NCBI GenBank assembly: GCA_013152275.1
Contig: JAADGS010000090.1
Span: forward strand, 1 to 64,000
Source: Actinomycetota bacterium
GTDB taxonomy: Bacteria; Actinomycetota; Acidimicrobiia; Spongiisociales; UBA4744
Length of the DNA: 64,000 bases
Direction: 5' to 3'
Shown: positions 1 to 64,000 of the stretch, in pieces
How positions within the stretch are numbered: the first letter of the stretch is position 1
Layout of the letters: every line of letters begins with the position of its first letter
Notes under the pieces: model-generated
What the model was told of the DNA's origin: nothing
The model's input: only the letters and a program-made list of their open reading frames with translations
The model's database searches: none
Program-made: the position numbers and the translations under genes

Positions 1-567
1 CAGCACCAGCAACTCGGCATCCGACACACGCCCATTCGTCAGATCCGCGGCATCAAGAGGCCGCCTCGAATCGCTCACCCTGTCCAGCTCATCGACCAAA
101 GCGTGCGTCCCTCCTAACGAAGGCCACAAGATCCTCGCGGTAGACGCGACACGATAGCGACGGTCCCGAGTGACGTCGACCGTCCAGACAGTTACCCGGT
201 TGAGCCCTAACACGACATGGCCTCTCCCAAGCGAGCTGCCGGCAGTCTTGCCCGTGCCATGATGCCCCAAGAGCCCATCCGGGCGCTGCGACAGCAGCTT
301 CCTGATCTTCTCGGGCGAAACTTGTACATGCGCGAAGCACGACCACCGGCTTGACGTGTCTCAGATATCGAGCGGCTTCGGCAACCTGAATACCCGCTTG
401 GATCGCGATCCAGCCGCAGTGTGCCGGAAGGTACCAGCGTGTTCATTCCGGAACGATCTGTCACCGATCTCCCCGGAATGAACAGACGCCCGATCGGAGC
501 CGAGTTGGAGGTTTCTTGAAAAGGCCACTGGCACTCTGTTGAAAGGGTCACCGTCCAGGATTCGCTC

Positions 568-768
568 ACGGACAAGCTCGACCGCCCGCTGTCACCCGCA
601 GAACTCGCCGACTACCTGCGCGTGCCGATCGCCACGATCGACGCATGGCGGCATCGCCGGCAAGGCCCACCAGGATTCCGGGCCGGACGGCATCTCCGTT
701 ACCGGCTCGCCGACGTGGAGCGGTAGATCACCGGACAACTCGAAGACACCAGCCGTCCCCACCGGTGA
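568..768 (+). pseudogene. Excisionase / HTH_17-type DNA-binding protein, inactivated
   Basis: Hand translation: (ACG)DKLDRPLSPAELADYLRVPIATIDAWRHRRQGPPGFRAGRHLRYRLADVER*ITGQLEDTSRPHR*. Typical actinobacterial xis motif; start appears mutated ATG>ACG and there is a TAG at 724-726 where Trp is expected. Lies directly upstream of an integrase. Confidence 0.8.
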
Positions 769-820
769 GGTTCGTCGGGCATACCTGAAACCAGGCCTCG
801 ACTGACCGACGGGAAGGATC

Positions 821-1495
821 ATGGCACGAGGAGCGATCGACCGACGAGACAACGGCCGGTACCGGGCACGCTACGAAGCACCCGACGGGCGGTGGCGCAG
901 CCGCACTTTCGACCGGAAGGTCGACGCGCAACGCTGGCTGGCCGACCAGCTCTCTCAACTCAACCGCGGCATGTGGATCGACCCCACCGCAGGGCAGGTC
1001 GCCTTCGACACCTACGCCCTGTCGTGGCTGGCCGCCAAGACCCGCATCAAGCCGAAAGCCCGCGGGGGCTACCGGTCACTACTCCGCTCCCGCATCATGC
1101 CCACCCCCGGACCCATCCGCCTCGCCACCATCGACCGGCGTTCGTCGGATCGTGGGTCCGGACCATGACCGACCACGGCCTGCCTGCATCGAGAATCCGC
1201 CGGGCCCACCAATGCCTGTCGGCCATCCTGGAACAGGCCGTCGCCGATGGCCTCATCGGCCGCAACCCCGCCCGCCGCGCCGAGCTTCCTCGGCTCGAAG
1301 AACCTGAGCACCGCTACCTCACCGCCGAACAGGTCGCCCGCCTCGACTTCGGTACCACCAAGACGCACCTCTTCGAAGGTGACCTTGGAGGCCGTGATGG
1401 ACCGTCTCGACGACGAGATCGCGTCCACAACGCGCCCTGAGAGCGTCCTGGGCGAGGTTGTCGACCTTCCTCAGCAAGCACAAACCCCCCGCTGA
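821..1495 (+). pseudogene. Tyrosine recombinase (integrative-element integrase), frameshifted and internally deleted
   Basis: N-terminus MARGAIDRRDNGRYRARYEAPDG..TFDRKVDAQRWL and core-binding segment AILEQAVADGLIGRNP, followed by YLTAEQVAR-LDFGTTK-THLFEGDL-EAVMDRLD. Spread over three ORFs with frameshifts near 1138 and 1386; the catalytic R/HxxR/H/Y region is missing. Confidence 0.88.
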
Positions 1496-1508
1496 CCACG
1501 GGTTTCGT

Positions 1509-1558
1509 TGGCTCCGGAGGGTGGGACTCGAACTCACAACCTGCGGATTAACAGTCCG
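1509..1558 (-). repeat. att-site direct repeat: 3' half of tRNA-Asn (anticodon arm, T arm, acceptor, CCA)
   Basis: 1525-1558 GACTCGAACTCACAACCTGCGGATTAACAGTCCG is identical to 52840-52873 in the intact tRNA-Asn; flanking 1511-1524 is a near match. Confidence 0.92.
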
Positions 1559-1847
1559 TTCCAGAAGTGACACCCGGCCCACCAGAAGGTGCGCGGATTC
1601 CCTGTGACTCGATGGTTCGAGTACCCACCTGTGGCCGCGACAGTGCACGACCGCTCGGCACATCGTGTTCCGAGAGGACCGTCGGTTCCGTGGTTCAGGA
1701 CCGACCATCCGTCTCCCGAGATGCTGGGCGCCTACGCCCACCACGATGGTTGCGAAAGAACGCGGATTTGACATGTCGCCGAAGGAGCGCTTCACTCACC
1801 CGCCAACATGCCAACAGGTGTGACGCCGGATACGAGAGGAGCAGATA

Positions 1848-1958
1848 ATGGGTAGCCCAGCACCCGCCTCGCTCGTTTCCGCGTGTGACTTCGTCATGTG
1901 TATGTGCATGCTCGGCTCTCGGGTGGCCCACCCGAGCGCACCTGCACTGCGCTCCTAG
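1848..1958 (+). CDS. Putative Cys/Met-rich leader peptide (36 aa, MGSPAPASLVSACDFVMCMCMLGSRVAHPSAPALRS)
   Basis: SD GAGAGGAG 6 nt upstream of ATG 1848; clustered C-x3-M-C-M-C-M codons; alternative hairpins overlapping the 3' end; upstream of the OsmC/metY genes. Confidence 0.6.
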   Translation: MGSPAPASLVSACDFVMCMCMLGSRVAHPSAPALRS

Positions 1959-2039
1959 GAACTGCCACCGCCCGAGAGGTCCCTCCGGCGTTCCACTTCA
2001 ACCGGATCGGTCATCCCGATCATATTGAAAAGGACTCAC

Positions 2040-2558
2040 ATGACGACATCAACCATTCCATTGAACGACGTCAACATCGAAGCCGTCGGCACTCTCGCAC
2101 AAGCGATCCAGACCGAGCCCGCGAAGGGCAACACGACATGGAAGGCCTCTGTCTCCTGGGATCGAGGATTTCGGACAACCACCCGGATCGGGAACTTTGC
2201 ACCCTTCGCAACAGATGAACCCGAGACACTCGGCGGCACCAATACCGCCCCCAACCCGGTGGAGCAACTTCTCGGTGCGCTCGGGTCGTGCCTGGCCATC
2301 GGGTACGCCGCAAATGCCAGTGTCGCGGGGATCCGCATCGACGACCTCCGAATCGATATCGAAGGAGAGCTCAACCTGGAAGTGTTCCTCGGCCTGCGAC
2401 CGGGCAATGCCGGCTATGAGACGCTGCGGGCCACGGTCCACATCACCACCGACGCCGACGATGCCACCGTTGCCGAGCTTCACAACAAGGTTGTGTCGAC
2501 GTCACCCGTAGGCCACACGTTGAGCCGGGCCGTCCCGCTCACCATCGAGCTTGCCTAG
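2040..2558 (+). CDS. OsmC/Ohr-family protein
   Basis: DEPETLGGTNTAPNPVEQLLGALGSCL motif and C-terminal SPVGHTL; SD AAGGA before ATG 2040. Confidence 0.9.
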   Translation: MTTSTIPLNDVNIEAVGTLAQAIQTEPAKGNTTWKASVSWDRGFRTTTRIGNFAPFATDEPETLGGTNTAPNPVEQLLGALGSCLAIGYAANASVAGIRIDDLRIDIEGELNLEVFLGLRPGNAGYETLRATVHITTDADDATVAELHNKVVSTSPVGHTLSRAVPLTIELA

Positions 2559-2566
2559 GAATCCTG

Positions 2567-2593
2567 GGGTCCGGATCCGTCGGGTCCGGACCC
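2567..2593 (+). terminator. GC-rich stem-loop after the OsmC gene
   Basis: GGGTCCGGATCCG..CGGGTCCGGACCC inverted repeat (with G-U) just after the stop codon. Confidence 0.55.
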
Positions 2594-2728
2594 TGGCCCT
2601 ACCCCGATAAGGACTATTGTGTTCTCCCTCGCCGTCGCATCGTGTGTCGCCCACCTGGGCATCGACTGCTGCCACAACGGTGGTACACGGGCTACGCTCG
2701 ACGACGATCGATCCACCGGAGCGTGTTC

Positions 2729-4015
2729 ATGACCGAAGATACCCACGATTACGGTTTCGCAACGAGATCCATTCACGCCGGTCAGCGGCCCGACCCTGAG
2801 ACCGGTGCCAGGGCCATGCCCATCTATGCGACGACCTCCTACGTGTTCGACGATGCTCAGCACGCCGCCGACCTGTTCTCCCTCCAGACATTCGGCAACA
2901 TCTACACGCGTATCGGCAACCCGACATCGGCGGCATTCGAGGAACGGATGGCGTCACTCGAAGGCGGCATCGGGGCGCTGGCGACCGCGTCGGGGCAGGC
3001 GGCTCAACTGATCAGCATTCTCACCCTGGCTCAGAAAGGCGATGAACTCGTCGCCTCGAGGTCACTGTACGGCGGCACCTATACCCAGTTCGATGTGACC
3101 CTGCGCCGGATGGGTATCGATGTCACCTTCGTGGATATCCACGATCCCGAAGCGATCGACAACGCGATCACGGACCGCACCAAGGCCGTGTATGCAGAGA
3201 CGATCGGGAACCCGCGCGCCGATGTCCTCGATCTCGAAGCGGTGTCGGATGTCGCCCACGGCCACGGACTCCCCCTCATCGTGGACAACACGTTCGCCAC
3301 TCCCTACTTGTGCCGGCCGATCGAGCACGGCGCCGACATCATCACCCATTCGGCCACGAAGTTCATCGGAGGCCACGGCGCCGTGATCGCCGGCTGCATC
3401 GTCGAGAGCGGTAGGTTCCCATGGGACAATGGCAATTTCCCTCTTCTCACCGACCCCTCCCCTGCCTACCATGACCTCCGGTTCTGGGAGAACTTTCGAG
3501 AGTATGCATACCTGACGAAGGCCCGCACCGAGCTGCTCCGCGACACGGGGGCTTCGCTGTCGCCATTCAACTCGTTCCTGTTGCTGCTGGGCCTCGAGAC
3601 GCTGTCGCTTCGGATGAGACAGCACGTTGCCAACGCCAAGGCGGTCGCTCGGTTCCTGCGTGACCACGCCAAGGTCGCATGGGTCGGCTATCCGATCTTC
3701 GATGACAACGACTGGACGGTTCAGGCCCGGCGTTACCTGCCAGAGGGTCCCGGAGCCATCTTCACGTTCGGCCTCGTGGGAGGCTTTGCCGCCGGAGTCA
3801 GGTTCATCGAGAATGTCGAGCTGGCCTCTCACGTCGCCAACGTCGGCGATGCCAAGACGCTCGTCATCCATCCGGCCTCGACCACGCATCAGCAGGTACC
3901 CACGGACGAACGAGCGGCCATGGGAGTAGGTGACGACATGATCCGAATCTCGGTCGGGATAGAGGACATCGACGACATCCTGTGGGATCTCGGACGAGCA
4001 CTGGAGGCGACATGA
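2729..4015 (+). CDS. metY: O-acetylhomoserine aminocarboxypropyltransferase / O-acetylserine sulfhydrylase (PLP)
   Basis: Cys/Met metabolism PLP motifs: PIYATTSYVF, GNIYTRIGNPT, VDNTFATP, HSATKFIGGHG, ANVGDAKTLVIHPASTTHQQ. Confidence 0.93.
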   Translation: MTEDTHDYGFATRSIHAGQRPDPETGARAMPIYATTSYVFDDAQHAADLFSLQTFGNIYTRIGNPTSAAFEERMASLEGGIGALATASGQAAQLISILTLAQKGDELVASRSLYGGTYTQFDVTLRRMGIDVTFVDIHDPEAIDNAITDRTKAVYAETIGNPRADVLDLEAVSDVAHGHGLPLIVDNTFATPYLCRPIEHGADIITHSATKFIGGHGAVIAGCIVESGRFPWDNGNFPLLTDPSPAYHDLRFWENFREYAYLTKARTELLRDTGASLSPFNSFLLLLGLETLSLRMRQHVANAKAVARFLRDHAKVAWVGYPIFDDNDWTVQARRYLPEGPGAIFTFGLVGGFAAGVRFIENVELASHVANVGDAKTLVIHPASTTHQQVPTDERAAMGVGDDMIRISVGIEDIDDILWDLGRALEAT

Positions 4016-4497
4016 CAACGGTCACCGTTCCCGAGGCAACACCCGCCGAGCGCCTGGACATCATCCGCAACGCCAAGTCCGTCGCCCTCGTGGGCGTCTC
4101 CGCCAACCCGATCCGCTCCTCGAACTTCGTCGCCGCCTACCTGGTACGCACCCGCTTTGATGTCTATCCCGTCAATCCCGCCTACGACGAGGTGCTGGGA
4201 CTGAAGTGCTATCCGTCGCTGCGCGATCTCCCCCAGATCCCCGACGTGGTCGATATCTTTCGACGACCCGAAGCGATACCCGATATCGTCGACGAGGCAA
4301 TCGAGATCGGAGCCAAGGTGGTGTGGTTCCAGCTCGGGTTGCGCCACGATGAGGCTGCCCGCCGAGCCCTCGATGCCGGCCTCCAGGTCGTTCAGGACCG
4401 GTGCCTGAAGATCGAGCACGCCCGGTGGCACGGCGGACTCCATCTCGGCGGATTCGACACCGGCATCATCTCGAGCAAACGACATCGTCCAATCTGA
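4012..4497 (+). CDS. CoA-binding protein (YccU-like)
   Basis: SVALVGVSANPIRSSNFVA..YPVNP..DVVDIFR..VWFQLG..QDRCLKIEH; ATGA overlap with metY. Confidence 0.9.
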   Translation: MTTVTVPEATPAERLDIIRNAKSVALVGVSANPIRSSNFVAAYLVRTRFDVYPVNPAYDEVLGLKCYPSLRDLPQIPDVVDIFRRPEAIPDIVDEAIEIGAKVVWFQLGLRHDEAARRALDAGLQVVQDRCLKIEHARWHGGLHLGGFDTGIISSKRHRPI

Positions 4498-4720
4498 GCC
4501 AAGTCACGGTCGACACGTGGAGCCTCGAGTCCGGTCCAGATCGAGAGCGGGCCATCCGGTGTTGCAGAGGCCCGCTGCGATGCCGTTGGCCGACAGTACC
4601 CAAGGTGAAAACAGGTGGTCGTGATCTGTGTTCCGTGCACGCACCACGACGTTCATGGAGTGTGTCCACGAACGTGGCACTTGAGAAGTCCGATCGAGGG
4701 TGCCCGCCGTTGGTGACCAC

Positions 4721-5071
4721 TCATCGGGTGAGCATCGTAACCGATATCGGATGCCGTGTTGGGGTTCGGAGGCCGTGGCGATCGATGTGTGCGTCGCGAA
4801 CCTCCGGCATCTTGGCGCGGAAACGCGAATCCAACGAGTAGTCGTTCCACGACGGCCTTTCCGGCCTTCCGCCGGCAGCTACCAGATGGTCTCGCCCCCT
4901 CACCGGTGAGCGGAGGATCCAGTCTCCAACGTGTGCGTCAGGACGAATCATCTCTTTGCAGGCCACGCGCGTTCACCTGCTGGAGAAGAAGTTGGAGGAT
5001 GCCACCATCTCGGCCGCCGACTCGCACCTCGTTCTCCGTGTGACGATGAACGCAGCAGTCCGACACGACAT
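4721..5071 (-). pseudogene. Degenerate Nmad2-like (nucleotide-modification-associated domain 2) relic
   Basis: Frame reads AFIVTR...SNFFSSR*TRVACKEMIRPDAHVGDWIL...DYSLDSRFRAKMP, resembling the Nmad2 pattern YxVxxD.GFAPNPF.G.CTLA.CKP.IR..A.VGDW...Y..D.RF..K.P as I recall it; in-frame TGA at 4973-4975. Confidence 0.45.
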
Positions 5072-5209
5072 CGCTCTCCCCCGGCGTCATCTCGCTCATC
5101 GCAGACGATGCACGTACGCGATCGACGCCTCCACCTGCCCCGGGCGAACGGAGAGCCCTCGACGTGACATGCATCCATGACCGCACGGTGCCCGCAGCCG
5201 GGAACCTCG

Positions 5210-5824
5210 CTACGAAGCTCCGAGTCCGTCGAACACGAGCCTGAACTGCCGCCGCACGATTGCCTTCACATCGCCTGGCGTGGTGTCGGGGACCGACATG
5301 TAGGTGAGCATCGCCACGGCGATCACGGAGAACAAGAGGTTGGCCGCATCACCGGGATCGACATGCTTCGAGGCGAGGCCGGCTCCCTGCAATCGCTCGA
5401 AGGCATGTGTGATCTGCAAGATGGCCCTGTCGTCGATGGACACCAGGTCATCCAGCAGGTCCGAGTGGGCAGGGTGGAATCCGGAGCGAAACACATCGGT
5501 GAGCACCTGTGGCCCCAACGCCGTTATCCCATCGACATATACGGCGATCGCAGGCATCAACGCATCGACAGGATCGTCCGCGGTCAGATCGACGGCGTCA
5601 CTCGCCGCGGACCAGGTCTCTTCCACATCGACCGTGACAACCGCCCCAAGGATGGCGTTCTTCGTGCCGAAGTAGTTGTACACGGTTCCGGGAGAGACGC
5701 CCGCAGCCGACGCGATCATCTCGATCGTCGTGGCCGCATGGCCACGTTCGGCGAAGCATCGCGAAGCCGCCGAAACGATGGATTCGAAGGTTCGGCGCTT
5801 GTTCTCCTCTCTGATGCCCGACAC
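5210..5824 (-). CDS. TetR/AcrR family transcriptional regulator
   Basis: HTH: FAERGHAATTIEMIASAAGVSPGTVYNYFGTK; GTG start 5824 with GGAG upstream; divergent from the ABC exporter. Confidence 0.92.
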   Translation of the reverse strand: MSGIREENKRRTFESIVSAASRCFAERGHAATTIEMIASAAGVSPGTVYNYFGTKNAILGAVVTVDVEETWSAASDAVDLTADDPVDALMPAIAVYVDGITALGPQVLTDVFRSGFHPAHSDLLDDLVSIDDRAILQITHAFERLQGAGLASKHVDPGDAANLLFSVIAVAMLTYMSVPDTTPGDVKAIVRRQFRLVFDGLGAS

Positions 5825-5854
5825 CGTCTCCACCACCCGGTTGAATCCGAATTT

Positions 5855-5867
5855 TGTAGTGACTACA
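5855..5867. promoter_or_regulatory. Candidate TetR operator palindrome
   Basis: TGTAGT-G-ACTACA inverted repeat in the AT-rich divergent intergenic region. Confidence 0.55.
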
Positions 5868-5913
5868 TTAATCGCCGACTTGTTCCTGTCACCACAAGTG
5901 AAACGAGGATAGC

Positions 5914-6627
5914 GTGAACCAACCGGCAGTCGTTGCACAAGGCCTGACAAAGGTATACGGCGAGGGACAAGCGGCGACGACGGCTCTTGACGACGTGTCG
6001 TTCTCGATCGAGACAGGCGAATTCGTTGTGTTGCTGGGTCCCTCAGGTTCGGGAAAGACCACGCTGCTCAACCAGATCGGTGCGCTCGAGGGACCCACCT
6101 CGGGCAGCCTGAAGGTGAACGGGTTCGAGATCGCAGGTATGTCGGCCAAGGAGCGTACCGAGTACCGCAGGTCGACGATCGGATTCGTGTTCCAGTTCTA
6201 CAACCTCGTGCCCACCCTGACCGCACACGAGAACGTGGCACTCATCGCCGAGATCACGGGCACCGACCCGGATGCTCGCTCTCAGGCGGTGCTCACCAAG
6301 GTTGGCCTCGCCGACAGGGCGGAGCATTTCCCGGGCGAGATGTCGGGAGGCCAACAACAGCGGGTGGCGATCGCCCGCAGCATCGTGAAGGACCCGCCCC
6401 TGCTGCTGTGCGACGAGCCCACGGGCTCGCTCGATCTCGAGACCGGTCGGACCATCCTCGAACTGCTCAAATCCACGACCGAGGGCGCCGACAGGACGGT
6501 CTTCCTCGTCACACACAACTCGACGATCGCCGAGATGGCCGACCGAGTCATACGACTACGTGACGGCAGGATCGTCGGCGTCCAAGCGATCGCGGATCCG
6601 GTACCTGCTTCGGAACTTCGCTGGTGA
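5914..6627 (+). CDS. ABC transporter ATP-binding protein (MacB/LolD type)
   Basis: Walker A GPSGSGKT, GFVFQFYNL, signature MSGGQQQRV, Walker B LLLCDEPT. Confidence 0.95.
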   Translation: MNQPAVVAQGLTKVYGEGQAATTALDDVSFSIETGEFVVLLGPSGSGKTTLLNQIGALEGPTSGSLKVNGFEIAGMSAKERTEYRRSTIGFVFQFYNLVPTLTAHENVALIAEITGTDPDARSQAVLTKVGLADRAEHFPGEMSGGQQQRVAIARSIVKDPPLLLCDEPTGSLDLETGRTILELLKSTTEGADRTVFLVTHNSTIAEMADRVIRLRDGRIVGVQAIADPVPASELRW

Positions 6628-9002
6628 GTTACCTCGCACGTAAGCGTCGCAGAGACATGCGTCGCCGTCGACGGCAGTTCCTTGCGGTCGGCGTGACGGT
6701 CGTCATCGGCGTCATGATGTTCGCCGCAACCTACGACTCATACCGGAACCTCGAGGTCAGCTACCAACGGACGTACGATCGACTTGCGTTCGCCGACATG
6801 ACAATCACCGGAGGCGACGAGAGTCTGGCCGCCTCCCTCGCAGCGATCCCCGGCGTGCGGGCGGTCACGGTGCGCCACACCGCCGATCTCCCGGTCACGA
6901 TCGGTGCGGCAACGCTTCGCGGGCGATTCATCGGTATGCCGACAGACGAGCAACCCGATGTCGACAAGATCCAGGTCCAACGAGGTTCCTATCTGCTTTC
7001 GGGTGGCGCCAACGAAGCGATCGCCGAGGACCACATCGCCAACACCTACGGGCTCCAGATCGGAGACCCGTTGACCGTGGCCGTCGGGCAGAAACAGAAG
7101 TTCACGATCACCGGTGTCGCCGTGTCGGCCGAGTACCTGTGGCCTGCACCCAGCACGCAGGAAAGCTTCATCGACCCAAAGCAATTCGGCGTCTTCTTCG
7201 TAGACGAAGAACTCCTGAAGCAACTTCCCCAGTCGGTCGCCGTCCGCCAAACGCTCGTGCTGTACGACAAAGGCGTCGTCACGAAGGACGTCGACGCCGC
7301 CGTACGCGCTGCGGCCACGCGAGCCGGCGCCACGAACATCCTCACCCGAGCCGACCAGCCCTCCAACAAGGCCCTCCAACTCGACGTCGACATGTTCGCC
7401 CAAATGGCCATTGCATTTCCGATCCTGTTCCTCACCGCTGCAGGCATGGCCGTGTACGTGCTCCTCACGCGCATCGTGTTCGCCCAACGCTCGATCATCG
7501 GTACGCTTCGCGCCTCAGGCATGTCGGCACGGGCCCTCCGACGCCACTACCTCGGCTACGGACTGCGGGTCGGAACTGTCGGGGCGATCGTCGGTGTCAT
7601 CCTCGGTGTTGCCTTCGGCGCGTGGATGACGGGCCTCTACACGCGAACACTCGACATTCCAGACACCATCGTCAGGATCAGGCCGATCACGATGTTCATC
7701 GGACTGACGTTCGGGATCGTGATGGGAGCGGTATCGGCATGGATCCCTGCACGAGCCGCATACCGGATCCCACCGGCCGAGGCGATGCGAGGGATTACTC
7801 CGTCGACGTCGGGCGGCGAGAGCCTCATGGAACGGATCCTCCCGCGCGTATCGCGTCTTCCCGTGAGAACCCGGATGACGCTCAGGGGCATCGGACGGGC
7901 AAAACGGCGAAGCCTCACCACCGTCCTCGGCGTAGTGCTCGCCCTGATCCTGATCGTCGCGGCAGGTGAGATGCTCGTCACGACCAACCACCTGATCGCC
8001 AAGCAGTTCAAGGAGATCACTCTTCAGGATGCATCCGTGATCGTGGACAAACCGGTCGACAAGGAACTGCTCGCCGCCATCGATGCCGTGCCGGGCGTGG
8101 CCGGCGCCGAGCAAGTCGCCGGCTTCGATGTGTCGATCACCCGTGACGGCACCACGTTCGCGACCACGCTTCAAGGATTCGAGGACAACACACAGATGCA
8201 CGGATGGACGAATCCTTCGGGGGCTCTTCCTCCCTCCGGGATGCTCGCCGCCAAACTTCTGAAAGACCGCCTGGGCCTCTCCCCGGGCGACCGGATCACC
8301 ATCAGCATCCCAGCACAGGACGTCTCGATCGAGCTCGAGCTCGTCGGGTTCGTCGACGAGCCTCTCGGGACTCCCCTCTACGCACGGCATGACGTGATTG
8401 CCAAGGCACTACGCGAGGCGGGTGTCGACGACCCGGAGACCGTCATGGCCGAACCGACGGTCGCCACCGTGATGACGAGATTCGACCCGGCGGCCGGCCG
8501 CACGGCCACACTTGCGGCGTTGAAGAACATCCCGGGCGTGGTCTATGTGGAGGATTCCCGAACGCTCTTCAACGTGATAAAGGAAGAATTCTCGTTGTTC
8601 GACACGTTCATCGGGATCATGTTCATCTTCGGTAGCGTCATGGCATTCTCCCTGATGTTCAACACGATCTCGGTCAACGTCGCGGAACGGTCGACCGAGT
8701 TCGCGACCCTCAAGGCCAGCGGCATATCGGACAGAACGATCGCGTGGATGATCGTGGGTGAGAATCTGTTACTCACCGCAGCCGGAATCATCCCGGGTAT
8801 CGTCCTCGGCGTCTGGATCTCGGGCCTGCTGATGGCAACGTTCAACAGCGACGCCTTCAACTTCGAGCTGACGACACGTCCTCTGACGCTTCTCCTCGCA
8901 GCAGTGTCGATACTGGTGATAGCGCTACTGTCGCTGATTCCCGGGATTCGATCGATCAAACGGCTGGACATCGCGGCCGTGGTCCGCGAGCGATCCGTCT
9001 AA
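6624..9002 (+). CDS. ABC transporter permease, duplicated MacB/FtsX domains
   Basis: 792 aa with two TM+extracytoplasmic repeats (IGTLRASGM, EFATLKASG motifs); overlaps the ATPase stop. Confidence 0.9.
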   Translation: MSYLARKRRRDMRRRRRQFLAVGVTVVIGVMMFAATYDSYRNLEVSYQRTYDRLAFADMTITGGDESLAASLAAIPGVRAVTVRHTADLPVTIGAATLRGRFIGMPTDEQPDVDKIQVQRGSYLLSGGANEAIAEDHIANTYGLQIGDPLTVAVGQKQKFTITGVAVSAEYLWPAPSTQESFIDPKQFGVFFVDEELLKQLPQSVAVRQTLVLYDKGVVTKDVDAAVRAAATRAGATNILTRADQPSNKALQLDVDMFAQMAIAFPILFLTAAGMAVYVLLTRIVFAQRSIIGTLRASGMSARALRRHYLGYGLRVGTVGAIVGVILGVAFGAWMTGLYTRTLDIPDTIVRIRPITMFIGLTFGIVMGAVSAWIPARAAYRIPPAEAMRGITPSTSGGESLMERILPRVSRLPVRTRMTLRGIGRAKRRSLTTVLGVVLALILIVAAGEMLVTTNHLIAKQFKEITLQDASVIVDKPVDKELLAAIDAVPGVAGAEQVAGFDVSITRDGTTFATTLQGFEDNTQMHGWTNPSGALPPSGMLAAKLLKDRLGLSPGDRITISIPAQDVSIELELVGFVDEPLGTPLYARHDVIAKALREAGVDDPETVMAEPTVATVMTRFDPAAGRTATLAALKNIPGVVYVEDSRTLFNVIKEEFSLFDTFIGIMFIFGSVMAFSLMFNTISVNVAERSTEFATLKASGISDRTIAWMIVGENLLLTAAGIIPGIVLGVWISGLLMATFNSDAFNFELTTRPLTLLLAAVSILVIALLSLIPGIRSIKRLDIAAVVRERSV

Positions 9003-9013
9003 ACAACAACCCG

Positions 9014-9066
9014 CCGTTCTCGTGACGCTTCACAGGAATAATCCCACCCAGGCGTCACGAGAACGG
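9014..9066. repeat. Perfect 15-bp inverted repeat with 23-nt spacer (REP-like element or bidirectional terminator)
   Basis: CCGTTCTCGTGACGC (9014-9028) / GCGTCACGAGAACGG (9052-9066), between convergent genes. Confidence 0.7.
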
Positions 9067-9098
9067 GAATGAGGGACGGCCATCCACTTCGTGTCTCG

Positions 9099-10523
9099 CT
9101 ACGCCTCGTAGATCGCCTGCAGTTCCGAGTAGAAAGCCAACGCGACCACACCCTGTTCCCTCCACCCATAGCCACTGGCCTTCATTCCCCCGAAGGGCGC
9201 ATGTAGCTCGACACCGGAGGTGGGGCGATTCACAACCACGACGCCGGCCTCGATCTCTGCTTCGAATCTCGCTGCCGACGCGAGACTCGCGGTGTGGATG
9301 GCGGCCGACAAGCCGAACGGGGTTGCGTTGGCGCTGGCGATCGCATGATCGAGATCGCGAACCGCCTCCAGCACCAAGACCGGGCCGAACACCTCGTCGC
9401 AGCCGAGGTCGACGTCGGCGGGCACACCGGCCACGATGGTCGGCACGACGACGCCGCCATCACCCTCCGCACCCCCACAGATGAGCTCTGCCCCGGCTTC
9501 GACCGCCTCGCGAATCGACGCCCTCACGGCATCGGCGGCGCTCCGGCTGATGAGGGGCCCGACCAAGGTGGATCGATCGAGGGGATCTCCGGGGACCATC
9601 CGTTCGGCGGCCCCCGACAAGAGTGATCGAACATGGCCATACACGGAGTCTTGAATGAGCGCCCTCCGGGTGGCGGTGCACTTCTGCCCTGCGTAGCCGA
9701 ACGCCCCCGAGGCCACCGCCGCAGCCGCCGCCTCCAGGTTGGCGTCGGCGAGGACGATTGCCGGGTTCCGACCCCCCAACTCGGTCTGTATGCGGATGCC
9801 CCTCTCGGCGCAGGCCACCCGCAGCACCCGACCAACCTCGACAGAGCCCGTGAAGCTCACCCCGCGGATGTTCGGATCGCCCACCAAAGCATCTGCAACG
9901 ACGGATCCCCTGCCCGTAACGAGCGCAACCAATCCGTCGGGGATCGGCGCCTCCTCAACGCATTCCATCAGTACGGTCGCCACGCCGGCACCGGCGGTGG
10001 CCGGCTTGAGAACCACGCCGTTCCCGGCGACGAGCGCGGGCGCCATCTTCCACGCCGGAATGGCCAGCGGGAAGTTCCATGGCGTTATGAGACCCACGAC
10101 GCCCAGGGGCCGCCGTCGACTGAACACTCGCATCGACGGAACCGGGCCTTGGAGAACCTCGCCGGTGCCGATGCGAAGCATGCTCGCATAGAACCGGAAG
10201 ATGGCGACAGTCCGGGCCACCTCACCTTCTGCCTCAACGATAGGTTTGCCAACCTCCCGTGCCAGAAGGGGAGCAAGGTCATCTCGCCGCTCGAGCTCGT
10301 CCGCGATCGAGCGAAGTGCCAACTCCCGATCCGCCAGCGGGAGCGCGACCCATTCTCTCTGTGCATGAACCGCGGTCTCACATGCCAGCGCGACATCCTT
10401 CCGAGAAGCCTCCCGCACGGCTTTGAGAGGCTCCCCCGTCCAAGGCTCGGTGCGCTCGATGAGAGCGCCACCTTCGGAGGACCAATCGTGGATACGACTG
10501 TTGATAACGGCTGCTCGTGTCAC
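9099..10523 (-). CDS. Aldehyde dehydrogenase (KGSADH/AldH-like)
   Basis: ITPWNFP, FTGSVEVG, ELGGRNP, GQKCTAT, EVFGP, PFGGMKASG; GTG start 10523 chosen from a GGAG SD. Confidence 0.9.
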   Translation of the reverse strand: MTRAAVINSRIHDWSSEGGALIERTEPWTGEPLKAVREASRKDVALACETAVHAQREWVALPLADRELALRSIADELERRDDLAPLLAREVGKPIVEAEGEVARTVAIFRFYASMLRIGTGEVLQGPVPSMRVFSRRRPLGVVGLITPWNFPLAIPAWKMAPALVAGNGVVLKPATAGAGVATVLMECVEEAPIPDGLVALVTGRGSVVADALVGDPNIRGVSFTGSVEVGRVLRVACAERGIRIQTELGGRNPAIVLADANLEAAAAAVASGAFGYAGQKCTATRRALIQDSVYGHVRSLLSGAAERMVPGDPLDRSTLVGPLISRSAADAVRASIREAVEAGAELICGGAEGDGGVVVPTIVAGVPADVDLGCDEVFGPVLVLEAVRDLDHAIASANATPFGLSAAIHTASLASAARFEAEIEAGVVVVNRPTSGVELHAPFGGMKASGYGWREQGVVALAFYSELQAIYEA

Positions 10524-10628
10524 ACTACGCTCCAATCTGGCCTGCTTGCTCGGTTCCTGCTCGTCCCTTCGAATCCCGCCGGTCTGTGTCCTGCCGAGCG
10601 ATGGATGCGACAACGTGGCTCTCGGTGG

Positions 10629-11687
10629 CTATCCCATCACTTCAGGCGGCAGGGAGATCCGAGATCTCTGTGGTGATGACCTCCTTGACAGGTCGAATCG
10701 GCTCGAGTCGATTTCAACACGGATTCCTTCTCGCGCGGAGGCGTAGGCGGCTTCGATGATCTGCACGATCCGGCGGCCGTCGGCACCTGTCACCGGAGGC
10801 TCCGTCCCGTTCGCCACCGCGGCACAGAACGCGTCCACGGACACCTTGACCGACCCGGCCCAGTCGTTGGCCGAATCACGCTCCGTCCAGGTGCCGTTGC
10901 GCCACACCCGGAGAGCCGGGCCGGTGGCAAAGCCTTCGAAAAGGGCCTCACATCCGGCCACTCGGGCGATCGCCTCGGTGCCGACCACCTCGATCTGATC
11001 GTCGAACAGGCCGGCCGGGCCCCCATAGGTCGCATCGATCGTGCCGATCGCACCCGTGGCGAACTCGAACAGGATCGAGTATCGGTCCTCACTTCCCGGA
11101 CGGTCCATCACTGCAGTGACGGCGGTGATCGGCCCTCCCAGCGCCTCGAGTACGTAGACGCGGTGAACCCCGGCGTCCATGAGGAGACCACCGCCGGCCT
11201 GAGCGGGGTTCGATCGCCATCCACCGTACTTGCCCCCGATCGCAAGCCTCGCCCGGATCGTCAGCACGTCCCCGAGATCCCCCCGCTCGAGCATTCCGGC
11301 GAGCCTACGATGCGGCTCATAGAACAACTGGTTGTGCGACACTCCGACACTGCGACCTGCGTCCGCTGCGACGGCCAGGATCTGGTCGCACTCGGCAACG
11401 GACATCGCCATCGGCTTCTCGAGCAATACGTGCCGTCCGGCCGCCAGGGCCCGTAACGCGTGGGACGCATGGAGGTGGTGTGGCAGGCAGATATCGACAA
11501 CCTCGATGTCATCGTCTGCGAGCAACTCGTCGAGCGACGAGGCCACCCGCCCATCGCCCCGAGACCGTTCCATGAGATCCGCATCGAGATCGCAGACAGT
11601 CACCGGTCCAACATGTGCCGATTCGCGCAGTCCGGCGAGATGGACCTGGCCGATCTCCCCGAGACCGATCAGGCCGACACCCACCAT
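10629..11687 (-). CDS. Gfo/Idh/MocA family oxidoreductase
   Basis: GLIGLGEIG, HVLLEKPMA, GGGLLMDAGVH. Confidence 0.92.
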   Translation of the reverse strand: MVGVGLIGLGEIGQVHLAGLRESAHVGPVTVCDLDADLMERSRGDGRVASSLDELLADDDIEVVDICLPHHLHASHALRALAAGRHVLLEKPMAMSVAECDQILAVAADAGRSVGVSHNQLFYEPHRRLAGMLERGDLGDVLTIRARLAIGGKYGGWRSNPAQAGGGLLMDAGVHRVYVLEALGGPITAVTAVMDRPGSEDRYSILFEFATGAIGTIDATYGGPAGLFDDQIEVVGTEAIARVAGCEALFEGFATGPALRVWRNGTWTERDSANDWAGSVKVSVDAFCAAVANGTEPPVTGADGRRIVQIIEAAYASAREGIRVEIDSSRFDLSRRSSPQRSRISLPPEVMG

Positions 11688-12472
11688 CAGGCGGCTCCCG
11701 GGACAAGGGCGCGCACCTGGTCCATCGCGAGCCGCGCCGCCGCGACGGGGTCGTTTCCGAGCACCTGGTCGAGGTACCGATAGGCCTCGAACTCGACCGA
11801 GAGCGGGCCCGTGTACCCGGTGTCATCGAGCGCCGTGAAGAACTCCGGCCACGGCACCTTGCCTTCGCCGAGCAGACAGAACAGGAAGTCCTCGCCCTCT
11901 ATGCCCGGCGCTCCGAACGCGTCCTTGAGGTGGACGTGGACGATTCGATCGCCTACCTCACGTACGAAACCGGGGATGTCGTCATTCTCCATCACGAAGT
12001 GGCTCGGATCGAAGTTGACCGCGCAGGGAACCTCGGCAAGCACCCTGCGCATCGTGGCCGCGTCGTGGGCCAGGGTGCCCCAACAGGGCTCCAAGGCAAC
12101 CTTCACACCGAGAGGCTCGGCGTAGGCGCAGGCGGCCTCCAGTGCCCGGAGCGAGTCGGTCCAAGCGGCTTCATCGTGGCGCGCCGCGGCGCCGTCCTCC
12201 CACAGGTTTGGGCCGGTGAGCACGTTGACCGTCGGCACACTGCGCCGCGCGGCCACGTCGATCGCCGACTTGGTGCGCTCGAGTCCGCCGACGGGGTCCG
12301 TGACCAGATCTTGCTGGCACGCGATGGCACACGCCGGTTCGACGAAGTCGTCGATGTGCGCCATGGTCCACTCGATGCTGTCGTAGCCCGCTCCGGTGAT
12401 CGCCGCAGCGACCTCATCGGCCGGCATCGTGGCAAAGCCGATCTCGGCAAGGAACGCGATGGGGCGTCTCAC
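11687..12472 (-). CDS. Sugar phosphate isomerase/epimerase (xylose-isomerase-like TIM barrel)
   Basis: VALEP, NFDPSH, HVHLKD, LSVEFE metal ligands. Confidence 0.9.
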   Translation of the reverse strand: MRRPIAFLAEIGFATMPADEVAAAITGAGYDSIEWTMAHIDDFVEPACAIACQQDLVTDPVGGLERTKSAIDVAARRSVPTVNVLTGPNLWEDGAAARHDEAAWTDSLRALEAACAYAEPLGVKVALEPCWGTLAHDAATMRRVLAEVPCAVNFDPSHFVMENDDIPGFVREVGDRIVHVHLKDAFGAPGIEGEDFLFCLLGEGKVPWPEFFTALDDTGYTGPLSVEFEAYRYLDQVLGNDPVAAARLAMDQVRALVPGAA

Positions 12473-13812
12473 GACATCGCCCCCGCATCGGTGAGCGCGG
12501 CCTCGAAGCGATCGACCATCTCCATGAGCTCGTCCCGCGTCGAGTTGACTGCCGGTTTGAGCTTGATCGTGTTACCGAGGTTGCCGAACACCGGGCCGGT
12601 GCGCCCTACCATCAGGCCTCGGTCGAGAGCGGCCTGGACGACCTCCGCGGCCTTCTCGAAGGCAGGCTCGCGGGTGGTCTCGTCCTCGACCAACTCGATG
12701 CCGATCATGAGGCCCTGCCCCCGCACGTCGCCGATGAAGCCGGAACGCTCCTGCAGGTCGCGAAGACGGTCGACGATGATCGCCCCCATCTCCTGAGCGT
12801 GTGCCGGCAGATCTTCCTCCTCCATCACCTCGATCATGGCGATGGCTGCAGCGCACGACACGGGATGACCGGACATCGTGAAGCCGTACTCCCATGCTGC
12901 CAGGTTGGCGTATTCGGGTGTTGCCAGGGTCGCGGACACGGGGAACCCGCCGCCGATGGCCTTGCCGAGCACGATCATGTCGGGCTCGATGTCGTAGTTC
13001 TCGCTCGCGAACATCGGGCCGCATCGGCAGAACGCGCCCTGAACCTCGTCCACGATCAACGGTACTTCTCGGTCTTTGCAGATCTCGGCAACCCGCTCCA
13101 TATACCCGTCCGGAGCGGGAATCATGCCGCCGTTCGCCTGGAAGGTCTCGACGATCACGCCCGCGGGCTTGTGGGTGTGCGCCCGCTCCAGCGACCAGTC
13201 GATCAACTCGGCGCATGCCAGCCCGCAGCGTTCACGCTCGAGATTGAGCGGACAGCGGTAGCAGTAGTACTGCGGCACCCTGATCTGGCGTTTCAGGTAG
13301 CTGTCCAATCCCTTGTTGGAGCCCTCGTACATGCCCGGATACACGTAGCTCAACGGGATCGTCCCGAACGTCCTGCCGTGGAACGCCCCGTCGAGGCACA
13401 CGAAATCGGTGCCTTCGGTCGTCCGCATCGCCATGTGCATGGCTCCCTCCACGGCCTCACCTCCCGAGAGGGCGTACAGCGTCTTCGAAAGGTCGCCCGG
13501 TGCCAGTGCCGCCAGCTTCTCGGCGAGCCGCGTTCGCGTCTCGGACTCCCACACCGGCGTCGTGTATTCCGTATTCCCGATCTGCTCCAGCACCGCCGCA
13601 CGGATCTTCGGATGGTTGTATCCGAGGTTGACCACCCATTCACCGGAGATGGCATCGAGGTATTCTCTCCCGTCTGCAGCGGTAACCCACACACCCTGGG
13701 CCTTGGCGATGCCGATCGGCTCATCGCCCATGCTCTTGAGTACGTACCGCCGAGAGACCTCGCGGAGCTCTTCGTAGGATCCGTAGAACCGCAGCAGCGA
13801 TTCCTCACCCAT
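12469..13812 (-). CDS. Class III PLP aminotransferase
   Basis: YLDAISG, SGGEAVEGA, AFHGRT, IVDEVQGAF, PLP lysine in LGKAIGGG. Confidence 0.93.
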   Translation of the reverse strand: MGEESLLRFYGSYEELREVSRRYVLKSMGDEPIGIAKAQGVWVTAADGREYLDAISGEWVVNLGYNHPKIRAAVLEQIGNTEYTTPVWESETRTRLAEKLAALAPGDLSKTLYALSGGEAVEGAMHMAMRTTEGTDFVCLDGAFHGRTFGTIPLSYVYPGMYEGSNKGLDSYLKRQIRVPQYYCYRCPLNLERERCGLACAELIDWSLERAHTHKPAGVIVETFQANGGMIPAPDGYMERVAEICKDREVPLIVDEVQGAFCRCGPMFASENYDIEPDMIVLGKAIGGGFPVSATLATPEYANLAAWEYGFTMSGHPVSCAAAIAMIEVMEEEDLPAHAQEMGAIIVDRLRDLQERSGFIGDVRGQGLMIGIELVEDETTREPAFEKAAEVVQAALDRGLMVGRTGPVFGNLGNTIKLKPAVNSTRDELMEMVDRFEAALTDAGAMS

Positions 13813-15562
13813 CGCTCGCTCCTCCGAGATACGCCGGCTTCGGCAGATCCCAATGCCCGACGTTGATGTTCTCCGTGTCGGCAGGATCCCGGCTGAGACG
13901 GAAGTCGATGAGGTATGGACCCCCGCTCGCCTGGGCCCTCCCGAGCGCCGCGTTCACCTGCTCCACTTCGGTGACCGTCTCGGCCTCGCACCCCATGGCC
14001 CGGGCGACTCCGGCGAAGTCGATCGGATTCGACGACCCGTCGGCCTTGACGAAGTCCACGGCCACCGGCCGCTCCTCACCGAACATGCCGCGCTGGAAGT
14101 CACGGATCGACACCCAACCGGCGTTGTTCAGACAGGCGATCACGACTGGTACGCCCAACTCGGCCGCAAGGTGCAGCTCCTGCACCGTCTGCAGCAGGTC
14201 ACCGTCACCGGCGAGAGCGACGACGGGGTACTCGGGCTTCCCGAGCTTGGTGCCGATCGATGCCGGGAGCGTGTACCCCATTGTCGAGTAGCCGCCGGGC
14301 GACAACCACGGCTCGAACACCGGAAACTCCTGAAAGGCCTGGATCTGGGGATGACCGGCCGACGCGATCGCGATCGTCTCACGCGGCATGGCATCCCGGA
14401 TCATGGCGAGGACCCGGCTCATCGACAGGGTGTCCTCACGCCAACGGGCACGAACCATCTTCCACCACTCCTCGGTACGCCCCTGCACCTCGGCGACGTA
14501 GTCTCCACGGTCAGCCCGCCCGCCCGCGAGGCTCTGCACCGCATCCAGCAGATCGGCAAGACCGGTCTTCGCATCACACACGATTCCGACCGCGACGGGG
14601 TAGTTCTTCCCGATTTCGTATGGATCGATGTCGAGGTGCACGAGTTTGGTCGGTGGTATGTTGAATGATTTGCCCGGAACATACGATGAGGCCGTCTGCT
14701 CGGCGAAGCGCGTTCCGACGGCAAGAATGACATCTGCTGCGGCGGTGAGCGCATTGCCACACGACGTGCCACACGCACCCGTGTGTTGGGCGCACAACGC
14801 GTGATCCTCCGGGAAGATGCCCTTGGACATCATCGTCGTCACGACCGGTGCCTGCAGGTACTCGGCAAGGGCTCGCAGTTCTGCCGCAGCATCGGCACGC
14901 ACACATCCTCCGCCGGCGAGGATCACCGGCCTCTTGGAAGAGATGAGCAACCGGGCCGCCCGTTCGACTTCCTGAGGATCGGGCCGCACTCTGCCCGCAG
15001 GCCGCCGCTCCACCGGCAGCAGAGCCTCGGCCTCGACGGCAACCGACTGGACGTCCATGGGCATCTCGACGTGCACGGGGCCCGGCCGCCCGGTGAGCGC
15101 TTCATTGAAGGCCCTGGCGATGATCGACGGAACCCGGTCGCCACGATGGGCCACGAAGCTGCGTTTCACCACGGGACGCATCAGATTCGAGAAATCTGCA
15201 TCGGCGTGCCGCTCGATCTCCTGCAACACCCCGGTGCCCTCCATGTAGGTCTGCGGACCACCGGTGACCGCCACCACCGGAATCGAATCGACGAACGATG
15301 TCGCCAACCCGACGATCGTGTTCACCGACCCCGGACCGATCGAGGTGACCGTGGCGAGCGGAGAGCCACTCGCCCGACAGTAGGCGTCGGCAATATGGGC
15401 AGCCGACTGCTCGTGTCTGGACTTCACCAGGGTGATGTCACTCCCGCGATCCTTCAGTGCGTCAAAGATACTCATGTTCCCGTGCCCGGGAATACCGCAC
15501 ACATACGGCACTCCCTCTGCGATGAGGTAATCGGCGAAGATCTCGCCGCCCGTCTTCGGCAT
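13805..15562 (-). CDS. Thiamine-diphosphate-dependent enzyme (ALS/IolD/Xsc superfamily)
   Basis: CGIPGHGN, RHEQSAAHIADAY, PGPVHVEMP, ThDP motif GDGD...LNN. Confidence 0.9.
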   Translation of the reverse strand: MPKTGGEIFADYLIAEGVPYVCGIPGHGNMSIFDALKDRGSDITLVKSRHEQSAAHIADAYCRASGSPLATVTSIGPGSVNTIVGLATSFVDSIPVVAVTGGPQTYMEGTGVLQEIERHADADFSNLMRPVVKRSFVAHRGDRVPSIIARAFNEALTGRPGPVHVEMPMDVQSVAVEAEALLPVERRPAGRVRPDPQEVERAARLLISSKRPVILAGGGCVRADAAAELRALAEYLQAPVVTTMMSKGIFPEDHALCAQHTGACGTSCGNALTAAADVILAVGTRFAEQTASSYVPGKSFNIPPTKLVHLDIDPYEIGKNYPVAVGIVCDAKTGLADLLDAVQSLAGGRADRGDYVAEVQGRTEEWWKMVRARWREDTLSMSRVLAMIRDAMPRETIAIASAGHPQIQAFQEFPVFEPWLSPGGYSTMGYTLPASIGTKLGKPEYPVVALAGDGDLLQTVQELHLAAELGVPVVIACLNNAGWVSIRDFQRGMFGEERPVAVDFVKADGSSNPIDFAGVARAMGCEAETVTEVEQVNAALGRAQASGGPYLIDFRLSRDPADTENINVGHWDLPKPAYLGGASDG

Positions 15563-15621
15563 GTCACTGTCCTCCTTCAGATGCCGTTCACATCACCATC
15601 GATGCCCTGCCCTGCGCGTTG

Positions 15622-16515
15622 TCACCTCCCCGCCGCCGCCGCGACCCGGCCCGCAAACGTCGCCGCCGAACCAGGATCCAACTCCCAATCGATGACGATC
15701 TCCTTGCGAACACCGACCAGAAGATCGCCATCGATCGCAATGGCTCCCGGATGAACGAGGACATCCACGCCCTCGAACGGCGCATCGCCGTCGAGATCCG
15801 GTGCGAGGATCGTCCCCGCGTAGTACTGACTCACCAGCGCCCTCACCCGCTCCACCCCACGCGGGGTCGGAGCCACCACCGCCGCAACGGCCGACGGCGA
15901 GATCATCGCCAACTGGCGCAGCACAGAGCGCGGTGGGATGAAGTTCAGATCGACGACCCGGTTGAGATCACATGACAGCTCCGCGAGATCGGCCAGGTGG
16001 AATACCGGAGTCGCCACGACATCGATCTCGTCCGCCCATCCAGGCGTCAGCTCGTCGAAGAGCAACGGCCTCAGGGCGACACCGGTGGTGTTCTCGACCA
16101 GCGGAGTCATGTGGTCCAGGTCGTATCGGTTGCACTCGACGAACGCCACTGCACCGACACCCCTCCCGCCGACCGCGAGCGCGGACTCGAACAGCTCCTG
16201 GATCCGCGCCGGACCGAGGCCGGCGCGCCGGGCGGTGAGGACGGCATCGCGTACGACGCGCTCCACCTCGTCATGGCCGAGTTCGGGGGCTGCACCGGCG
16301 TTCACCAGGAAGGCCCCGCGTCGCGGTTCCGTCCGCACCAGGCCGTGACGCGACAGCCGCCGGATGGCACGATTCACCGTGCTCGGGTTCGATCCGAGCT
16401 CCTCGGCGAGCACCCGGCACGACGGCAACTTCGCGCCGACCTCGATGATGCCTGCACCGATCCGTTCCAGCAGGGCAACATAGACCTCGTCGACACCCGC
16501 AACTCGAACGTTCAT
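15622..16515 (-). CDS. GntR-family regulator with extended C-terminal domain
   Basis: HTH KLPSCRVLAEELGSNPSTVNRAIRRL..G.V....RRGAF; C-domain begins VAFVECN; ATG at 16515 (the ORF-track N-terminal extension is spurious). Confidence 0.85.
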   Translation of the reverse strand: MNVRVAGVDEVYVALLERIGAGIIEVGAKLPSCRVLAEELGSNPSTVNRAIRRLSRHGLVRTEPRRGAFLVNAGAAPELGHDEVERVVRDAVLTARRAGLGPARIQELFESALAVGGRGVGAVAFVECNRYDLDHMTPLVENTTGVALRPLLFDELTPGWADEIDVVATPVFHLADLAELSCDLNRVVDLNFIPPRSVLRQLAMISPSAVAAVVAPTPRGVERVRALVSQYYAGTILAPDLDGDAPFEGVDVLVHPGAIAIDGDLLVGVRKEIVIDWELDPGSAATFAGRVAAAAGR

Positions 16516-17498
16516 GCCACCCTCCCCATCAGGAGTGTGACGGGCTCGGGAACCTCCACGGCACGGACTTCCTGCAAACCCGCCGCCTCGAGCATGGACC
16601 GCAGCGTCGCGAGCGGATAGGCGGCGCCACCGGTCTCGACACGCATCATCACATCGAACAAGGGTCCGAAGGCGCCCGGCCCCACATCCCCGGCGAAGTC
16701 GTTCACGACGACGGTGCCCCCCGAACGCACCGCCGAGCAGACCCTGCGGAGCAGATCGACCCCTTCCTCCTCGGACAGGTCGTGGACCATGTGTGAGACG
16801 AGGGCGGCGTCGACGCTGCCGGCATCGACTCCGCACGATGGGGCCGTCATCACGTCGACTGCGATCAACTCGATGGACACGTCCGGGAGCGTGTTCAGAC
16901 GCCGCTCCAACGCTTCGATCACCGGCGGCAGGTCCACCAGCACGACGGCCGAGCCCGCCTCGGCGAGGCGGAACGCGAAATACCCGAAACCACCGCCGAC
17001 GTCGAGGACCCGCCGGCCGGGTGCAAGCTCGGGGAGGTCCCACGGTCTGGGACCGGTGTGCTCGGCGAGGACGTTCAGTGCATCGAGGAACATGTGTGCG
17101 GTCGCCGGATCGGAGGCGAGGCGGCTCTTCCACGGTTCGAGTGCCGGCCGGCCCGTTCTCACCACGTCGCCGAGTGACAGCCAGGCCCTGGCAAAGTACT
17201 CCTCCTTCTCGATCACCAAAGCGAGGTCCCGGCCACCTGCCATGTGGGCGGCGACGAAGGGAGTGGTCGCGAAACGGCCACCATCCTCGACGGCGAGACC
17301 GATACCGGCGAGGGAGCGCAGCAGTGCTCCCAGGGCTGCGGCATCGACTCCGATGGTCGCCGCCATGTCGGCAACGTCGCACGGCTCACTGGTCAGGTTC
17401 TCGAACACGCCGAGGCGTCGTGCCGCCATGACCACCATGGCGGGCTGATACCCGGTGAGTAGGTCGATGAACCCGAAGACGTCGGTAATCTCGCTCAC
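16512..17498 (-). CDS. SAM-dependent methyltransferase (ASMT/Methyltransf_2 type with dimerisation domain)
   Basis: AARRLGVFENL dimerisation HTH; VLDVGGGFG; SHMVHD; GTG start 17498 overlapping the upstream stop. Confidence 0.88.
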   Translation of the reverse strand: MSEITDVFGFIDLLTGYQPAMVVMAARRLGVFENLTSEPCDVADMAATIGVDAAALGALLRSLAGIGLAVEDGGRFATTPFVAAHMAGGRDLALVIEKEEYFARAWLSLGDVVRTGRPALEPWKSRLASDPATAHMFLDALNVLAEHTGPRPWDLPELAPGRRVLDVGGGFGYFAFRLAEAGSAVVLVDLPPVIEALERRLNTLPDVSIELIAVDVMTAPSCGVDAGSVDAALVSHMVHDLSEEEGVDLLRRVCSAVRSGGTVVVNDFAGDVGPGAFGPLFDVMMRVETGGAAYPLATLRSMLEAAGLQEVRAVEVPEPVTLLMGRVA

Positions 17499-19081
17499 GC
17501 GCTCCTCCTCATTGATCGATATAGGCCGAACGCGTCCCAGAGTCCCTTGATCTCCCGTCGCCATCTGCTCACGCGACGCGGAGGTGCTCCCAGATCGGCA
17601 AGTAGTGCCTGCGCTGCGTTGCGACCCGGCAGCCCTGAGACTCCACCGCCCGGGAAGGTCCCGGCCCCCGTCAAGTAGAGCCATGGTAGTTCGGTCCGAT
17701 ACCCGCGGGCCCCCGGCGGACGCCAATCGAACAGCTGATCGAGTGTGAGGTCGAGGTGGTTCGGGTTTCCTCCCGGAGCGCCGATACGCCGCTCCCAGCC
17801 GGCCGGGCCGAGGACTCTCCGGTCGACCGTGATCGGTCGAAGGTCGATGCCGGTGATCCGTGCGAACCCGTCGAGAACGCCGTCCACGGCCTGCTCCTCG
17901 GCCGCTCCATCCCAGGAGCGATCGCGTAGCCGCACCGGAACGAAGGCCGAGAGCCATACCGTACCCCCTCCGTCGGGCGCCGCGGTCGGGTCGAGCACCG
18001 ATGGGGCTGCCCACATCATCGCAGGACTGCCGGGCATACGGCCGGCGATGATCTCCCCAAAGGAGGTGTGTAGCGAGTCGGACCGTTCCTGGAGCAGCCA
18101 CAAGGCGGCATCTGCGTCTCCGCCCACGATCGTCGCCGGAGCCGACAGCGCCAGATCTATCTTGAGTTCCCCGATATTGAGGGCACCCGACTGCACGGCC
18201 TCGGCGGCCGACCGCAGGGTCGGAGGCGGATCACCCAGCAGGTGCACCGTACGGCGGATGTCGAGCGACGACATCACGCGGCGAGCCGCCACGAACTCTC
18301 CGTCCTCGAGACGGATCACCGCTCCCTCCGCCGTGGAATCGATGCCAACCACTCTGGCGTTGGTCCGCAGCGTGCCACCCGACGCCTCGAGCGCGGAAGC
18401 GATGGCATCGATGAAGGCACCCGCCCCGCCCCTCGGACGGTGGCTCCTGCTGCCGTGAGAGCCGGGCAACATCAGGGCGAACAGCCCGGTCCCGGGGAGC
18501 CATGGCGGCAGTTGGCCGTGAGCCCCGTACATCGCCACGGCACCGGCAAGGTGTCCGTCGCGGATGCGACGCCCGATCACCGATTCGGCGGATGAAACGA
18601 GCAGCCGGGCGAGATCAACGTCGGTCGAGAGCGACTCCGCGAGCCTGATGACCTCGCCGAAGGCGGGCACGCCGGGGAGAGCGTCGAACGCGTCGACCGC
18701 GCGCGCCGCCAGGTCTGCAAAGGACCGGTAGGACTCACGGTCGGCCCGCCCGATCCCGCCCCACCCATCGATGGTCGCTTCGAGGTCGGAATGGAACAGC
18801 AAGCGGGCACCATCGCCGAATCCGGCACCGACGAGGATCTCACGATCGAGCAGGTGCAGTCCGTGATCGGTGAGGTGCAGGTCGGCGACGACGTCGTCGA
18901 TCATCGTCAGGTCCACGGCCCCCCGTTCGAGCCGGTGTCCGCTGTCGAGTGCCTCCGTCCAGATACATCCGCCGGCGTCATCATTGGCCTCGAGGACCTC
19001 GACGTCGAGTCCCGCGGCCGCCAGATAGGCGGCACACACGAGGCCGTTGTGGCCTCCGCCGATAACGGCTACATCTCGCAC
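17495..19081 (-). CDS. FAD-dependent oxidoreductase, phytoene-dehydrogenase-like (COG1233/PYROXD2 type)
   Basis: DVAVIGGGHNGLVCAAYLA; C-terminal YLTGAGTFPGGGVSGLPGRNAA. Confidence 0.88.
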   Translation of the reverse strand: MRDVAVIGGGHNGLVCAAYLAAAGLDVEVLEANDDAGGCIWTEALDSGHRLERGAVDLTMIDDVVADLHLTDHGLHLLDREILVGAGFGDGARLLFHSDLEATIDGWGGIGRADRESYRSFADLAARAVDAFDALPGVPAFGEVIRLAESLSTDVDLARLLVSSAESVIGRRIRDGHLAGAVAMYGAHGQLPPWLPGTGLFALMLPGSHGSRSHRPRGGAGAFIDAIASALEASGGTLRTNARVVGIDSTAEGAVIRLEDGEFVAARRVMSSLDIRRTVHLLGDPPPTLRSAAEAVQSGALNIGELKIDLALSAPATIVGGDADAALWLLQERSDSLHTSFGEIIAGRMPGSPAMMWAAPSVLDPTAAPDGGGTVWLSAFVPVRLRDRSWDGAAEEQAVDGVLDGFARITGIDLRPITVDRRVLGPAGWERRIGAPGGNPNHLDLTLDQLFDWRPPGARGYRTELPWLYLTGAGTFPGGGVSGLPGRNAAQALLADLGAPPRRVSRWRREIKGLWDAFGLYRSMRRSA

Positions 19082-20457
19082 AACCTGGACATCCCCTCCG
19101 CCACGAGCCCGGACTCCCTCGCCAGGGTCTCGGCGAGGGGCCTGCATCGGGCGATCTGCTCCAATTCGTCGACGGTCGTCGGCACTCCCTCCGTGAGGAG
19201 CCGTCTCCCGTCGACCCACACATCCGATACCGAACGCGGGCTCGTGCAGTATGCGATCTGCTGGTACGGATCGTGGATGTTGGCCAGCTCCGCCGTTCCA
19301 CCGAGGAGTACGACGTCGGCCCGCTTCTCCGGTTCCAGACTGCCGATACGGTCCGCAACCCCCAGCGCCTCGGCTCCACCGATCGTCGCCATTCGCAGTA
19401 CCTCGGGCGCGGTCAGTGACGCAGGGTCGAGCCGGTCGACCTTCTGCAGCAGTGCCGTCATCTTCATGACCTCGAGCATGTTCTGGGAGTCGTTCGATGC
19501 CGCGCCGTCGGTACCGAGCCCGAGACGCAGACCGGCGGCCCGAAGCCTGGGCACGCAGCTCACTCCCGATCCGAGGATCATGTTGGCGACCGGGTTGTGG
19601 ACGCCGGCGGTGTCATGAGCGGCGAGTAGCTCGATATCGCCCTCGGAGAGCCAGATGAGGTGGGCGGCGATGACCTCGAGATCGAGCAGACCGATGGCCG
19701 CCGCCTGTTCGATGCTGTTCCTGCCCCAGCGAGACCGCGCCTCGACGATCTCCTCGCGGACCTCTGCCAGATGGGTGTGTACCGGCCAGCCCCGCTCGGA
19801 TGCCGTGGCAACGGCAGCCTCGAGCAAAGGGTCACTCGATCCCAGCATCGTCCCGACACCCATCCGGAAATCGAGCAACTCGGCCCCTGCAGCCGCCTCA
19901 TCGAGTGCCAGGTGCTCCTCGATGGCGGCCTCCACCGTGAATCGACGACCTCCAAAAGGATCGAAGGCGTCCTCTGCCCCGAAGGCGACCATGCCGCGAA
20001 GTCCTGCCTCGGCGAGGCCCTCGACGACCCCGAGACTGGCGAACGAGCCCGGGTGGTAGTGATGGAACATGTCGTTGACACAGGTCACACCCGAGTGGAG
20101 CAACTCGGCCGCCTTCAGAAGGGAGCCCTCCCTGGCCATCTCTTGCGTGAGCACCGCGCCCGCCGGAGTGACCACGCGCGTGCCCCACTCGAACAACGTC
20201 AGGTTGGACCCCATCCCCGGGATCAGTGCCTCGGAGAGATGGGTGTGCGCATTGACCAGACCCGGGATGACCACGCCCGTGCCATCACCGATGACGGTGA
20301 CACCGGGATGCGCCCTTCGTACGTCCGCATAGGAGCCGACCATGGCGATCGCGCCGTCGCGCATCAACACGGCGCCGTCGCGAACCTCCCCGATCGGACC
20401 GGACGTGAGCACCCAGGCCCCGCGCACGAGCACGTCTTCGCGTGCCGGCAGGCTCAC
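19069..20457 (-). CDS. Metal-dependent amidohydrolase, MTA/SAH- or purine-deaminase-like
   Basis: PGLVNAHTH, HTHLAE, AAHLIW, HNPVANMILGSG, LGTDGAASND. Confidence 0.9.
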   Translation of the reverse strand: MSLPAREDVLVRGAWVLTSGPIGEVRDGAVLMRDGAIAMVGSYADVRRAHPGVTVIGDGTGVVIPGLVNAHTHLSEALIPGMGSNLTLFEWGTRVVTPAGAVLTQEMAREGSLLKAAELLHSGVTCVNDMFHHYHPGSFASLGVVEGLAEAGLRGMVAFGAEDAFDPFGGRRFTVEAAIEEHLALDEAAAGAELLDFRMGVGTMLGSSDPLLEAAVATASERGWPVHTHLAEVREEIVEARSRWGRNSIEQAAAIGLLDLEVIAAHLIWLSEGDIELLAAHDTAGVHNPVANMILGSGVSCVPRLRAAGLRLGLGTDGAASNDSQNMLEVMKMTALLQKVDRLDPASLTAPEVLRMATIGGAEALGVADRIGSLEPEKRADVVLLGGTAELANIHDPYQQIAYCTSPRSVSDVWVDGRRLLTEGVPTTVDELEQIARCRPLAETLARESGLVAEGMSRLCEM

Positions 20458-21692
20458 ACGACACCCTCGACTTCGGTGAGCGACTCGTCGAGCACACCCA
20501 GCAGCTCGTCGAGTTCGTCGGTTGTGACAATGAGCGGTGGTGCCACGCGGATCGTCCCGTCGGCGTTCAGCATGGAGCCAACGATCACGCCGCGCCGCTC
20601 CATCGCCTGGACCACCGGCATTGCCAGATCGTCGGAAGCGACGTCGAATGCCCACCAGAGCCCGAGCCCGCGCACCGCCACCAAAGTTTCATGGCGATCC
20701 ATCAACCGGGCAAACCCCGAACCGAGATACTCCCCCATCTCGCGGGCTCGGTCGATGAGGCCTTCGCGTTCGATGATGTCGAACGTGGCGGTGGCGGCAG
20801 CGCACGATACCGGGTTGCCGCCGAACGTGGTGAGGTGAGACAGGGGCGGGTCGAGGAACGTGGAGAATATCTCTGCGGTCGAGATGAAGGCGCCCAGCGG
20901 CAACCCTCCACCCACGGCTTTGGCGAGGGTGATCACGTCGGGAACGACACCCCACTCCTGGCAGGTGTACCAGTGACCGGACCTACCCATGGCTCCCTGC
21001 ACGTCGTCGGCGATGAGCAGCGCCCCGCGCTCGGTGCACAGATCCCTGAGGCCGGGGAGAAAGCCGTCCGACGGGATCCGGACACCCGCTTCCCCCTGCA
21101 CGGGCTCCACGATCACGCCTGCAGTGTCATCCCCGATGGCCGCCGCCGCCGCATCGAGATCGTCGAACGGCACAAACGTGACCCGTTCGAGGAGTGGACG
21201 GAACGGTGCCCGATATCGTTCGCGCCAACTCACCGACAACGACCCGTAGGTGCGGCCGTGAAAGGACCCTTCGAACGCCACATACCCGGGCCGACCCGTG
21301 TACTTGCGCGCCAGCTTGAGAGCACCTTCGTTGGCCTCTGTGCCGGTGCTCGTGAGGAATGCAACGTCGAGGTCGCCGGGGGCGACCCTGGTGAGGCGCT
21401 CGGCGATATCGACCTGGGGTGGCAGCACGAAGCGTCCGTAGACGTTGACGTGTGCGAAGCGTCGCATCTGACGTTCCACGGCGGCGACGACCTCTGGATG
21501 GGAGTGACCGACGTTGGACACGGCGATGCCCGAGATCATGTCGAGATAGGAGATGCCGTCGGCGGCAGTGATCCGACACCCGGAGGCGCCCGTGATCACC
21601 ATCTCTTTCCGTCCAGGCACCGTCTGGGACAAGTGGGCGAGAAAGCCGTCCTTGTATCGTTCGGCAACCTCGGTAGGCATGGAGTCGGTCAT
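20454..21692 (-). CDS. Class III aminotransferase (ArgD/putrescine aminotransferase-like)
   Basis: YLDMISGIAV, STGTEANEGA, SFHGRT, VEPVQGEAG, LAKAVGGG, HLTTFGGNP. Confidence 0.92.
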   Translation of the reverse strand: MTDSMPTEVAERYKDGFLAHLSQTVPGRKEMVITGASGCRITAADGISYLDMISGIAVSNVGHSHPEVVAAVERQMRRFAHVNVYGRFVLPPQVDIAERLTRVAPGDLDVAFLTSTGTEANEGALKLARKYTGRPGYVAFEGSFHGRTYGSLSVSWRERYRAPFRPLLERVTFVPFDDLDAAAAAIGDDTAGVIVEPVQGEAGVRIPSDGFLPGLRDLCTERGALLIADDVQGAMGRSGHWYTCQEWGVVPDVITLAKAVGGGLPLGAFISTAEIFSTFLDPPLSHLTTFGGNPVSCAAATATFDIIEREGLIDRAREMGEYLGSGFARLMDRHETLVAVRGLGLWWAFDVASDDLAMPVVQAMERRGVIVGSMLNADGTIRVAPPLIVTTDELDELLGVLDESLTEVEGVV

Positions 21693-22465
21693 TGAGCACC
21701 TTCCATCTGACGAGCCTTGTGATACCAAGGAATCGTGATCCGTTCGATGAGGACGATGAGGCTGAAGAACCCCACGCCGAGCACCGAGAGGGCAAAGATA
21801 ATGGCGAATACCTCGTCGGTGTTGACTGCACGATTCTTCAACAGCAGCAGGTAGCCGAGCCCGCCCTTCGCTCCGACCCACTCCCCGAAGACTGCGCCCA
21901 GCACACTGAACGCCGCGGCCACTTTCATCCCGGTGAAGATGTGCGGTAGGGCCACGGGAATGCGAACCTCTCTGAAGATCCGGGCGCGGCTCGCCCCGAA
22001 CGTCCGCATGAGTCGCACCATCTCCGGATCGACCGCCTTCAGGCCGTCGACGGTGCTGACCGCTATGGGGAAGAAGGCGATCAGCACCACCACCAGCACC
22101 TTTGGCAAGATCGAGAAACCGAACCAGATCACCAGCACTGCTGCAACGGCCGGAATCGGGATGGTCTGGCTGACGATGAGCCAAGGGTATACGGCAGAAC
22201 GCACGACCTTCGAGTAGGCGAGCAGAACGCCGATGCTGATGCCGACCACCGCTCCGAGCGTGAAGCCCAGGACCATCTCGAGGGTCGTGATCCGTGCGTT
22301 GCTCAGCATGCTGCCCGGACTCTTGAACAGAGCGACCACGATCTCACTCGGCGCCGGGTAGATCCGGGGATCGGCGTGGGTGACGATGGTGAGCAGCTCC
22401 CACCCGAGGACCACGAGCAGCCCGAAGGCCACCGGCGGCAGCGTCTTCTTGAGCCAGTTAGGCAT
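21689..22465 (-). CDS. ABC permease, NitT/TauT (SsuC/ThiX) type
   Basis: Six TM segments; EAA-like MRTFGASRARIF; GAVFGEWVG..GLG. Confidence 0.92.
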   Translation of the reverse strand: MPNWLKKTLPPVAFGLLVVLGWELLTIVTHADPRIYPAPSEIVVALFKSPGSMLSNARITTLEMVLGFTLGAVVGISIGVLLAYSKVVRSAVYPWLIVSQTIPIPAVAAVLVIWFGFSILPKVLVVVLIAFFPIAVSTVDGLKAVDPEMVRLMRTFGASRARIFREVRIPVALPHIFTGMKVAAAFSVLGAVFGEWVGAKGGLGYLLLLKNRAVNTDEVFAIIFALSVLGVGFFSLIVLIERITIPWYHKARQMEGAQ

Positions 22466-23249
22466 CCGACGTCATCTCCTTGGCGCTCATGTCCTGTGTG
22501 TCGGGGTGCAGGTAGCGGATGGCCTGCGCCTTCAGGGCCGCGAACTCGGGTGACAGGACAGTTTCGTAGGGTCGGGGTCTGGGCAGGTCGATCTCGAGGG
22601 TGAGCACCACGCTCGCCGGACGTTCCGACAGAACGTAGACACGATCGGACAACCGGATGGCCTCGTCCACATCATGGGTGATGAACAGGATCGATGCAGC
22701 CGACGCCTGCCAGATATCGAGCAGCCATGACTGCATCTGCAGCCGGGTAAGGCTGTCGAGCGCCCCGAACGGCTCATCCAGCAGCAACACGTCGTCACCG
22801 GCGAGGAAGGTCCGGGCGAGTGCCGCCCGTTGCCGCATCCCCCCGGAGATCTCACTGGGGTAACAATGGCCGAACCCACCAAGCCCGAACCGCTCCAGGA
22901 TCTCCTCGGCCCTGGCCCGCGCCTCCCGGCGGGATGTCCCCTTGACCATGAGGCCGAGTGCCACATTGTCGGTGATGCGCTTCCATGGCATGAGCAGGTC
23001 CTTCTGCTGCATGTACCCGCAAGTGCCGAGTCGGTCCGGCGAACCATCGACCAGCGCCTCGCCGTCAGTCGGCTCGAAGAGTCCCGAGATGATGTTGAAC
23101 AGGGTGGATTTGCCACAGCCGCTGGGACCAAGGAGGCTGACGAAGTGATGCCGGCCGACCTGAACATTGATCCCGTCGAGGACTTCGACACGGCCAGAGC
23201 CCTTCCCGAACTCCTTCGAGATGTTCCTGACGCTGATGCGTTCGTTCAT
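22458..23249 (-). CDS. ABC ATP-binding protein, NitT/TauT (SsuB/ThiZ) type
   Basis: GPSGCGKST, ISGGMRQR, LLLDEPFGALD, ITHDVDEA. Confidence 0.95.
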   Translation of the reverse strand: MNERISVRNISKEFGKGSGRVEVLDGINVQVGRHHFVSLLGPSGCGKSTLFNIISGLFEPTDGEALVDGSPDRLGTCGYMQQKDLLMPWKRITDNVALGLMVKGTSRREARARAEEILERFGLGGFGHCYPSEISGGMRQRAALARTFLAGDDVLLLDEPFGALDSLTRLQMQSWLLDIWQASAASILFITHDVDEAIRLSDRVYVLSERPASVVLTLEIDLPRPRPYETVLSPEFAALKAQAIRYLHPDTQDMSAKEMTSDA

Positions 23250-23270
23250 GGGGCCCTTTCCGTGATTGAT

Positions 23271-23306
23271 GGCCGGGGGGGAATACGGCGTGCTTCCCCC
23301 CCGGCC
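23271..23306 (-). terminator. Stem-loop downstream of the substrate-binding gene
   Basis: 13-bp perfect stem GGCCGGGGGGGAA/TTCCCCCCCGGCC. Confidence 0.6.
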
Positions 23307-23317
23307 GACACCACCGC

Positions 23318-24313
23318 TCAGGGAAGGAACTCGGTGGTAATCAGGTTCTCCGGCATGGACTCGAGCACGCCAACTTGGACTGCCCAGGTTAGGTAGTCGG
23401 CAATCCCCTCGTCGGAGATCTCGCCGAACTTGCCGTTCGGGCCAAGGAAGTACGGCTTGACGTTATTGAACTCCGCGGTTGCGAATTCGACGTCGATGCC
23501 GTCCGCGTTGTCGGCCAGATCGGCGATGGCCTTGTCCTCGTTGTTCAGAGCGAAGTCATAACCGCGCGCCAATGCCTGGGCGAAGGCGGTCAAGACCTCC
23601 GGCCGGTTCTTGATCGTGTCGCCACTGGCGAAGAGCACCAGCTCCGGGTAGGGAGGTGCCCCATACTCGTCAGGCCGGAACACGTAGGGTGTTTCGCCTT
23701 CGAGTTCCAATACGACGGCCTCCGCGCTCCAGAAGCCGATGGCCGCATCGACCGTCTGGCCGATGAGGTTGCTGACCGCATCGAAACCAATCGTGACAAA
23801 CTCGACGCTGTTCACGTCGACACCGGAGCTCGACAAGATCACCCGTGCAATCGCCTCATCCGACGGCACGCCGGTGACACCGATCGTGCCTCCACCCAAC
23901 TGACTCGGATCGGTGATGCCGATCGCGGCAGTCGACATCAGGGCAGCAAGCGGTACCTGCTCCAGAGCCATGAAGATCTGGATGTCCTCGCCCTGGGCGC
24001 GCAACGAAGCAACGTCGGCGATCGGCGCTATGCCGATGGTTGCCTTCCCGGCCATCACCAGGCGCAACGTGTCTGCCGACGACGTCGGCGGCTGGATATC
24101 GATGTTGATGTTGGCATCGTTGAAATAGCCCTCGGCAAGCGCAGCGTAGATGCCGGTGTGGATGCCGCCGGGAACGAAGTCCAGGATCAGCGTGGCATCC
24201 GTCTTCTCGGCGAGGCCTCCCCCGCTGCCGCCACAGGCTGCGGCGACGAGCGAGATGGATAGCACCAGTACCATCAACCTGGCGATCCGTCCTCGTTTCA
24301 CTCGACTCGTCAT
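23318..24313 (-). CDS. ABC substrate-binding lipoprotein, NMT1/THI5 (ThiY)-like
   Basis: Lipobox AAAC; LILDFVPGGIHTGIYAALAEGYF; IGVTGVPSD; YGAPPYPEL. Confidence 0.85.
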   Translation of the reverse strand: MTSRVKRGRIARLMVLVLSISLVAAACGGSGGGLAEKTDATLILDFVPGGIHTGIYAALAEGYFNDANINIDIQPPTSSADTLRLVMAGKATIGIAPIADVASLRAQGEDIQIFMALEQVPLAALMSTAAIGITDPSQLGGGTIGVTGVPSDEAIARVILSSSGVDVNSVEFVTIGFDAVSNLIGQTVDAAIGFWSAEAVVLELEGETPYVFRPDEYGAPPYPELVLFASGDTIKNRPEVLTAFAQALARGYDFALNNEDKAIADLADNADGIDVEFATAEFNNVKPYFLGPNGKFGEISDEGIADYLTWAVQVGVLESMPENLITTEFLP

Positions 24314-24359
24314 ACCTTGCTCCTCTCTGTGTCGGTTCGCATGTCGTCGGTCGTCGGAC

Positions 24360-25040
24360 TCATGTTCTTCCACGCGGTCTCGGAGACCCTGGATCCCCGA
24401 AGGTCGCCTCCACCCATGCCATCGCTCGCGGCAGCTCCGCGGCGGTGTGCCGGAGGCGATTCCCCCAATCGGTCTCCCCTCTCTCGGTCGTCCCGTCGAG
24501 AGCCACACGCGCCCGCTCCTCCAGAAAATAGAGGCGGGTGAGCGCTTCGAGCGGTGTCGCCCCGACGGTCAGAGCACCGTTCGCCCGCAAGATCACCGCG
24601 AAGGCGTCGTTCAATGTCGCTGCGACCGCTGCACCCTGGACGAGGGTAGCGACGAGGTCGACGTCGTCATGGACTGCAACCTGCTCGCCCGCAAGCGCTC
24701 CCAGGCCGTGCAGGAGCGGCAGATCCTCGATGCCCGCGCCCCATGAGACGACGGCGGGCGGATGCCCTCGGCAGATAGCCCCGACGTCGGAACGCTCCAT
24801 ATACACGGCAGCATGCATCGCCGTCTCGAGCGGCGCTCCACCGACCCCCGACGGCGGGACCGCCATGTCGGGAACGATGATCACATCGTCCGGACCGGCG
24901 CCGACAAACGGGAGTGTGCTCGTAATGGCGAACCCGTCGCGCCATCTGGCCGAGACATGCCCGAAGGCCTCGGCCAGTCCGGCACCGGCCATCATCCGGG
25001 CGGTCCGAACAACGGTCTCGCGGACGGCACGCTCATCCAT
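24360..25040 (-). CDS. Class II aldolase/adducin-fold protein (decarboxylase-like subfamily)
   Basis: FGHVSAR, E..MH..VY..R.DV, AICRGHPP, ILRANGALTVG. Confidence 0.8.
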   Translation of the reverse strand: MDERAVRETVVRTARMMAGAGLAEAFGHVSARWRDGFAITSTLPFVGAGPDDVIIVPDMAVPPSGVGGAPLETAMHAAVYMERSDVGAICRGHPPAVVSWGAGIEDLPLLHGLGALAGEQVAVHDDVDLVATLVQGAAVAATLNDAFAVILRANGALTVGATPLEALTRLYFLEERARVALDGTTERGETDWGNRLRHTAAELPRAMAWVEATFGDPGSPRPRGRT

Positions 25041-26475
25041 CCCCCCCACCTCCCAATGGAACACCGGGAGGGCGCACGCCCCGAATGGCGATGAACCGGG
25101 TCCGCGTCAGATCCTCGTACGTGTAGCCGATGCCCTCCCTGCCGGCACCTGCGAGCCCGACTCCTCCGAACGGAACCACCGGTGGTCGATAGTTGTTCGT
25201 GCCGTTGATCACAACGCCACCGACCTCGAAGCGTTCCGCCGCGGCCAGCGCCCGCTCCAGATCGCCGGAGAAGACTGCAGCGGTGAGGGCCAGCCGCGAC
25301 GAGTTGACGATCTCGATCGATTCCTCCTCCGTGTCGAAGGGGATCACGGTGACGACGGGCCCGAAGATCTCATCATCGGCCACCACGTCGGCACCGGTCG
25401 GCACCGAGTCGAGCAGCGCCGGCCGGTACCACGCGTCCCTCGCCGACACCTCACCGCGCACAAGGGTCCCGCCCTGGGCAACGGCGTTCGCGACCTGGGC
25501 CGCAACCCGGGCTGCACTGCGGGCATCGATGAGTGGGCCAACCTCACTGCGCTCGTCGGTCGGGTCGCCGACGGTGACCGCCGCCAACGCCGCCTCCAGC
25601 CGCTCGGCAACCTCTGCGGCAACCGAACGGTGCACGACCAGTCGCTTGGTCGCCGCACACGCCTGACCGTTCATGAGCATCCGACCCCTCATCGTCTCGG
25701 ACACCACCAGGTCCAAATCGGCGTCATCGAACACGACGGCGGCACCGTTCCCGCCCAGCTCGAGGTGAAGCGGCCGCAGCATCCGGGCGGTCGCCTGTGC
25801 GACCGCCATTCCGGCTCCGACGCTTCCGGTGAGCGAGACGGCATCGACGCCTGGGGCTGCACAGAGGGCGGCACTGATTACACGGTCACCAGGGAGAACC
25901 GTCAGTACGCCCTCCGGCAGCCCCGCATCGATGAGGACCTGTGCGGTGGCGATGGTCGCCAGCGGGTTCTGTGGAGGCGGCTTGATCACCACCGTGTTGC
26001 CCGCAGCGAGCGCGGCCCCCGCTTTCTCGACGGTGAGCTCCACCGGAAAATTGAAAGGAATCACGCATGCCACGACCCCCAGAGGCACCCGCTCGACGAG
26101 AGTCAGGTCCCGCTCGCCGCCGGGCAGGGCCCCCGTGGGTGCCAGGTAGCCGGCATCGAACCGGCCCACATGAGCGTTTTCGTCGAGGAGAGCCGCTGCC
26201 CCCAAGACCTCCTTGCGGGCCTGGGTGATGACCTTGCCGCTCTCGCGGGCGTGAGCCGGTCCGAGTTCCCCGGCCCGCTCCTCGAGCAATGCAGAAGCCC
26301 GGGAGAGGACGGCCGCCCGCTCGTGTGGGGCAGCCCGCCGCCAGTCGCCGAACGCCCGCCTGGCAACGGCAACGGCACGGATGACGTCATCGGGAGTCGC
26401 CTCGCGGACCGAGCCGAGAACCACGCCGTCGGCAGGGGCGTGGATCACTCGCTCGGTACCCGAGGCGATCATCAT
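25033..26475 (-). CDS. Aldehyde dehydrogenase
   Basis: IPFNFP, LTGSVGAG, ELGGNGA, GQACAAT, EIFGP, PFGG. Confidence 0.92.
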   Translation of the reverse strand: MMIASGTERVIHAPADGVVLGSVREATPDDVIRAVAVARRAFGDWRRAAPHERAAVLSRASALLEERAGELGPAHARESGKVITQARKEVLGAAALLDENAHVGRFDAGYLAPTGALPGGERDLTLVERVPLGVVACVIPFNFPVELTVEKAGAALAAGNTVVIKPPPQNPLATIATAQVLIDAGLPEGVLTVLPGDRVISAALCAAPGVDAVSLTGSVGAGMAVAQATARMLRPLHLELGGNGAAVVFDDADLDLVVSETMRGRMLMNGQACAATKRLVVHRSVAAEVAERLEAALAAVTVGDPTDERSEVGPLIDARSAARVAAQVANAVAQGGTLVRGEVSARDAWYRPALLDSVPTGADVVADDEIFGPVVTVIPFDTEEESIEIVNSSRLALTAAVFSGDLERALAAAERFEVGGVVINGTNNYRPPVVPFGGVGLAGAGREGIGYTYEDLTRTRFIAIRGVRPPGVPLGGGGDG

Positions 26476-26536
26476 GGAGACGACCCTCGCTTACCTTGCC
26501 TGGAATTCGACCAACCGGCCATGCACCCCGCCGCTC

Positions 26537-26562
26537 TTGTCTCTAACAGAGACACAGTCTAC
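26537..26562 (-). promoter_or_regulatory. -10-like box plus palindromic operator, copy 1
   Basis: TTGTCTCTAACAGAGACACAGTCTAC: palindrome TGTCTCT-N3-AGAGACA with TAGACT on the minus strand; 23/26 identical to 38235-38260. Confidence 0.72.
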
Positions 26563-26774
26563 AGGAACCAAACGCCGATTGCACGGCCCAGGCGGTGATT
26601 TCGTGCCGGAATGCTCACTTTGTCGAGAACGACGAACATACCCGACAAGCGCATCCGAAGGAGGGATCACCGCCGTCGACGGTGAAGTCTCCGATGGACG
26701 CACCGACCGCCCGGGGCTCTCCGGCCTGATCAACGATGGCGTTCACCTCCTGTGAGCACGATTCGGAGGGAGAT

Positions 26775-28121
26775 TCAGCCCAATCCGGCCGCGGTGATGA
26801 TTCTGCGGGCGATCGGACGGGAGCGCTCCACCGCCTCGACCGGGTCGACATGCACGATCCGGCCACCCACGACCGACCGGGTACCGGCGACCCAGACATC
26901 CTTGACCTCCGTGGGCCCGGCAGAGTAAACGATCGCTCCAAATGGATCGTGAACGTTGGCCAACGCCGGAGCCTCTCCATCGAAGACAACGAGATCGGCA
27001 GCCTTTCCGGGCTCGAGCGACCCGACCTCGTGATCCAGGCCGAGCGATCGAGCACCATCGATCGTTGCCATCGCAAACGCCTCGCCCGCCGAGAACGCGG
27101 TTGCCTGGAGCCGATCGACCCGCTGTAGCAGCACGGTCGTCTTGATCGCCTCGAGCATATCTTGGCGATCGTTGCTGGCGGGGCCGTCGACTCCCACACC
27201 CACCGCGACACCGAGCGCACGTAGCTCCGGCACCGGACACACTCCCGACGCCAAGATCATGTTCGACACCGGGTTGTGGGCCACGCCCACCCCGTGTTCG
27301 GCGAGAAGCTCGCGATCGTCGGCATCGACCCACACGCAATGAGCTGCGATGGTCGGCGCTGCGAACAGCCCCGAACGTGCGCAGTGCCCGATGGGTGAGA
27401 CGCCGTAGCGGGAACGGATGACGGTCACCTCTTCCCTGACTTCCTGAAGATGGATGTGCACGCCGTGTCCGCCCGACGTTGCAAGATCGACGCTCTCCGC
27501 GAACAACGCCTCGGACTGCGCGCCGAGGGCGGCGATCCCCACTCTGAAGCGGGACAGCCGGCTCTGTGCTGCGGCTTCGGCAAGGGCGGCGTGCTCTTCG
27601 AGGAGCACCGGGATCCTCACGCCTCTGATGTCGGCCGCCCCGAAGGACACGACACCACGCAGCCCCAGATCGTCGAGTGCACGCACCACGCCGGGTGTCA
27701 CCGGACGACCCTGCTGCGGGTCGCACACGAACATGTCATTGGCCATCGTGATCCCGCTTCGCAGCATCTGCATCCCGCCGATCAGCGTGCCGACGTAGGC
27801 GGCCTCGTCGTCGAGATGTGGGGCCACGGGTCCGATCAAGGCGTCGATCCACTCCCAGAGCGTGTACTGCTTGGCGATACCGGTGATGAGCGGCTCCGAG
27901 AAGTGCCCGTGGGTATTGATGAACCCCGGGGTGACCACATCGTGTGGCCCGCCGGCGACGACATCCTCGGGGAACCGTGCCCGAAGGTCCTTCCAGGTTC
28001 CGACCGCGTCGATCCTGTCGCCCAGGATCCTGACCGCCCCATCGGTGATCACCGCCGGTTCTGCCGCGGTCAACACATGACGCGCGCGGATCAGCGTCGC
28101 CTTCTTCATGTCTTCATCCAC
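26775..28121 (-). CDS. Metal-dependent amidohydrolase, MTA/SAH- or purine-deaminase-like (paralogue of 19069-20457)
   Basis: PGFINTHGH, HIHLQEVREE, AAHCVW, HNPVSNMILASG, GVDGPASND; start may be ATG 28109. Confidence 0.9.
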   Translation of the reverse strand: MDEDMKKATLIRARHVLTAAEPAVITDGAVRILGDRIDAVGTWKDLRARFPEDVVAGGPHDVVTPGFINTHGHFSEPLITGIAKQYTLWEWIDALIGPVAPHLDDEAAYVGTLIGGMQMLRSGITMANDMFVCDPQQGRPVTPGVVRALDDLGLRGVVSFGAADIRGVRIPVLLEEHAALAEAAAQSRLSRFRVGIAALGAQSEALFAESVDLATSGGHGVHIHLQEVREEVTVIRSRYGVSPIGHCARSGLFAAPTIAAHCVWVDADDRELLAEHGVGVAHNPVSNMILASGVCPVPELRALGVAVGVGVDGPASNDRQDMLEAIKTTVLLQRVDRLQATAFSAGEAFAMATIDGARSLGLDHEVGSLEPGKAADLVVFDGEAPALANVHDPFGAIVYSAGPTEVKDVWVAGTRSVVGGRIVHVDPVEAVERSRPIARRIITAAGLG

Positions 28122-29047
28122 GGTCTGCCGAGCGCCGCGGGGGGCTTACCGCTGCGCGCCGCGACGGCGTAGGCGACCAGTGTCAGCACGAACGGGATCA
28201 TCAGCGTGATCTGGAATGGGATAGAGACGATACCGAGTGCCTGCACCCGCACCGCGATGGCATCTGCCGCCCCGAAGAACAGCGCGACGCCGATGGCCCA
28301 CATGGGGCGCCATCTCGTGACGATGACGAGAACGAGAGCGATGAAACCCGTCCCTCCCGTCATGTTCTCGATAAAGGTGAACAGCTGTGCGAGTGAGATC
28401 GCCCCGCCGCCGAGCCCGGCAAGGGCGCCGCACAGAAGCAGTGCCCCCCACCGGCTCCGGACGACCGACACGCCGACACTGTCGAGCGCATCCGGATCCT
28501 CGCCGGACGCACGCCAGCGAAGACCTGGCCTCGATCGGAACAGCACAAGGCTGAGGATGACCGCAATCGCCACGGCGAGATAGAAGAACGGCGACTGCTG
28601 AAACAGGACCTCGCCGAAGAACGGGATACCGGACAGGCCGGGGATGTTGATCGGCTCGAAATGGGCGACCTCCAACTGCTGGGTCGTACCAAACATCAGC
28701 CGTGACAAGTACGTGGTGAGCCCGAGAGCGCCGAGGTTGAGAGCGATCCCGCTCACGATCTGGTCACCCGCCCATCGGATGACCACCACACCATGAAGTG
28801 CTGCCACCGCCATCCCGCCGAGTGCGGCGGCCACGGCTCCGAGCCAAGGGTTACCGGTCACCTCCGCACCCACCACACCTGTGAAGGCGCCCATGAGCAT
28901 CATCCCCTCGAGGCCGATGTTGAGGATGCCGGCGCGTTCCGAGATCACCTCTCCGGTACCGGCAAAGATGATGGGTACCGCCAAACGCACGGCGCTGGCA
29001 AAGAAGGCGGTGGAGATGAACAGGTCGACGATGGTGTCCACGGTCAC
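28106..29047 (-). CDS. Nucleoside-type (BMP/CUT2) ABC permease
   Basis: SERAGILNIGLEGMML, RASGEDP, GTGFIAL. Confidence 0.9.
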   Translation of the reverse strand: MTVDTIVDLFISTAFFASAVRLAVPIIFAGTGEVISERAGILNIGLEGMMLMGAFTGVVGAEVTGNPWLGAVAAALGGMAVAALHGVVVIRWAGDQIVSGIALNLGALGLTTYLSRLMFGTTQQLEVAHFEPINIPGLSGIPFFGEVLFQQSPFFYLAVAIAVILSLVLFRSRPGLRWRASGEDPDALDSVGVSVVRSRWGALLLCGALAGLGGGAISLAQLFTFIENMTGGTGFIALVLVIVTRWRPMWAIGVALFFGAADAIAVRVQALGIVSIPFQITLMIPFVLTLVAYAVAARSGKPPAALGRPWMKT

Positions 29048-30141
29048 TCCTCCCCATCGGCGGCAAGTAACTCGCTGACGGCTCTTCGGCGCTTGATCCA
29101 CATGGACAGCCGCTCCGATCGGGCTATGACGAGTAGCAGAATGATGATGGCCTGGGCGATCAGGCTGGTGGCGGCCGGCACTTGGGCGATCCGCTCCATC
29201 GAGGAGGCACCGGCTTGCAGACCTCCGAACAGGAGAGCCGCTGCAACGACTCCGCCGGATCGCGCGTTTCCGACCAGTGCCACGGCAATGGCAGTGAACC
29301 CGTACCCGGGTGAGAAGAAGTCGCTGAGGCGGTATTGCGTTCCGGCCAGTTCCACGACACCGGCAAGCCCCGAGAGTCCACCGGCGATCACCATCGCAAG
29401 GATGGTGAGCCGGCGTACCGACATTCCCGCGAACTCGGCGACGTGCGGGTTGTCCCCGAGTGTGCGGAGCTGCAGCCCGAAGCGGGACCGCTCGAGGAGC
29501 ACGTACACGCCGATGGCGGCGACACCCGCGAGCACGATGCCGAACGGGATCGACAGGGGTCCGATCTCGAGGACCGGAAGACGGAATTGGACGGCGATCT
29601 CCTTGGACCAGGGGTATCCGCCGCCCGCCCGATCGCGCAGCGGCCCGTGGATGGCCCATCCGGCGAGCAAGATGCCGATCGCGTTCAGGAGGATCGTGGT
29701 GATGACCTCGTTCATGCCGAGGCGTGCTCGCATCCACCCCGGGGACCCGCCCCACACCACGCCGGCAGCCGCCCCCACGATGAGGATCATCATGACCGCG
29801 ACGAACGGGATGCCGATCGGAACTGCCTGGGAGATCGCTATGGCTGCGAGGGCCGCTACGTACAGCTGGCCATCTCCCCCGAGGTTGAACAGGCCCGCCC
29901 TGAGCCCGACGGCCACACCGAGGCCGATGAACATGAGAGGGATGGTCTGACGAAGCGTCTCCTCGAATGCTCGCGCGTCTCCCACGGCTCCCCTCGCGAG
30001 CGCAGGCAGCGCCTGGCCCAGATCGACGCCGCTCAGCGCGAGGAACGCGATGGACAGGCCGACGCCCAGGGCGACGATCGCAATGCTGACCGCTCGCTGG
30101 GAGGTCAGAAGGTTCGCGAGAGTGAAGCGGCGCGTGGTCAT
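29044..30141 (-). CDS. Nucleoside-type (BMP/CUT2) ABC permease
   Basis: RAGLFNLGGDGQL, NEVITTILLN, GYGFTAIAVA. Confidence 0.9.
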   Translation of the reverse strand: MTTRRFTLANLLTSQRAVSIAIVALGVGLSIAFLALSGVDLGQALPALARGAVGDARAFEETLRQTIPLMFIGLGVAVGLRAGLFNLGGDGQLYVAALAAIAISQAVPIGIPFVAVMMILIVGAAAGVVWGGSPGWMRARLGMNEVITTILLNAIGILLAGWAIHGPLRDRAGGGYPWSKEIAVQFRLPVLEIGPLSIPFGIVLAGVAAIGVYVLLERSRFGLQLRTLGDNPHVAEFAGMSVRRLTILAMVIAGGLSGLAGVVELAGTQYRLSDFFSPGYGFTAIAVALVGNARSGGVVAAALLFGGLQAGASSMERIAQVPAATSLIAQAIIILLLVIARSERLSMWIKRRRAVSELLAADGEE

Positions 30142-31667
30142 GGCCGATCCAGCTTCTCACCGCTCATGAGCAGACCGATGCGCTGGTCGGCCCCATCACC
30201 CGGGATCACCTCGCCGACGATTCGGCCCGACGACATCACCAGGATCCGGTCCGCCACCGACAGGATCTCGTCGAGATCATACGACACGAACAACACTCCC
30301 CCTCCCCGACCCCGGACGGCGAGGAGTTGTTCGAGCACGAACCTGGCTGCGGCGATGTCGAGGCCCCGACACGGGTTCATGGCAATGACCAGCTCGGGTT
30401 CATCGCCGAGCTCGCGAGCCAGGACGGCCTTCTGCTGATTGCCTCCCGACAGCTCACCGGCCGGCTGGTCCGGTCCGGCGGCCCGCACGTCGAATCGCTC
30501 GAGGAGCGACACACATAGGCGATGTGCCTTCTGGCGATCGATCAATCCCTGGTGCACCAGGCCGCGCTGTCCCCAGCGTCCCAGATGCAGGTTCTCCCAG
30601 AGCGCCAGGCCGAGAGCCAAGCCGTGGCGATGCCGATCCTCCGGGATGCGAGCGATGGACGCCGACAGTCCGCGATTCCAGCATCTCGAACCGTCGCTGA
30701 ACCAGACCCCTCCCCCGTCGGCCTCACGTATCCCGCAGATCACCTCGATCAGCTCCCGCTGGCCGTTGCCATCCACGCCCGCGATGCCCACGATCTCGCC
30801 GGCCCGTACCTCCAGTTCGACGTCCTGCACCAAACGACGCTCACCGGAGATGTGCAGGCCTTCGATCCTCAGCAGCGGCCTCCCCACCGTCGCAGGAGGA
30901 GGATCGAAACCCGTCTCGATCCGCCGTCCGACCATGAACGTGACGAGCTCCTGGCGATCTGTGGCGGCAGTGTCGAGCGTCGCCACTTCGCGGCCATTCC
31001 GCAGAACCGTCACCCGGTCGCTCAACGCAAACACCTCGTCCAGCTTGTGTGTGATGAAAATGACGCTGAGTCCCGAAGTCCGGTACTCGCGCAGAGCGTC
31101 GAAGAGCACGTCACGCTCGAGTGGGGTGAGCGTGGCGGTCGGCTCGTCGAGGACCAGGAGCGTCACCTCCTGGGCCAGTACTCGCAGCAGGCTCACCCAC
31201 TGTCGTTGACCCACGGAGAGGTCGGCGACGACCGCGTCCGGATCGACGTTCCCCCCGAACCGACCCTCGACGTCCTTGACCACGGCCCGCACGGAATCCA
31301 TGGCGAGCCAGAAGTGATCGCCCATGGCGAGCGCGAAGTTCTCGGCGACCGTGAGCGCCGGGACGAGTCGATCGTGCTGATGCACCATGCCGATGCCCAA
31401 TGCGGCGGCCGCCTGCGGCGAAGCGATCTCGACACGCCGCCCTCGCCAGAAGATCGCGCCCGAGTTCGGTCGCGTGATCCCGTCGAGCACCCTCATCAAT
31501 GTGGTCTTGCCCGCCCCGTTCTCACCGAGGAGTGCGTGAATCTCCCCAGGTCGAACCGACAACGATGCGCCGTTCAGAGCGACGGTCGTCGCATACTGCT
31601 TCCGGATCCTCTCCAACCGGAGCAGGTCGGTGCCGCCGGAGGGCGTCCCACCCACCGGCGGCTCCAT
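30138..31667 (-). CDS. Nucleoside-type ABC ATP-binding protein (two fused ATPase domains)
   Basis: GENGAGKTT, GIGMVHQH, LDEPT, GIAGVDGNGQ, LSGGNQQK. Confidence 0.93.
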   Translation of the reverse strand: MEPPVGGTPSGGTDLLRLERIRKQYATTVALNGASLSVRPGEIHALLGENGAGKTTLMRVLDGITRPNSGAIFWRGRRVEIASPQAAAALGIGMVHQHDRLVPALTVAENFALAMGDHFWLAMDSVRAVVKDVEGRFGGNVDPDAVVADLSVGQRQWVSLLRVLAQEVTLLVLDEPTATLTPLERDVLFDALREYRTSGLSVIFITHKLDEVFALSDRVTVLRNGREVATLDTAATDRQELVTFMVGRRIETGFDPPPATVGRPLLRIEGLHISGERRLVQDVELEVRAGEIVGIAGVDGNGQRELIEVICGIREADGGGVWFSDGSRCWNRGLSASIARIPEDRHRHGLALGLALWENLHLGRWGQRGLVHQGLIDRQKAHRLCVSLLERFDVRAAGPDQPAGELSGGNQQKAVLARELGDEPELVIAMNPCRGLDIAAARFVLEQLLAVRGRGGGVLFVSYDLDEILSVADRILVMSSGRIVGEVIPGDGADQRIGLLMSGEKLDRP

Positions 31668-31690
31668 GGCCTGCTGTCCAGCGAGACCGC

Positions 31691-32785
31691 TCAGCTCTGC
31701 GGCTCCGGAATGAACGGCACCTTGATGCTGCCGTCGACGATCGAAGCACTCGCTGCATCAACGGCCGCCTGGATCTTGCTTGCGAGCGCGTCATCAACAG
31801 CCCTGATCGGCGCGAGACGGAGCACGTCCGAATCAAGACCGAAGAAGCGCTGTTTGCCGCTGAACTTGCCGTTCACAATGTCACCCACTGCATCGACGAT
31901 GAGAGCACGCTGATCCACGATCTGGGACGTGATGACCGCCTCCGGTGCCACATCGTACTGGTCGCCACCCCAGCCGATAGCGTAAACACCTTCTTCCCGC
32001 GCCGCCTGGATGACGCCGATACCGGCGGCATCGGCTATCTGATACACGACGTCGACACCTTCCGAGATCATGGCCCGGGCGGTCTCCTTGCCCTTCTCGA
32101 CGTCGTCGAAGGTTCCGAGGTACGTGAGGGTCACCTTGATATCGGGGTTGACGGACTGCGCCCCGAGACGATATGCCTCCATCTGTGCGACGATGACCGG
32201 GAACTCGAAGCCGGCGATCCCACCGATCTGATCGGTTTTCGTTGCCATGGCGGCGACGATTCCGGCGAGGTAGGCGGCATCCTGGGACTCTGGCTGCAGA
32301 CCCTGCATGTTGGGACCGGACAGGTCATTGTTGTTGGTGACAAGGAAGATGGTCTCCGGATACTCCGGCGCAACCTTCTTGGCAATGTCTCCGAACTCGA
32401 ACCCCTGGCCGATCACGATGTCGTATCCGGCCGACGCATAGTCTTCGAACGCCTTCACGAACTCCGGCACCGGCGTCATCTCCGAGTACGCGGTCTTCGC
32501 ACCAAACTGCTTCTCGAGTATCGCCAGCGACTCGAAGGCCAGCTGGTTGAAGCCCTTGTCATTTGCCGAGCCCGGCAGGACCAGAGCCACCTTGATCGGC
32601 TCCGCCGCCGCGGTCGTCGTGGTTGCCTGTGTGGTCGACGACTGTGAGGCTGCGGTCGTCGTGGTTGCCTGTGTGGTCGACGACTGTGAGGCTGCGGTCG
32701 TCGCGGTGGTGCTACCCCCACAGGCCGCAGCCAGCAGGGCCATCGTCAGTAGTAGTCCGATCAAGTGTATCCATCGTCGTGTCAT
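31691..32785 (-). CDS. BMP/PnrA-family nucleoside-binding lipoprotein
   Basis: Lipobox AAAC, Thr-rich linker, DKGFNQ, AYLAGIVAA, GTFDDVEKG, DQY. Confidence 0.9.
   Translation of the reverse strand: MTRRWIHLIGLLLTMALLAAACGGSTTATTAASQSSTTQATTTTAASQSSTTQATTTTAAAEPIKVALVLPGSANDKGFNQLAFESLAILEKQFGAKTAYSEMTPVPEFVKAFEDYASAGYDIVIGQGFEFGDIAKKVAPEYPETIFLVTNNNDLSGPNMQGLQPESQDAAYLAGIVAAMATKTDQIGGIAGFEFPVIVAQMEAYRLGAQSVNPDIKVTLTYLGTFDDVEKGKETARAMISEGVDVVYQIADAAGIGVIQAAREEGVYAIGWGGDQYDVAPEAVITSQIVDQRALIVDAVGDIVNGKFSGKQRFFGLDSDVLRLAPIRAVDDALASKIQAAVDAASASIVDGSIKVPFIPEPQS
32610..32703. repeat. Perfect 42-bp tandem repeat (2.2 copies) in the BMP linker
   Basis: GCGGTCGTCGTGGTTGCCTGTGTGGTCGACGACTGTGAGGCT at 32610 and 32652; encodes a repeated 14-aa Thr/Ser-rich unit. 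Confidence 0.95.
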
Positions 32786-32921
32786 GAGTTGGCTTCCTCT
32801 CGTGCAGTCGGCCACCGATCGGCGGCACAACTTCGTCAGGGCCGGGCCTTCGATGGCCCGTCTTTCTCCTCACTTCTCTTCATCAGTACTTCCGCCCCGT
32901 CCGGCGGGTGGGTCACAGCCG

Positions 32922-33935
32922 TCACCTCCCTTCCAACCAGGCCGTCAAGTGGTCGAGTGCCTCCGGTAACCCGAGCGGGGTGTCGTTGCCATCGCCCCGG
33001 GCGTACACGGCGCGGACCGCACCCGGTGTCGCCGACCTGCCCTCGCGGGCCAGCCGCTTCGCGAGCGCCGCCTTCGCCTGGCCGAGTTGCTCCACCGTCG
33101 GCATGATCGTGACGACACCCGGCAACTGATCGAGCACGCCACGCAGCGCGATCGGGCCCTCCGGGCCCTTCCGGGTCATGGGAAGTCCCTCGGCCTTCCT
33201 CAGCGCCGCATCGGCCAGAAACGAGCGGTGGGTGAGCCCGGGTGATACCCAGGCGCCGATGCCTGCGTAGCGGTGCCTCACCCGTCGCAACGTGGCGGCG
33301 ATGATGTCGACGAGTCGGTTGTGCATCTCCACGTACGCAGCCCGCTCGTTGGGGCCCCATCGCCACTTCCCGTTACCGAGGTCGATGGCGGTGCAGTCGT
33401 CCCGCTCCGGCGACACCGAGGTGCCCCGCGCTTCGAACAAACCGGGGTCGTCGTAGCTGGTCGCCGGACTCTGCTCACCGCGCCACTCGTAGATGTACGG
33501 ATAGGGCACCATCGCCATGGGCTCGGACATGACGATCCGGTCCAGTGCCACGTCCCCTTTGCGCAGCGGTCCGACGTGCAGCAGCGCAGGATCCTCGTCC
33601 GGGTCGAGCACGGCGCGCAATGGAGCCGGCACCGCCAAGTCGCCCTCCGGCTCCCACCCCGCAGCAAGCAGCGCCCCGTTGATGGCCCGGTGCTCTCGGC
33701 TCGTGCTGTACGGCTTGTACTTGGTGCACGGCATGATGAGCGCCAACCGCCGGCCGCCTGCCTGTGGCGGCTCCCACTCGTGCATGAGGAATCGAACCCA
33801 CGCCTTCACCCTCGGGTGCTCGAGCGCATCCAGATTCGCCTGGGGAGAGTAGATGCACAGGGTCGGATCCAGCTCGAACGGAGCGCGGATCTTCCGCCGT
33901 GAATCGGCGAGACGATCGGCCGGCAGGAGACTCAT
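32922..33935 (-). CDS. Stand-alone DUF5591 / archaeosine synthase (ArcS) catalytic-domain-like protein
   Basis: LIMPCTKYKPYSTSREH resembles ArcS PCSxxKPYSxSxSH; RIVMSEPMAMVP..PATSYD resembles ArcS IVTSPLGxVP..P..xYD; no TGT barrel or PUA domain seen. Confidence 0.65.
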   Translation of the reverse strand: MSLLPADRLADSRRKIRAPFELDPTLCIYSPQANLDALEHPRVKAWVRFLMHEWEPPQAGGRRLALIMPCTKYKPYSTSREHRAINGALLAAGWEPEGDLAVPAPLRAVLDPDEDPALLHVGPLRKGDVALDRIVMSEPMAMVPYPYIYEWRGEQSPATSYDDPGLFEARGTSVSPERDDCTAIDLGNGKWRWGPNERAAYVEMHNRLVDIIAATLRRVRHRYAGIGAWVSPGLTHRSFLADAALRKAEGLPMTRKGPEGPIALRGVLDQLPGVVTIMPTVEQLGQAKAALAKRLAREGRSATPGAVRAVYARGDGNDTPLGLPEALDHLTAWLEGR

Positions 33936-33939
33936 CGGC

Positions 33940-34548
33940 TCAGCCCTCGTCGATGACGCGCAGCAGCATCGGCGTCGGGTTGAAATTGTTGCAGGGGGTG
34001 AGATCCTGGGGACATGCCGAGAGGAGTACCACGAGGTCTTCGTGGGCCTTCAGCGTGATCGTCGCGCCCGCGCCGTGGGCGGCAGGGTCGGTGACGACCG
34101 AGCCGTCCGGTTCGACGCGGTTGTGCATGAACACGTTCCAGGCGGTCTCGCCGTGCAGCTCGTACTCCTCCCCGAGGAGGTCCCTGGCCTGCTCCAGGTT
34201 GCCGAGGCAATGCGCGTGATCGGGGAGACCGTAGTCGTTCAGGTACCGCTCACGATCGCAGCACGGCACGATGATGTCGTGCTTCTCGACGTCGTCCCGC
34301 ACGATGGTGAACACCGGGTTGCGATGATTGGAGAAGACCTGGGACCCGGTCTTCAGCACCACCGACTGATTGCAGGACACGGTGTGCGTCGGCGACATGT
34401 ACTCCGAAGGGTCGTTGCGGAACCAGGCGACGATGTCGCCCACCTGGTGGCCGACAACGTCGACGATGTCGAGCAACTGGCCCTTCTTGACATAGACGCC
34501 CCGTCCCTCGCGTGAGGGGACGAGGACCTCCTCGACTGTCGTACTCAT
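33940..34548 (-). CDS. DUF1989 / urea-carboxylase-associated family protein
   Basis: DVVGHQVGD, HDIIVPCC..RY, HAHCLGNL, WNVFM, LSACPQDLTPCN. Confidence 0.88.
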   Translation of the reverse strand: MSTTVEEVLVPSREGRGVYVKKGQLLDIVDVVGHQVGDIVAWFRNDPSEYMSPTHTVSCNQSVVLKTGSQVFSNHRNPVFTIVRDDVEKHDIIVPCCDRERYLNDYGLPDHAHCLGNLEQARDLLGEEYELHGETAWNVFMHNRVEPDGSVVTDPAAHGAGATITLKAHEDLVVLLSACPQDLTPCNNFNPTPMLLRVIDEG

Positions 34549-34573
34549 CGCTGCTCCTCTCGTTGGATCTCAT

Positions 34574-35767
34574 TCACACATGGCCTGAACCGGGCGGCTC
34601 GGGAATCTCGGGAGTGACCGTGACCGCCCGGGAAGCGGCCGGCGTGTTGCGACTCCGCAGCGCCCGGACGACACCGTCGATGATGACCGCGCCGATGCCC
34701 GGAATGTCGCCTCGTGTCAACGCGCCGCGCGCATCATCGGCCAGCGCTCCCCACGGCGCATCGCACACCACGAGGTCGGCCGGCCGACCGACCTCGACCT
34801 TGCCCGACTCCAGGTCATAGACATCGGTGATGTTCCCCGATGCCCACGCCCACGCCATTTCGGGCTCCACGCCGGCCAGCGAGCACAGCTCGGCCATCGT
34901 CTTGAGGATCGCCAGGGGAATCACCCCGGTGCCGGTCGGCGTATCCGAGCCGAGGATGACCCGATGCTCCACACCGGCCTCTCGGACGGCCTCGGTGATG
35001 TGGATGGCACTGCGAAGATTGCCGGCCTGGACCAATTGGAGAACGAGATCGGTCTCGTTGATGAGGGTGAGCAAGCCGTCGTCATCGAGTGACGTCGGCC
35101 CACCGTTGATGTGCCCGCACACGTCGGGCCGGAGCAACAGCAGATGGTCGACGGTGATCGGTTTCGACCCGGGGATCGACGCCCCACCGGAATGACACAT
35201 CACCTTGATGCCGGCCGCCTGTGCGGCCTTGATCTGAGGCAGCCCGTCTGCGGGGTCCTGGTAGTTCCCGAACCCGAACTTGGCCAGCCACACGCCCTGA
35301 GATGCGATCTCGAGGAAATCCTCGTCGGTGAGCACCGGTTCGATGACCACCGCTCCACCGTGCACCTTCATGCCGTTCGGCCGATACGTATCCCACCAGT
35401 GCGCTGCCGCCACGGCCAGCGCCTTGACACCGATGCGGTCTCGCGGCCGCCCCGGCGTGTGGATCTCACCGGGCGAGATGGCCTGGCAGATCCCCCCGTG
35501 GACATACGACGACAGGAACCCGATCGTGTTCTGACGCGGCGTGAAATCGCCCATCACCACATGACAATGCGAGTCGATGAGGCCGGGACCCACGGTGGCG
35601 CCGTGGACGTCGATCACCCGCTCGGCATCCCCCGCGGCGATACCACCGACGGTCGCGATCCGCCCGTCTTCGATGAGCAGCGACTCTGCCTCGGCGACGG
35701 GCGCGGTGAGATCACCGGTGAGCAATGTCCCGATGTTGATGACGGCTGTGGTCTTCGGCTCGGACAT
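34574..35767 (-). CDS. Enamidase-like amidohydrolase
   Basis: Collinear with Eubacterium barkeri enamidase as recalled: NIG.L..GD, DSHCH..GDF.PRQ, PGRPRD, KVHGGAV, HSGGASIPGS, HINGGPT, D.PTGTG.IP, SRNTP. Confidence 0.85.
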   Translation of the reverse strand: MSEPKTTAVINIGTLLTGDLTAPVAEAESLLIEDGRIATVGGIAAGDAERVIDVHGATVGPGLIDSHCHVVMGDFTPRQNTIGFLSSYVHGGICQAISPGEIHTPGRPRDRIGVKALAVAAAHWWDTYRPNGMKVHGGAVVIEPVLTDEDFLEIASQGVWLAKFGFGNYQDPADGLPQIKAAQAAGIKVMCHSGGASIPGSKPITVDHLLLLRPDVCGHINGGPTSLDDDGLLTLINETDLVLQLVQAGNLRSAIHITEAVREAGVEHRVILGSDTPTGTGVIPLAILKTMAELCSLAGVEPEMAWAWASGNITDVYDLESGKVEVGRPADLVVCDAPWGALADDARGALTRGDIPGIGAVIIDGVVRALRSRNTPAASRAVTVTPEIPEPPGSGHV

Positions 35768-35824
35768 GTCGCCTCCTCTCTCCGTGATGGCGCCTCGGCG
35801 CGGTCGCGCCGAGCTGTCGCCCTG

Positions 35825-36577
35825 CTAGCCCTCCTGTCGTGCCGCCTTCGCCGCCGGCGGGTACGTTTCGTCGAACAACCCCTCTTCGAGACCCTCGAGG
35901 TACTCGAGCACATCGGCAACGTCGGTCACGTCCACGTACTTCATGTGGAGGTCGAACAGAGCGATCTTGTGAGACACCTCACCCCGGTCGAACGCGGCCT
36001 CGTGTGGGATGGTCACCCGCAGGTCGTAGGAGAGGGCGTCGACTGCCGTCGCCCGCACACACCCGCTCGTGGTGCTCCCGGTGAGGATGAGCGAGTCGGC
36101 GCCCATCTGATTGAGATGACTCATCAGCGTCGTACCGAAAAACGCGGACGGCTTGCGCTTCTCGATGAACAGATCATCCGGCAGGGGGGCAACCTCGGCA
36201 ACGATGTCGTTGCCCTTGTGACCCATGACATCGACCTCGTCCTCGGCTCGGTAACTCTTCAGCGTCCACACGCCGAGGTCGAATCCATCCTCGCGCCGCG
36301 GGTTCGTCGTATAGATCACCGGGAGTCGCTTACGACGTGCCACCTCGAGAATCGACCGGATCGCCGGAATGCCCCGAGACCAGGCGACACCGCCGCACGA
36401 GTACCGCCACCGCTTGATCGAATCGAGGATCGGTTCTTCACGATCACCGCAGAAGTTGTAGTTCACGTCGATCACCATTACCGCCGGCCGCTTGCCGTAG
36501 CCGGCGCGCCTGCCCCAGCCGGCAGCCTCGAACACGACCCGGTCGGTGTCGGTGATCACGTCGTCCCAGATCGCCAT
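35825..36577 (-). CDS. Isochorismatase-family cysteine hydrolase (N-carbamoylsarcosine/maleamate amidase-like)
   Basis: G.GKRPAVMVID, K..PSAFFGT, GSTTSGCVRAT (Asp-Lys-Cys triad), FDLHMKY. Confidence 0.9.
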   Translation of the reverse strand: MAIWDDVITDTDRVVFEAAGWGRRAGYGKRPAVMVIDVNYNFCGDREEPILDSIKRWRYSCGGVAWSRGIPAIRSILEVARRKRLPVIYTTNPRREDGFDLGVWTLKSYRAEDEVDVMGHKGNDIVAEVAPLPDDLFIEKRKPSAFFGTTLMSHLNQMGADSLILTGSTTSGCVRATAVDALSYDLRVTIPHEAAFDRGEVSHKIALFDLHMKYVDVTDVADVLEYLEGLEEGLFDETYPPAAKAARQEG

Positions 36578-36580
36578 GGG

Positions 36581-38191
36581 TCAGCCTCCGATGGGCCCGG
36601 TGTACTTGGTGGTCTCAGGGCTGAAGCCGGGCTTGACAAAGGCGTCGTTCAACCAGCGATCCGTGGGGGCCAAGCGCACCGGACTCGTGAGCTGGGCCGG
36701 CGGGCCGGCATCGCGCAGAGTGCGGGGCAGGTACTGCCCGCGAGGATCACCCACCGGCCGCATGCCCGGTGAGTCGTCAGCCCACTCCGCCGTCACCTTG
36801 CCGCGCATGATCGTCTTGATGGGCCATCCGGTGAAGGTGTGACCCTCCATGAGGGACCAGCCGGCCCTCGTGTTGATGTGCTTCTTGTTGACCTCGACTT
36901 CACGCCCGAGGTCGACGATCACGATGTCGGCGTCGAAGCCGGGCATGAGTGAGCCCTTCTTGCCCCACAGGCCGGACGTCTTGGCCGGGTTCTCGCACGA
37001 CACTTGAACGACGCGCTCCAGAGAGCAGCGGTGCTTGTTCACGCCTTCGGACAGCATCACCGGCAAGAACAGCTCCACACGGCTGAAGCCGGTGCGCAGC
37101 TTCCAGATATTCTCGTTGTACATCTCCTCGCGCGACGCCGGCTCCCAGCCGACCACGTGGTCGGACCCCACCACGTCGACGATGCCTCCGGCGAGAGCCT
37201 CCCACAGCGCCTCGATGTTGTCACGGCGGCGCAGTGGCACGTTGATCCGCCAACCGTACTCCGGCTCCGCCCACAGCCAGGCCGGGCCGGTCTGCGCGTA
37301 CAGCTCCAGGCCCTCGGCACGGGCCTTGAGGACCTCCTCGAAGCTGAGACGGGTGGTGCAGTGCTGCAGGTAGAGCGGCACGTTGCCGGGAGTCTGTGCC
37401 GCCAGATACGCGTACGCCCTGACGTGCTGTGCCTCGAGGAAGTCGGGGGAGCGATCGGTCCACGCGCCAAAGTCGGTACGGCCGGCCTCGAGAAGACGGT
37501 CCTCGAAGATGCGGCCGATCTCCCAGTTCTCCGGATGAATGTGGACGATCCCCGGATAACCGAGATGCCCGACCTCCTCCATCACGCGATAGACGGTGCC
37601 GTCGTCGATACCGGTGCCGAGGCCCGCCCTGCGGCTCGGCCAGTTGGTGTCGACGTCGTCGGCCGTTCCCTTCATGCCGCGGGTCTGCAGGTACAGCTTG
37701 AACGAAGTGACGCCGTGCTCCTCAACGTATTGGGGAATCTCATCGGCGTGCTGGTCTGTCTCGAGCATGTAGGTGAAATACGCGTCGACATGGCTGACCG
37801 TCTCGACGACCTCCTTGCCGGCGGGAAACGACTCGTTGAACGAGACGACGTCCGCTCTGGCGACGACCTCCTTGAAGGGCTTGGTGCCGAGCCGAGTGAC
37901 GGGCGCCTGGATGCCCCACGTGGTGACCCCGGCGCAGGCCGCGGCACGTGACTCACTGGTCATGTCGTAGTCGAACGGCACATAGCAGCCCGGGTGGGCC
38001 TCGGAGTCGACGATGCCCGGGAGGATATAGTGTCCCCTGGCGTCGATGGTCTCCTTGGCGTCCGGGAGCAACTCGTCGGGAGCCAACAGAGCGACTTTGC
38101 CGTCCTTGATACCGACTCCGACACGATACCGGCCGTCACCGAGGACGACGGTCCCGTTTACGACCTTTGCGTCGAGAGGCTCGCCCACCAT
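36581..38191 (-). CDS. Cyclic amidohydrolase (dihydropyrimidinase/allantoinase/dihydroorotase family), variant ExH motif
   Basis: PGIVDSEAH, GVTSFKLY, HPEN, QHCT, GSDH, NPAK..GL..KG....G.DADIV. Confidence 0.85.
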   Translation of the reverse strand: MVGEPLDAKVVNGTVVLGDGRYRVGVGIKDGKVALLAPDELLPDAKETIDARGHYILPGIVDSEAHPGCYVPFDYDMTSESRAAACAGVTTWGIQAPVTRLGTKPFKEVVARADVVSFNESFPAGKEVVETVSHVDAYFTYMLETDQHADEIPQYVEEHGVTSFKLYLQTRGMKGTADDVDTNWPSRRAGLGTGIDDGTVYRVMEEVGHLGYPGIVHIHPENWEIGRIFEDRLLEAGRTDFGAWTDRSPDFLEAQHVRAYAYLAAQTPGNVPLYLQHCTTRLSFEEVLKARAEGLELYAQTGPAWLWAEPEYGWRINVPLRRRDNIEALWEALAGGIVDVVGSDHVVGWEPASREEMYNENIWKLRTGFSRVELFLPVMLSEGVNKHRCSLERVVQVSCENPAKTSGLWGKKGSLMPGFDADIVIVDLGREVEVNKKHINTRAGWSLMEGHTFTGWPIKTIMRGKVTAEWADDSPGMRPVGDPRGQYLPRTLRDAGPPAQLTSPVRLAPTDRWLNDAFVKPGFSPETTKYTGPIGG

Positions 38192-38234
38192 GAAGTCCTC
38201 CTCTCCTGGCCCGACACGCCGTCAGGCACTAGGG

Positions 38235-38260
38235 TTGTCTCTTACAGAGAGACAGCCTAC
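38235..38260 (-). promoter_or_regulatory. -10-like box plus operator, copy 2 (divergent promoter region)
   Basis: TTGTCTCTTACAGAGAGACAGCCTAC, 23/26 identical to 26537-26562; TAGGCT on the minus strand. Confidence 0.72.
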
Positions 38261-38346
38261 CATCGGTGCCGGTGCGGCGACAACCGGAACTCGGCCGGGC
38301 CCCACCGCACCGCAGGCGGGCACACGCACACGAGAGGACCCAATCG

Positions 38347-38919
38347 ATGCCGAGCATCCGCAAAATCGTCACCTTCATAGAGGACGGCCTCACCGAGGCG
38401 GGCATTCCGGTAGACCCGCCGTACCGCAAGGTTGCCGTTGCCGCCGTCATCGAGAACCCCTACGCCGGAAAGTTCTCCGAGGATCTCGGAGAGATCATCG
38501 ATTTCAGCGTCGGCCTCGGTGATCTGCTCGCCGGCCGGCTCGTCACTGCAATGGGCGACCAGGTCAACGGGTACGGCAAGGCCAGCATCGTCGGTGTGAA
38601 CGGCGAGATCGAACACGGCCACGCCTTCTTGACGACCCCCATGGCCGATCGCTTCCGGGAGGCCGTCGGCGGCGGCAAGGCCTGGATCTCTTCGACCGGC
38701 AAGCGGGGCGCCCCAGGCACGACGATCGACGTGCCCCTCGCCCACAAGGATGCTCTCAAGGTCCGGTCGTTCTACGACACGATGACCGTGACCATCCACG
38801 ACGCCCCCGAGCCCGACGAGGTCGTCGTCATCATCGCTGGCGTGAACCGGGGCCGCCCCAACTTCCGTCTTGGGGGCCTGCTACTCGAAGACGTCATCGG
38901 CGAGGACGGCCTCCAGTAA
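38347..38919 (+). CDS. DUF1185 ('amino acid synthesis') family protein
   Basis: IRKIVTFIE, AAVIENPYAG, YGKASIVGVNGEIEHG, IDVPLAHK..RSFYD..DAPEPDE. Confidence 0.88.
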   Translation: MPSIRKIVTFIEDGLTEAGIPVDPPYRKVAVAAVIENPYAGKFSEDLGEIIDFSVGLGDLLAGRLVTAMGDQVNGYGKASIVGVNGEIEHGHAFLTTPMADRFREAVGGGKAWISSTGKRGAPGTTIDVPLAHKDALKVRSFYDTMTVTIHDAPEPDEVVVIIAGVNRGRPNFRLGGLLLEDVIGEDGLQ

Positions 38920-38981
38920 CGAGACGAGTTTCCAAAACGCACACACCACCCGCCACCCCGGGAAGAAGGAGGACAGACAAG

Positions 38982-40454
38982 ATGACGCTGCTACCCGAAC
39001 CACAGGCGGAGTACGGCACGCTCAAGAACTACGTCGGCGGAGAGTGGAAGGAGTCGACGGGCTCTCTTCGGAACGTGGTCAACCCCGCAACGGGAAAGGT
39101 CATCGCCCGCGTGCCGGACTCGACCCCGCAGGAGGTCGCCGAGGCCGTGGCAGTCGCCAAGGAAGCGTTCCAGGAGTGGAAGCAAACCTCGGTGGTCAAG
39201 CGAACCCGCCCGTTCTTCCAACTCAAGTGCCTACTCGAGGAGCACAAGGAGGACCTGGCGCGCTCGCTGGTCCAGGAAATGGGCAAGACCATCAAGGACG
39301 CCCGTGCCGAGATGCTGCGGGCCGTCGAAGAGATCGAGGCCGCCTGTGCGATCCCGACCACCACCAGGGGCTACCAGCAGGAGAACATCGGCCCCAACCT
39401 GGACCTCAAGGTCACCTACATCCCTCGCGGCGTGTTCTTCATGGTCCCGTCGTTCAACTTCCCGGCGATGGTTCCCCTCGAGTACCTGCCGTACGCCGTG
39501 GCAGCCGGCTGCACCTACATCAACAAGCCGTCGTCGCGGGTACCGATCACGCAGGTACGCATCTTCGAACTGATCGACCGGTGCGGTTTCCCACCGGGCG
39601 TGATCAACCTGGTCCATGGAGGAGCCAACGTCGTGAACGCCCTCATGGAGCACCCCGATACCGAAGGTTTCTCCTTCGTCGGATCCACCCGCGTCGGCGC
39701 GGCCCTGTACGCCAAAGCCGCATCGTTGGGGAAACGGGGGCAGGCGGCAACCGAGGCCAAGAACCACTTCGTGGTCATGCCCGACGCCGATCTCGACACC
39801 GTCGTGAACGCCGCGCTCGCCTCGTTCTTCGGAGCGGGAGGACAGCGCTGTCTTGCCGGATCGGTGCTCGTGCCGGTCGGTGAGATCTACGAGCCTCTGC
39901 GCGACCGATTCGTGGAGGCGGCGTCACGGTGGAAGCTGGGGTACGGACTCGATGAGAGCGTGGACCTGGGTCCCGTCGTCACGCATCGCGATCGCGACCG
40001 GATCAACGGCATGATCGACACTGCCGTGGCCGAAGGCGCCATCCCCCTGCTCGATGGACGCAATCCCGACGTTCCGGACTGGAAGAACGGCGCGTTCGTG
40101 GGTCCGACGATTCTCGACGGTGTCACTCCCGACATGAAGATCGCTCAAGATGAGGTGTTCGGCCCGGTCGCGGCCATCAGCCCCGTCGACAGCCTCGACG
40201 AGGCGATCGCGCTGATCGAGCGAAGCCGCTACGGACACTCGGCCATGCTCTTCACCAAGAGCGGTTCGGCGGCTCGGTCGTTCGAGTCACGGGTACCCGT
40301 CGGCAACATCGGCATCAACGTCGGCGTGCCGGCGACCCAGGCGTGGGCGACGCTCGGCGGCCTCAAGGAGTCCGGGTACGGAGCCGTGCACGGTCGGGGC
40401 GAGTCGTACCTGTTCTTCACCGACCGCAAGATCGTCGCCCAACGCTGGGCCTGA
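38982..40454 (+). CDS. CoA-acylating (methyl)malonate-semialdehyde dehydrogenase-like (MmsA/IolA family)
   Basis: FNFPAMVP, SFVGST, AKNHFVVMPDAD, FGAGGQRCLA, GINVGVP. Confidence 0.85.
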   Translation: MTLLPEPQAEYGTLKNYVGGEWKESTGSLRNVVNPATGKVIARVPDSTPQEVAEAVAVAKEAFQEWKQTSVVKRTRPFFQLKCLLEEHKEDLARSLVQEMGKTIKDARAEMLRAVEEIEAACAIPTTTRGYQQENIGPNLDLKVTYIPRGVFFMVPSFNFPAMVPLEYLPYAVAAGCTYINKPSSRVPITQVRIFELIDRCGFPPGVINLVHGGANVVNALMEHPDTEGFSFVGSTRVGAALYAKAASLGKRGQAATEAKNHFVVMPDADLDTVVNAALASFFGAGGQRCLAGSVLVPVGEIYEPLRDRFVEAASRWKLGYGLDESVDLGPVVTHRDRDRINGMIDTAVAEGAIPLLDGRNPDVPDWKNGAFVGPTILDGVTPDMKIAQDEVFGPVAAISPVDSLDEAIALIERSRYGHSAMLFTKSGSAARSFESRVPVGNIGINVGVPATQAWATLGGLKESGYGAVHGRGESYLFFTDRKIVAQRWA

Positions 40455-40714
40455 CCCTGCCCGGCGGCCGGAGACCGGTGGCCTGCTCCCGACTTCGCAT
40501 GGGGTAGGTCCGGGACCGGTTCGCGGCGGGTCGCCTCGCGAGAGTGTCGGATCACGAGATCCAGTCGACTTCGGTACCGTCATCGTCGCGCTTCGCTCGT
40601 GCGGAATCCCGACACATCACGTTCCCCACCCGAGTCGATGACCTCGCCGAATACGCCCGCCCGCAGCCGAGTTCACGGATGCCTCGACGCCACGGGAGAC
40701 AGATGGTGTGAACC

Positions 40715-41554
40715 TCAGTGGATCGTGCCCAAAACGACCGTGACGGTGGACCCTCCAACCCAGATCTGGGAGTCGTCACTCGTGATGTGGATGCGACCCG
40801 CCCTGCCCATGGCAGCTCCTTGTGCCGCGATGTACGAAGCTGGAGCCCGACCGCTTCCGATCAGCCACTGGGCAAGGGATGCGTTGAGGCTACCGGTCAC
40901 AGGATCTTCGAGCAGCCGGCCCTTGTCGTCGGTGAAGAAGGCTCTGACCTCGAAGTCGGCGTGGCTGCCGGTCGGATGTGGCGCGACCACGCCAATGTCC
41001 AAACCCCCGACCCCGCCATGGCGTCCGATGTCAGGTGTGAGTGAGAGCACCGCGTCGCGGTCCTCGAGCATGATCCCAACCCAGCCGGGACCGTTATCCA
41101 CCCACTGCGATGCAAGGATCTCACTCCTACCGATCCCGAGCACCGCGGCGACCTCATCCACGAAGGCATCATCCACCGGTCCGCTGCGGATGAGAGGAGG
41201 TGCTTCGAACGACAGGCGCTCGCCTCTCTTCAACGGGACCAGTCCGAGTCCGCACTCTTGCACGATGATGTCGCCTTTCGGTGTGCCACCCGCGCCGAGC
41301 CACGCGTGGCAGGTGCCGAGCGTCGGGTGTCCGGCGAAGGGGAGCTCACCCCTGAGCGTGAAGATCCGCACCCGATAGTCGGCTGCTTCGCTCGTCGGTG
41401 GGAGCAGGAACGTCGTCTCGGACAAGTTCAACCACCGTGTGATTGCCACCATCTCGTCTGATGTCAACCCCTCGGCGTCATGCACGACAGCGAGCGGATT
41501 GCCCGAGACCGCGCCGGAACCGAACACGTCGATCATCTCAAAAGGGCGGCTCAT
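40715..41554 (-). CDS. PhzF-family isomerase
   Basis: GNPLAVV, NLSETTF, ELPFAGHPTLG, EDPVTGS, QG..MGR.G. Confidence 0.92.
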   Translation of the reverse strand: MSRPFEMIDVFGSGAVSGNPLAVVHDAEGLTSDEMVAITRWLNLSETTFLLPPTSEAADYRVRIFTLRGELPFAGHPTLGTCHAWLGAGGTPKGDIIVQECGLGLVPLKRGERLSFEAPPLIRSGPVDDAFVDEVAAVLGIGRSEILASQWVDNGPGWVGIMLEDRDAVLSLTPDIGRHGGVGGLDIGVVAPHPTGSHADFEVRAFFTDDKGRLLEDPVTGSLNASLAQWLIGSGRAPASYIAAQGAAMGRAGRIHITSDDSQIWVGGSTVTVVLGTIH

Positions 41555-41564
41555 CGGCCGGATG

Positions 41565-41714
41565 CTACAACAGGCGATTCCTCCGGCCGACCTCCGCGGA
41601 GTCGGACACGAGGTTGTGGCGGAAGCGCGCCGGCATCAGGCGGGTTCGAGCAAGAGCGAGCGCAACACGGGAGGTGTCCACGGTGATCCAACGCCGACTC
41701 CACTTCTCGGCGAC
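41565..41714 (-). pseudogene. Fragment of a type III R-M Mod-like DNA methyltransferase
   Basis: Hand translation [31 protein letters not shown]...DS matches the conserved post-motif-I segment [26 protein letters not shown] of this family as recalled. Confidence 0.7.
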
Positions 41715-41786
41715 GCCGCTTCCCTCCATCCTGCACGTGACATCCCCCGATACGCGCGCTGCAGTCCGAACTGGACGGTCTCGGGG

Positions 41787-43355
<1,569 letters not shown>

Positions 43356-43516
43356 GATCGCACCCCCTCCATCTGCCCGGCCCGCACAATTCGCAGATGC
43401 CATCGTACCCATCCGGAAGGTCGGCCGTCGGCGTCGAGCGGGAGAGAACCCTCATGGATTCCGCCGGACCGTGCCGAACCATGCAAGGGCGCCACGAAGC
43501 ATTGCCAGACGGGTTC

Positions 43517-43909
43517 CTACGACGTGCCCGCCAGCTTGGCACGGATATCTTCCGGCCATGCCGTTGCCTGCCCGGTCTGTCGATCTATGAGTGCAACGAC
43601 GACCTTGCCGGTTGTCACCTGCTGCCCATCCACGGACAACTCGATGTGGTAGGTCAACGAGCTGTCCCCGACCTCGTCGACTGTCAGTGTGACACAGACG
43701 ACCTCATCGAAGAGGACCGGGCGCACGAAGTCGAACTCCACGTGGACCCGGGGCAGCGCTCCGAACGTGAACTCGACGATGCCCAGCTCACGGTGGAGGG
43801 CGCTCTCGGCGGCCTCCGCGTATCGGATGACCGTGGAGTAGTGCCATATGCCCGCGGCATCCGTGTCAATCCACTCGAGTCGCCGTCGAATGGTCGTCGA
43901 TGCGCCCAT
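43517..43909 (-). CDS. Acyl-CoA thioesterase (4HBT hot-dog fold)
   Basis: WIDTDAAGIWHY...YAEAAE, PRVHVEFDF..P..F. Confidence 0.88.
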   Translation of the reverse strand: MGASTTIRRRLEWIDTDAAGIWHYSTVIRYAEAAESALHRELGIVEFTFGALPRVHVEFDFVRPVLFDEVVCVTLTVDEVGDSSLTYHIELSVDGQQVTTGKVVVALIDRQTGQATAWPEDIRAKLAGTS

Positions 43910-44703
43910 CACGCGCTTCCGCAGACGTCGCGAACGAAGCCGACCGTGGCCTCGAGTGTCGATACCGGCTGGGACAGGTGCGGTGCGTGGCCGCACTCGC
44001 TCAGATCCACGCGTTCCACCGGCCCGGCGATCTGCCGCTCGATGGCATCGATCTGGGCCATCGTCCCATACTCGTCATCCCTGCCCTGTATCAGGAGCAC
44101 GGGGCACTCGATCCGGTTGAGCAGGTACTCGATGTTCCAACTGGCGAAGCGTCGGTCGAGCCAGACGTCATGCCACGCCCGGAACGTGGCGACCGGGTCA
44201 CAGTGGTACTTCGCCATCTTCCCGGCCAACTCGCCATCGGCGAACCGTTGCCCCAAGGTCGCGATCGTGTCGAGGCCGACCGCCTCGACGAAGACGTGAG
44301 GGGCCAGGAGGACCAGCGCCGCGACGGGATGGTGAGCGGCGTATACAAGCGAGATCGACCCGCCGTCGGAATGCCCGATGAGCACCGGGACAGAAACGTC
44401 GAGTTGCTCGAGCACCGACGGCAAGACAACGAGCGCCTCGCGGTCGACGAAGTCGATCGGCCGTGGTTCGGTGGCCGGGTCGGACCAGCCATGCCCATAC
44501 CGACTGTAGACAAGGCCGCGATGATCGGTCGCCCCCACGACATCGTCGGGAAATGTCCGCCACAGCTCGATGCTGCCGAGCCCGTCGTGCAGGAACACGA
44601 CCGTCGGCCGCAGGCCGGACTCGTTCACGACACGATACTCCAGCCGGCAACCGGCAACGGTCAAGAGCGACGTAGACGACGGTTTCGACACGGCAGACGA
44701 CAT
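43909..44703 (-). CDS. Alpha/beta hydrolase
   Basis: FLHDGLGS, GHSDGG nucleophile elbow, QGRDDEYG, CGHAPH. Confidence 0.9.
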   Translation of the reverse strand: MSSAVSKPSSTSLLTVAGCRLEYRVVNESGLRPTVVFLHDGLGSIELWRTFPDDVVGATDHRGLVYSRYGHGWSDPATEPRPIDFVDREALVVLPSVLEQLDVSVPVLIGHSDGGSISLVYAAHHPVAALVLLAPHVFVEAVGLDTIATLGQRFADGELAGKMAKYHCDPVATFRAWHDVWLDRRFASWNIEYLLNRIECPVLLIQGRDDEYGTMAQIDAIERQIAGPVERVDLSECGHAPHLSQPVSTLEATVGFVRDVCGSA

Positions 44704-44782
44704 CACATCACCGGTCCGATCGCCGGTTGCGTCCACGGACGTGGCACCTGGGGGTCCGTTGAGGGTGCTTCCTTGTCACGGA

Positions 44783-45313
44783 TCAGTCCTCTTCGATCTT
44801 CCACAAGTCCGCCGGGTATCCGTCACGCAGCGCTTCACCGAAACGTTCATGCATCGCCGTGACGTCCTCGATGTCGTTCTCATCCAACTCGTATCCGGTA
44901 TGCGACTGGACCTGATGCTCGGCTGAGAGGCGGCGAATCGTTCTCCCGTCGACCGTTCCGGTGGCCTGGAGCGATGAGGATGGGTAGAAGACGCCACTCT
45001 CGGGAGGACCGTGGTTCCCTCGACCCTGCTCGTCGATCACGATGATGTGGAAGTCGATCCTCTGGCCGGCCTGACTCGCCATGATGAAGTTCCAATCGGT
45101 ACGATCGTCGGTCTCGACATCCTCGAAGCCAGATCCGGCGAGTGCGTCACGCAGCTCCTGCACGTCTTCCCGTTGGATGACAGTATCGAGATCGGCATGC
45201 GGGCGCGTCTGCTCACCAACCGGCACGTCGACGCCCCAGCCCCCATCCAGCCAGACGGCAAGACCGAGCTCATCGAACAGATCAACGTAACGGTGGACAA
45301 CGTCCGCCGTCAT
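44783..45313 (-). CDS. ANT(2'')/Lnu(A)-like nucleotidyltransferase (possibly decaying)
   Basis: WLDGGWGVD...GEQTRPHADLD, RIDFH, SAEHQ...HTGY...D..D. Confidence 0.8.
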   Translation of the reverse strand: MTADVVHRYVDLFDELGLAVWLDGGWGVDVPVGEQTRPHADLDTVIQREDVQELRDALAGSGFEDVETDDRTDWNFIMASQAGQRIDFHIIVIDEQGRGNHGPPESGVFYPSSSLQATGTVDGRTIRRLSAEHQVQSHTGYELDENDIEDVTAMHERFGEALRDGYPADLWKIEED

Positions 45314-45417
45314 CTCACGGCGTGGCGCTGCGCCTTCATGCTGCTCCAGACCCATCACAACCATTGAAGCGTAGGCATGGATACACGAACGGTGTCGGCG
45401 ATCGACACCTTCCTGTC

Positions 45418-45721
45418 ACACCCCGGCCGAATCTGCAGCGAAGCCGCGTTCGCGATGCTCGCCCGGGTCACACCGATCCCCGCGTCTTCCGAACTCACCA
45501 CCAGACACCGGTTGACCAGGCGTGGCGATCGTCATCTCAACTCGGCCCAACACATCGTCGTGATCCAACACCAACGGCACGACACCCGACTCCGCGCCCA
45601 CTTCGAGAAACGGCACGCCGAGGCCAAAACCGACCGCGAAATCCGACGCTGCCTCAAACGCTAGATCGCCCGCGATCTTTGCCGCACCCTCAAAACGGAC
45701 TTGACAACCAATAGGAGCGTC
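45418..45721 (+). mobile_element. IS110-family transposase C-terminal relic with right end
   Basis: HPGRICSEAAFAML..V.PIPASS..T.RHRL...GDR.LN...REIRRCLKR*IAR; ends in TTGACAACCAATAGGAGCGTC, which resembles actinobacterial IS110 termini. Confidence 0.82.
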
Positions 45722-46277
45722 CTCTCAGGAAATGGAGCCTCCGCAAAACCCGGACCGGCACACCCATCCAAGGTCTTCCCGGCTCCGCGTGGGAAGCCGC
45801 TCCGGTGCCCGTACACGCGCAAGATAGAAGTGAGTTCCCGGCCACAAACTGCCCGTCGACGACCTCGCCAAGATGTCGACTCCCGCATACTCCCCGTTGC
45901 CCGATTCGGCGGCGGGCACGAGATCTTCACGATGCCCTTGTCGCATCCTGTTCTCGACTTCCCATCGGTGGCATCACTGTGTTTCACAGGTGTTCCACCC
46001 GCACTATCGGCGGTCGTGCCACCGAAAGGAATCGGCGTTGTCGCCAATGTTTCATTGGGATATGACCCATGTTTCGCCCAGAGATGCAAAGAGCAGTCGA
46101 GACGGATTCTTGGCCGGCGAACAGGTAGCGCCTTGACGTGATACCGGCGAGCCGGACCGTACCTCTCGACACGCACGGCAGCCGGGAAGCTAGGCTGAAT
46201 TGTCGTGTTACCGCCGCGGTCGATGAGAACCCGGCGGAACAGCGAGAGATCACATTCAAGCCAGAAGGAGGCAAACA

Positions 46278-47606
46278 ATGGCATTATCCACCCGATGGGT
46301 GAGATGGCTCACGATGGGTGCGGTACTGGCCCTGTTGGTAACCGCCTGCAGCAGCGGCAGCAGCACTACCCAGGAGACATCCGCCACCACAGCTACCACG
46401 GCAGCCGCACAAACGGTCACCATCGACGTGATGGGGGCGTTTCGAGGCGCCGAGGCCGACGACTTCCAGAAAGTCATCGACGTCTTTCAGAAGCAGAACC
46501 CCAACATCAAGGTGAATTACGAGGGTTCGGCCCAGTTCGAGACCGACATCCAGGTACGCGTCAAGGCAGGCAACCCGCCAGACATCGCCGCGTTCCCGCA
46601 GCCGGGAGCAGTGGCACAGTTCGCGCAATCGGGTGATCTCGTGGCACTTCCCGGCTCGGTGGTCACCAGTATCAAGTCGAATTACCAGCCTGGATGGCTC
46701 GATCTTGGATCGGTCGACGGGACCCCGTACGGTGTGTTCCACCGGGTGAACGTCAAGGGCTTCGTCTGGTACAACAAGCCGGCATTCGATGCCGCCGGCT
46801 ACACGGCACCCAAGACCTGGGACGAATTCCAGAGCCTCCTCAACAAGATGAAGTCGAGCGGGACATCACCGTTCTGCATCGGAAACGAGTCCGGTGATGC
46901 GAGCGGTTGGCCGGGGACCGACTGGGTGGAGACCTACATGCTCCGCATGTACCCGTCCAGTGACTACATCGACTGGTACACCGGCAAGCTGAAGTTCGAG
47001 TCGACCCAGGTCGATACGGCCTGGTCCGATGTCGGAAAGATCTGGCTTGACCCGGACATGGCATACGGCGGACCAAAGACGATCGCCACCACCGGCTTCA
47101 AGGAGTCGGCCGCCATGCTCTTTGACCCCACACCGAAGTGCTGGCTCGTCATGCAGGGTTCCTTCGTGACCGGGTTCTTCCCGGACAGCGTCCAGAAGAA
47201 CCTCGACTCCGAGCTCGGTGTCTTCGCATGGCCGAAGATGGGCGACGTTCCATTCACACTCGAAGTGGGTGGCGACCAGTTCGTCATCTTCAAGGGCCAC
47301 GAGAGCGACGCCGTGACGAAGTTCATGGAGTTCCTTACGACGCCGGCGTCGGCGGAGCCGTGGGCTGCGCTCGGAAACGCGCTGTTCCCCCACAAGGGCC
47401 AGAACCTGGACATCTATCCGAACAAGGTGATTCGGACTCTCGCCCAGGACCTGACCACCGCCGAGAGCGTCCAGTTCGACGCGTCGGACCAGATGCCGCC
47501 TGCGGTTAACCAGGCCTTCTGGAAAGGCGTGACCGACTGGGTCACAGGTACACCACTCTCGAAAGCCGAGAGCGACATCGATGCGGCATGGTCGAGCGGT
47601 AGCTGA
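46278..47606 (+). CDS. Sugar ABC substrate-binding lipoprotein (alpha-glucoside AglE/GgtB-like)
   Basis: Lipobox VTAC; PPDIAAFPQPG, VKGFVWY, CIGNESGDASGWPGTDWVE, FDASDQMP. Confidence 0.88.
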   Translation: MALSTRWVRWLTMGAVLALLVTACSSGSSTTQETSATTATTAAAQTVTIDVMGAFRGAEADDFQKVIDVFQKQNPNIKVNYEGSAQFETDIQVRVKAGNPPDIAAFPQPGAVAQFAQSGDLVALPGSVVTSIKSNYQPGWLDLGSVDGTPYGVFHRVNVKGFVWYNKPAFDAAGYTAPKTWDEFQSLLNKMKSSGTSPFCIGNESGDASGWPGTDWVETYMLRMYPSSDYIDWYTGKLKFESTQVDTAWSDVGKIWLDPDMAYGGPKTIATTGFKESAAMLFDPTPKCWLVMQGSFVTGFFPDSVQKNLDSELGVFAWPKMGDVPFTLEVGGDQFVIFKGHESDAVTKFMEFLTTPASAEPWAALGNALFPHKGQNLDIYPNKVIRTLAQDLTTAESVQFDASDQMPPAVNQAFWKGVTDWVTGTPLSKAESDIDAAWSSGS

Positions 47607-47611
47607 CCCGA

Positions 47612-47652
47612 TTGGAGGGTGGGCCTCCCCGGAGGTCCACCCTCCAACTTTT
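47612..47652 (+). terminator. Long stem-loop plus T-run after the SBP gene
   Basis: TTGGAGGGTGGGCCTCC/GGAGGTCCACCCTCCAA followed by CTTTT. Confidence 0.65.
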
Positions 47653-47659
47653 CTGGACC

Positions 47660-48805
47660 ATGACTGAACAGAAGCACAAGGACGGCGCCAACAGCCGGAT
47701 TCAAACCACGAATCGACGCGACACCCTCGTGGGGGTATTGCGGGCTGCCTGGCTGATCGGCGGACCCCTCCTCGTCGTCGCCGCCCTCGTCGGCGGATTC
47801 CTGTTCCTCAGAGACAATGCCCTGACCGCCCCCAAGCTCCTCGTCGCTGCGATCGCCATCGTATGGGGTGTGGGAGGCGTCATCGCCCTCTTCGCCCTTG
47901 CCGCCACCTACGTCGGGCACCTCCGGCTATCTGCACAGCAGCGTCTGTCTCCGTTCATCTTCGTCGGTCCCGCCGTCCTCGTCCTCGGCCTCTACCTGGT
48001 CTATCCGACCGTGGAGACCCTGTATCTATCCTTTTTGGGCCCCAAGTCCCACCAGTTCGTAGGCTTGTCCAACTACATCTTCGCCTTCACCGACGAGTCG
48101 ATGACCACGTCGTTCAGGAACAATGCTCTCTGGCTCATCTTTGGAACGGGGCTCAGTGTGGGGTTCGGACTACTCATCGCCGTCCTGGCAGAACGTACCG
48201 CCCACTGGTTCGAGCTCACGGTCAAGTCGATCATCTTCATGCCAATGGCGATCTCACTCGTCGGCGCCAGCATCATCTGGCTGTTCGTCTACGCCTACCG
48301 TCCGCCGGGGAGCCCGCAGATCGGCATTCTCAACGCGGTCCTGACCGGTCTTGGTGGCCAACCTCAGGCGTGGCTGCTCGGTCAACCCTGGAACACGCTG
48401 TTCCTGATCGCCATTCTCATCTGGGGCCAGACGGGCTTCGCCATGGTCATCTTCTCGGCCGCGCTCAAAGGCGTCCCGCTTGAACTGGTGGAAGCGGGGC
48501 GAATCGACGGCGGCAACGAGTCTCGGATCTTCTTCGCCATCACGCTTCCGTACATCCGGGGCACGGTCGTCATGGTCACCACGACAATCGTGATCTTCAC
48601 GCTGAAGATCTTCGATATCGTGCTCACCATGACTGGCGGCAACTACGGAACCCAGGTGATCGCCAACGCCTACTACGACCAGCAGTTCAAGTTCTTTCAA
48701 CCTGGTCGGGCATCTGCCATCGCCATCGTCCTGCTATTGCTGGTGACCCCGGTGATGTGGTACAACCTCCGCAATTTCCGTAGTCAGACGGAGGCGTTTC
48801 GGTGA
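47660..48805 (+). CDS. Sugar ABC permease (AglF-like)
   Basis: FVGLSNY, KSIIFMPMAIS.VGASIIW, EAGRIDGG. Confidence 0.9.
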   Translation: MTEQKHKDGANSRIQTTNRRDTLVGVLRAAWLIGGPLLVVAALVGGFLFLRDNALTAPKLLVAAIAIVWGVGGVIALFALAATYVGHLRLSAQQRLSPFIFVGPAVLVLGLYLVYPTVETLYLSFLGPKSHQFVGLSNYIFAFTDESMTTSFRNNALWLIFGTGLSVGFGLLIAVLAERTAHWFELTVKSIIFMPMAISLVGASIIWLFVYAYRPPGSPQIGILNAVLTGLGGQPQAWLLGQPWNTLFLIAILIWGQTGFAMVIFSAALKGVPLELVEAGRIDGGNESRIFFAITLPYIRGTVVMVTTTIVIFTLKIFDIVLTMTGGNYGTQVIANAYYDQQFKFFQPGRASAIAIVLLLLVTPVMWYNLRNFRSQTEAFR

Positions 48806-49677
48806 ACCCGACCAGCCGTCGACCTCTCGCCAGGGCCGCTGTCTACGGATCCCTCACGCTCATCGCGTTCCTGTGGATCCTGCCGACCGCCGGCTTGCTC
48901 GTCACCTCGTTCCGACACCTGACCGACATCAACCAGACAGGGTGGTGGTCCGCCATCCTTCATCCGGGATCGGCACATTTCACGGTCGCGAACTACGCGG
49001 CCGTGTTGGGAGCATCGGGCAATGCAGGGCAAATCGATCTGGGGAATGCCCTGCTCAACAGCATTGCCGTCACAATTCCCGCCACGATCATCCCGATCTT
49101 CATCGCGGCGCTGGCCGCCTACGGATTCGCCTGGATGCGGTTCCCGGGCCGTCTGATCCTCTTCACGATGGTGGTCGCCCTGCTCGTCATCCCGCTCCAG
49201 ATCGCCCTGATCCCGATTCTCCGCCTCTATGTCTCGGGTGGTATCGCCGGCACCTACGTCGGCATCTGGTTCGCACACACGGGTTTTGGCCTACCGCTTG
49301 CCATCTACCTCATGTACACGTATATCTCGGCGCTTCCCAGGGACATCTTCGAGTCGGCGTTCGTGGATGGAGCGAACCACTTCACCGTGTTCACGCGGCT
49401 TGTTCTCCCCCTGGCGGTTCCGGCGCTTGCCTCATTTGCCATCTTCCAGTTCCTCTGGGTCTGGAACGATCTGCTCGTCGCACTCATCTTCCTGGGGTCC
49501 GGCCGCAACGTCGAGGTCCTCACCGTGCAGCTCCTCAACATGGTGGGCAGCTACGGTACGGACTGGCAACTTCTCACGGCGGGCGCCTTCATCTCCATGA
49601 TCTTCCCACTCACCGTGTTCTTCGGCCTCCAGCGGTATTTCGTGCGAGGCCTCCTCACCGGCTCCGTCAAGGGCTGA
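48802..49677 (+). CDS. Sugar ABC permease (AglG-like)
   Basis: AAYGFAWMRFPGR, HTGFGLP, ESAFVDGA, FQFLWVWNDLL. Confidence 0.92.
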   Translation: MNPTSRRPLARAAVYGSLTLIAFLWILPTAGLLVTSFRHLTDINQTGWWSAILHPGSAHFTVANYAAVLGASGNAGQIDLGNALLNSIAVTIPATIIPIFIAALAAYGFAWMRFPGRLILFTMVVALLVIPLQIALIPILRLYVSGGIAGTYVGIWFAHTGFGLPLAIYLMYTYISALPRDIFESAFVDGANHFTVFTRLVLPLAVPALASFAIFQFLWVWNDLLVALIFLGSGRNVEVLTVQLLNMVGSYGTDWQLLTAGAFISMIFPLTVFFGLQRYFVRGLLTGSVKG

Positions 49678-49848
49678 GACGCTCCCCCTGCCCCTGCTCC
49701 ACGGGGAGATGTGTACCGGTGGTTCTCTCGATGCACCATTCGTGCCGGACCCCGACTCAGGAAACTCGAATGTCCCCACTGATGAGACCCGGCGAGGCCA
49801 CCCCTCCCGCCGCCCAAGATCACTTCGGCCCGACCGGCGGGCGCCGGT

Positions 49849-50856
49849 TCACGGGGTGGGGTGGTCCCTGAGCCAGGCTCGGAGCAGCTTCACATTCGCC
49901 TGGTGCTCTTTGTAGGTGACGGCATAGCGGGTCTCGCCCGAGTGCAAGTCGATGGTCACGTAGCCCGGCGGCGGGGCCAGGAAGGCGTCGAGCGACGCAT
50001 CGTCTGGGGAACAGATCGGCGTGGGCGGCAGACCGTCGTGCCGGTACGAGTTGTACGGCTGGTCGGATGCCCGTTCCTCACTGGTGGTGAAGATCCGGTC
50101 CTCGGGCACGGGGTAGAGGATGATTGAATCCATCTGCAAAGGCCCGCCGCCAGCCAGCCGGTTGGTGAGCACGCGCGCCACTCTGGGCTTCTCGTTCTGG
50201 TTGTACGTCTCCTTCTCGATCACCGAGGCGGCGGTCAGCACCCGGTGCCACTGATCCCGGGGAACGTTGCGCTCTTCGAGTTGCGCCACCCGGCGATCCA
50301 CCATCGCCTGCACGATCTCCCCTGCGCTTGCACCGTCGGCCGGTTCGTAGGTGCCGGGCGCCAGCCAGCCCTCCGCGTTGCCGCCGGCCTCGGGCGGCAG
50401 CTCCACTTCGGCGATCGCCACCTCCACCTCGGCGGTGTTGAATCCAAAAGCGGTGGCGATATCCGCCGCCAGGTGCTTGGTGAGAGCGCCGCCCGGAGCG
50501 ACCGTGTCCGGCCCCGCAGTGGGTTTGGGTACTGGGGCGTACCCGCTCGCCGGCGAGGCCGGGGACACTGACGTAGTCGTCGTCGCCGGCGGTGCAGTGG
50601 TGGTGGTCGAGGGTGCGAAAGTGGTCGTCGTGGTGGTAGCGGGAGGCAAAGGCGCCGTAGCGGACCTGGGTGCGGGGTCCGGCGGCGAAGCTTCGGTCAC
50701 GGAGGTCTCCGCCGCGACCAGTTCGTCCGGCACCGCGCCATCGCCGCTCTCGTCTCCCCCGCCGCCGAGCACCAACGCCAGAATCGCCGCCACCGCCAGC
50801 ACCGCCAAGCCGGCCAAGGTCCATGCCAGAGATCTCGATCTCACAGACACCATCAT
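49849..50856 (-). CDS. Endolytic transglycosylase MltG-like protein, shortened, with Thr/Pro-rich linker
   Basis: N-terminal TM; EGWLAPGTY, ASVIEKE (catalytic Glu), VARV..NRL, LQMD, PYNSY...GLPPTPI. Confidence 0.8.
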   Translation of the reverse strand: MMVSVRSRSLAWTLAGLAVLAVAAILALVLGGGGDESGDGAVPDELVAAETSVTEASPPDPAPRSATAPLPPATTTTTTFAPSTTTTAPPATTTTSVSPASPASGYAPVPKPTAGPDTVAPGGALTKHLAADIATAFGFNTAEVEVAIAEVELPPEAGGNAEGWLAPGTYEPADGASAGEIVQAMVDRRVAQLEERNVPRDQWHRVLTAASVIEKETYNQNEKPRVARVLTNRLAGGGPLQMDSIILYPVPEDRIFTTSEERASDQPYNSYRHDGLPPTPICSPDDASLDAFLAPPPGYVTIDLHSGETRYAVTYKEHQANVKLLRAWLRDHPTP

Positions 50857-50876
50857 GCCGCGGCCACGCAGCAAAC

Positions 50877-51002
50877 CTGAAATCAGGTTGATGATGCTCC
50901 GCTCGCTGTCGAAGAACCAGGCAAGCTGGTCCCGTCGGGACCGGAGTCAATCGAGTCTTCCGTGGCCACGTCCGAAAGGTCGAGCCCCTCGAACTCGACG
51001 CC
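50877..51002 (-). pseudogene. VOC/glyoxalase-family C-terminal relic
   Basis: GVEFEGLDL....EDSI..GPDG /frameshift/ LAWFFDSERSIINLI resembles VOC GVEFEEYD...AWFKDSEGNI. Confidence 0.55.
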
Positions 51003-51229
51003 TTCCACCGCCTTCCCTCATCATTGCGGTACAACCGGAGGGTGGCCGAATCTCCGGTTGGTCCAAGCGAATGCAGAAGGGGTGGAGCCCCCGTCCCTCA
51101 ATATGGGATCGGTTGCGGAACGGCGCTACAAGAGCTTTCAGAGTCGCGTTGTGGTCGTGGGCTCCAAGAGCGTGCCCAGATATCAGGTCAGTGAAGGCGC
51201 AGAAACCCCCGTCTACCAGGGGTTGCGCG

Positions 51230-51276
51230 TGGTGGGCAATACTGGGATCGAATCGGTGACATCTGCCGTGTGAAGG
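51230..51276 (-). pseudogene. Degenerate 3' half of tRNA-Val(CAC); probable att relic
   Basis: Minus strand CCTTCACACGGCAGATGTCACCGATTCGATCCCAGTATTGCCCACCA: anticodon loop, mutated T arm, acceptor and CCA; no 5' half. Confidence 0.7.
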
Positions 51277-51791
51277 TTTCTGGAGGCCTTGGTGCGTCTG
51301 CGCAGAATCGGGGTGATAGGACGAGAAGCCTTGTGCACTATGGGTTTCCGGCTCTCATCGTTTCGCGTCTCTTCTCGGTGTTTCTCAGCATCATGTGGAC
51401 GCGATGTGGTCGCGAGAACCGACCCCGAATCGGATGTGTCGTGGAACACTGCCTCGATGCGCACGGTGTATCTAATCTGGACGACAGGGCGCGGTCGGTC
51501 CCATCAGTCGCTCTTCACCCGCTGATCCGTACTCATTAGCACGGCTCCTCGCAATCTTGAGGACACGGCTGAAATCCATGCGGCACATCAATTCTCGCCG
51601 CTCACCGGTTTGCACCGGTTCCCGTCGTTTCTCAACCTCTCGCGGCCCAGGCCCAGTGTGTTCCACCGCCGGGTTTCGGCGACATCTTCCTGCTGTAGAA
51701 ACCTGTGCGTCCTCGGCAGGCCGCGATGAGTGTCTGATTGATGATGCAGGCGGTGTCGCGGGACGTTCCGGTTTCATACCGATGCGCGACC

Positions 51792-52400
51792 TCAGCCTGA
51801 TGGAACCGACCATGGAATGGCGGTTTCGTCCCCGCCAGGAACGATGACCTGCAAGACACGCCACCTGCCGCTAGGTGATTGCGCCAAGCGGAACCGGACT
51901 TCTCCATCGATCCCTGCAACGACGGAGGAAACCTCGATGTCGTCCCCCACCTGTGTCTCATCGCCTGGGGTGACATCACCGCTCAGATCGATGAGATACG
52001 CATCGTTGCGATCGGCAATCATCATGACCTCGCTAAAGAGGTACCACCGGTCGGTGGTCTCGAGGTTGTCGAACGACAAGACTGAAGCTATCTCGGAACC
52101 CATGTCCGGCACGGCGTCAGTGTCAATGACGTTGCGCCACTGCAACAGGTCGAATGAGGCCCCAAGAATCTCCTGGGTTCTCATGTCGAACGTGAGCCAT
52201 ACCGTCATGAAGTCATTCCGTGCAAACGCATCGGCGAACGTCTCGACCGCCGCAGACGGAGACTCCAAATCAAGAGACTCGTAGAAGTTCACAGCGCCAT
52301 CAGAATCGGACGACTCCGCAGTACATCCAGCCCCAATGAGACCCAGGACTACCACCAGCGCTACCGCTCCGACACTCGAACGAGAACGCGGTCTGGTCAT
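51792..52400 (-). CDS. Hypothetical lipoprotein
   Basis: Signal peptide with lipobox GAGC; acidic 200-aa body; no recognised family. Confidence 0.65.
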   Translation of the reverse strand: MTRPRSRSSVGAVALVVVLGLIGAGCTAESSDSDGAVNFYESLDLESPSAAVETFADAFARNDFMTVWLTFDMRTQEILGASFDLLQWRNVIDTDAVPDMGSEIASVLSFDNLETTDRWYLFSEVMMIADRNDAYLIDLSGDVTPGDETQVGDDIEVSSVVAGIDGEVRFRLAQSPSGRWRVLQVIVPGGDETAIPWSVPSG

Positions 52401-52560
52401 CTGGCCGTCGCCTGTGTCAAACACCGAGGGATCACACTTCCAAGTCTGACACATCGCCTTCCCATATCTGGCATTTATGTTCGGCTGCCGGCCGCGCCAT
52501 GGCAGTGCTTGTACTTGCGTCCCGACCCGCACGGGCACGGTTTGTTGCGTCCGACCTTCG

Positions 52561-52839
52561 TGTGGTTCGCTCCTCATCGCCGCCGGCGCCCATCCTCGCC
52601 ACGTCAAGGAGCACCTCGGCCACTCGAGCATCCGCGTCACGATGGACGTCTACGGGCATCTCTACGAGGACTCCAAGGACGAAATCGCCCGGCGTCTGGA
52701 GGCTCATCGGGACAGGGAAATCGCCCGCCGAACGCGCCGCTGCACGAATTATCGCGCCCTCCCCGCGGCCTGCAGGCACGAAACGACCAAACACGAAAAC
52801 TCCTGTCGGCACAAGGGCTTTCGATCGCTCCGGGGGTGA
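52561..52839 (+). pseudogene. Tyrosine integrase C-terminal relic
   Basis: [35 protein letters not shown] (LGH..Y catalytic motif), pointing toward the tRNA-Asn 3' end; N-terminus absent. Confidence 0.85.
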
Positions 52840-52900
52840 GACTCGAACTCACAACCTGCGGATTAACAGTCCGATGCTCTGCCAATTGAGCTACCCCGGA
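52828..52900 (-). tRNA. tRNA-Asn(GTT)
   Basis: TCCGGGG TAGCTCAATTGGCAGAGC A TCGGA CTGTTAA TCCGC AGGTT GTGAG TTCGAGT CTCAC CCCCGGA G: cloverleaf with anticodon GTT; CCA not encoded. Confidence 0.96.
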
Positions 52901-52950
52901 TCGGAGAGGGATGGTACCACCGTAGAATTGGGTCTCATACGAAGGGAGCA

Positions 52951-53166
52951 ATGATGAGATTTCGACTCGGACTGCTGCTCGGTTTCGCCCTCGGATACAT
53001 TCTTGGCGCAAAGGCCGGCAGGGAACGCTACGAGCAGATCGTCAAAGCATGCCGTGGACTCACCGAAGTCGAGGGCGTCCAGAGCGCGACCGGCAAGGTG
53101 AAAGAGACCGTTGGCGAAGGGATGACGGCGGCGTCGCAGCTGATCCGGGACCGCATAGAGACCTGA
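52951..53166 (+). CDS. Small YtxH-like membrane-anchored protein
   Basis: LGFALGYILGAKAGRERYEQI, a conserved actinobacterial motif typically found near dnaG/tRNA-Asn. Confidence 0.8.
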   Translation: MMRFRLGLLLGFALGYILGAKAGRERYEQIVKACRGLTEVEGVQSATGKVKETVGEGMTAASQLIRDRIET

Positions 53167-53183
53167 CCTCGCGACGCCCCGAC

Positions 53184-54317
53184 TCAGTCGTCACCAAGGA
53201 AACCTTCGAGCCGCTTCGAGCGGGCCGGATGACGCAGCTTCGCCAGGGCTTTCGTTTCGAGTTGGCGGATCCGCTCCCTGGTCACGTTGAAATGTTTCCC
53301 CACTTCTTCGAGCGTGCGCACCTGCCCGTCCTCGAGGCCGAACCGCATCACGATGACCTGTCGTTCCCGCTCGTTGAGTTCTTCGAGCGCGTGCGCGACG
53401 TACTCCTGGAGCAGCTTGAACGCTGCCGCCTCGACCGGAACGGCGGCTTCCGGATCCTGCACGAAGTCGCCAAGTGTGGAGTCGTCCTCCTCCCCCAGCG
53501 GCGTCTCGAGCGACACCGGATCCTGAGCGATGCGACGAAGCTCGGAGACTCTGTCGGGGTCGACCTCGAGTTCGGTGGCAATCTCTGCAATCGTCGGTTC
53601 ACGGCCGAGCTCCTGCAACAGCCGCCGCTGCGCGTGGGCGAGCTTGTTGATCGTCTCCACCATGTGCACCGGAACCCGGATGGTTCGCCCTTGGTCGGCC
53701 AGGGCCCGTGTCACCGACTGTCGTATCCACCAGGTTGCATACGTCGAGAACTTGAACCCCTTGCGATAGTCGAATTTCTCCACTGCACGCATGAGGCCGA
53801 GATTCCCTTCCTGGATCAGGTCCAGGAGCGGCATGCCGCGTCCCACGTACCGCTTGGCGATGGACACCACCAGCCGGAGGTTCGCCTCCACGAGTCGCTG
53901 CTGCGCCGAGTCCCCTCGGCGCCGGTCACGCTCGAGGATCGCACGGTCTTCGGTGCTCAGCGACGTGTCTTCGCTCTCGAGCCGCTCTGCGGCGCGCCGC
54001 CCCGCCTCGAGCAGCATTGCAAGCTCGACTTCCTGCTGAGGGGTGAGTAACGCAACTCGTCCGATCTCCCTCAGATACATTCGCACGGGATCGGAGACCG
54101 CCATCAGATCATCCTCGACGACGCGGATGTCGAGAACATCTTCGCTGTCCTCCTCGATGCGTACATCTCGGCTCCTCAGCCGATCGGCAACGTGGTCAAA
54201 CGCCTCGACGGGTGCCTTCAGGTCTTCGAGTTCCTGCTGTATCTCGCCCACGGTCACGAATCCACGCTGGCGAGCACGTTTGACGAGGACCTCGATCAGA
54301 TCACGGAAGGATTCCAA
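53184..54317 (-). CDS. rpoD: RNA polymerase sigma-70 factor (RpoD/SigA group)
   Basis: [60 protein letters not shown]. Confidence 0.9.
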
Positions 54318-56081
54318 CTAGCTCCTCTTTCCCATCTCGCGCTTCTTGTGCTCCAAACCTATCAACTCACCGAACAACGTGGAATGGGTCTGTGGTTCCG
54401 ATCCGGGATCGATCTGCTCCAGGCGCCGGCGAATCTCCGCGGCCTGGGAGTCGATCCGGGCAATCTCCAACCTGCGGACGAGTGCTACAGGATCCTCCAG
54501 CGGTTGTTCGTCGACGATCAATGCTCGAATCATCTGGCCGATCCGGTCGTTCCGTTCACCAACCACACCACCCAGTTGAGGGCGCATGCCGGGAGGAAGG
54601 CCGGCCAACACCCCCTTGAGCAGATCATATGCATCGCGATGATCCTCTGCACCAAAGAGATCCCTGTCGATCTCGAGTCCTTCGAGTCCGGGATCGTTGA
54701 CGGCAAGAGCCCGAAGGAGTTGACGTTCCGCCTTCTCGATTCCGGACCGGCGTGCGGGTGGACGGTCCCTCACCGGCTTGCCGTGCCCACCGACAAACGC
54801 CTCCTCGACGGCAGAGAGAACCGGTGCGAATTCGGAGCCGACCTTCCTCGCGAGAAAACGGGCGTATTCACGACGCACCAGCGAGTCGGGCTGTCGGGCG
54901 AGCAAGCCGACAACCGACCGAATCGCCCGTGCCCGGGCCTCGGGTTCGTCCAGGTTGTACCCGGACAGTTCCCGTTCGATCCGGAACTGCAGCAGAGGCC
55001 GGGACTGCTCGATCGCCTCTCGCAGCTCATCGACCCTCCCGTCTTGCACCATGTCTGCAGGGTCTTTTCCCTCGGGCATGACGGCGACACGCACGTCGAG
55101 GTCCAGCTGCACGGGGGTGCGCAGCTCGTCGCCACGGATCGCTGCTCCGGCTCCCGCCTGATCGGCATCGAACGCGAGAACCACACGGTCGGCAAAGCGG
55201 CGCAACACGTCGAAGTGATCCTCACCGAGAGCGGTGCCACACGTTGCCACGGCCTGGGGGATCCCGGCCTGATGCATGCCCATCACGTCGGTGTATCCCT
55301 CCACGATCACCGAGAACCCGGAACGGCTGATGTCCCCCTTCGCCCAGTTCAAGCCGTAGAGCAGCCTCGCCTTCCGATAGATACGGGTCTCGGGACTGTT
55401 CAGGTACTTCGGCCCCGTGCCTTCGAGGAGGCGGGCTCCGAATCCGACCGGGTCGCCACGAAGATCGAAGATCGGGAACATCACCCGGTTTCGAAACCAG
55501 TCCCTGAGCCGCCCGTTGCTCGTCCGTGTTGCGAGGCCGGCACCCACCATCACCTTCTCCGACACCTTGCGCTCTCGAAGGTGATCGATGAGGGCGCTCC
55601 ACTGCTCAGGCGCAAAGCCGATCTGGAACCGATCGATCACGTCACCGTCGTAGCCACGGCCACGTAGGTAGGCACGCGCCCGGCCTGCATCGACACCGCT
55701 GCGAAGACGCTCGTTGTAGAACGAAACAGCAATCCGGACGGCGTCGACCAGGGCCTCCCTCTCCCCTTTGCGGCGGGCGGCCTGCGGATCACGGTGCAGT
55801 GTGACACCCGCCTGCGCAGCGAGGTACTCGACTGCTTCACTGAATTCGAGACCCTGTGTTTCCTGTACGAATCGAAAGATGTCTCCACCGGCACCGCAGC
55901 CAAAACAGTGATAGAGACCCTGAGCGACGTCGATGGACAGCGACGGTGTCTTCTCCTGGTGGAACGGACAGATCGCCTTGTAGCTGCGGCCCGTCCTCTT
56001 GACGGTGGTGACGGCTTCGAGTAGATCCACGATATTGATAGAGGATCTGACACGCTCGATGTCGGTGCGCTGATAGGCCAT
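54318..56081 (-). CDS. dnaG: DNA primase
   Basis: Zn finger CPFHQEKTPS...CFGC, PKYLNSPET, TOPRIM VEGYTD, FDADQAG, GKDP. Confidence 0.96.
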   Translation of the reverse strand: MAYQRTDIERVRSSINIVDLLEAVTTVKRTGRSYKAICPFHQEKTPSLSIDVAQGLYHCFGCGAGGDIFRFVQETQGLEFSEAVEYLAAQAGVTLHRDPQAARRKGEREALVDAVRIAVSFYNERLRSGVDAGRARAYLRGRGYDGDVIDRFQIGFAPEQWSALIDHLRERKVSEKVMVGAGLATRTSNGRLRDWFRNRVMFPIFDLRGDPVGFGARLLEGTGPKYLNSPETRIYRKARLLYGLNWAKGDISRSGFSVIVEGYTDVMGMHQAGIPQAVATCGTALGEDHFDVLRRFADRVVLAFDADQAGAGAAIRGDELRTPVQLDLDVRVAVMPEGKDPADMVQDGRVDELREAIEQSRPLLQFRIERELSGYNLDEPEARARAIRSVVGLLARQPDSLVRREYARFLARKVGSEFAPVLSAVEEAFVGGHGKPVRDRPPARRSGIEKAERQLLRALAVNDPGLEGLEIDRDLFGAEDHRDAYDLLKGVLAGLPPGMRPQLGGVVGERNDRIGQMIRALIVDEQPLEDPVALVRRLEIARIDSQAAEIRRRLEQIDPGSEPQTHSTLFGELIGLEHKKREMGKRS

Positions 56082-56110
56082 CACAGCGAGTGTAAACGGG
56101 CAATCGTGGA

Positions 56111-57112
56111 TCAGTTCGAGTGCTCTCGCAGTGCCGCGAAGTGACAGGCGCTGGGGTGATCGAGACCCGGACGAATCTTCAGCTCCGGCTCCTCCTCGGC
56201 GCAGATGTCTTGGGCCTTCCAACATCGCGTTCGAAACCTGCACCCCGACGGTGGATTCGCCGGACTCGGGACGTCACCTTCGAGCAGGATCCGATCCTTG
56301 CGGGCATCGATGTCGGGATCCGGAATCGGCACTGCAGACAACAGAGCCTGCGTATACGGATGGCCGGGCCGGTCGTAGATCTCGGCTTCGGTACCGAACT
56401 CGACGATCTTGCCCAGATACATCACCGCAACCCGATCGGAGATATGTCGAACCACCGACAGGTCGTGAGCGATGAAGAGGTACGAAAGACCCAGCTCCCC
56501 CTGAAGCTCCTCCAACAGGTTCACAACCTGGGCCTGGACCGAGACATCAAGTGCCGAAACCGGTTCGTCGCACAGGATGATGCTCGGATTCAACGCCAGG
56601 GCGCGAGCCACTCCCACCCGCTGGCGCTGTCCCCCCGAGAACTGGTGGGGATAACGGTTGACGTGGTTCGGATTCAATCCCACGACCTCGAGGAGCTCCC
56701 GGACTCGTGCGCGTCGCTGCTCTCGAGGCACCATCGACGAGTGGATGGCCCACGGCTCCGCAACGATGTCTCCGATGGTCATGCGCGGGTTCAGTGACGC
56801 GTAGGGATCCTGGAAGATGATCTGGATGTTTCTCCGCAGCTCCCGCATCTCCGCCTTCGGCAAGTCGAAAATGCTGTGTCCATCGAAGTACGCGGCGCCA
56901 CTCGTCGCTTTCTCTAGTCGCAAGAGCGTCCGGGCCACCGTCGACTTGCCACAGCCGGATTCGCCGACGAGGCCAAGCGTCTCCCCTTTGTGGAGGTCGA
57001 AACTGATGCCGTCGACCGCCTTGATCGTGCCGACCTGACGTTTCAGCAGGATCCCCCGCAAGATCGGAAAATGCTTGACGAGATCCTGAACCACGAGGAT
57101 CGGCTCAGCCAT
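56111..57112 (-). CDS. Oligopeptide/dipeptide ABC ATP-binding protein (OppF/DppF)
   Basis: [28 protein letters not shown]-terminal CRFRTRC. Confidence 0.95.
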
Positions 57113-58121
57113 CGGCCATCACATCCTCCGCGAAATGACACGCACTCATCCGCTCTGGCGCCACTTCGTGCAGCGCCGGAATCTCTCGCAGGCAGATGTC
57201 TCGAGCGTATGGGCAACGCGGGTGGAAGGCACAGCCGGATGGGACGAACATGAGATCCGGAGGGGACCCGACGATCGGATGCAGCTTCTCACCTTTACGA
57301 TCCGCTCGGGCGAGGGACCGCATGAGGCCGCGTGTGTACGGGTGAGCGGAGTCACGATAGAGCTCACGGATCGGCGCGGTCTCGACGAGTCTGCCCGCAT
57401 ACATCACGGCGACTCGGTCGGCCACCTCCGCGACGACCGCCAAGTCGTGCGTGATGAGGATCAACCCCATCCCGGTCTCACCCTGGAGTTCGGCGAGGAG
57501 ATCCATGATCTGTGCCTGCACGGTGACATCGAGTGCGGTCGTCGGCTCATCGGCGATGAGGATTTCGGGGCCGAGGGCCAGTGACATGGCGATCATCGCC
57601 CTCTGTCGCATCCCACCGGAGAACTCGTGAGGGTAAGAATCGACCCGCTCGATGGCCGAGGGGATCCGCGCCCGCTCCATGATCTCGATCGTCCGCTTCC
57701 GGGCCTCCTTCTTCGACAGGCCTTCATGCACCCGGAACATCTCGGCGATCTGCCAGCCGACCGTGAAGACCGGGTTCAAGGCCGTCAGGGCGTCCTGAAA
57801 CACCATGGCAATCTTCGTCCCGCGAAACTTGCGGCGCTCACCCTCGGGAAGTCCGAGCAGGTCGACGCCGCGGAACTTGACGCTGCCGCCGGTGATGAAT
57901 CCGGGCGGCGTATCGAGGATGCCCATGATCGCCTGAGAGCTCACGGTCTTCCCGGAACCCGACTCGCCGACGATCGCAAGCGTCTCATGGTGCTCGAGCA
58001 TGTAACTCACCCCGTCCACGGCTTTCACGATCCCGTCCCGCATGCGGAACTCGACCTTGAGACCGGTGACCTCCAGCAGCGGGGCAGTCACATCGAATGC
58101 GAACTCCTGGTCGTTGGCCAC
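57105..58121 (-). CDS. Oligopeptide/dipeptide ABC ATP-binding protein (OppD/DppD)
   Basis: [34 protein letters not shown]. Confidence 0.95.
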
Positions 58122-58123
58122 GG

Positions 58124-59065
58124 TCAGCGCAACTTCGGGTCGATTGCGTCCCGGAGCGCGTCGCCCATCAGGATGAAGCTGAAAACGGCGGCGCTCAGAA
58201 ACGCACCCGGGAACAGCAGCAGGTAGGGATGCTCGAGAATGTAGTTCTGGGCGACAGTGATCATCAGCCCCCAAGAAATCGCCGGCAACTGGATGCCGAC
58301 ACCGAGAAACGAAAGGCTGGCTTCCGCCGCAATGACGGCACCAACGGTGATCGTGGCGTAGACGATGACCGGTGCGATCGCGTTGGGCAGGATGTGGCGG
58401 GTGATGATCCGAAAGTCACTGGCGCCGAGCGCACGAGCAGCGTCCACATAGTCCTGCTCTTTCACCGAGAGCACCGTGCTTCGCAGCAGGCGAAGCATCG
58501 TCGGCCATCCCAGAATCGTGAGCACCAGAGCCACCTCGAAGAACCCTTTCGATCCGAGCAGGCTGAGAACCACGATCGCTCCAAGGATGAACGGAATGGC
58601 GAACCAGACATCGGTGACCCGAGCGATGATCGCGTCGAGCGCCTTGCCGTAGAACCCGGCGATCGAACCCAGCACGACGGCGATCACCACAGCTGCTGCG
58701 GTCACCACGACCCCGATGAAGATCGAGATCCGAGCGCCGTAGATGGTCCTTGCGTAATAGTCGCATCCCTGTAGGTCATACCCGAAGATGTGTTGTGCAC
58801 TGGGGCCTTCGAGTGAGTGCGCAAGATCACACGCATACGGATCTGCATGGGTGAACAGCGTCGGAAAGAACGACATCACGAGAAAGACGATGATGAGCAG
58901 AGACGAGATGATGAACATCGGGCTCTTCCTGAGCTGCCGCCACGCGTCCCTCCAGAGGCTCGCCGGCCGACCTCGATCCTCTTCTCCGTTGGTCGGTTTC
59001 CCGTCGAGAAGCCGACCACCACTCTCTCCCTCGGCCGGATCGCGGTCGAACCCCTCGTCACTCAT
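58124..59065 (-). CDS. Oligopeptide ABC permease (OppC/DppC)
   Basis: SLWRDAW, HIFGYD..G.D, DYVDAARALGA, RHILPN. Confidence 0.93.
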   Translation of the reverse strand: MSDEGFDRDPAEGESGGRLLDGKPTNGEEDRGRPASLWRDAWRQLRKSPMFIISSLLIIVFLVMSFFPTLFTHADPYACDLAHSLEGPSAQHIFGYDLQGCDYYARTIYGARISIFIGVVVTAAAVVIAVVLGSIAGFYGKALDAIIARVTDVWFAIPFILGAIVVLSLLGSKGFFEVALVLTILGWPTMLRLLRSTVLSVKEQDYVDAARALGASDFRIITRHILPNAIAPVIVYATITVGAVIAAEASLSFLGVGIQLPAISWGLMITVAQNYILEHPYLLLFPGAFLSAAVFSFILMGDALRDAIDPKLR

Positions 59066-59981
59066 AGCGGATCCTGGGATCCAGGACGGCATACAACAGG
59101 TCGACCAACAGGTTGGAGGTCATGTACACGACCACGAGGAACGTGACGATCCCGACGACCACCGGTCCCTCTTGATTCATCACGGCCTGGTACACGGCCC
59201 TGCCGATCCCTGGCAGGTTGAAGATCGTCTCGGTAATGATCGCACCCCCCATCAGCGCACCCAGGTCCACACCCAGGAAGGTCACCACGGGTATGAGCGA
59301 GTTGCGCAGCGTATGCACGCCGACTACTCGTGCCCGGCTCAGGCCCTTGGCGGTCGCCGTACGCACATAGTCGGCCCGCAGGTTCTCGACGAGACTGGTC
59401 CGCGTCAACCTGGCAACGTACGCGAGCGAGACGGACCCCAACACGAGCGCCGGGAGGATATAGCTATAGAACCCCTGCCGGATACCGGCGATCGGAAACA
59501 GGTGGATCTTCAGTCCCAGGACGATCTGGGCAATGAACCCGAGCACAAAGATGGGAATGGAGATCACCACGATCGTGGAGATGAGCACGAGTGTGTCCAT
59601 GAACCCTTCTCGTCGAAGCCCGGCAAGGACTCCTGCGAGAACTCCGATGATCGTCTCGAAGATGAACGCGTAGAGCGCCAGCCGGACGGTCACCGGCAGG
59701 CGCTGCTTCATGATGTCGGAGACGGGTCGACCCTGGAACGTCTCACCGAAGTTGCCCCGAAAGATGTTCTCCATGTAGATCAGGTACTGCTTCGGCAACG
59801 GGTCGTCGAGGTGATAACGGGCACGCAGTTCGTGCACGACGCTGGGAGGCATGGGACGTTCGCCGGAAAGGGCACGGATGGGATCTCCGGGAATCATGAA
59901 CACGAGGGCGAAGATCAGGAACGTCGCCCCGAGAAAGACCGGGATGAACTGGAGCAGCCGCCTGATCAGGTATCTACCCAC
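59058..59981 (-). CDS. Oligopeptide ABC permease (OppB/DppB)
   Basis: YLIRRLL, PGDP, DYVRTATAKGL, HTLRNS, TETIFN.PG.G. Confidence 0.93.
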   Translation of the reverse strand: MGRYLIRRLLQFIPVFLGATFLIFALVFMIPGDPIRALSGERPMPPSVVHELRARYHLDDPLPKQYLIYMENIFRGNFGETFQGRPVSDIMKQRLPVTVRLALYAFIFETIIGVLAGVLAGLRREGFMDTLVLISTIVVISIPIFVLGFIAQIVLGLKIHLFPIAGIRQGFYSYILPALVLGSVSLAYVARLTRTSLVENLRADYVRTATAKGLSRARVVGVHTLRNSLIPVVTFLGVDLGALMGGAIITETIFNLPGIGRAVYQAVMNQEGPVVVGIVTFLVVVYMTSNLLVDLLYAVLDPRIRYE

Positions 59982-60014
59982 GATCCTTCCTTGCCGATCC
60001 TTTCCCCCGACGCC

Positions 60015-60044
60015 ATGCAGGGGCGGCTCGCGCCGCCCCTGCAT
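60015..60044 (-). terminator. Stem-loop after the oppA-like gene
   Basis: 13-bp perfect stem ATGCAGGGGCGGC/GCCGCCCCTGCAT. Confidence 0.6.
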
Positions 60045-60072
60045 AGTAGTCTGGCTCGGGTAGTCGAGACTT

Positions 60073-61803
60073 CTACTTGCTGCTCTTGGTCAAGTCGGTG
60101 TAGACGAGGTTCGCAAAGGCATCCACGTAGACTCCGCTGACGGGGCTGTTCCAGGCATACTGGTTCTGACCGTAGAAGATCGGCGTCAACGGGACGTTCT
60201 CGCAGGCGATCTTGTCGGCGGCCTGATACAACGGGATGGCAGTCTGTAGATCAGACTCGGCCAGCGCCTTCTTCAAAGCCGCATTGAAATCGGCATTGTC
60301 GAAGAACGTGTCGTTCGCTCCACCCATCTCAGGCTTCATCCAACCTGCCAGGATCAACTCGAGGTAGTCCTGTGGGTGCGGATAGTCCATACCCCAGCCG
60401 AGTCGGAACGGTCCGTCGACCTTCGCTCCGTCGAGCTTCTGCAGGTACTGGGCCCATGGCAACTGCTGGAACTTGATGCTGTCGGCCGGAATACCGAGGT
60501 TGTTCACCCACTGGTTGGTCACGGCTTCGATCCACGCCTGGTGCGCGGCACCCTCGTTGAACCAGACGTTGAGCGTCCCGGTCCAACCTCCGGCGGCGTC
60601 GAACAGCTCCTTCGCCTTGGTCGGGTTGTACGTCCAATTGTCACAGACGGTGTCCTGATGCCCTGGAATCACCGGTGAGAGCAGATCGCCTGCCGGCGCC
60701 CGCGTGCCGTTGAAGATCTTGTCCGTGATGGCCTTGCGATCGATGGCCATCGACAGCGCTGCCCGGAGGTTCTTGTTGGCGGCCCCACCGAGTGCCGGAT
60801 CGTACATCGGGAAACCGATGTAGTTGATGCCCGAACTCGGCGACTGATCGTAGTTTGGAACCTGCTTCTTGACTTCGGCCCAGCGCTCCGGCGGAACGGC
60901 GTCGACAATATCCAGGTTCCCTGCTTCGAGATCCGAGACGGCCGTGTTGACATCCGCGTAGATCCGAAACTCGATGCCCGCAATCTGTGCCTTCTTGGCA
61001 CCCGCATAGTTCGGATACGCCTTGACCTTGATTGCCACATCATGGTTCCACGTGCCGTCCATCATGAACGGCCCGTTGCCGATCGGCGCCTCGTTGAACG
61101 CCTTCGGATCCTTGAAGAACGCTTCCGGTAGCGGCGCATAGGCCGGGTAGCCGAGCTTCTCGGAGAAGAACGTCTCCGGCTGTGACAGCGTCACGGTGAA
61201 CTGGAGATCGTTGTCGACGACCAGACCGGACAGCGTCTTCGCCGTTGGGGTCCCACTCGCCGGGTTGACGGCGTCGTAGCCGGCGATCTCGGCGAAGAAA
61301 CCGGCGTTCTTCTGGGCGTTCGGACCGTAGGCGCCGTAGTTCCACGCGTCGACGAACGACTGCGCGGTCACCGGTGTGCCGTCGTGGAACGTCCATCCCG
61401 GCTTCAGCTTGATGACCCAGGTCGTGCCACCATCGGTCGACTTGATCGATTCGGCAACACCTGGGGCCGGCTTCGAGGTTTTCGGGTCATAGGTGATCAG
61501 TGGTGTATACAGAGCGTCGAGCACTGCGATGCCTTCGGACTCGTTGTCGTCGAGTGTCGTCAGGCTCTTCGGCTCTGTTATGTACGTGGAGACCACTCCG
61601 GTCGGCGCGGCCGGTGGGGCCTGCGTCGTCGTGCTGGAGCTACCTCCAGGTGTGGTCGTGGATGTCGTCGTCAGAGTGGTACTGGTAGTTGCAGTGCCAC
61701 TCGTGGTCGTGGTTGCTCCGGTCCCGCAAGCAGCGAGCACCATCGCAAAAACCACGAGGGCGGCGAACCGTGGGGCCTTGCCCCTGGACCAGCGTGATCG
61801 CAT
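60073..61803 (-). CDS. Peptide ABC substrate-binding lipoprotein (OppA, SBP family 5)
   Basis: Lipobox LAAC, Thr-rich linker, GWTFHDGTPVTA, PIGNGPF, R.ALSMAIDR, GWGMDYP. Confidence 0.93.
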   Translation of the reverse strand: MRSRWSRGKAPRFAALVVFAMVLAACGTGATTTTSGTATTSTTLTTTSTTTPGGSSSTTTQAPPAAPTGVVSTYITEPKSLTTLDDNESEGIAVLDALYTPLITYDPKTSKPAPGVAESIKSTDGGTTWVIKLKPGWTFHDGTPVTAQSFVDAWNYGAYGPNAQKNAGFFAEIAGYDAVNPASGTPTAKTLSGLVVDNDLQFTVTLSQPETFFSEKLGYPAYAPLPEAFFKDPKAFNEAPIGNGPFMMDGTWNHDVAIKVKAYPNYAGAKKAQIAGIEFRIYADVNTAVSDLEAGNLDIVDAVPPERWAEVKKQVPNYDQSPSSGINYIGFPMYDPALGGAANKNLRAALSMAIDRKAITDKIFNGTRAPAGDLLSPVIPGHQDTVCDNWTYNPTKAKELFDAAGGWTGTLNVWFNEGAAHQAWIEAVTNQWVNNLGIPADSIKFQQLPWAQYLQKLDGAKVDGPFRLGWGMDYPHPQDYLELILAGWMKPEMGGANDTFFDNADFNAALKKALAESDLQTAIPLYQAADKIACENVPLTPIFYGQNQYAWNSPVSGVYVDAFANLVYTDLTKSSK

Positions 61804-62016
61804 GGTCGGTTCCTCCTTTGTCATGCCGGCCAATCAGACCGACGTCTCTCAGAAATCTGAGCCAGACCCATCGATTTTAGTGACGAGCGAGAACTACGAG
61901 GCATCCGCAAGCAACGTGGCCGGGAACACGCGGCGCTCCCTCAAGCCCTCCGAGTCAGGCCCGGATCTTCCCTCCGAACAGCCCTTGACGAGTGACACCT
62001 CCGTACAATCACCGGC

Positions 62017-63420
62017 ATGCACATCGCGTTTCTCAACCCGCAAGGGAATTTCGATCCACAGGATCGGTACTGGACCCAGCACCCCGACTTCGGTGGTCAG
62101 CTCGTGTACGTCAAGCAGGTGGCCAACGCGCTCACCGCCCAAGGACATACCGTCGATATCCTCACTCGCCGCATCGTCGATCCCCGATGGCCCGGCTTCG
62201 AAAGCAGGCAGGACGCCTACCCCGCCGGCGCCCGAATCGTGCGGCTCCACGCGGGACCGAACGACCGGTTCGTACCCAAGGAGGACCTTTGGCCTCTGCT
62301 CGGCTCGGACTGGGTGCCCGACATCCTCGCCTTCTATGGTGGAGACCTCCCCCACGTGTTCACGGCGCACTACGGCGACGGCGGCATCAGTGCCGCACTC
62401 CTTCGATCGATAACGGGCATTCCGTACACGTTCACGGCACATTCGCTCGGTGCCCAGAAACGCGACGGCCTCCTCGCCGCCGGCGAATCCATCGACGAAG
62501 ACCGGTACCACTTCACACGACGCCTCGAGGCCGAACGCGTCGCCATGAACCACGCCGGCATCGTGATCACCTCGACGAACCAAGAGCGCTACGCCCAGTA
62601 CGGCCATTCCGCCTACGCAGGGGCCATCGACCCGAATGACGACCGACGATTCGCCGTCGTCCCACCAGGGGTCGACCAAACCGTCTTCTACCCGGGGGAC
62701 GCCGACGACAGCACTGCTCGACAGATTCGTGCTTTCCTGAAGAGAGATCTCGAAACGTCTCGGATCGAGCTCCCCGCCGTTGTGTCGTCGAGCAGACTCG
62801 ACCCGAAGAAGAACCATCGCGTCCTCATCGATGCCTTCGGTCACAGTGAGGAGCTCCGATCTCGTGCGAATCTGGTACTCATCACGGGAGCGATCGAAGA
62901 TCCCCTGCACGACGACGGTCCCGCCTCACGATCCGAGCGGCGTGTCCTCGCCGGCTTGCGTGAAGCAATCACCGCGTACGATCTGGGCGGAGCCGTGTCG
63001 GGTTTCGCCATCGGCAACCAACGATCTCTCGCCGACGCATATCGATTCTTTGCCGCCCGAACATCCGTCTTCGCTCTCACGGCGCTGTACGAACCGTTCG
63101 GACTTGCCCCCCTCGAGGCCGCGTCGACCGGACTCCCTGTCGTGGTGACCCGCAACGGTGGACCCGCCGAGAGTTTGCGTGACGAACGCGGGGAGTATGG
63201 AGTTCTGGTCGACCCATCCGATCCGGACGACGTCGCGAGCGGTCTCCTGAGGGCGCTCGACCAATGGCACCACTTCGCCCGAGAAGGCAGGCGCCGCGTC
63301 CTCGAACGCTACACGTGGGACCGCACCGCACAGGGATACGTCGCCGCCATCGAACGGGCCCTCACGGTTCCGGTCCACCCCACGGAGCCCATCCCGGCGT
63401 GGTGCTCTCTCAGGAGCTGA
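62017..63420 (+). CDS. GT4 glycosyltransferase, sucrose-phosphate synthase-like (Halothermothrix SPS/MfpsA type)
   Basis: HIAFLNPQGNFDP.D.YWT.HPDFGGQLVYVK, HYGDGG, HSLGAQK, SSRLDPKKNH, YEPFGLAP.EA, NGGPAE. Confidence 0.85.
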   Translation: MHIAFLNPQGNFDPQDRYWTQHPDFGGQLVYVKQVANALTAQGHTVDILTRRIVDPRWPGFESRQDAYPAGARIVRLHAGPNDRFVPKEDLWPLLGSDWVPDILAFYGGDLPHVFTAHYGDGGISAALLRSITGIPYTFTAHSLGAQKRDGLLAAGESIDEDRYHFTRRLEAERVAMNHAGIVITSTNQERYAQYGHSAYAGAIDPNDDRRFAVVPPGVDQTVFYPGDADDSTARQIRAFLKRDLETSRIELPAVVSSSRLDPKKNHRVLIDAFGHSEELRSRANLVLITGAIEDPLHDDGPASRSERRVLAGLREAITAYDLGGAVSGFAIGNQRSLADAYRFFAARTSVFALTALYEPFGLAPLEAASTGLPVVVTRNGGPAESLRDERGEYGVLVDPSDPDDVASGLLRALDQWHHFAREGRRRVLERYTWDRTAQGYVAAIERALTVPVHPTEPIPAWCSLRS

Positions 63421-63502
63421 CGATCCTGCGCCTCCGCTCGGTGAACAGGTCCGCCACACCGACGGCGAACAGCGGAAGGAGTGGCCGGAACGACGACGCA
63501 TT

Positions 63503-64000
63503 TCAGATTGCGTGTTCTTGCCCTTGAAGCCGATCCGTCAGATAGGTGACCAGCTGATCAATGGACACGCGATCCTGCTCCATGGAGTCGCGATCACGCA
63601 CCGTGACGGCACGATCTTCGAGTGACTCGAAGTCGAACGTGATCGCGTATGGAGTACCGATCTCGTCGTGGCGCCGATACCTGCGGCCGATCGACTGGGT
63701 GATGTCGAGTTCCAACATGAAGTGAGGACGGAGCATGTCGGCAACCTTCTCGGCCTCCGCCACAAGGTGCGGTTTCTTGGACAGCGGCAGTACTGCAACC
63801 TGATAGGGAGCCAGCCTCGGGTCCAGTCGTAAGACCACCCGTTTCTCCCCCCGGACCTCCTCCTCATGGTATGCGTCCATGAGAAACGCGAACGTGGTTC
63901 TGGTTGCACCCGCCGCCGGCTCGATGACGTAGGGAAAGAACCGTTCCCCGGACTCGTCGTCGAAGTAGCTGAGGTCCTGGCCGCTGGCCTCGGTATGCGC
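63503..64000 (-). CDS. glyQS: Glycine--tRNA ligase (alpha2 type), C-terminal part, truncated by the window edge
   Basis: [53 protein letters not shown]. Confidence 0.95.

Follow-up and report, generated by a model that had tools for sequence, protein, structure and literature searches.

Comparison with described systems

7-Deazaguanines are modified bases that occur in tRNA and phage DNA. How queuosine, archaeosine and the phage 7-deazaguanines are made and salvaged is well described. Queuine is a micronutrient of eukaryotes and is of bacterial origin. No pathway degrading 7-deazaguanines was found in the literature searched. In queuosine salvage (Qng1, QueK, QueL, TGT), the ring is kept for tRNA. 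ArcS acts on the nitrile of preQ0, also at the nucleoside level (PMC11298593). In the xanthinase pathway of Clostridia and Bacilli, according to PMC12507026, the fused uracil ring is hydrolysed directly and independently of oxygen, and hydrolytic and decarboxylative steps follow without oxidase or reductase.

The window, i.e. the whole 64,000-nt stretch analysed, belongs to a 3.07-Mb genome (G000) and carries at 9099-40454 a conserved cluster of importer and hydrolytic-enzyme genes under common regulation. Its probable substrates are queuine and related 7-deazaguanine bases, which it would convert to succinyl-CoA without oxygen along a predicted route of which we infer every step. The likeness to the xanthinase pathway is one of proposed reactions. 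However, the proposed ring is a pyrrolo-pyrimidine and not an imidazo-pyrimidine, a side-chain funnel is added and the end product is succinyl-CoA instead of glycine.

On a wider reading, which falls somewhat short of an even chance, the cluster would encode the entire breakdown of queuine and of all the 7-deazaguanines found in tRNA and phage DNA (preQ1, preQ0, archaeosine base, ADG, CDG). An ArcS core would have been turned degradative, each C7 variant would be converted to 7-carboxy-7-deazaguanine (CDG), both rings would be opened purely by hydrolysis and the cyclopentenediol would be digested separately, while elsewhere oxidative or reductive lower modules would serve the same funnel. Among the three substrate guesses of the preliminary description, 7-deazapurines gain the most evidence, from the ArcS core and the Qng1 linkage. 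If true, the proposal predicts an environmental recycling route for queuine and related 7-deazaguanines and gives reactions to four poorly understood families (stand-alone DUF5591, DUF1989, DUF1185 and a new enamidase subfamily). Furthermore, since queuine is made by bacteria and needed by eukaryotes, queuine-destroying bacteria would compete with hosts and neighbours.

Organisation and regulation of the cluster

The cluster comprises 27 genes and not 26 as previously counted; the GntR regulator (15622-16515) and the class II aldolase-fold gene (24360-25040) were absent from the earlier list. Every enzyme class named there was found at 9099-40454 by domain and family profile searches. The three transcription units proposed earlier fit the layout: g25-g16 (-), g15-g01 (-) and g26-g27 (+), with an overlap or a gap of at most 4 nt at 15 of the 26 gene junctions. 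A conserved palindromic 21-nt operator occurs twice in the window (0.02 matches expected by chance), and these two copies are the only sites of at least 17 bits in the genome. The GntR-family protein g06 is likely to bind it.

26537..26557 (-): operator copy 1, upstream of g15
38235..38255 (-): operator copy 2, in the divergent g25/g26 gap
15622..16515 (-): g06, GntR-family regulator, predicted operator binder

As claimed earlier, neither RutA monooxygenase nor dihydropyrimidine dehydrogenase was found among the 27 genes in profile searches, and the set corresponds to neither the Rut nor the reductive pyrimidine route. With curated models, g27 is the only cluster enzyme scoring over a characterised-family cut-off. 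The view that the set matches no single characterised pathway is supported, as is a conserved N-heterocycle catabolic system. Co-occurrence in other genomes had been named as a test, and the genes are found together widely.

An ArcS-like core and the proposed funnel to CDG

32922..33935 (-): g21, stand-alone ArcS C1 / DUF5591 core protein, from motif, fold and HMM relatives

The 337-aa protein g21 carries the exact archaeosine-synthase C1 motif PC-x3-KPY-x2-S-x2-H (PCTKYKPYSTSREH), matching the ArcS catalytic motif of bioRxiv 2023.04.13.536721. P69, C70, K74, P75, Y76, S79 and H82 are invariant in 30 sequences. The Pfam match to DUF5591 is marginal by itself (25 bits, cut-off 26); the identity is confirmed because motif, fold and HMM relatives agree. 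The only good match of the AF2 model (pLDDT 93.9) is 2Q07/AF0587, which we take to be ArcS (Z 10.9, rmsd 2.6, 137 aligned; next Z 5.2; Foldseek prob 0.84, E 0.27). NCBIfam matches are to ArcS only (E 1e-5 and 1e-4) and far under cut-off: with 21-24 bits against cut-offs of 440-600, g21 is not a canonical ArcS. Unlike ArcS and phage ArcS2, whose motif and fold it shares, g21 is stand-alone, has large insertions and lacks TGT-like, C2 and PUA domains in a domain search, although its distant HMM relatives include TGT-DUF5591-C2-PUA proteins. Moreover, its context is bacterial and catabolic, without a dpdA or arcTGT neighbour. Its proposed substrates are archaeosine base and preQ0, whose C7 amidine or nitrile group it would hydrolyse. 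Against the queuine reading, canonical ArcS is inactive on free preQ0 base and does not catalyse the reverse reaction (PMC11298593).

16512..17498 (-): g07, class II SAM methyltransferase, GxGxG and H-x-x-H-D kept
17495..19081 (-): g08, FAD oxidoreductase, phytoene-desaturase / amine-oxidase fold
19069..20457 (-): g09, deaminase-type amidohydrolase (HTH, HxxE, D)
20454..21692 (-): g10, class III aminotransferase, proposed preQ1 transaminase
25033..26475 (-): g15, aldehyde dehydrogenase, proposed to convert 7-formyl to 7-carboxy
26775..28121 (-): g16, deaminase-type amidohydrolase, 43% identical to g09

In the proposed funnel, 7-formyl-7-deazaguanine would arise in two ways, from queuine through oxidation or cleavage of its CH2-NH bond by g08 and from preQ1 through transamination by g10, and g15 would convert it to CDG. 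One of g09 and g16 may complete the amide hydrolysis after g21 and the other may deaminate C2. The pyrimidine-type order of steps suggested earlier is unsupported; transamination more likely comes first, on the side chain. The methyltransferase g07 has no place in this scheme, though 29 of 80 loci contain it, and this weighs against the queuine reading.

Linkage to Qng1 in related genomes

Qng1 (PF10343, E 2e-44) is encoded by 11 of 50 g21-bearing genomes, and five of these 11 have it, together with a nucleoside hydrolase and a BMP ABC system, at a distance of 7.8-11.8 kb from g21. The Qng1 cassette has cluster genes on either side in loci L070 and L124, and in G071 it comes first in a row of genes on one strand that includes the window-type lower module. 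Aligned to StQng1, the G071 protein keeps F75, K199, D231, Y232, D298, W302 and the terminal Tyr, the key residues named in PMC9881137. Three further copies show the key motifs, D298/W302 not being displayed for the G081 copy. Since TGT was not detected in four of the five linked-Qng1 genomes (search controls 14/14 positive), tRNA salvage is unlikely there. The relatives thus resemble queuosine salvage in carrying an intact-residue Qng1 and a nucleoside hydrolase; however, ring-opening enzymes follow and no QueL was seen in the loci.

Qng1 is rare in the family of the linked-Qng1 genomes (2/151), and the five linked cassettes, 58-70% alike, may reflect one or two events. In the window's class, it is present in six of 11 g21 genomes and unlinked wherever positions are comparable. 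G000 itself has TGT, no Qng1 in a genome search, a weak nucleoside-hydrolase match and no close nitrilase or deacylase orthologue in an orthologue search; all of this, like the unlinked copies of the class and the likeness of the linked cassettes, argues against the queuine reading. The substrate could instead be some other modified nucleobase or an alkaloid, Qng1 being a passenger or changed in specificity. Its linkage in only five of 50 genomes, the unexplained g07 and the scores of all enzymes except g27 under characterised-family cut-offs are consistent with this, but we consider it unlikely: the ArcS core and Qng1 are independent markers with only 7-deazaguanine substrates in the literature searched, and it would be difficult to account in another way for an operon-borne Qng1 where TGT is lacking.

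Importers

21689..24301 (-): g11-g13, NMT1/ThiY-type ABC importer, comprising g11 permease (21689-22465), g12 ATPase (22458-23249) and g13 binding protein (23318-24301)
28106..32785 (-): g17-g20, BMP nucleoside-type ABC importer, comprising permeases (28106-29047 and 29044-30141), ATPase (30138-31667) and binding protein (31691-32785)

These two systems would ensure uptake. The closest match of g13 is ThiY (3IX1, E 3e-35), which speaks against the queuine reading and for degradation of a thiamine pyrimidine (FAMP, aminomethyl- or hydroxymethyl-pyrimidine). Deformylation, transamination, oxidation, decarboxylation, deamination and hydrolysis of amidine and enamide would then lead to malonate semialdehyde. 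An aminotransferase, an ALDH, a decarboxylase and a deaminase suit a 5-aminomethyl group, relatives repeatedly carry HDAC-family deacylases and g27 is over the MMSDH cut-off. Nevertheless, this substrate is improbable. The ThiY ligand-site stretches DWY and YINHE are DFV and FWSAE in g13, no TPP riboswitch was found in the window or four related loci, TenA and other thiamine genes are absent among the recurring and 79 scanned singleton neighbours, and TenA was not found in G000. Furthermore, it leaves the ArcS core, Qng1, the BMP importer, the 8-oxoguanine-deaminase-family member and the C5 module unaccounted for.

The proposed C5 side-chain module

9099..10523 (-): g01, aldehyde dehydrogenase, nearest to alpha-ketoglutaric semialdehyde / 2,5-dioxovalerate dehydrogenases, under cut-offs
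10629..11687 (-): g02, Gfo/Idh/MocA oxidoreductase
11687..12472 (-): g03, xylose-isomerase-like TIM barrel, weak IolE/epimerase matches
12469..13812 (-): g04, class III aminotransferase, proposed aminocyclopentenediol transaminase
13805..15562 (-): g05, ThDP enzyme, proposed cyclic-dione C-C hydrolase, IolD/CDH-like

Under the queuine reading, g01-g05 would convert the freed aminocyclopentenediol to a C5 dicarboxylate, g01 catalysing the last step. With g02, g03, g05 and an ALDH, the module has the same family set as inositol and cyclohexanedione catabolism (IolG, IolE, IolD; CDH); however, none of them reaches its cut-off, there is an aminotransferase in addition, and the ALDH belongs to the C5 semialdehyde type. 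Against this role, acetolactate synthase (ALS) and glyoxylate carboligase (Gcl) models outscore IolD/CDH for g05. Orthologues of g05 (at least 53%) occur in five of 55 g21-bearing genomes versus none of 25 others, and are linked to cluster genes in G001, G061, G046 and G093.

Proposed ring opening and route to succinyl-CoA

24360..25040 (-): g14, class II aldolase fold, best PDB match Mlr6791 (2Z7B), PhtC weak
33940..34548 (-): g22, DUF1989 protein, proposed cyclic-amidine deiminase
34574..35767 (-): g23, enamidase homologue of a distinct Lys-for-Glu subfamily (2VUN, E 4e-110)
35825..36577 (-): g24, isochorismatase-family cysteine amidase, proposed N-carbamoyl hydrolase
36581..38191 (-): g25, cyclic amidohydrolase, E-x-H motif
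38347..38919 (+): g26, DUF1185 (PF06684), proposed enamine-to-aldehyde helper
38982..40454 (+): g27, CoA-acylating MMSDH-family dehydrogenase (TIGR01722, 459.8 bits, cut-off 448.5)

The missing ring oxidase or reductase would be explained by direct hydrolysis of the fused ring. In this proposal, g25, which is under the cut-off of dihydropyrimidinase/allantoinase models, would open the pyrimidinedione in xanthinase fashion to 2-ureidopyrrole-3,4-dicarboxylate, g24 would remove the carbamoyl group and g14, as an ortho-dicarboxylate decarboxylase, the carboxylate adjoining the amine. The absence from g14 of two His that we take to serve in the aldolase-II metal site counts against this reading. 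Then g22 may convert 5-aminopyrrole-3-carboxylate to 5-oxo-4,5-dihydropyrrole-3-carboxylate, which would be the five-ring homologue of the known enamidase substrate; g23 and g26 would yield 2-formylsuccinate and ammonia, and g27 succinyl-CoA and CO2.

The match of g23 to the enamidase of nicotinate fermentation (Eubacterium barkeri) is nearly full length with the metal-site His/Asp aligned, whereas the aligned Glu is Lys in every cluster-linked g23-type copy examined. A sister subfamily without g21 is likewise arranged DUF1185-enamidase-MMSDH, so this trio is a unit. Neither nicotinate dehydrogenase nor hydroxynicotinate reductase was found in the 27 genes or the recurring neighbours of window-type loci.

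Alternative modules in other loci

Among 80 loci, 55 carry the window-type lower module, never together with either other type. An oxygenase-type module (HpaB-like, PuuE-like, amidase) is present in 14, some with an 8-oxoguanine deaminase over cut-off, and a reductive module (XDH, PreT/PreA) in two, PreT/PreA being confined to the Anaerolineae-type variant. These alternatives parallel the hydrolytic, oxidative and reductive purine-ring strategies distinguished in PMC12507026 and, with the ArcS core and the linked Qng1, point to 7-deazaguanines. Across loci, the aldehyde oxidase function is swapped yet kept (ALDH or AOR), as is the decarboxylase (aldolase-II, dihydroxyphthalate-decarboxylase-like or UbiD).

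Another class of 7-deazapurines, the nucleoside antibiotics toyocamycin, sangivamycin, tubercidin or cadeguomycin, could be the substrate, and the methyltransferase would then serve detoxification. The logic of ArcS core, nitrilase and amidohydrolases would apply to them as well, and the two deaminases, the XDH of the reductive variant and the many sponge symbionts and soil actinomycetes among carriers (per record names) would also suit them. However, such substrates have little probability: these nucleosides lack the aminomethyl group that the aminotransferase and ALDH need, D298 of Qng1 discriminates against adenine (PMC9881137), and adenine-type rings need C2 oxidation whereas window-type clusters lack XDH. 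Pterin or folate-fragment degradation (C9-N10 oxidation, 6-formylpterin, pterin-6-carboxylate, deamination, ring hydrolysis) is very unlikely: a fused 2-amino-4-oxo-pyrimidine with a CH2-NH side chain suits g08, g15, g09/g16 and g25 and both importers are compatible, but the ArcS core, Qng1 and the aminotransferase would have no role and the pyrazine product yields neither an enamidase-type lactam nor a formyl-dicarboxylate.

The name of neighbour family c24 is an automatic Atlas label; other rows say binding protein.

Genomic setting and spread

52827..52900 (-): tRNA-Asn(GTT), integration hotspot
~52600-52720: integrase C-terminal remnant by tRNA-Asn(GTT)
1519..1558 (-): att-like copy of the tRNA-Asn 3' end, from a repeat match
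~821-1440: frameshifted integrase remnant adjoining the att-like copy
~580-730: excisionase-like remnant adjoining the att-like copy

The cluster had been described as island-borne. The tRNA-Asn hotspot, its duplicated 3' 40 nt (1519-1558 / 52834-52873) with integrase and excisionase remnants beside both copies, the GC content (65.6% versus 62-63% in the flanks) and the patchy distribution (8/61 relatives; 11/401 in the class) agree with this. However, the integrases are broken and mobility is unsupported: att repeats, an intact integrase and an empty site in kin, as expected of an active integrative island, were not found together. The same tRNA-Asn site holds all 27 genes in G001 and only a remnant in G002 (g11-g13, the start of g10 and a short g14 fragment); therefore, the cluster looks ancestral in the genus and not now mobile. 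Around homologues of its rarest gene, the core recurs in Actinomycetota, Chloroflexota and Alphaproteobacteria, and cultured carriers include, per database records, Microbacterium aquimaris, Actinocorallia spp. and Kaistia dalseonensis.

Layout and regulation

The 27 genes found in 9099-40454 by codon-scored gene calls and family scans (g01 to g27, from left to right) form a real, widely conserved and uncharacterised catabolic system, which probably serves the breakdown of queuine and 7-deazaguanines. Each enzyme class named in the preliminary description was recovered by the family scans. Its count of 26 genes becomes 27, and its list lacked two of the classes found, a regulator of the GntR family and a protein with a class II aldolase fold. 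The genes, which it reported as often overlapping or closely spaced, mostly overlap or are separated by a few bases, the larger gaps being 299 nt before g15 and 155 nt between the divergent g25 and g26. One copy of a palindromic 21-nt site lies in each of these two gaps (2 matches in the window versus 0.02 expected). In an operator profile of 11 sites, whose training sites score high by construction, these two are the only sites of at least 17 bits in the window's own genome (G000); further matches precede operons of the cluster at loci from related Acidimicrobiia. Therefore, from the positions of the gaps and from operator sites found only there in the genome, the three transcription units already proposed are well supported as being under one regulator, and g06 (GntR) would bind the 21-nt site. 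The scan for sigma-70 promoters and terminators gave a result not above chance, and the riboswitch search had a tRNA as its sole match. Two small features lie in or beside g20:

32843-32860, between g21 and g20: GC-rich hairpin that may tune importer expression
32607-32690, in g20 (BMP lipoprotein): 42-nt tandem duplication in a Thr/Ser-rich linker

Conservation across genomes

A g21 profile, built from an alignment of 30 homologues, retrieved 192 relatives in the GTDB set. Neighbourhoods were compared for the best 80 of these 192 loci (up to 10 kb on each side, many truncated by contig ends), whose titles include Acidimicrobiia, Actinomycetes, Chloroflexota and Alphaproteobacteria. The cluster genes co-occur in other genomes, at up to 49 of the 80 loci around g21 homologues. 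These counts are not independent, since the loci include many close kin, five duplicate genome handles and two loci from one genome; rows from the unpublished genomes G034 and G080 (locus L069) are included in this and other tallies, and no individual statement depends on them.

Neighbours of g21 in the best 80 of 192 loci (40% identity over half the length)
g22 49, g23 47, g10 47, g24 40, g26 40
g14 39, g25 38, g09 37, g16 35, g08 32
g07 29, g15 27, g06 19, g20 15, g27 12

Furthermore, g21 and the close enamidase subfamily occur in an identical set of 8 relatives. Genes that relatives have in addition encode a nitrilase, a deacylase of the HDAC family and another importer of NMT1 type. g01-g05 are an accessory module: g05 at a level of at least 53% is present in 5 of 55 g21-bearing genomes versus 0 of 25 others (80 of 94 intended genomes searched), and its orthologues are linked to cluster genes in G001, G061, G046 and the Chloroflexia genome G093. 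A metagenome scan with a distant homologue as query gave 9 loci, mostly of Anaerolineae type. In two loci (L035 and L038, about 980-9250), a seven-gene run, presumably resembling a CRISPR type III (Cmr-like) operon, splits the cluster between the enamidase and DUF1989 genes.

The ArcS-like gene g21

The stand-alone DUF5591 gene g21 encodes the exact ArcS C1 motif, as quoted in bioRxiv 10.1101/2023.04.13.536721, and the motif residues are invariant in 30 sequences. Its AF2 model (pLDDT 93.9) superposes on 2Q07/AF0587 with Z 10.9 and rmsd 2.6 over 137 residues; this is the only chain with Z of at least 8 among 48,161 and also the single PDB match of the g21 profile. ArcS provides its only NCBIfam matches, which are weak. 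Complete TGT-DUF5591-C2-PUA proteins are among its distant relatives, of which 18 were scanned out of 150 listed matches. According to PMC11298593, ArcS adds lysine onto the preQ0 nitrile, accepts the nucleoside and not the free base, and shows no reversal. Motif, fold, weak family matches and this known behaviour argue that g21 is ArcS-like, yet not a canonical ArcS. Two long g21 "fusions" (P0129 and P0180) were set aside, as they look like frameshift read-throughs. P0187 and P0240 represent one more subfamily of stand-alone DUF5591 proteins (340-375 aa), which stands between g21 and ArcS.

Interchangeable lower modules

With a criterion of 40% identity over 40% of the length, the window-type hydrolytic set (g14, g22-g26) is found at 55 of the 80 loci, an oxygenase-type set at 14 and xanthine dehydrogenase with PreT/PreA at two; no locus among the 80 has two sets, a statement that concerns loci and not whole genomes. 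The oxygenase-type set comprises an HpaB-like monooxygenase, a flavin reductase, an amidase, a PuuE-like protein (below cut-off) and a flavoprotein that we take to be HpyO-like; loci of the L102 type add a protein that passes the cut-off for the 8-oxoguanine deaminase family. In the third set, AOR and UbiD are swapped in at loci titled Anaerolineae. PMC12507026 distinguishes exactly three ways of degrading purines: an oxidative, a reductive and a hydrolytic one. The hydrolytic way, through xanthinase, is possible because fusion to an aromatic five-membered ring weakens the uracil ring. Since a common upper funnel feeds three purine-like lower routes, the analogy suggests that the substrate is a purine analogue whose substituent is a one-carbon unit bearing nitrogen. 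At another locus (L098, 11020-13790), the genes after a g21 homologue are an ORF of 556 aa that has no annotation and one for a ring-opening enzyme of the AtzD/barbiturase family; they may make up a fourth kind of lower module.

Proposed pathway

In the proposed scheme, g08, g10, g15, g21 and one of the amidohydrolases g09 and g16 would constitute a funnel to 7-carboxy-7-deazaguanine, and the remaining amidohydrolase would deaminate C2; the two sequences do not tell which does which step. g25 would open the six-membered ring and g24, whose nearest matches are N-carbamoylsarcosine amidase and, presumably, maleamate amidase, would remove the carbamoyl group, giving 2-aminopyrrole-3,4-dicarboxylate. 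g14 is a candidate for decarboxylation of this ortho-dicarboxylate because its nearest matches, Mlr6791 (presumably the B6 pyridine-4,5-dicarboxylate decarboxylase) and, weakly, 3,4-dihydroxyphthalate decarboxylase, act on such compounds; c24, its replacement elsewhere, also bears an ortho-dicarboxylate-type label (an automatic name). The loss of two His residues in g14 does not fit the scheme. g22 (DUF1989), a deiminase if, as we assume, CgdAB is a guide, would yield 5-oxo-4,5-dihydropyrrole-3-carboxylate, the ring-contracted homologue of the enamidase substrate 6-oxo-1,4,5,6-tetrahydronicotinate. On this compound g23 would perform an enamidase-type step; it matches enamidase with an E value of 4e-110 and, in every copy examined that is linked to the cluster, has Lys where Glu aligns; four sister-subfamily copies differ in this. 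Enamidase itself releases ammonia and 2-formylglutarate (PMC7356986). g26 (DUF1185) may provide a helper step before g27, which would lead to succinyl-CoA: in the catabolism of trigonelline, the DUF1185 homologue TgnF has an assisting part in the oxidation of a semialdehyde (PMC7913881), and PMC2954203 gives fold and context for DUF1185.

Since the proposed ring openings are hydrolytic, no ring oxidase or reductase would be needed. The system would thus work like the xanthinase pathway joined to an enamidase step, being a member of neither. g04, g02, g03, g05 and g01 would convert aminocyclopentenediol through a cyclic dione into a C5 diacid; the best models of g01 are C5 semialdehyde dehydrogenases, and the assignment of g05 is weak. 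g07 has no place in the scheme, although its position next to g09 and g08 is conserved and its active site seems intact. Relatives without g21 (L026-L029) carry a sister cluster with a reductase-like gene, DUF1185, a Glu-type enamidase, MMSDH and a branched-chain-type ABC transporter, possibly an undescribed nicotinate-like route.

Linkage to queuosine glycosylase

A recurring neighbour in relatives is a cassette in which the queuosine salvage glycosylase (Qng1; PF10343, E 2e-44) is accompanied by a nucleoside hydrolase of the IU type and an importer of the BMP type. Qng1 is present in 11 of 50 g21-bearing genomes searched, 7.8-11.8 kb from g21 in five and far away or on another contig in six.

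Genomes with linked Qng1
G081, G083 and G085: titled Microbacterium
G099: Nocardioides
G071: Actinomycetota

In G081 the cassette has cluster genes on both sides. In G071 it comes first in a single run of genes on one strand that ends in window-type genes, and the residues for catalysis and for binding of 7-deazaguanine given in PMC9881137 are conserved in the Qng1 of this genome. Because TGT was not found in four of these five genomes (draft assemblies), it is unlikely that these four free queuine for use in tRNA. The linked cassettes are 58-70% alike and may derive from one or two events; in the family searched around their carriers, Qng1 and g21 each occur in 2 of 151 genomes. Shared regulation is not supported, since the operator profile had no match at these cassettes. 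Qng1 is frequent in the class, with 62 of 401 genomes, and is unlinked to g21 where positions are comparable; among the relatives it passes the cut-off in 3 of 8 with g21 versus 12 of 53 others, which is not informative. The transporters that PMC11130926 lists near Qng1 include no BMP or NMT1 terms. G000 has no Qng1; because it has a TGT (contig C13, 5975-7027) and only N-terminal QueC fragments with no full-length match, salvage and degradation of 7-deazaguanines may go on side by side in it.

Alternative substrates

Of the candidates put forward in the preliminary description, 7-deazapurines gain ground, queuine and 7-deazaguanines being the likeliest on the ArcS core, the Qng1 linkage and the module parallels. 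Degradation of the thiamine pyrimidine, favoured mainly by the ThiY-like g13, is improbable: no TPP riboswitch was found in the window or four related loci, no TenA in G000, and no thiamine gene among the recurring and 79 singleton neighbours scanned. Vitamin B6 catabolism, suggested by the best PDB match of g14 and a B6-BMP model (118.7 bits, cut-off 400), was rejected because the deaminases and ureido hydrolases would have no role. The view that the cluster matches no recognised pathway holds, the markers of the nicotinate, Rut and reductive pyrimidine routes being missing. A literature search of listings and abstract openings, with subscription papers largely outside its scope, found no pathway for 7-deazapurine degradation.

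Genomic context

The cluster looks long established, though patchily distributed, at a tRNA-Asn hotspot. Its earlier description as island-borne agrees with a second copy, 51 kb away, of the last 40 nt of tRNA-Asn, with a broken integrase beside each copy, with a GC content of 65.6% versus 62-63% in the flanks and with its patchiness (8 of 61 relatives, 11 of 401 genomes of the class). However, in two relatives the same place is occupied, and mobility as an element is not demonstrated: in G001, of the same genus, the full set of 27 genes (83-97%) comes immediately after tRNA-Asn, and G002 keeps g11-g13 only, with fragments of g10 and g14. Window DNA was detected in sequencing runs that bear the label hydrothermal vent metagenome. 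Those with good coverage are all from one study, which may be where the DNA comes from; no RNA runs are listed among them. In G001 (L012, 36442-38051), the g25 orthologue is apparently split over two frames by a frameshift or an assembly error. Two further features lie beyond the cluster:

40715-45364, between cluster and tRNA-Asn: genes for an acyl-CoA ligase, a thioesterase, an alpha/beta hydrolase and a PhzF-like isomerase, and an ORF of the aminoglycoside-2''-adenylyltransferase family (PF10706); missing from the corresponding place in G001
51220-51275, minus strand: degenerate tRNA-like 3' fragment ending in CCA, uncalled by ARAGORN and Rfam, perhaps another old attachment site
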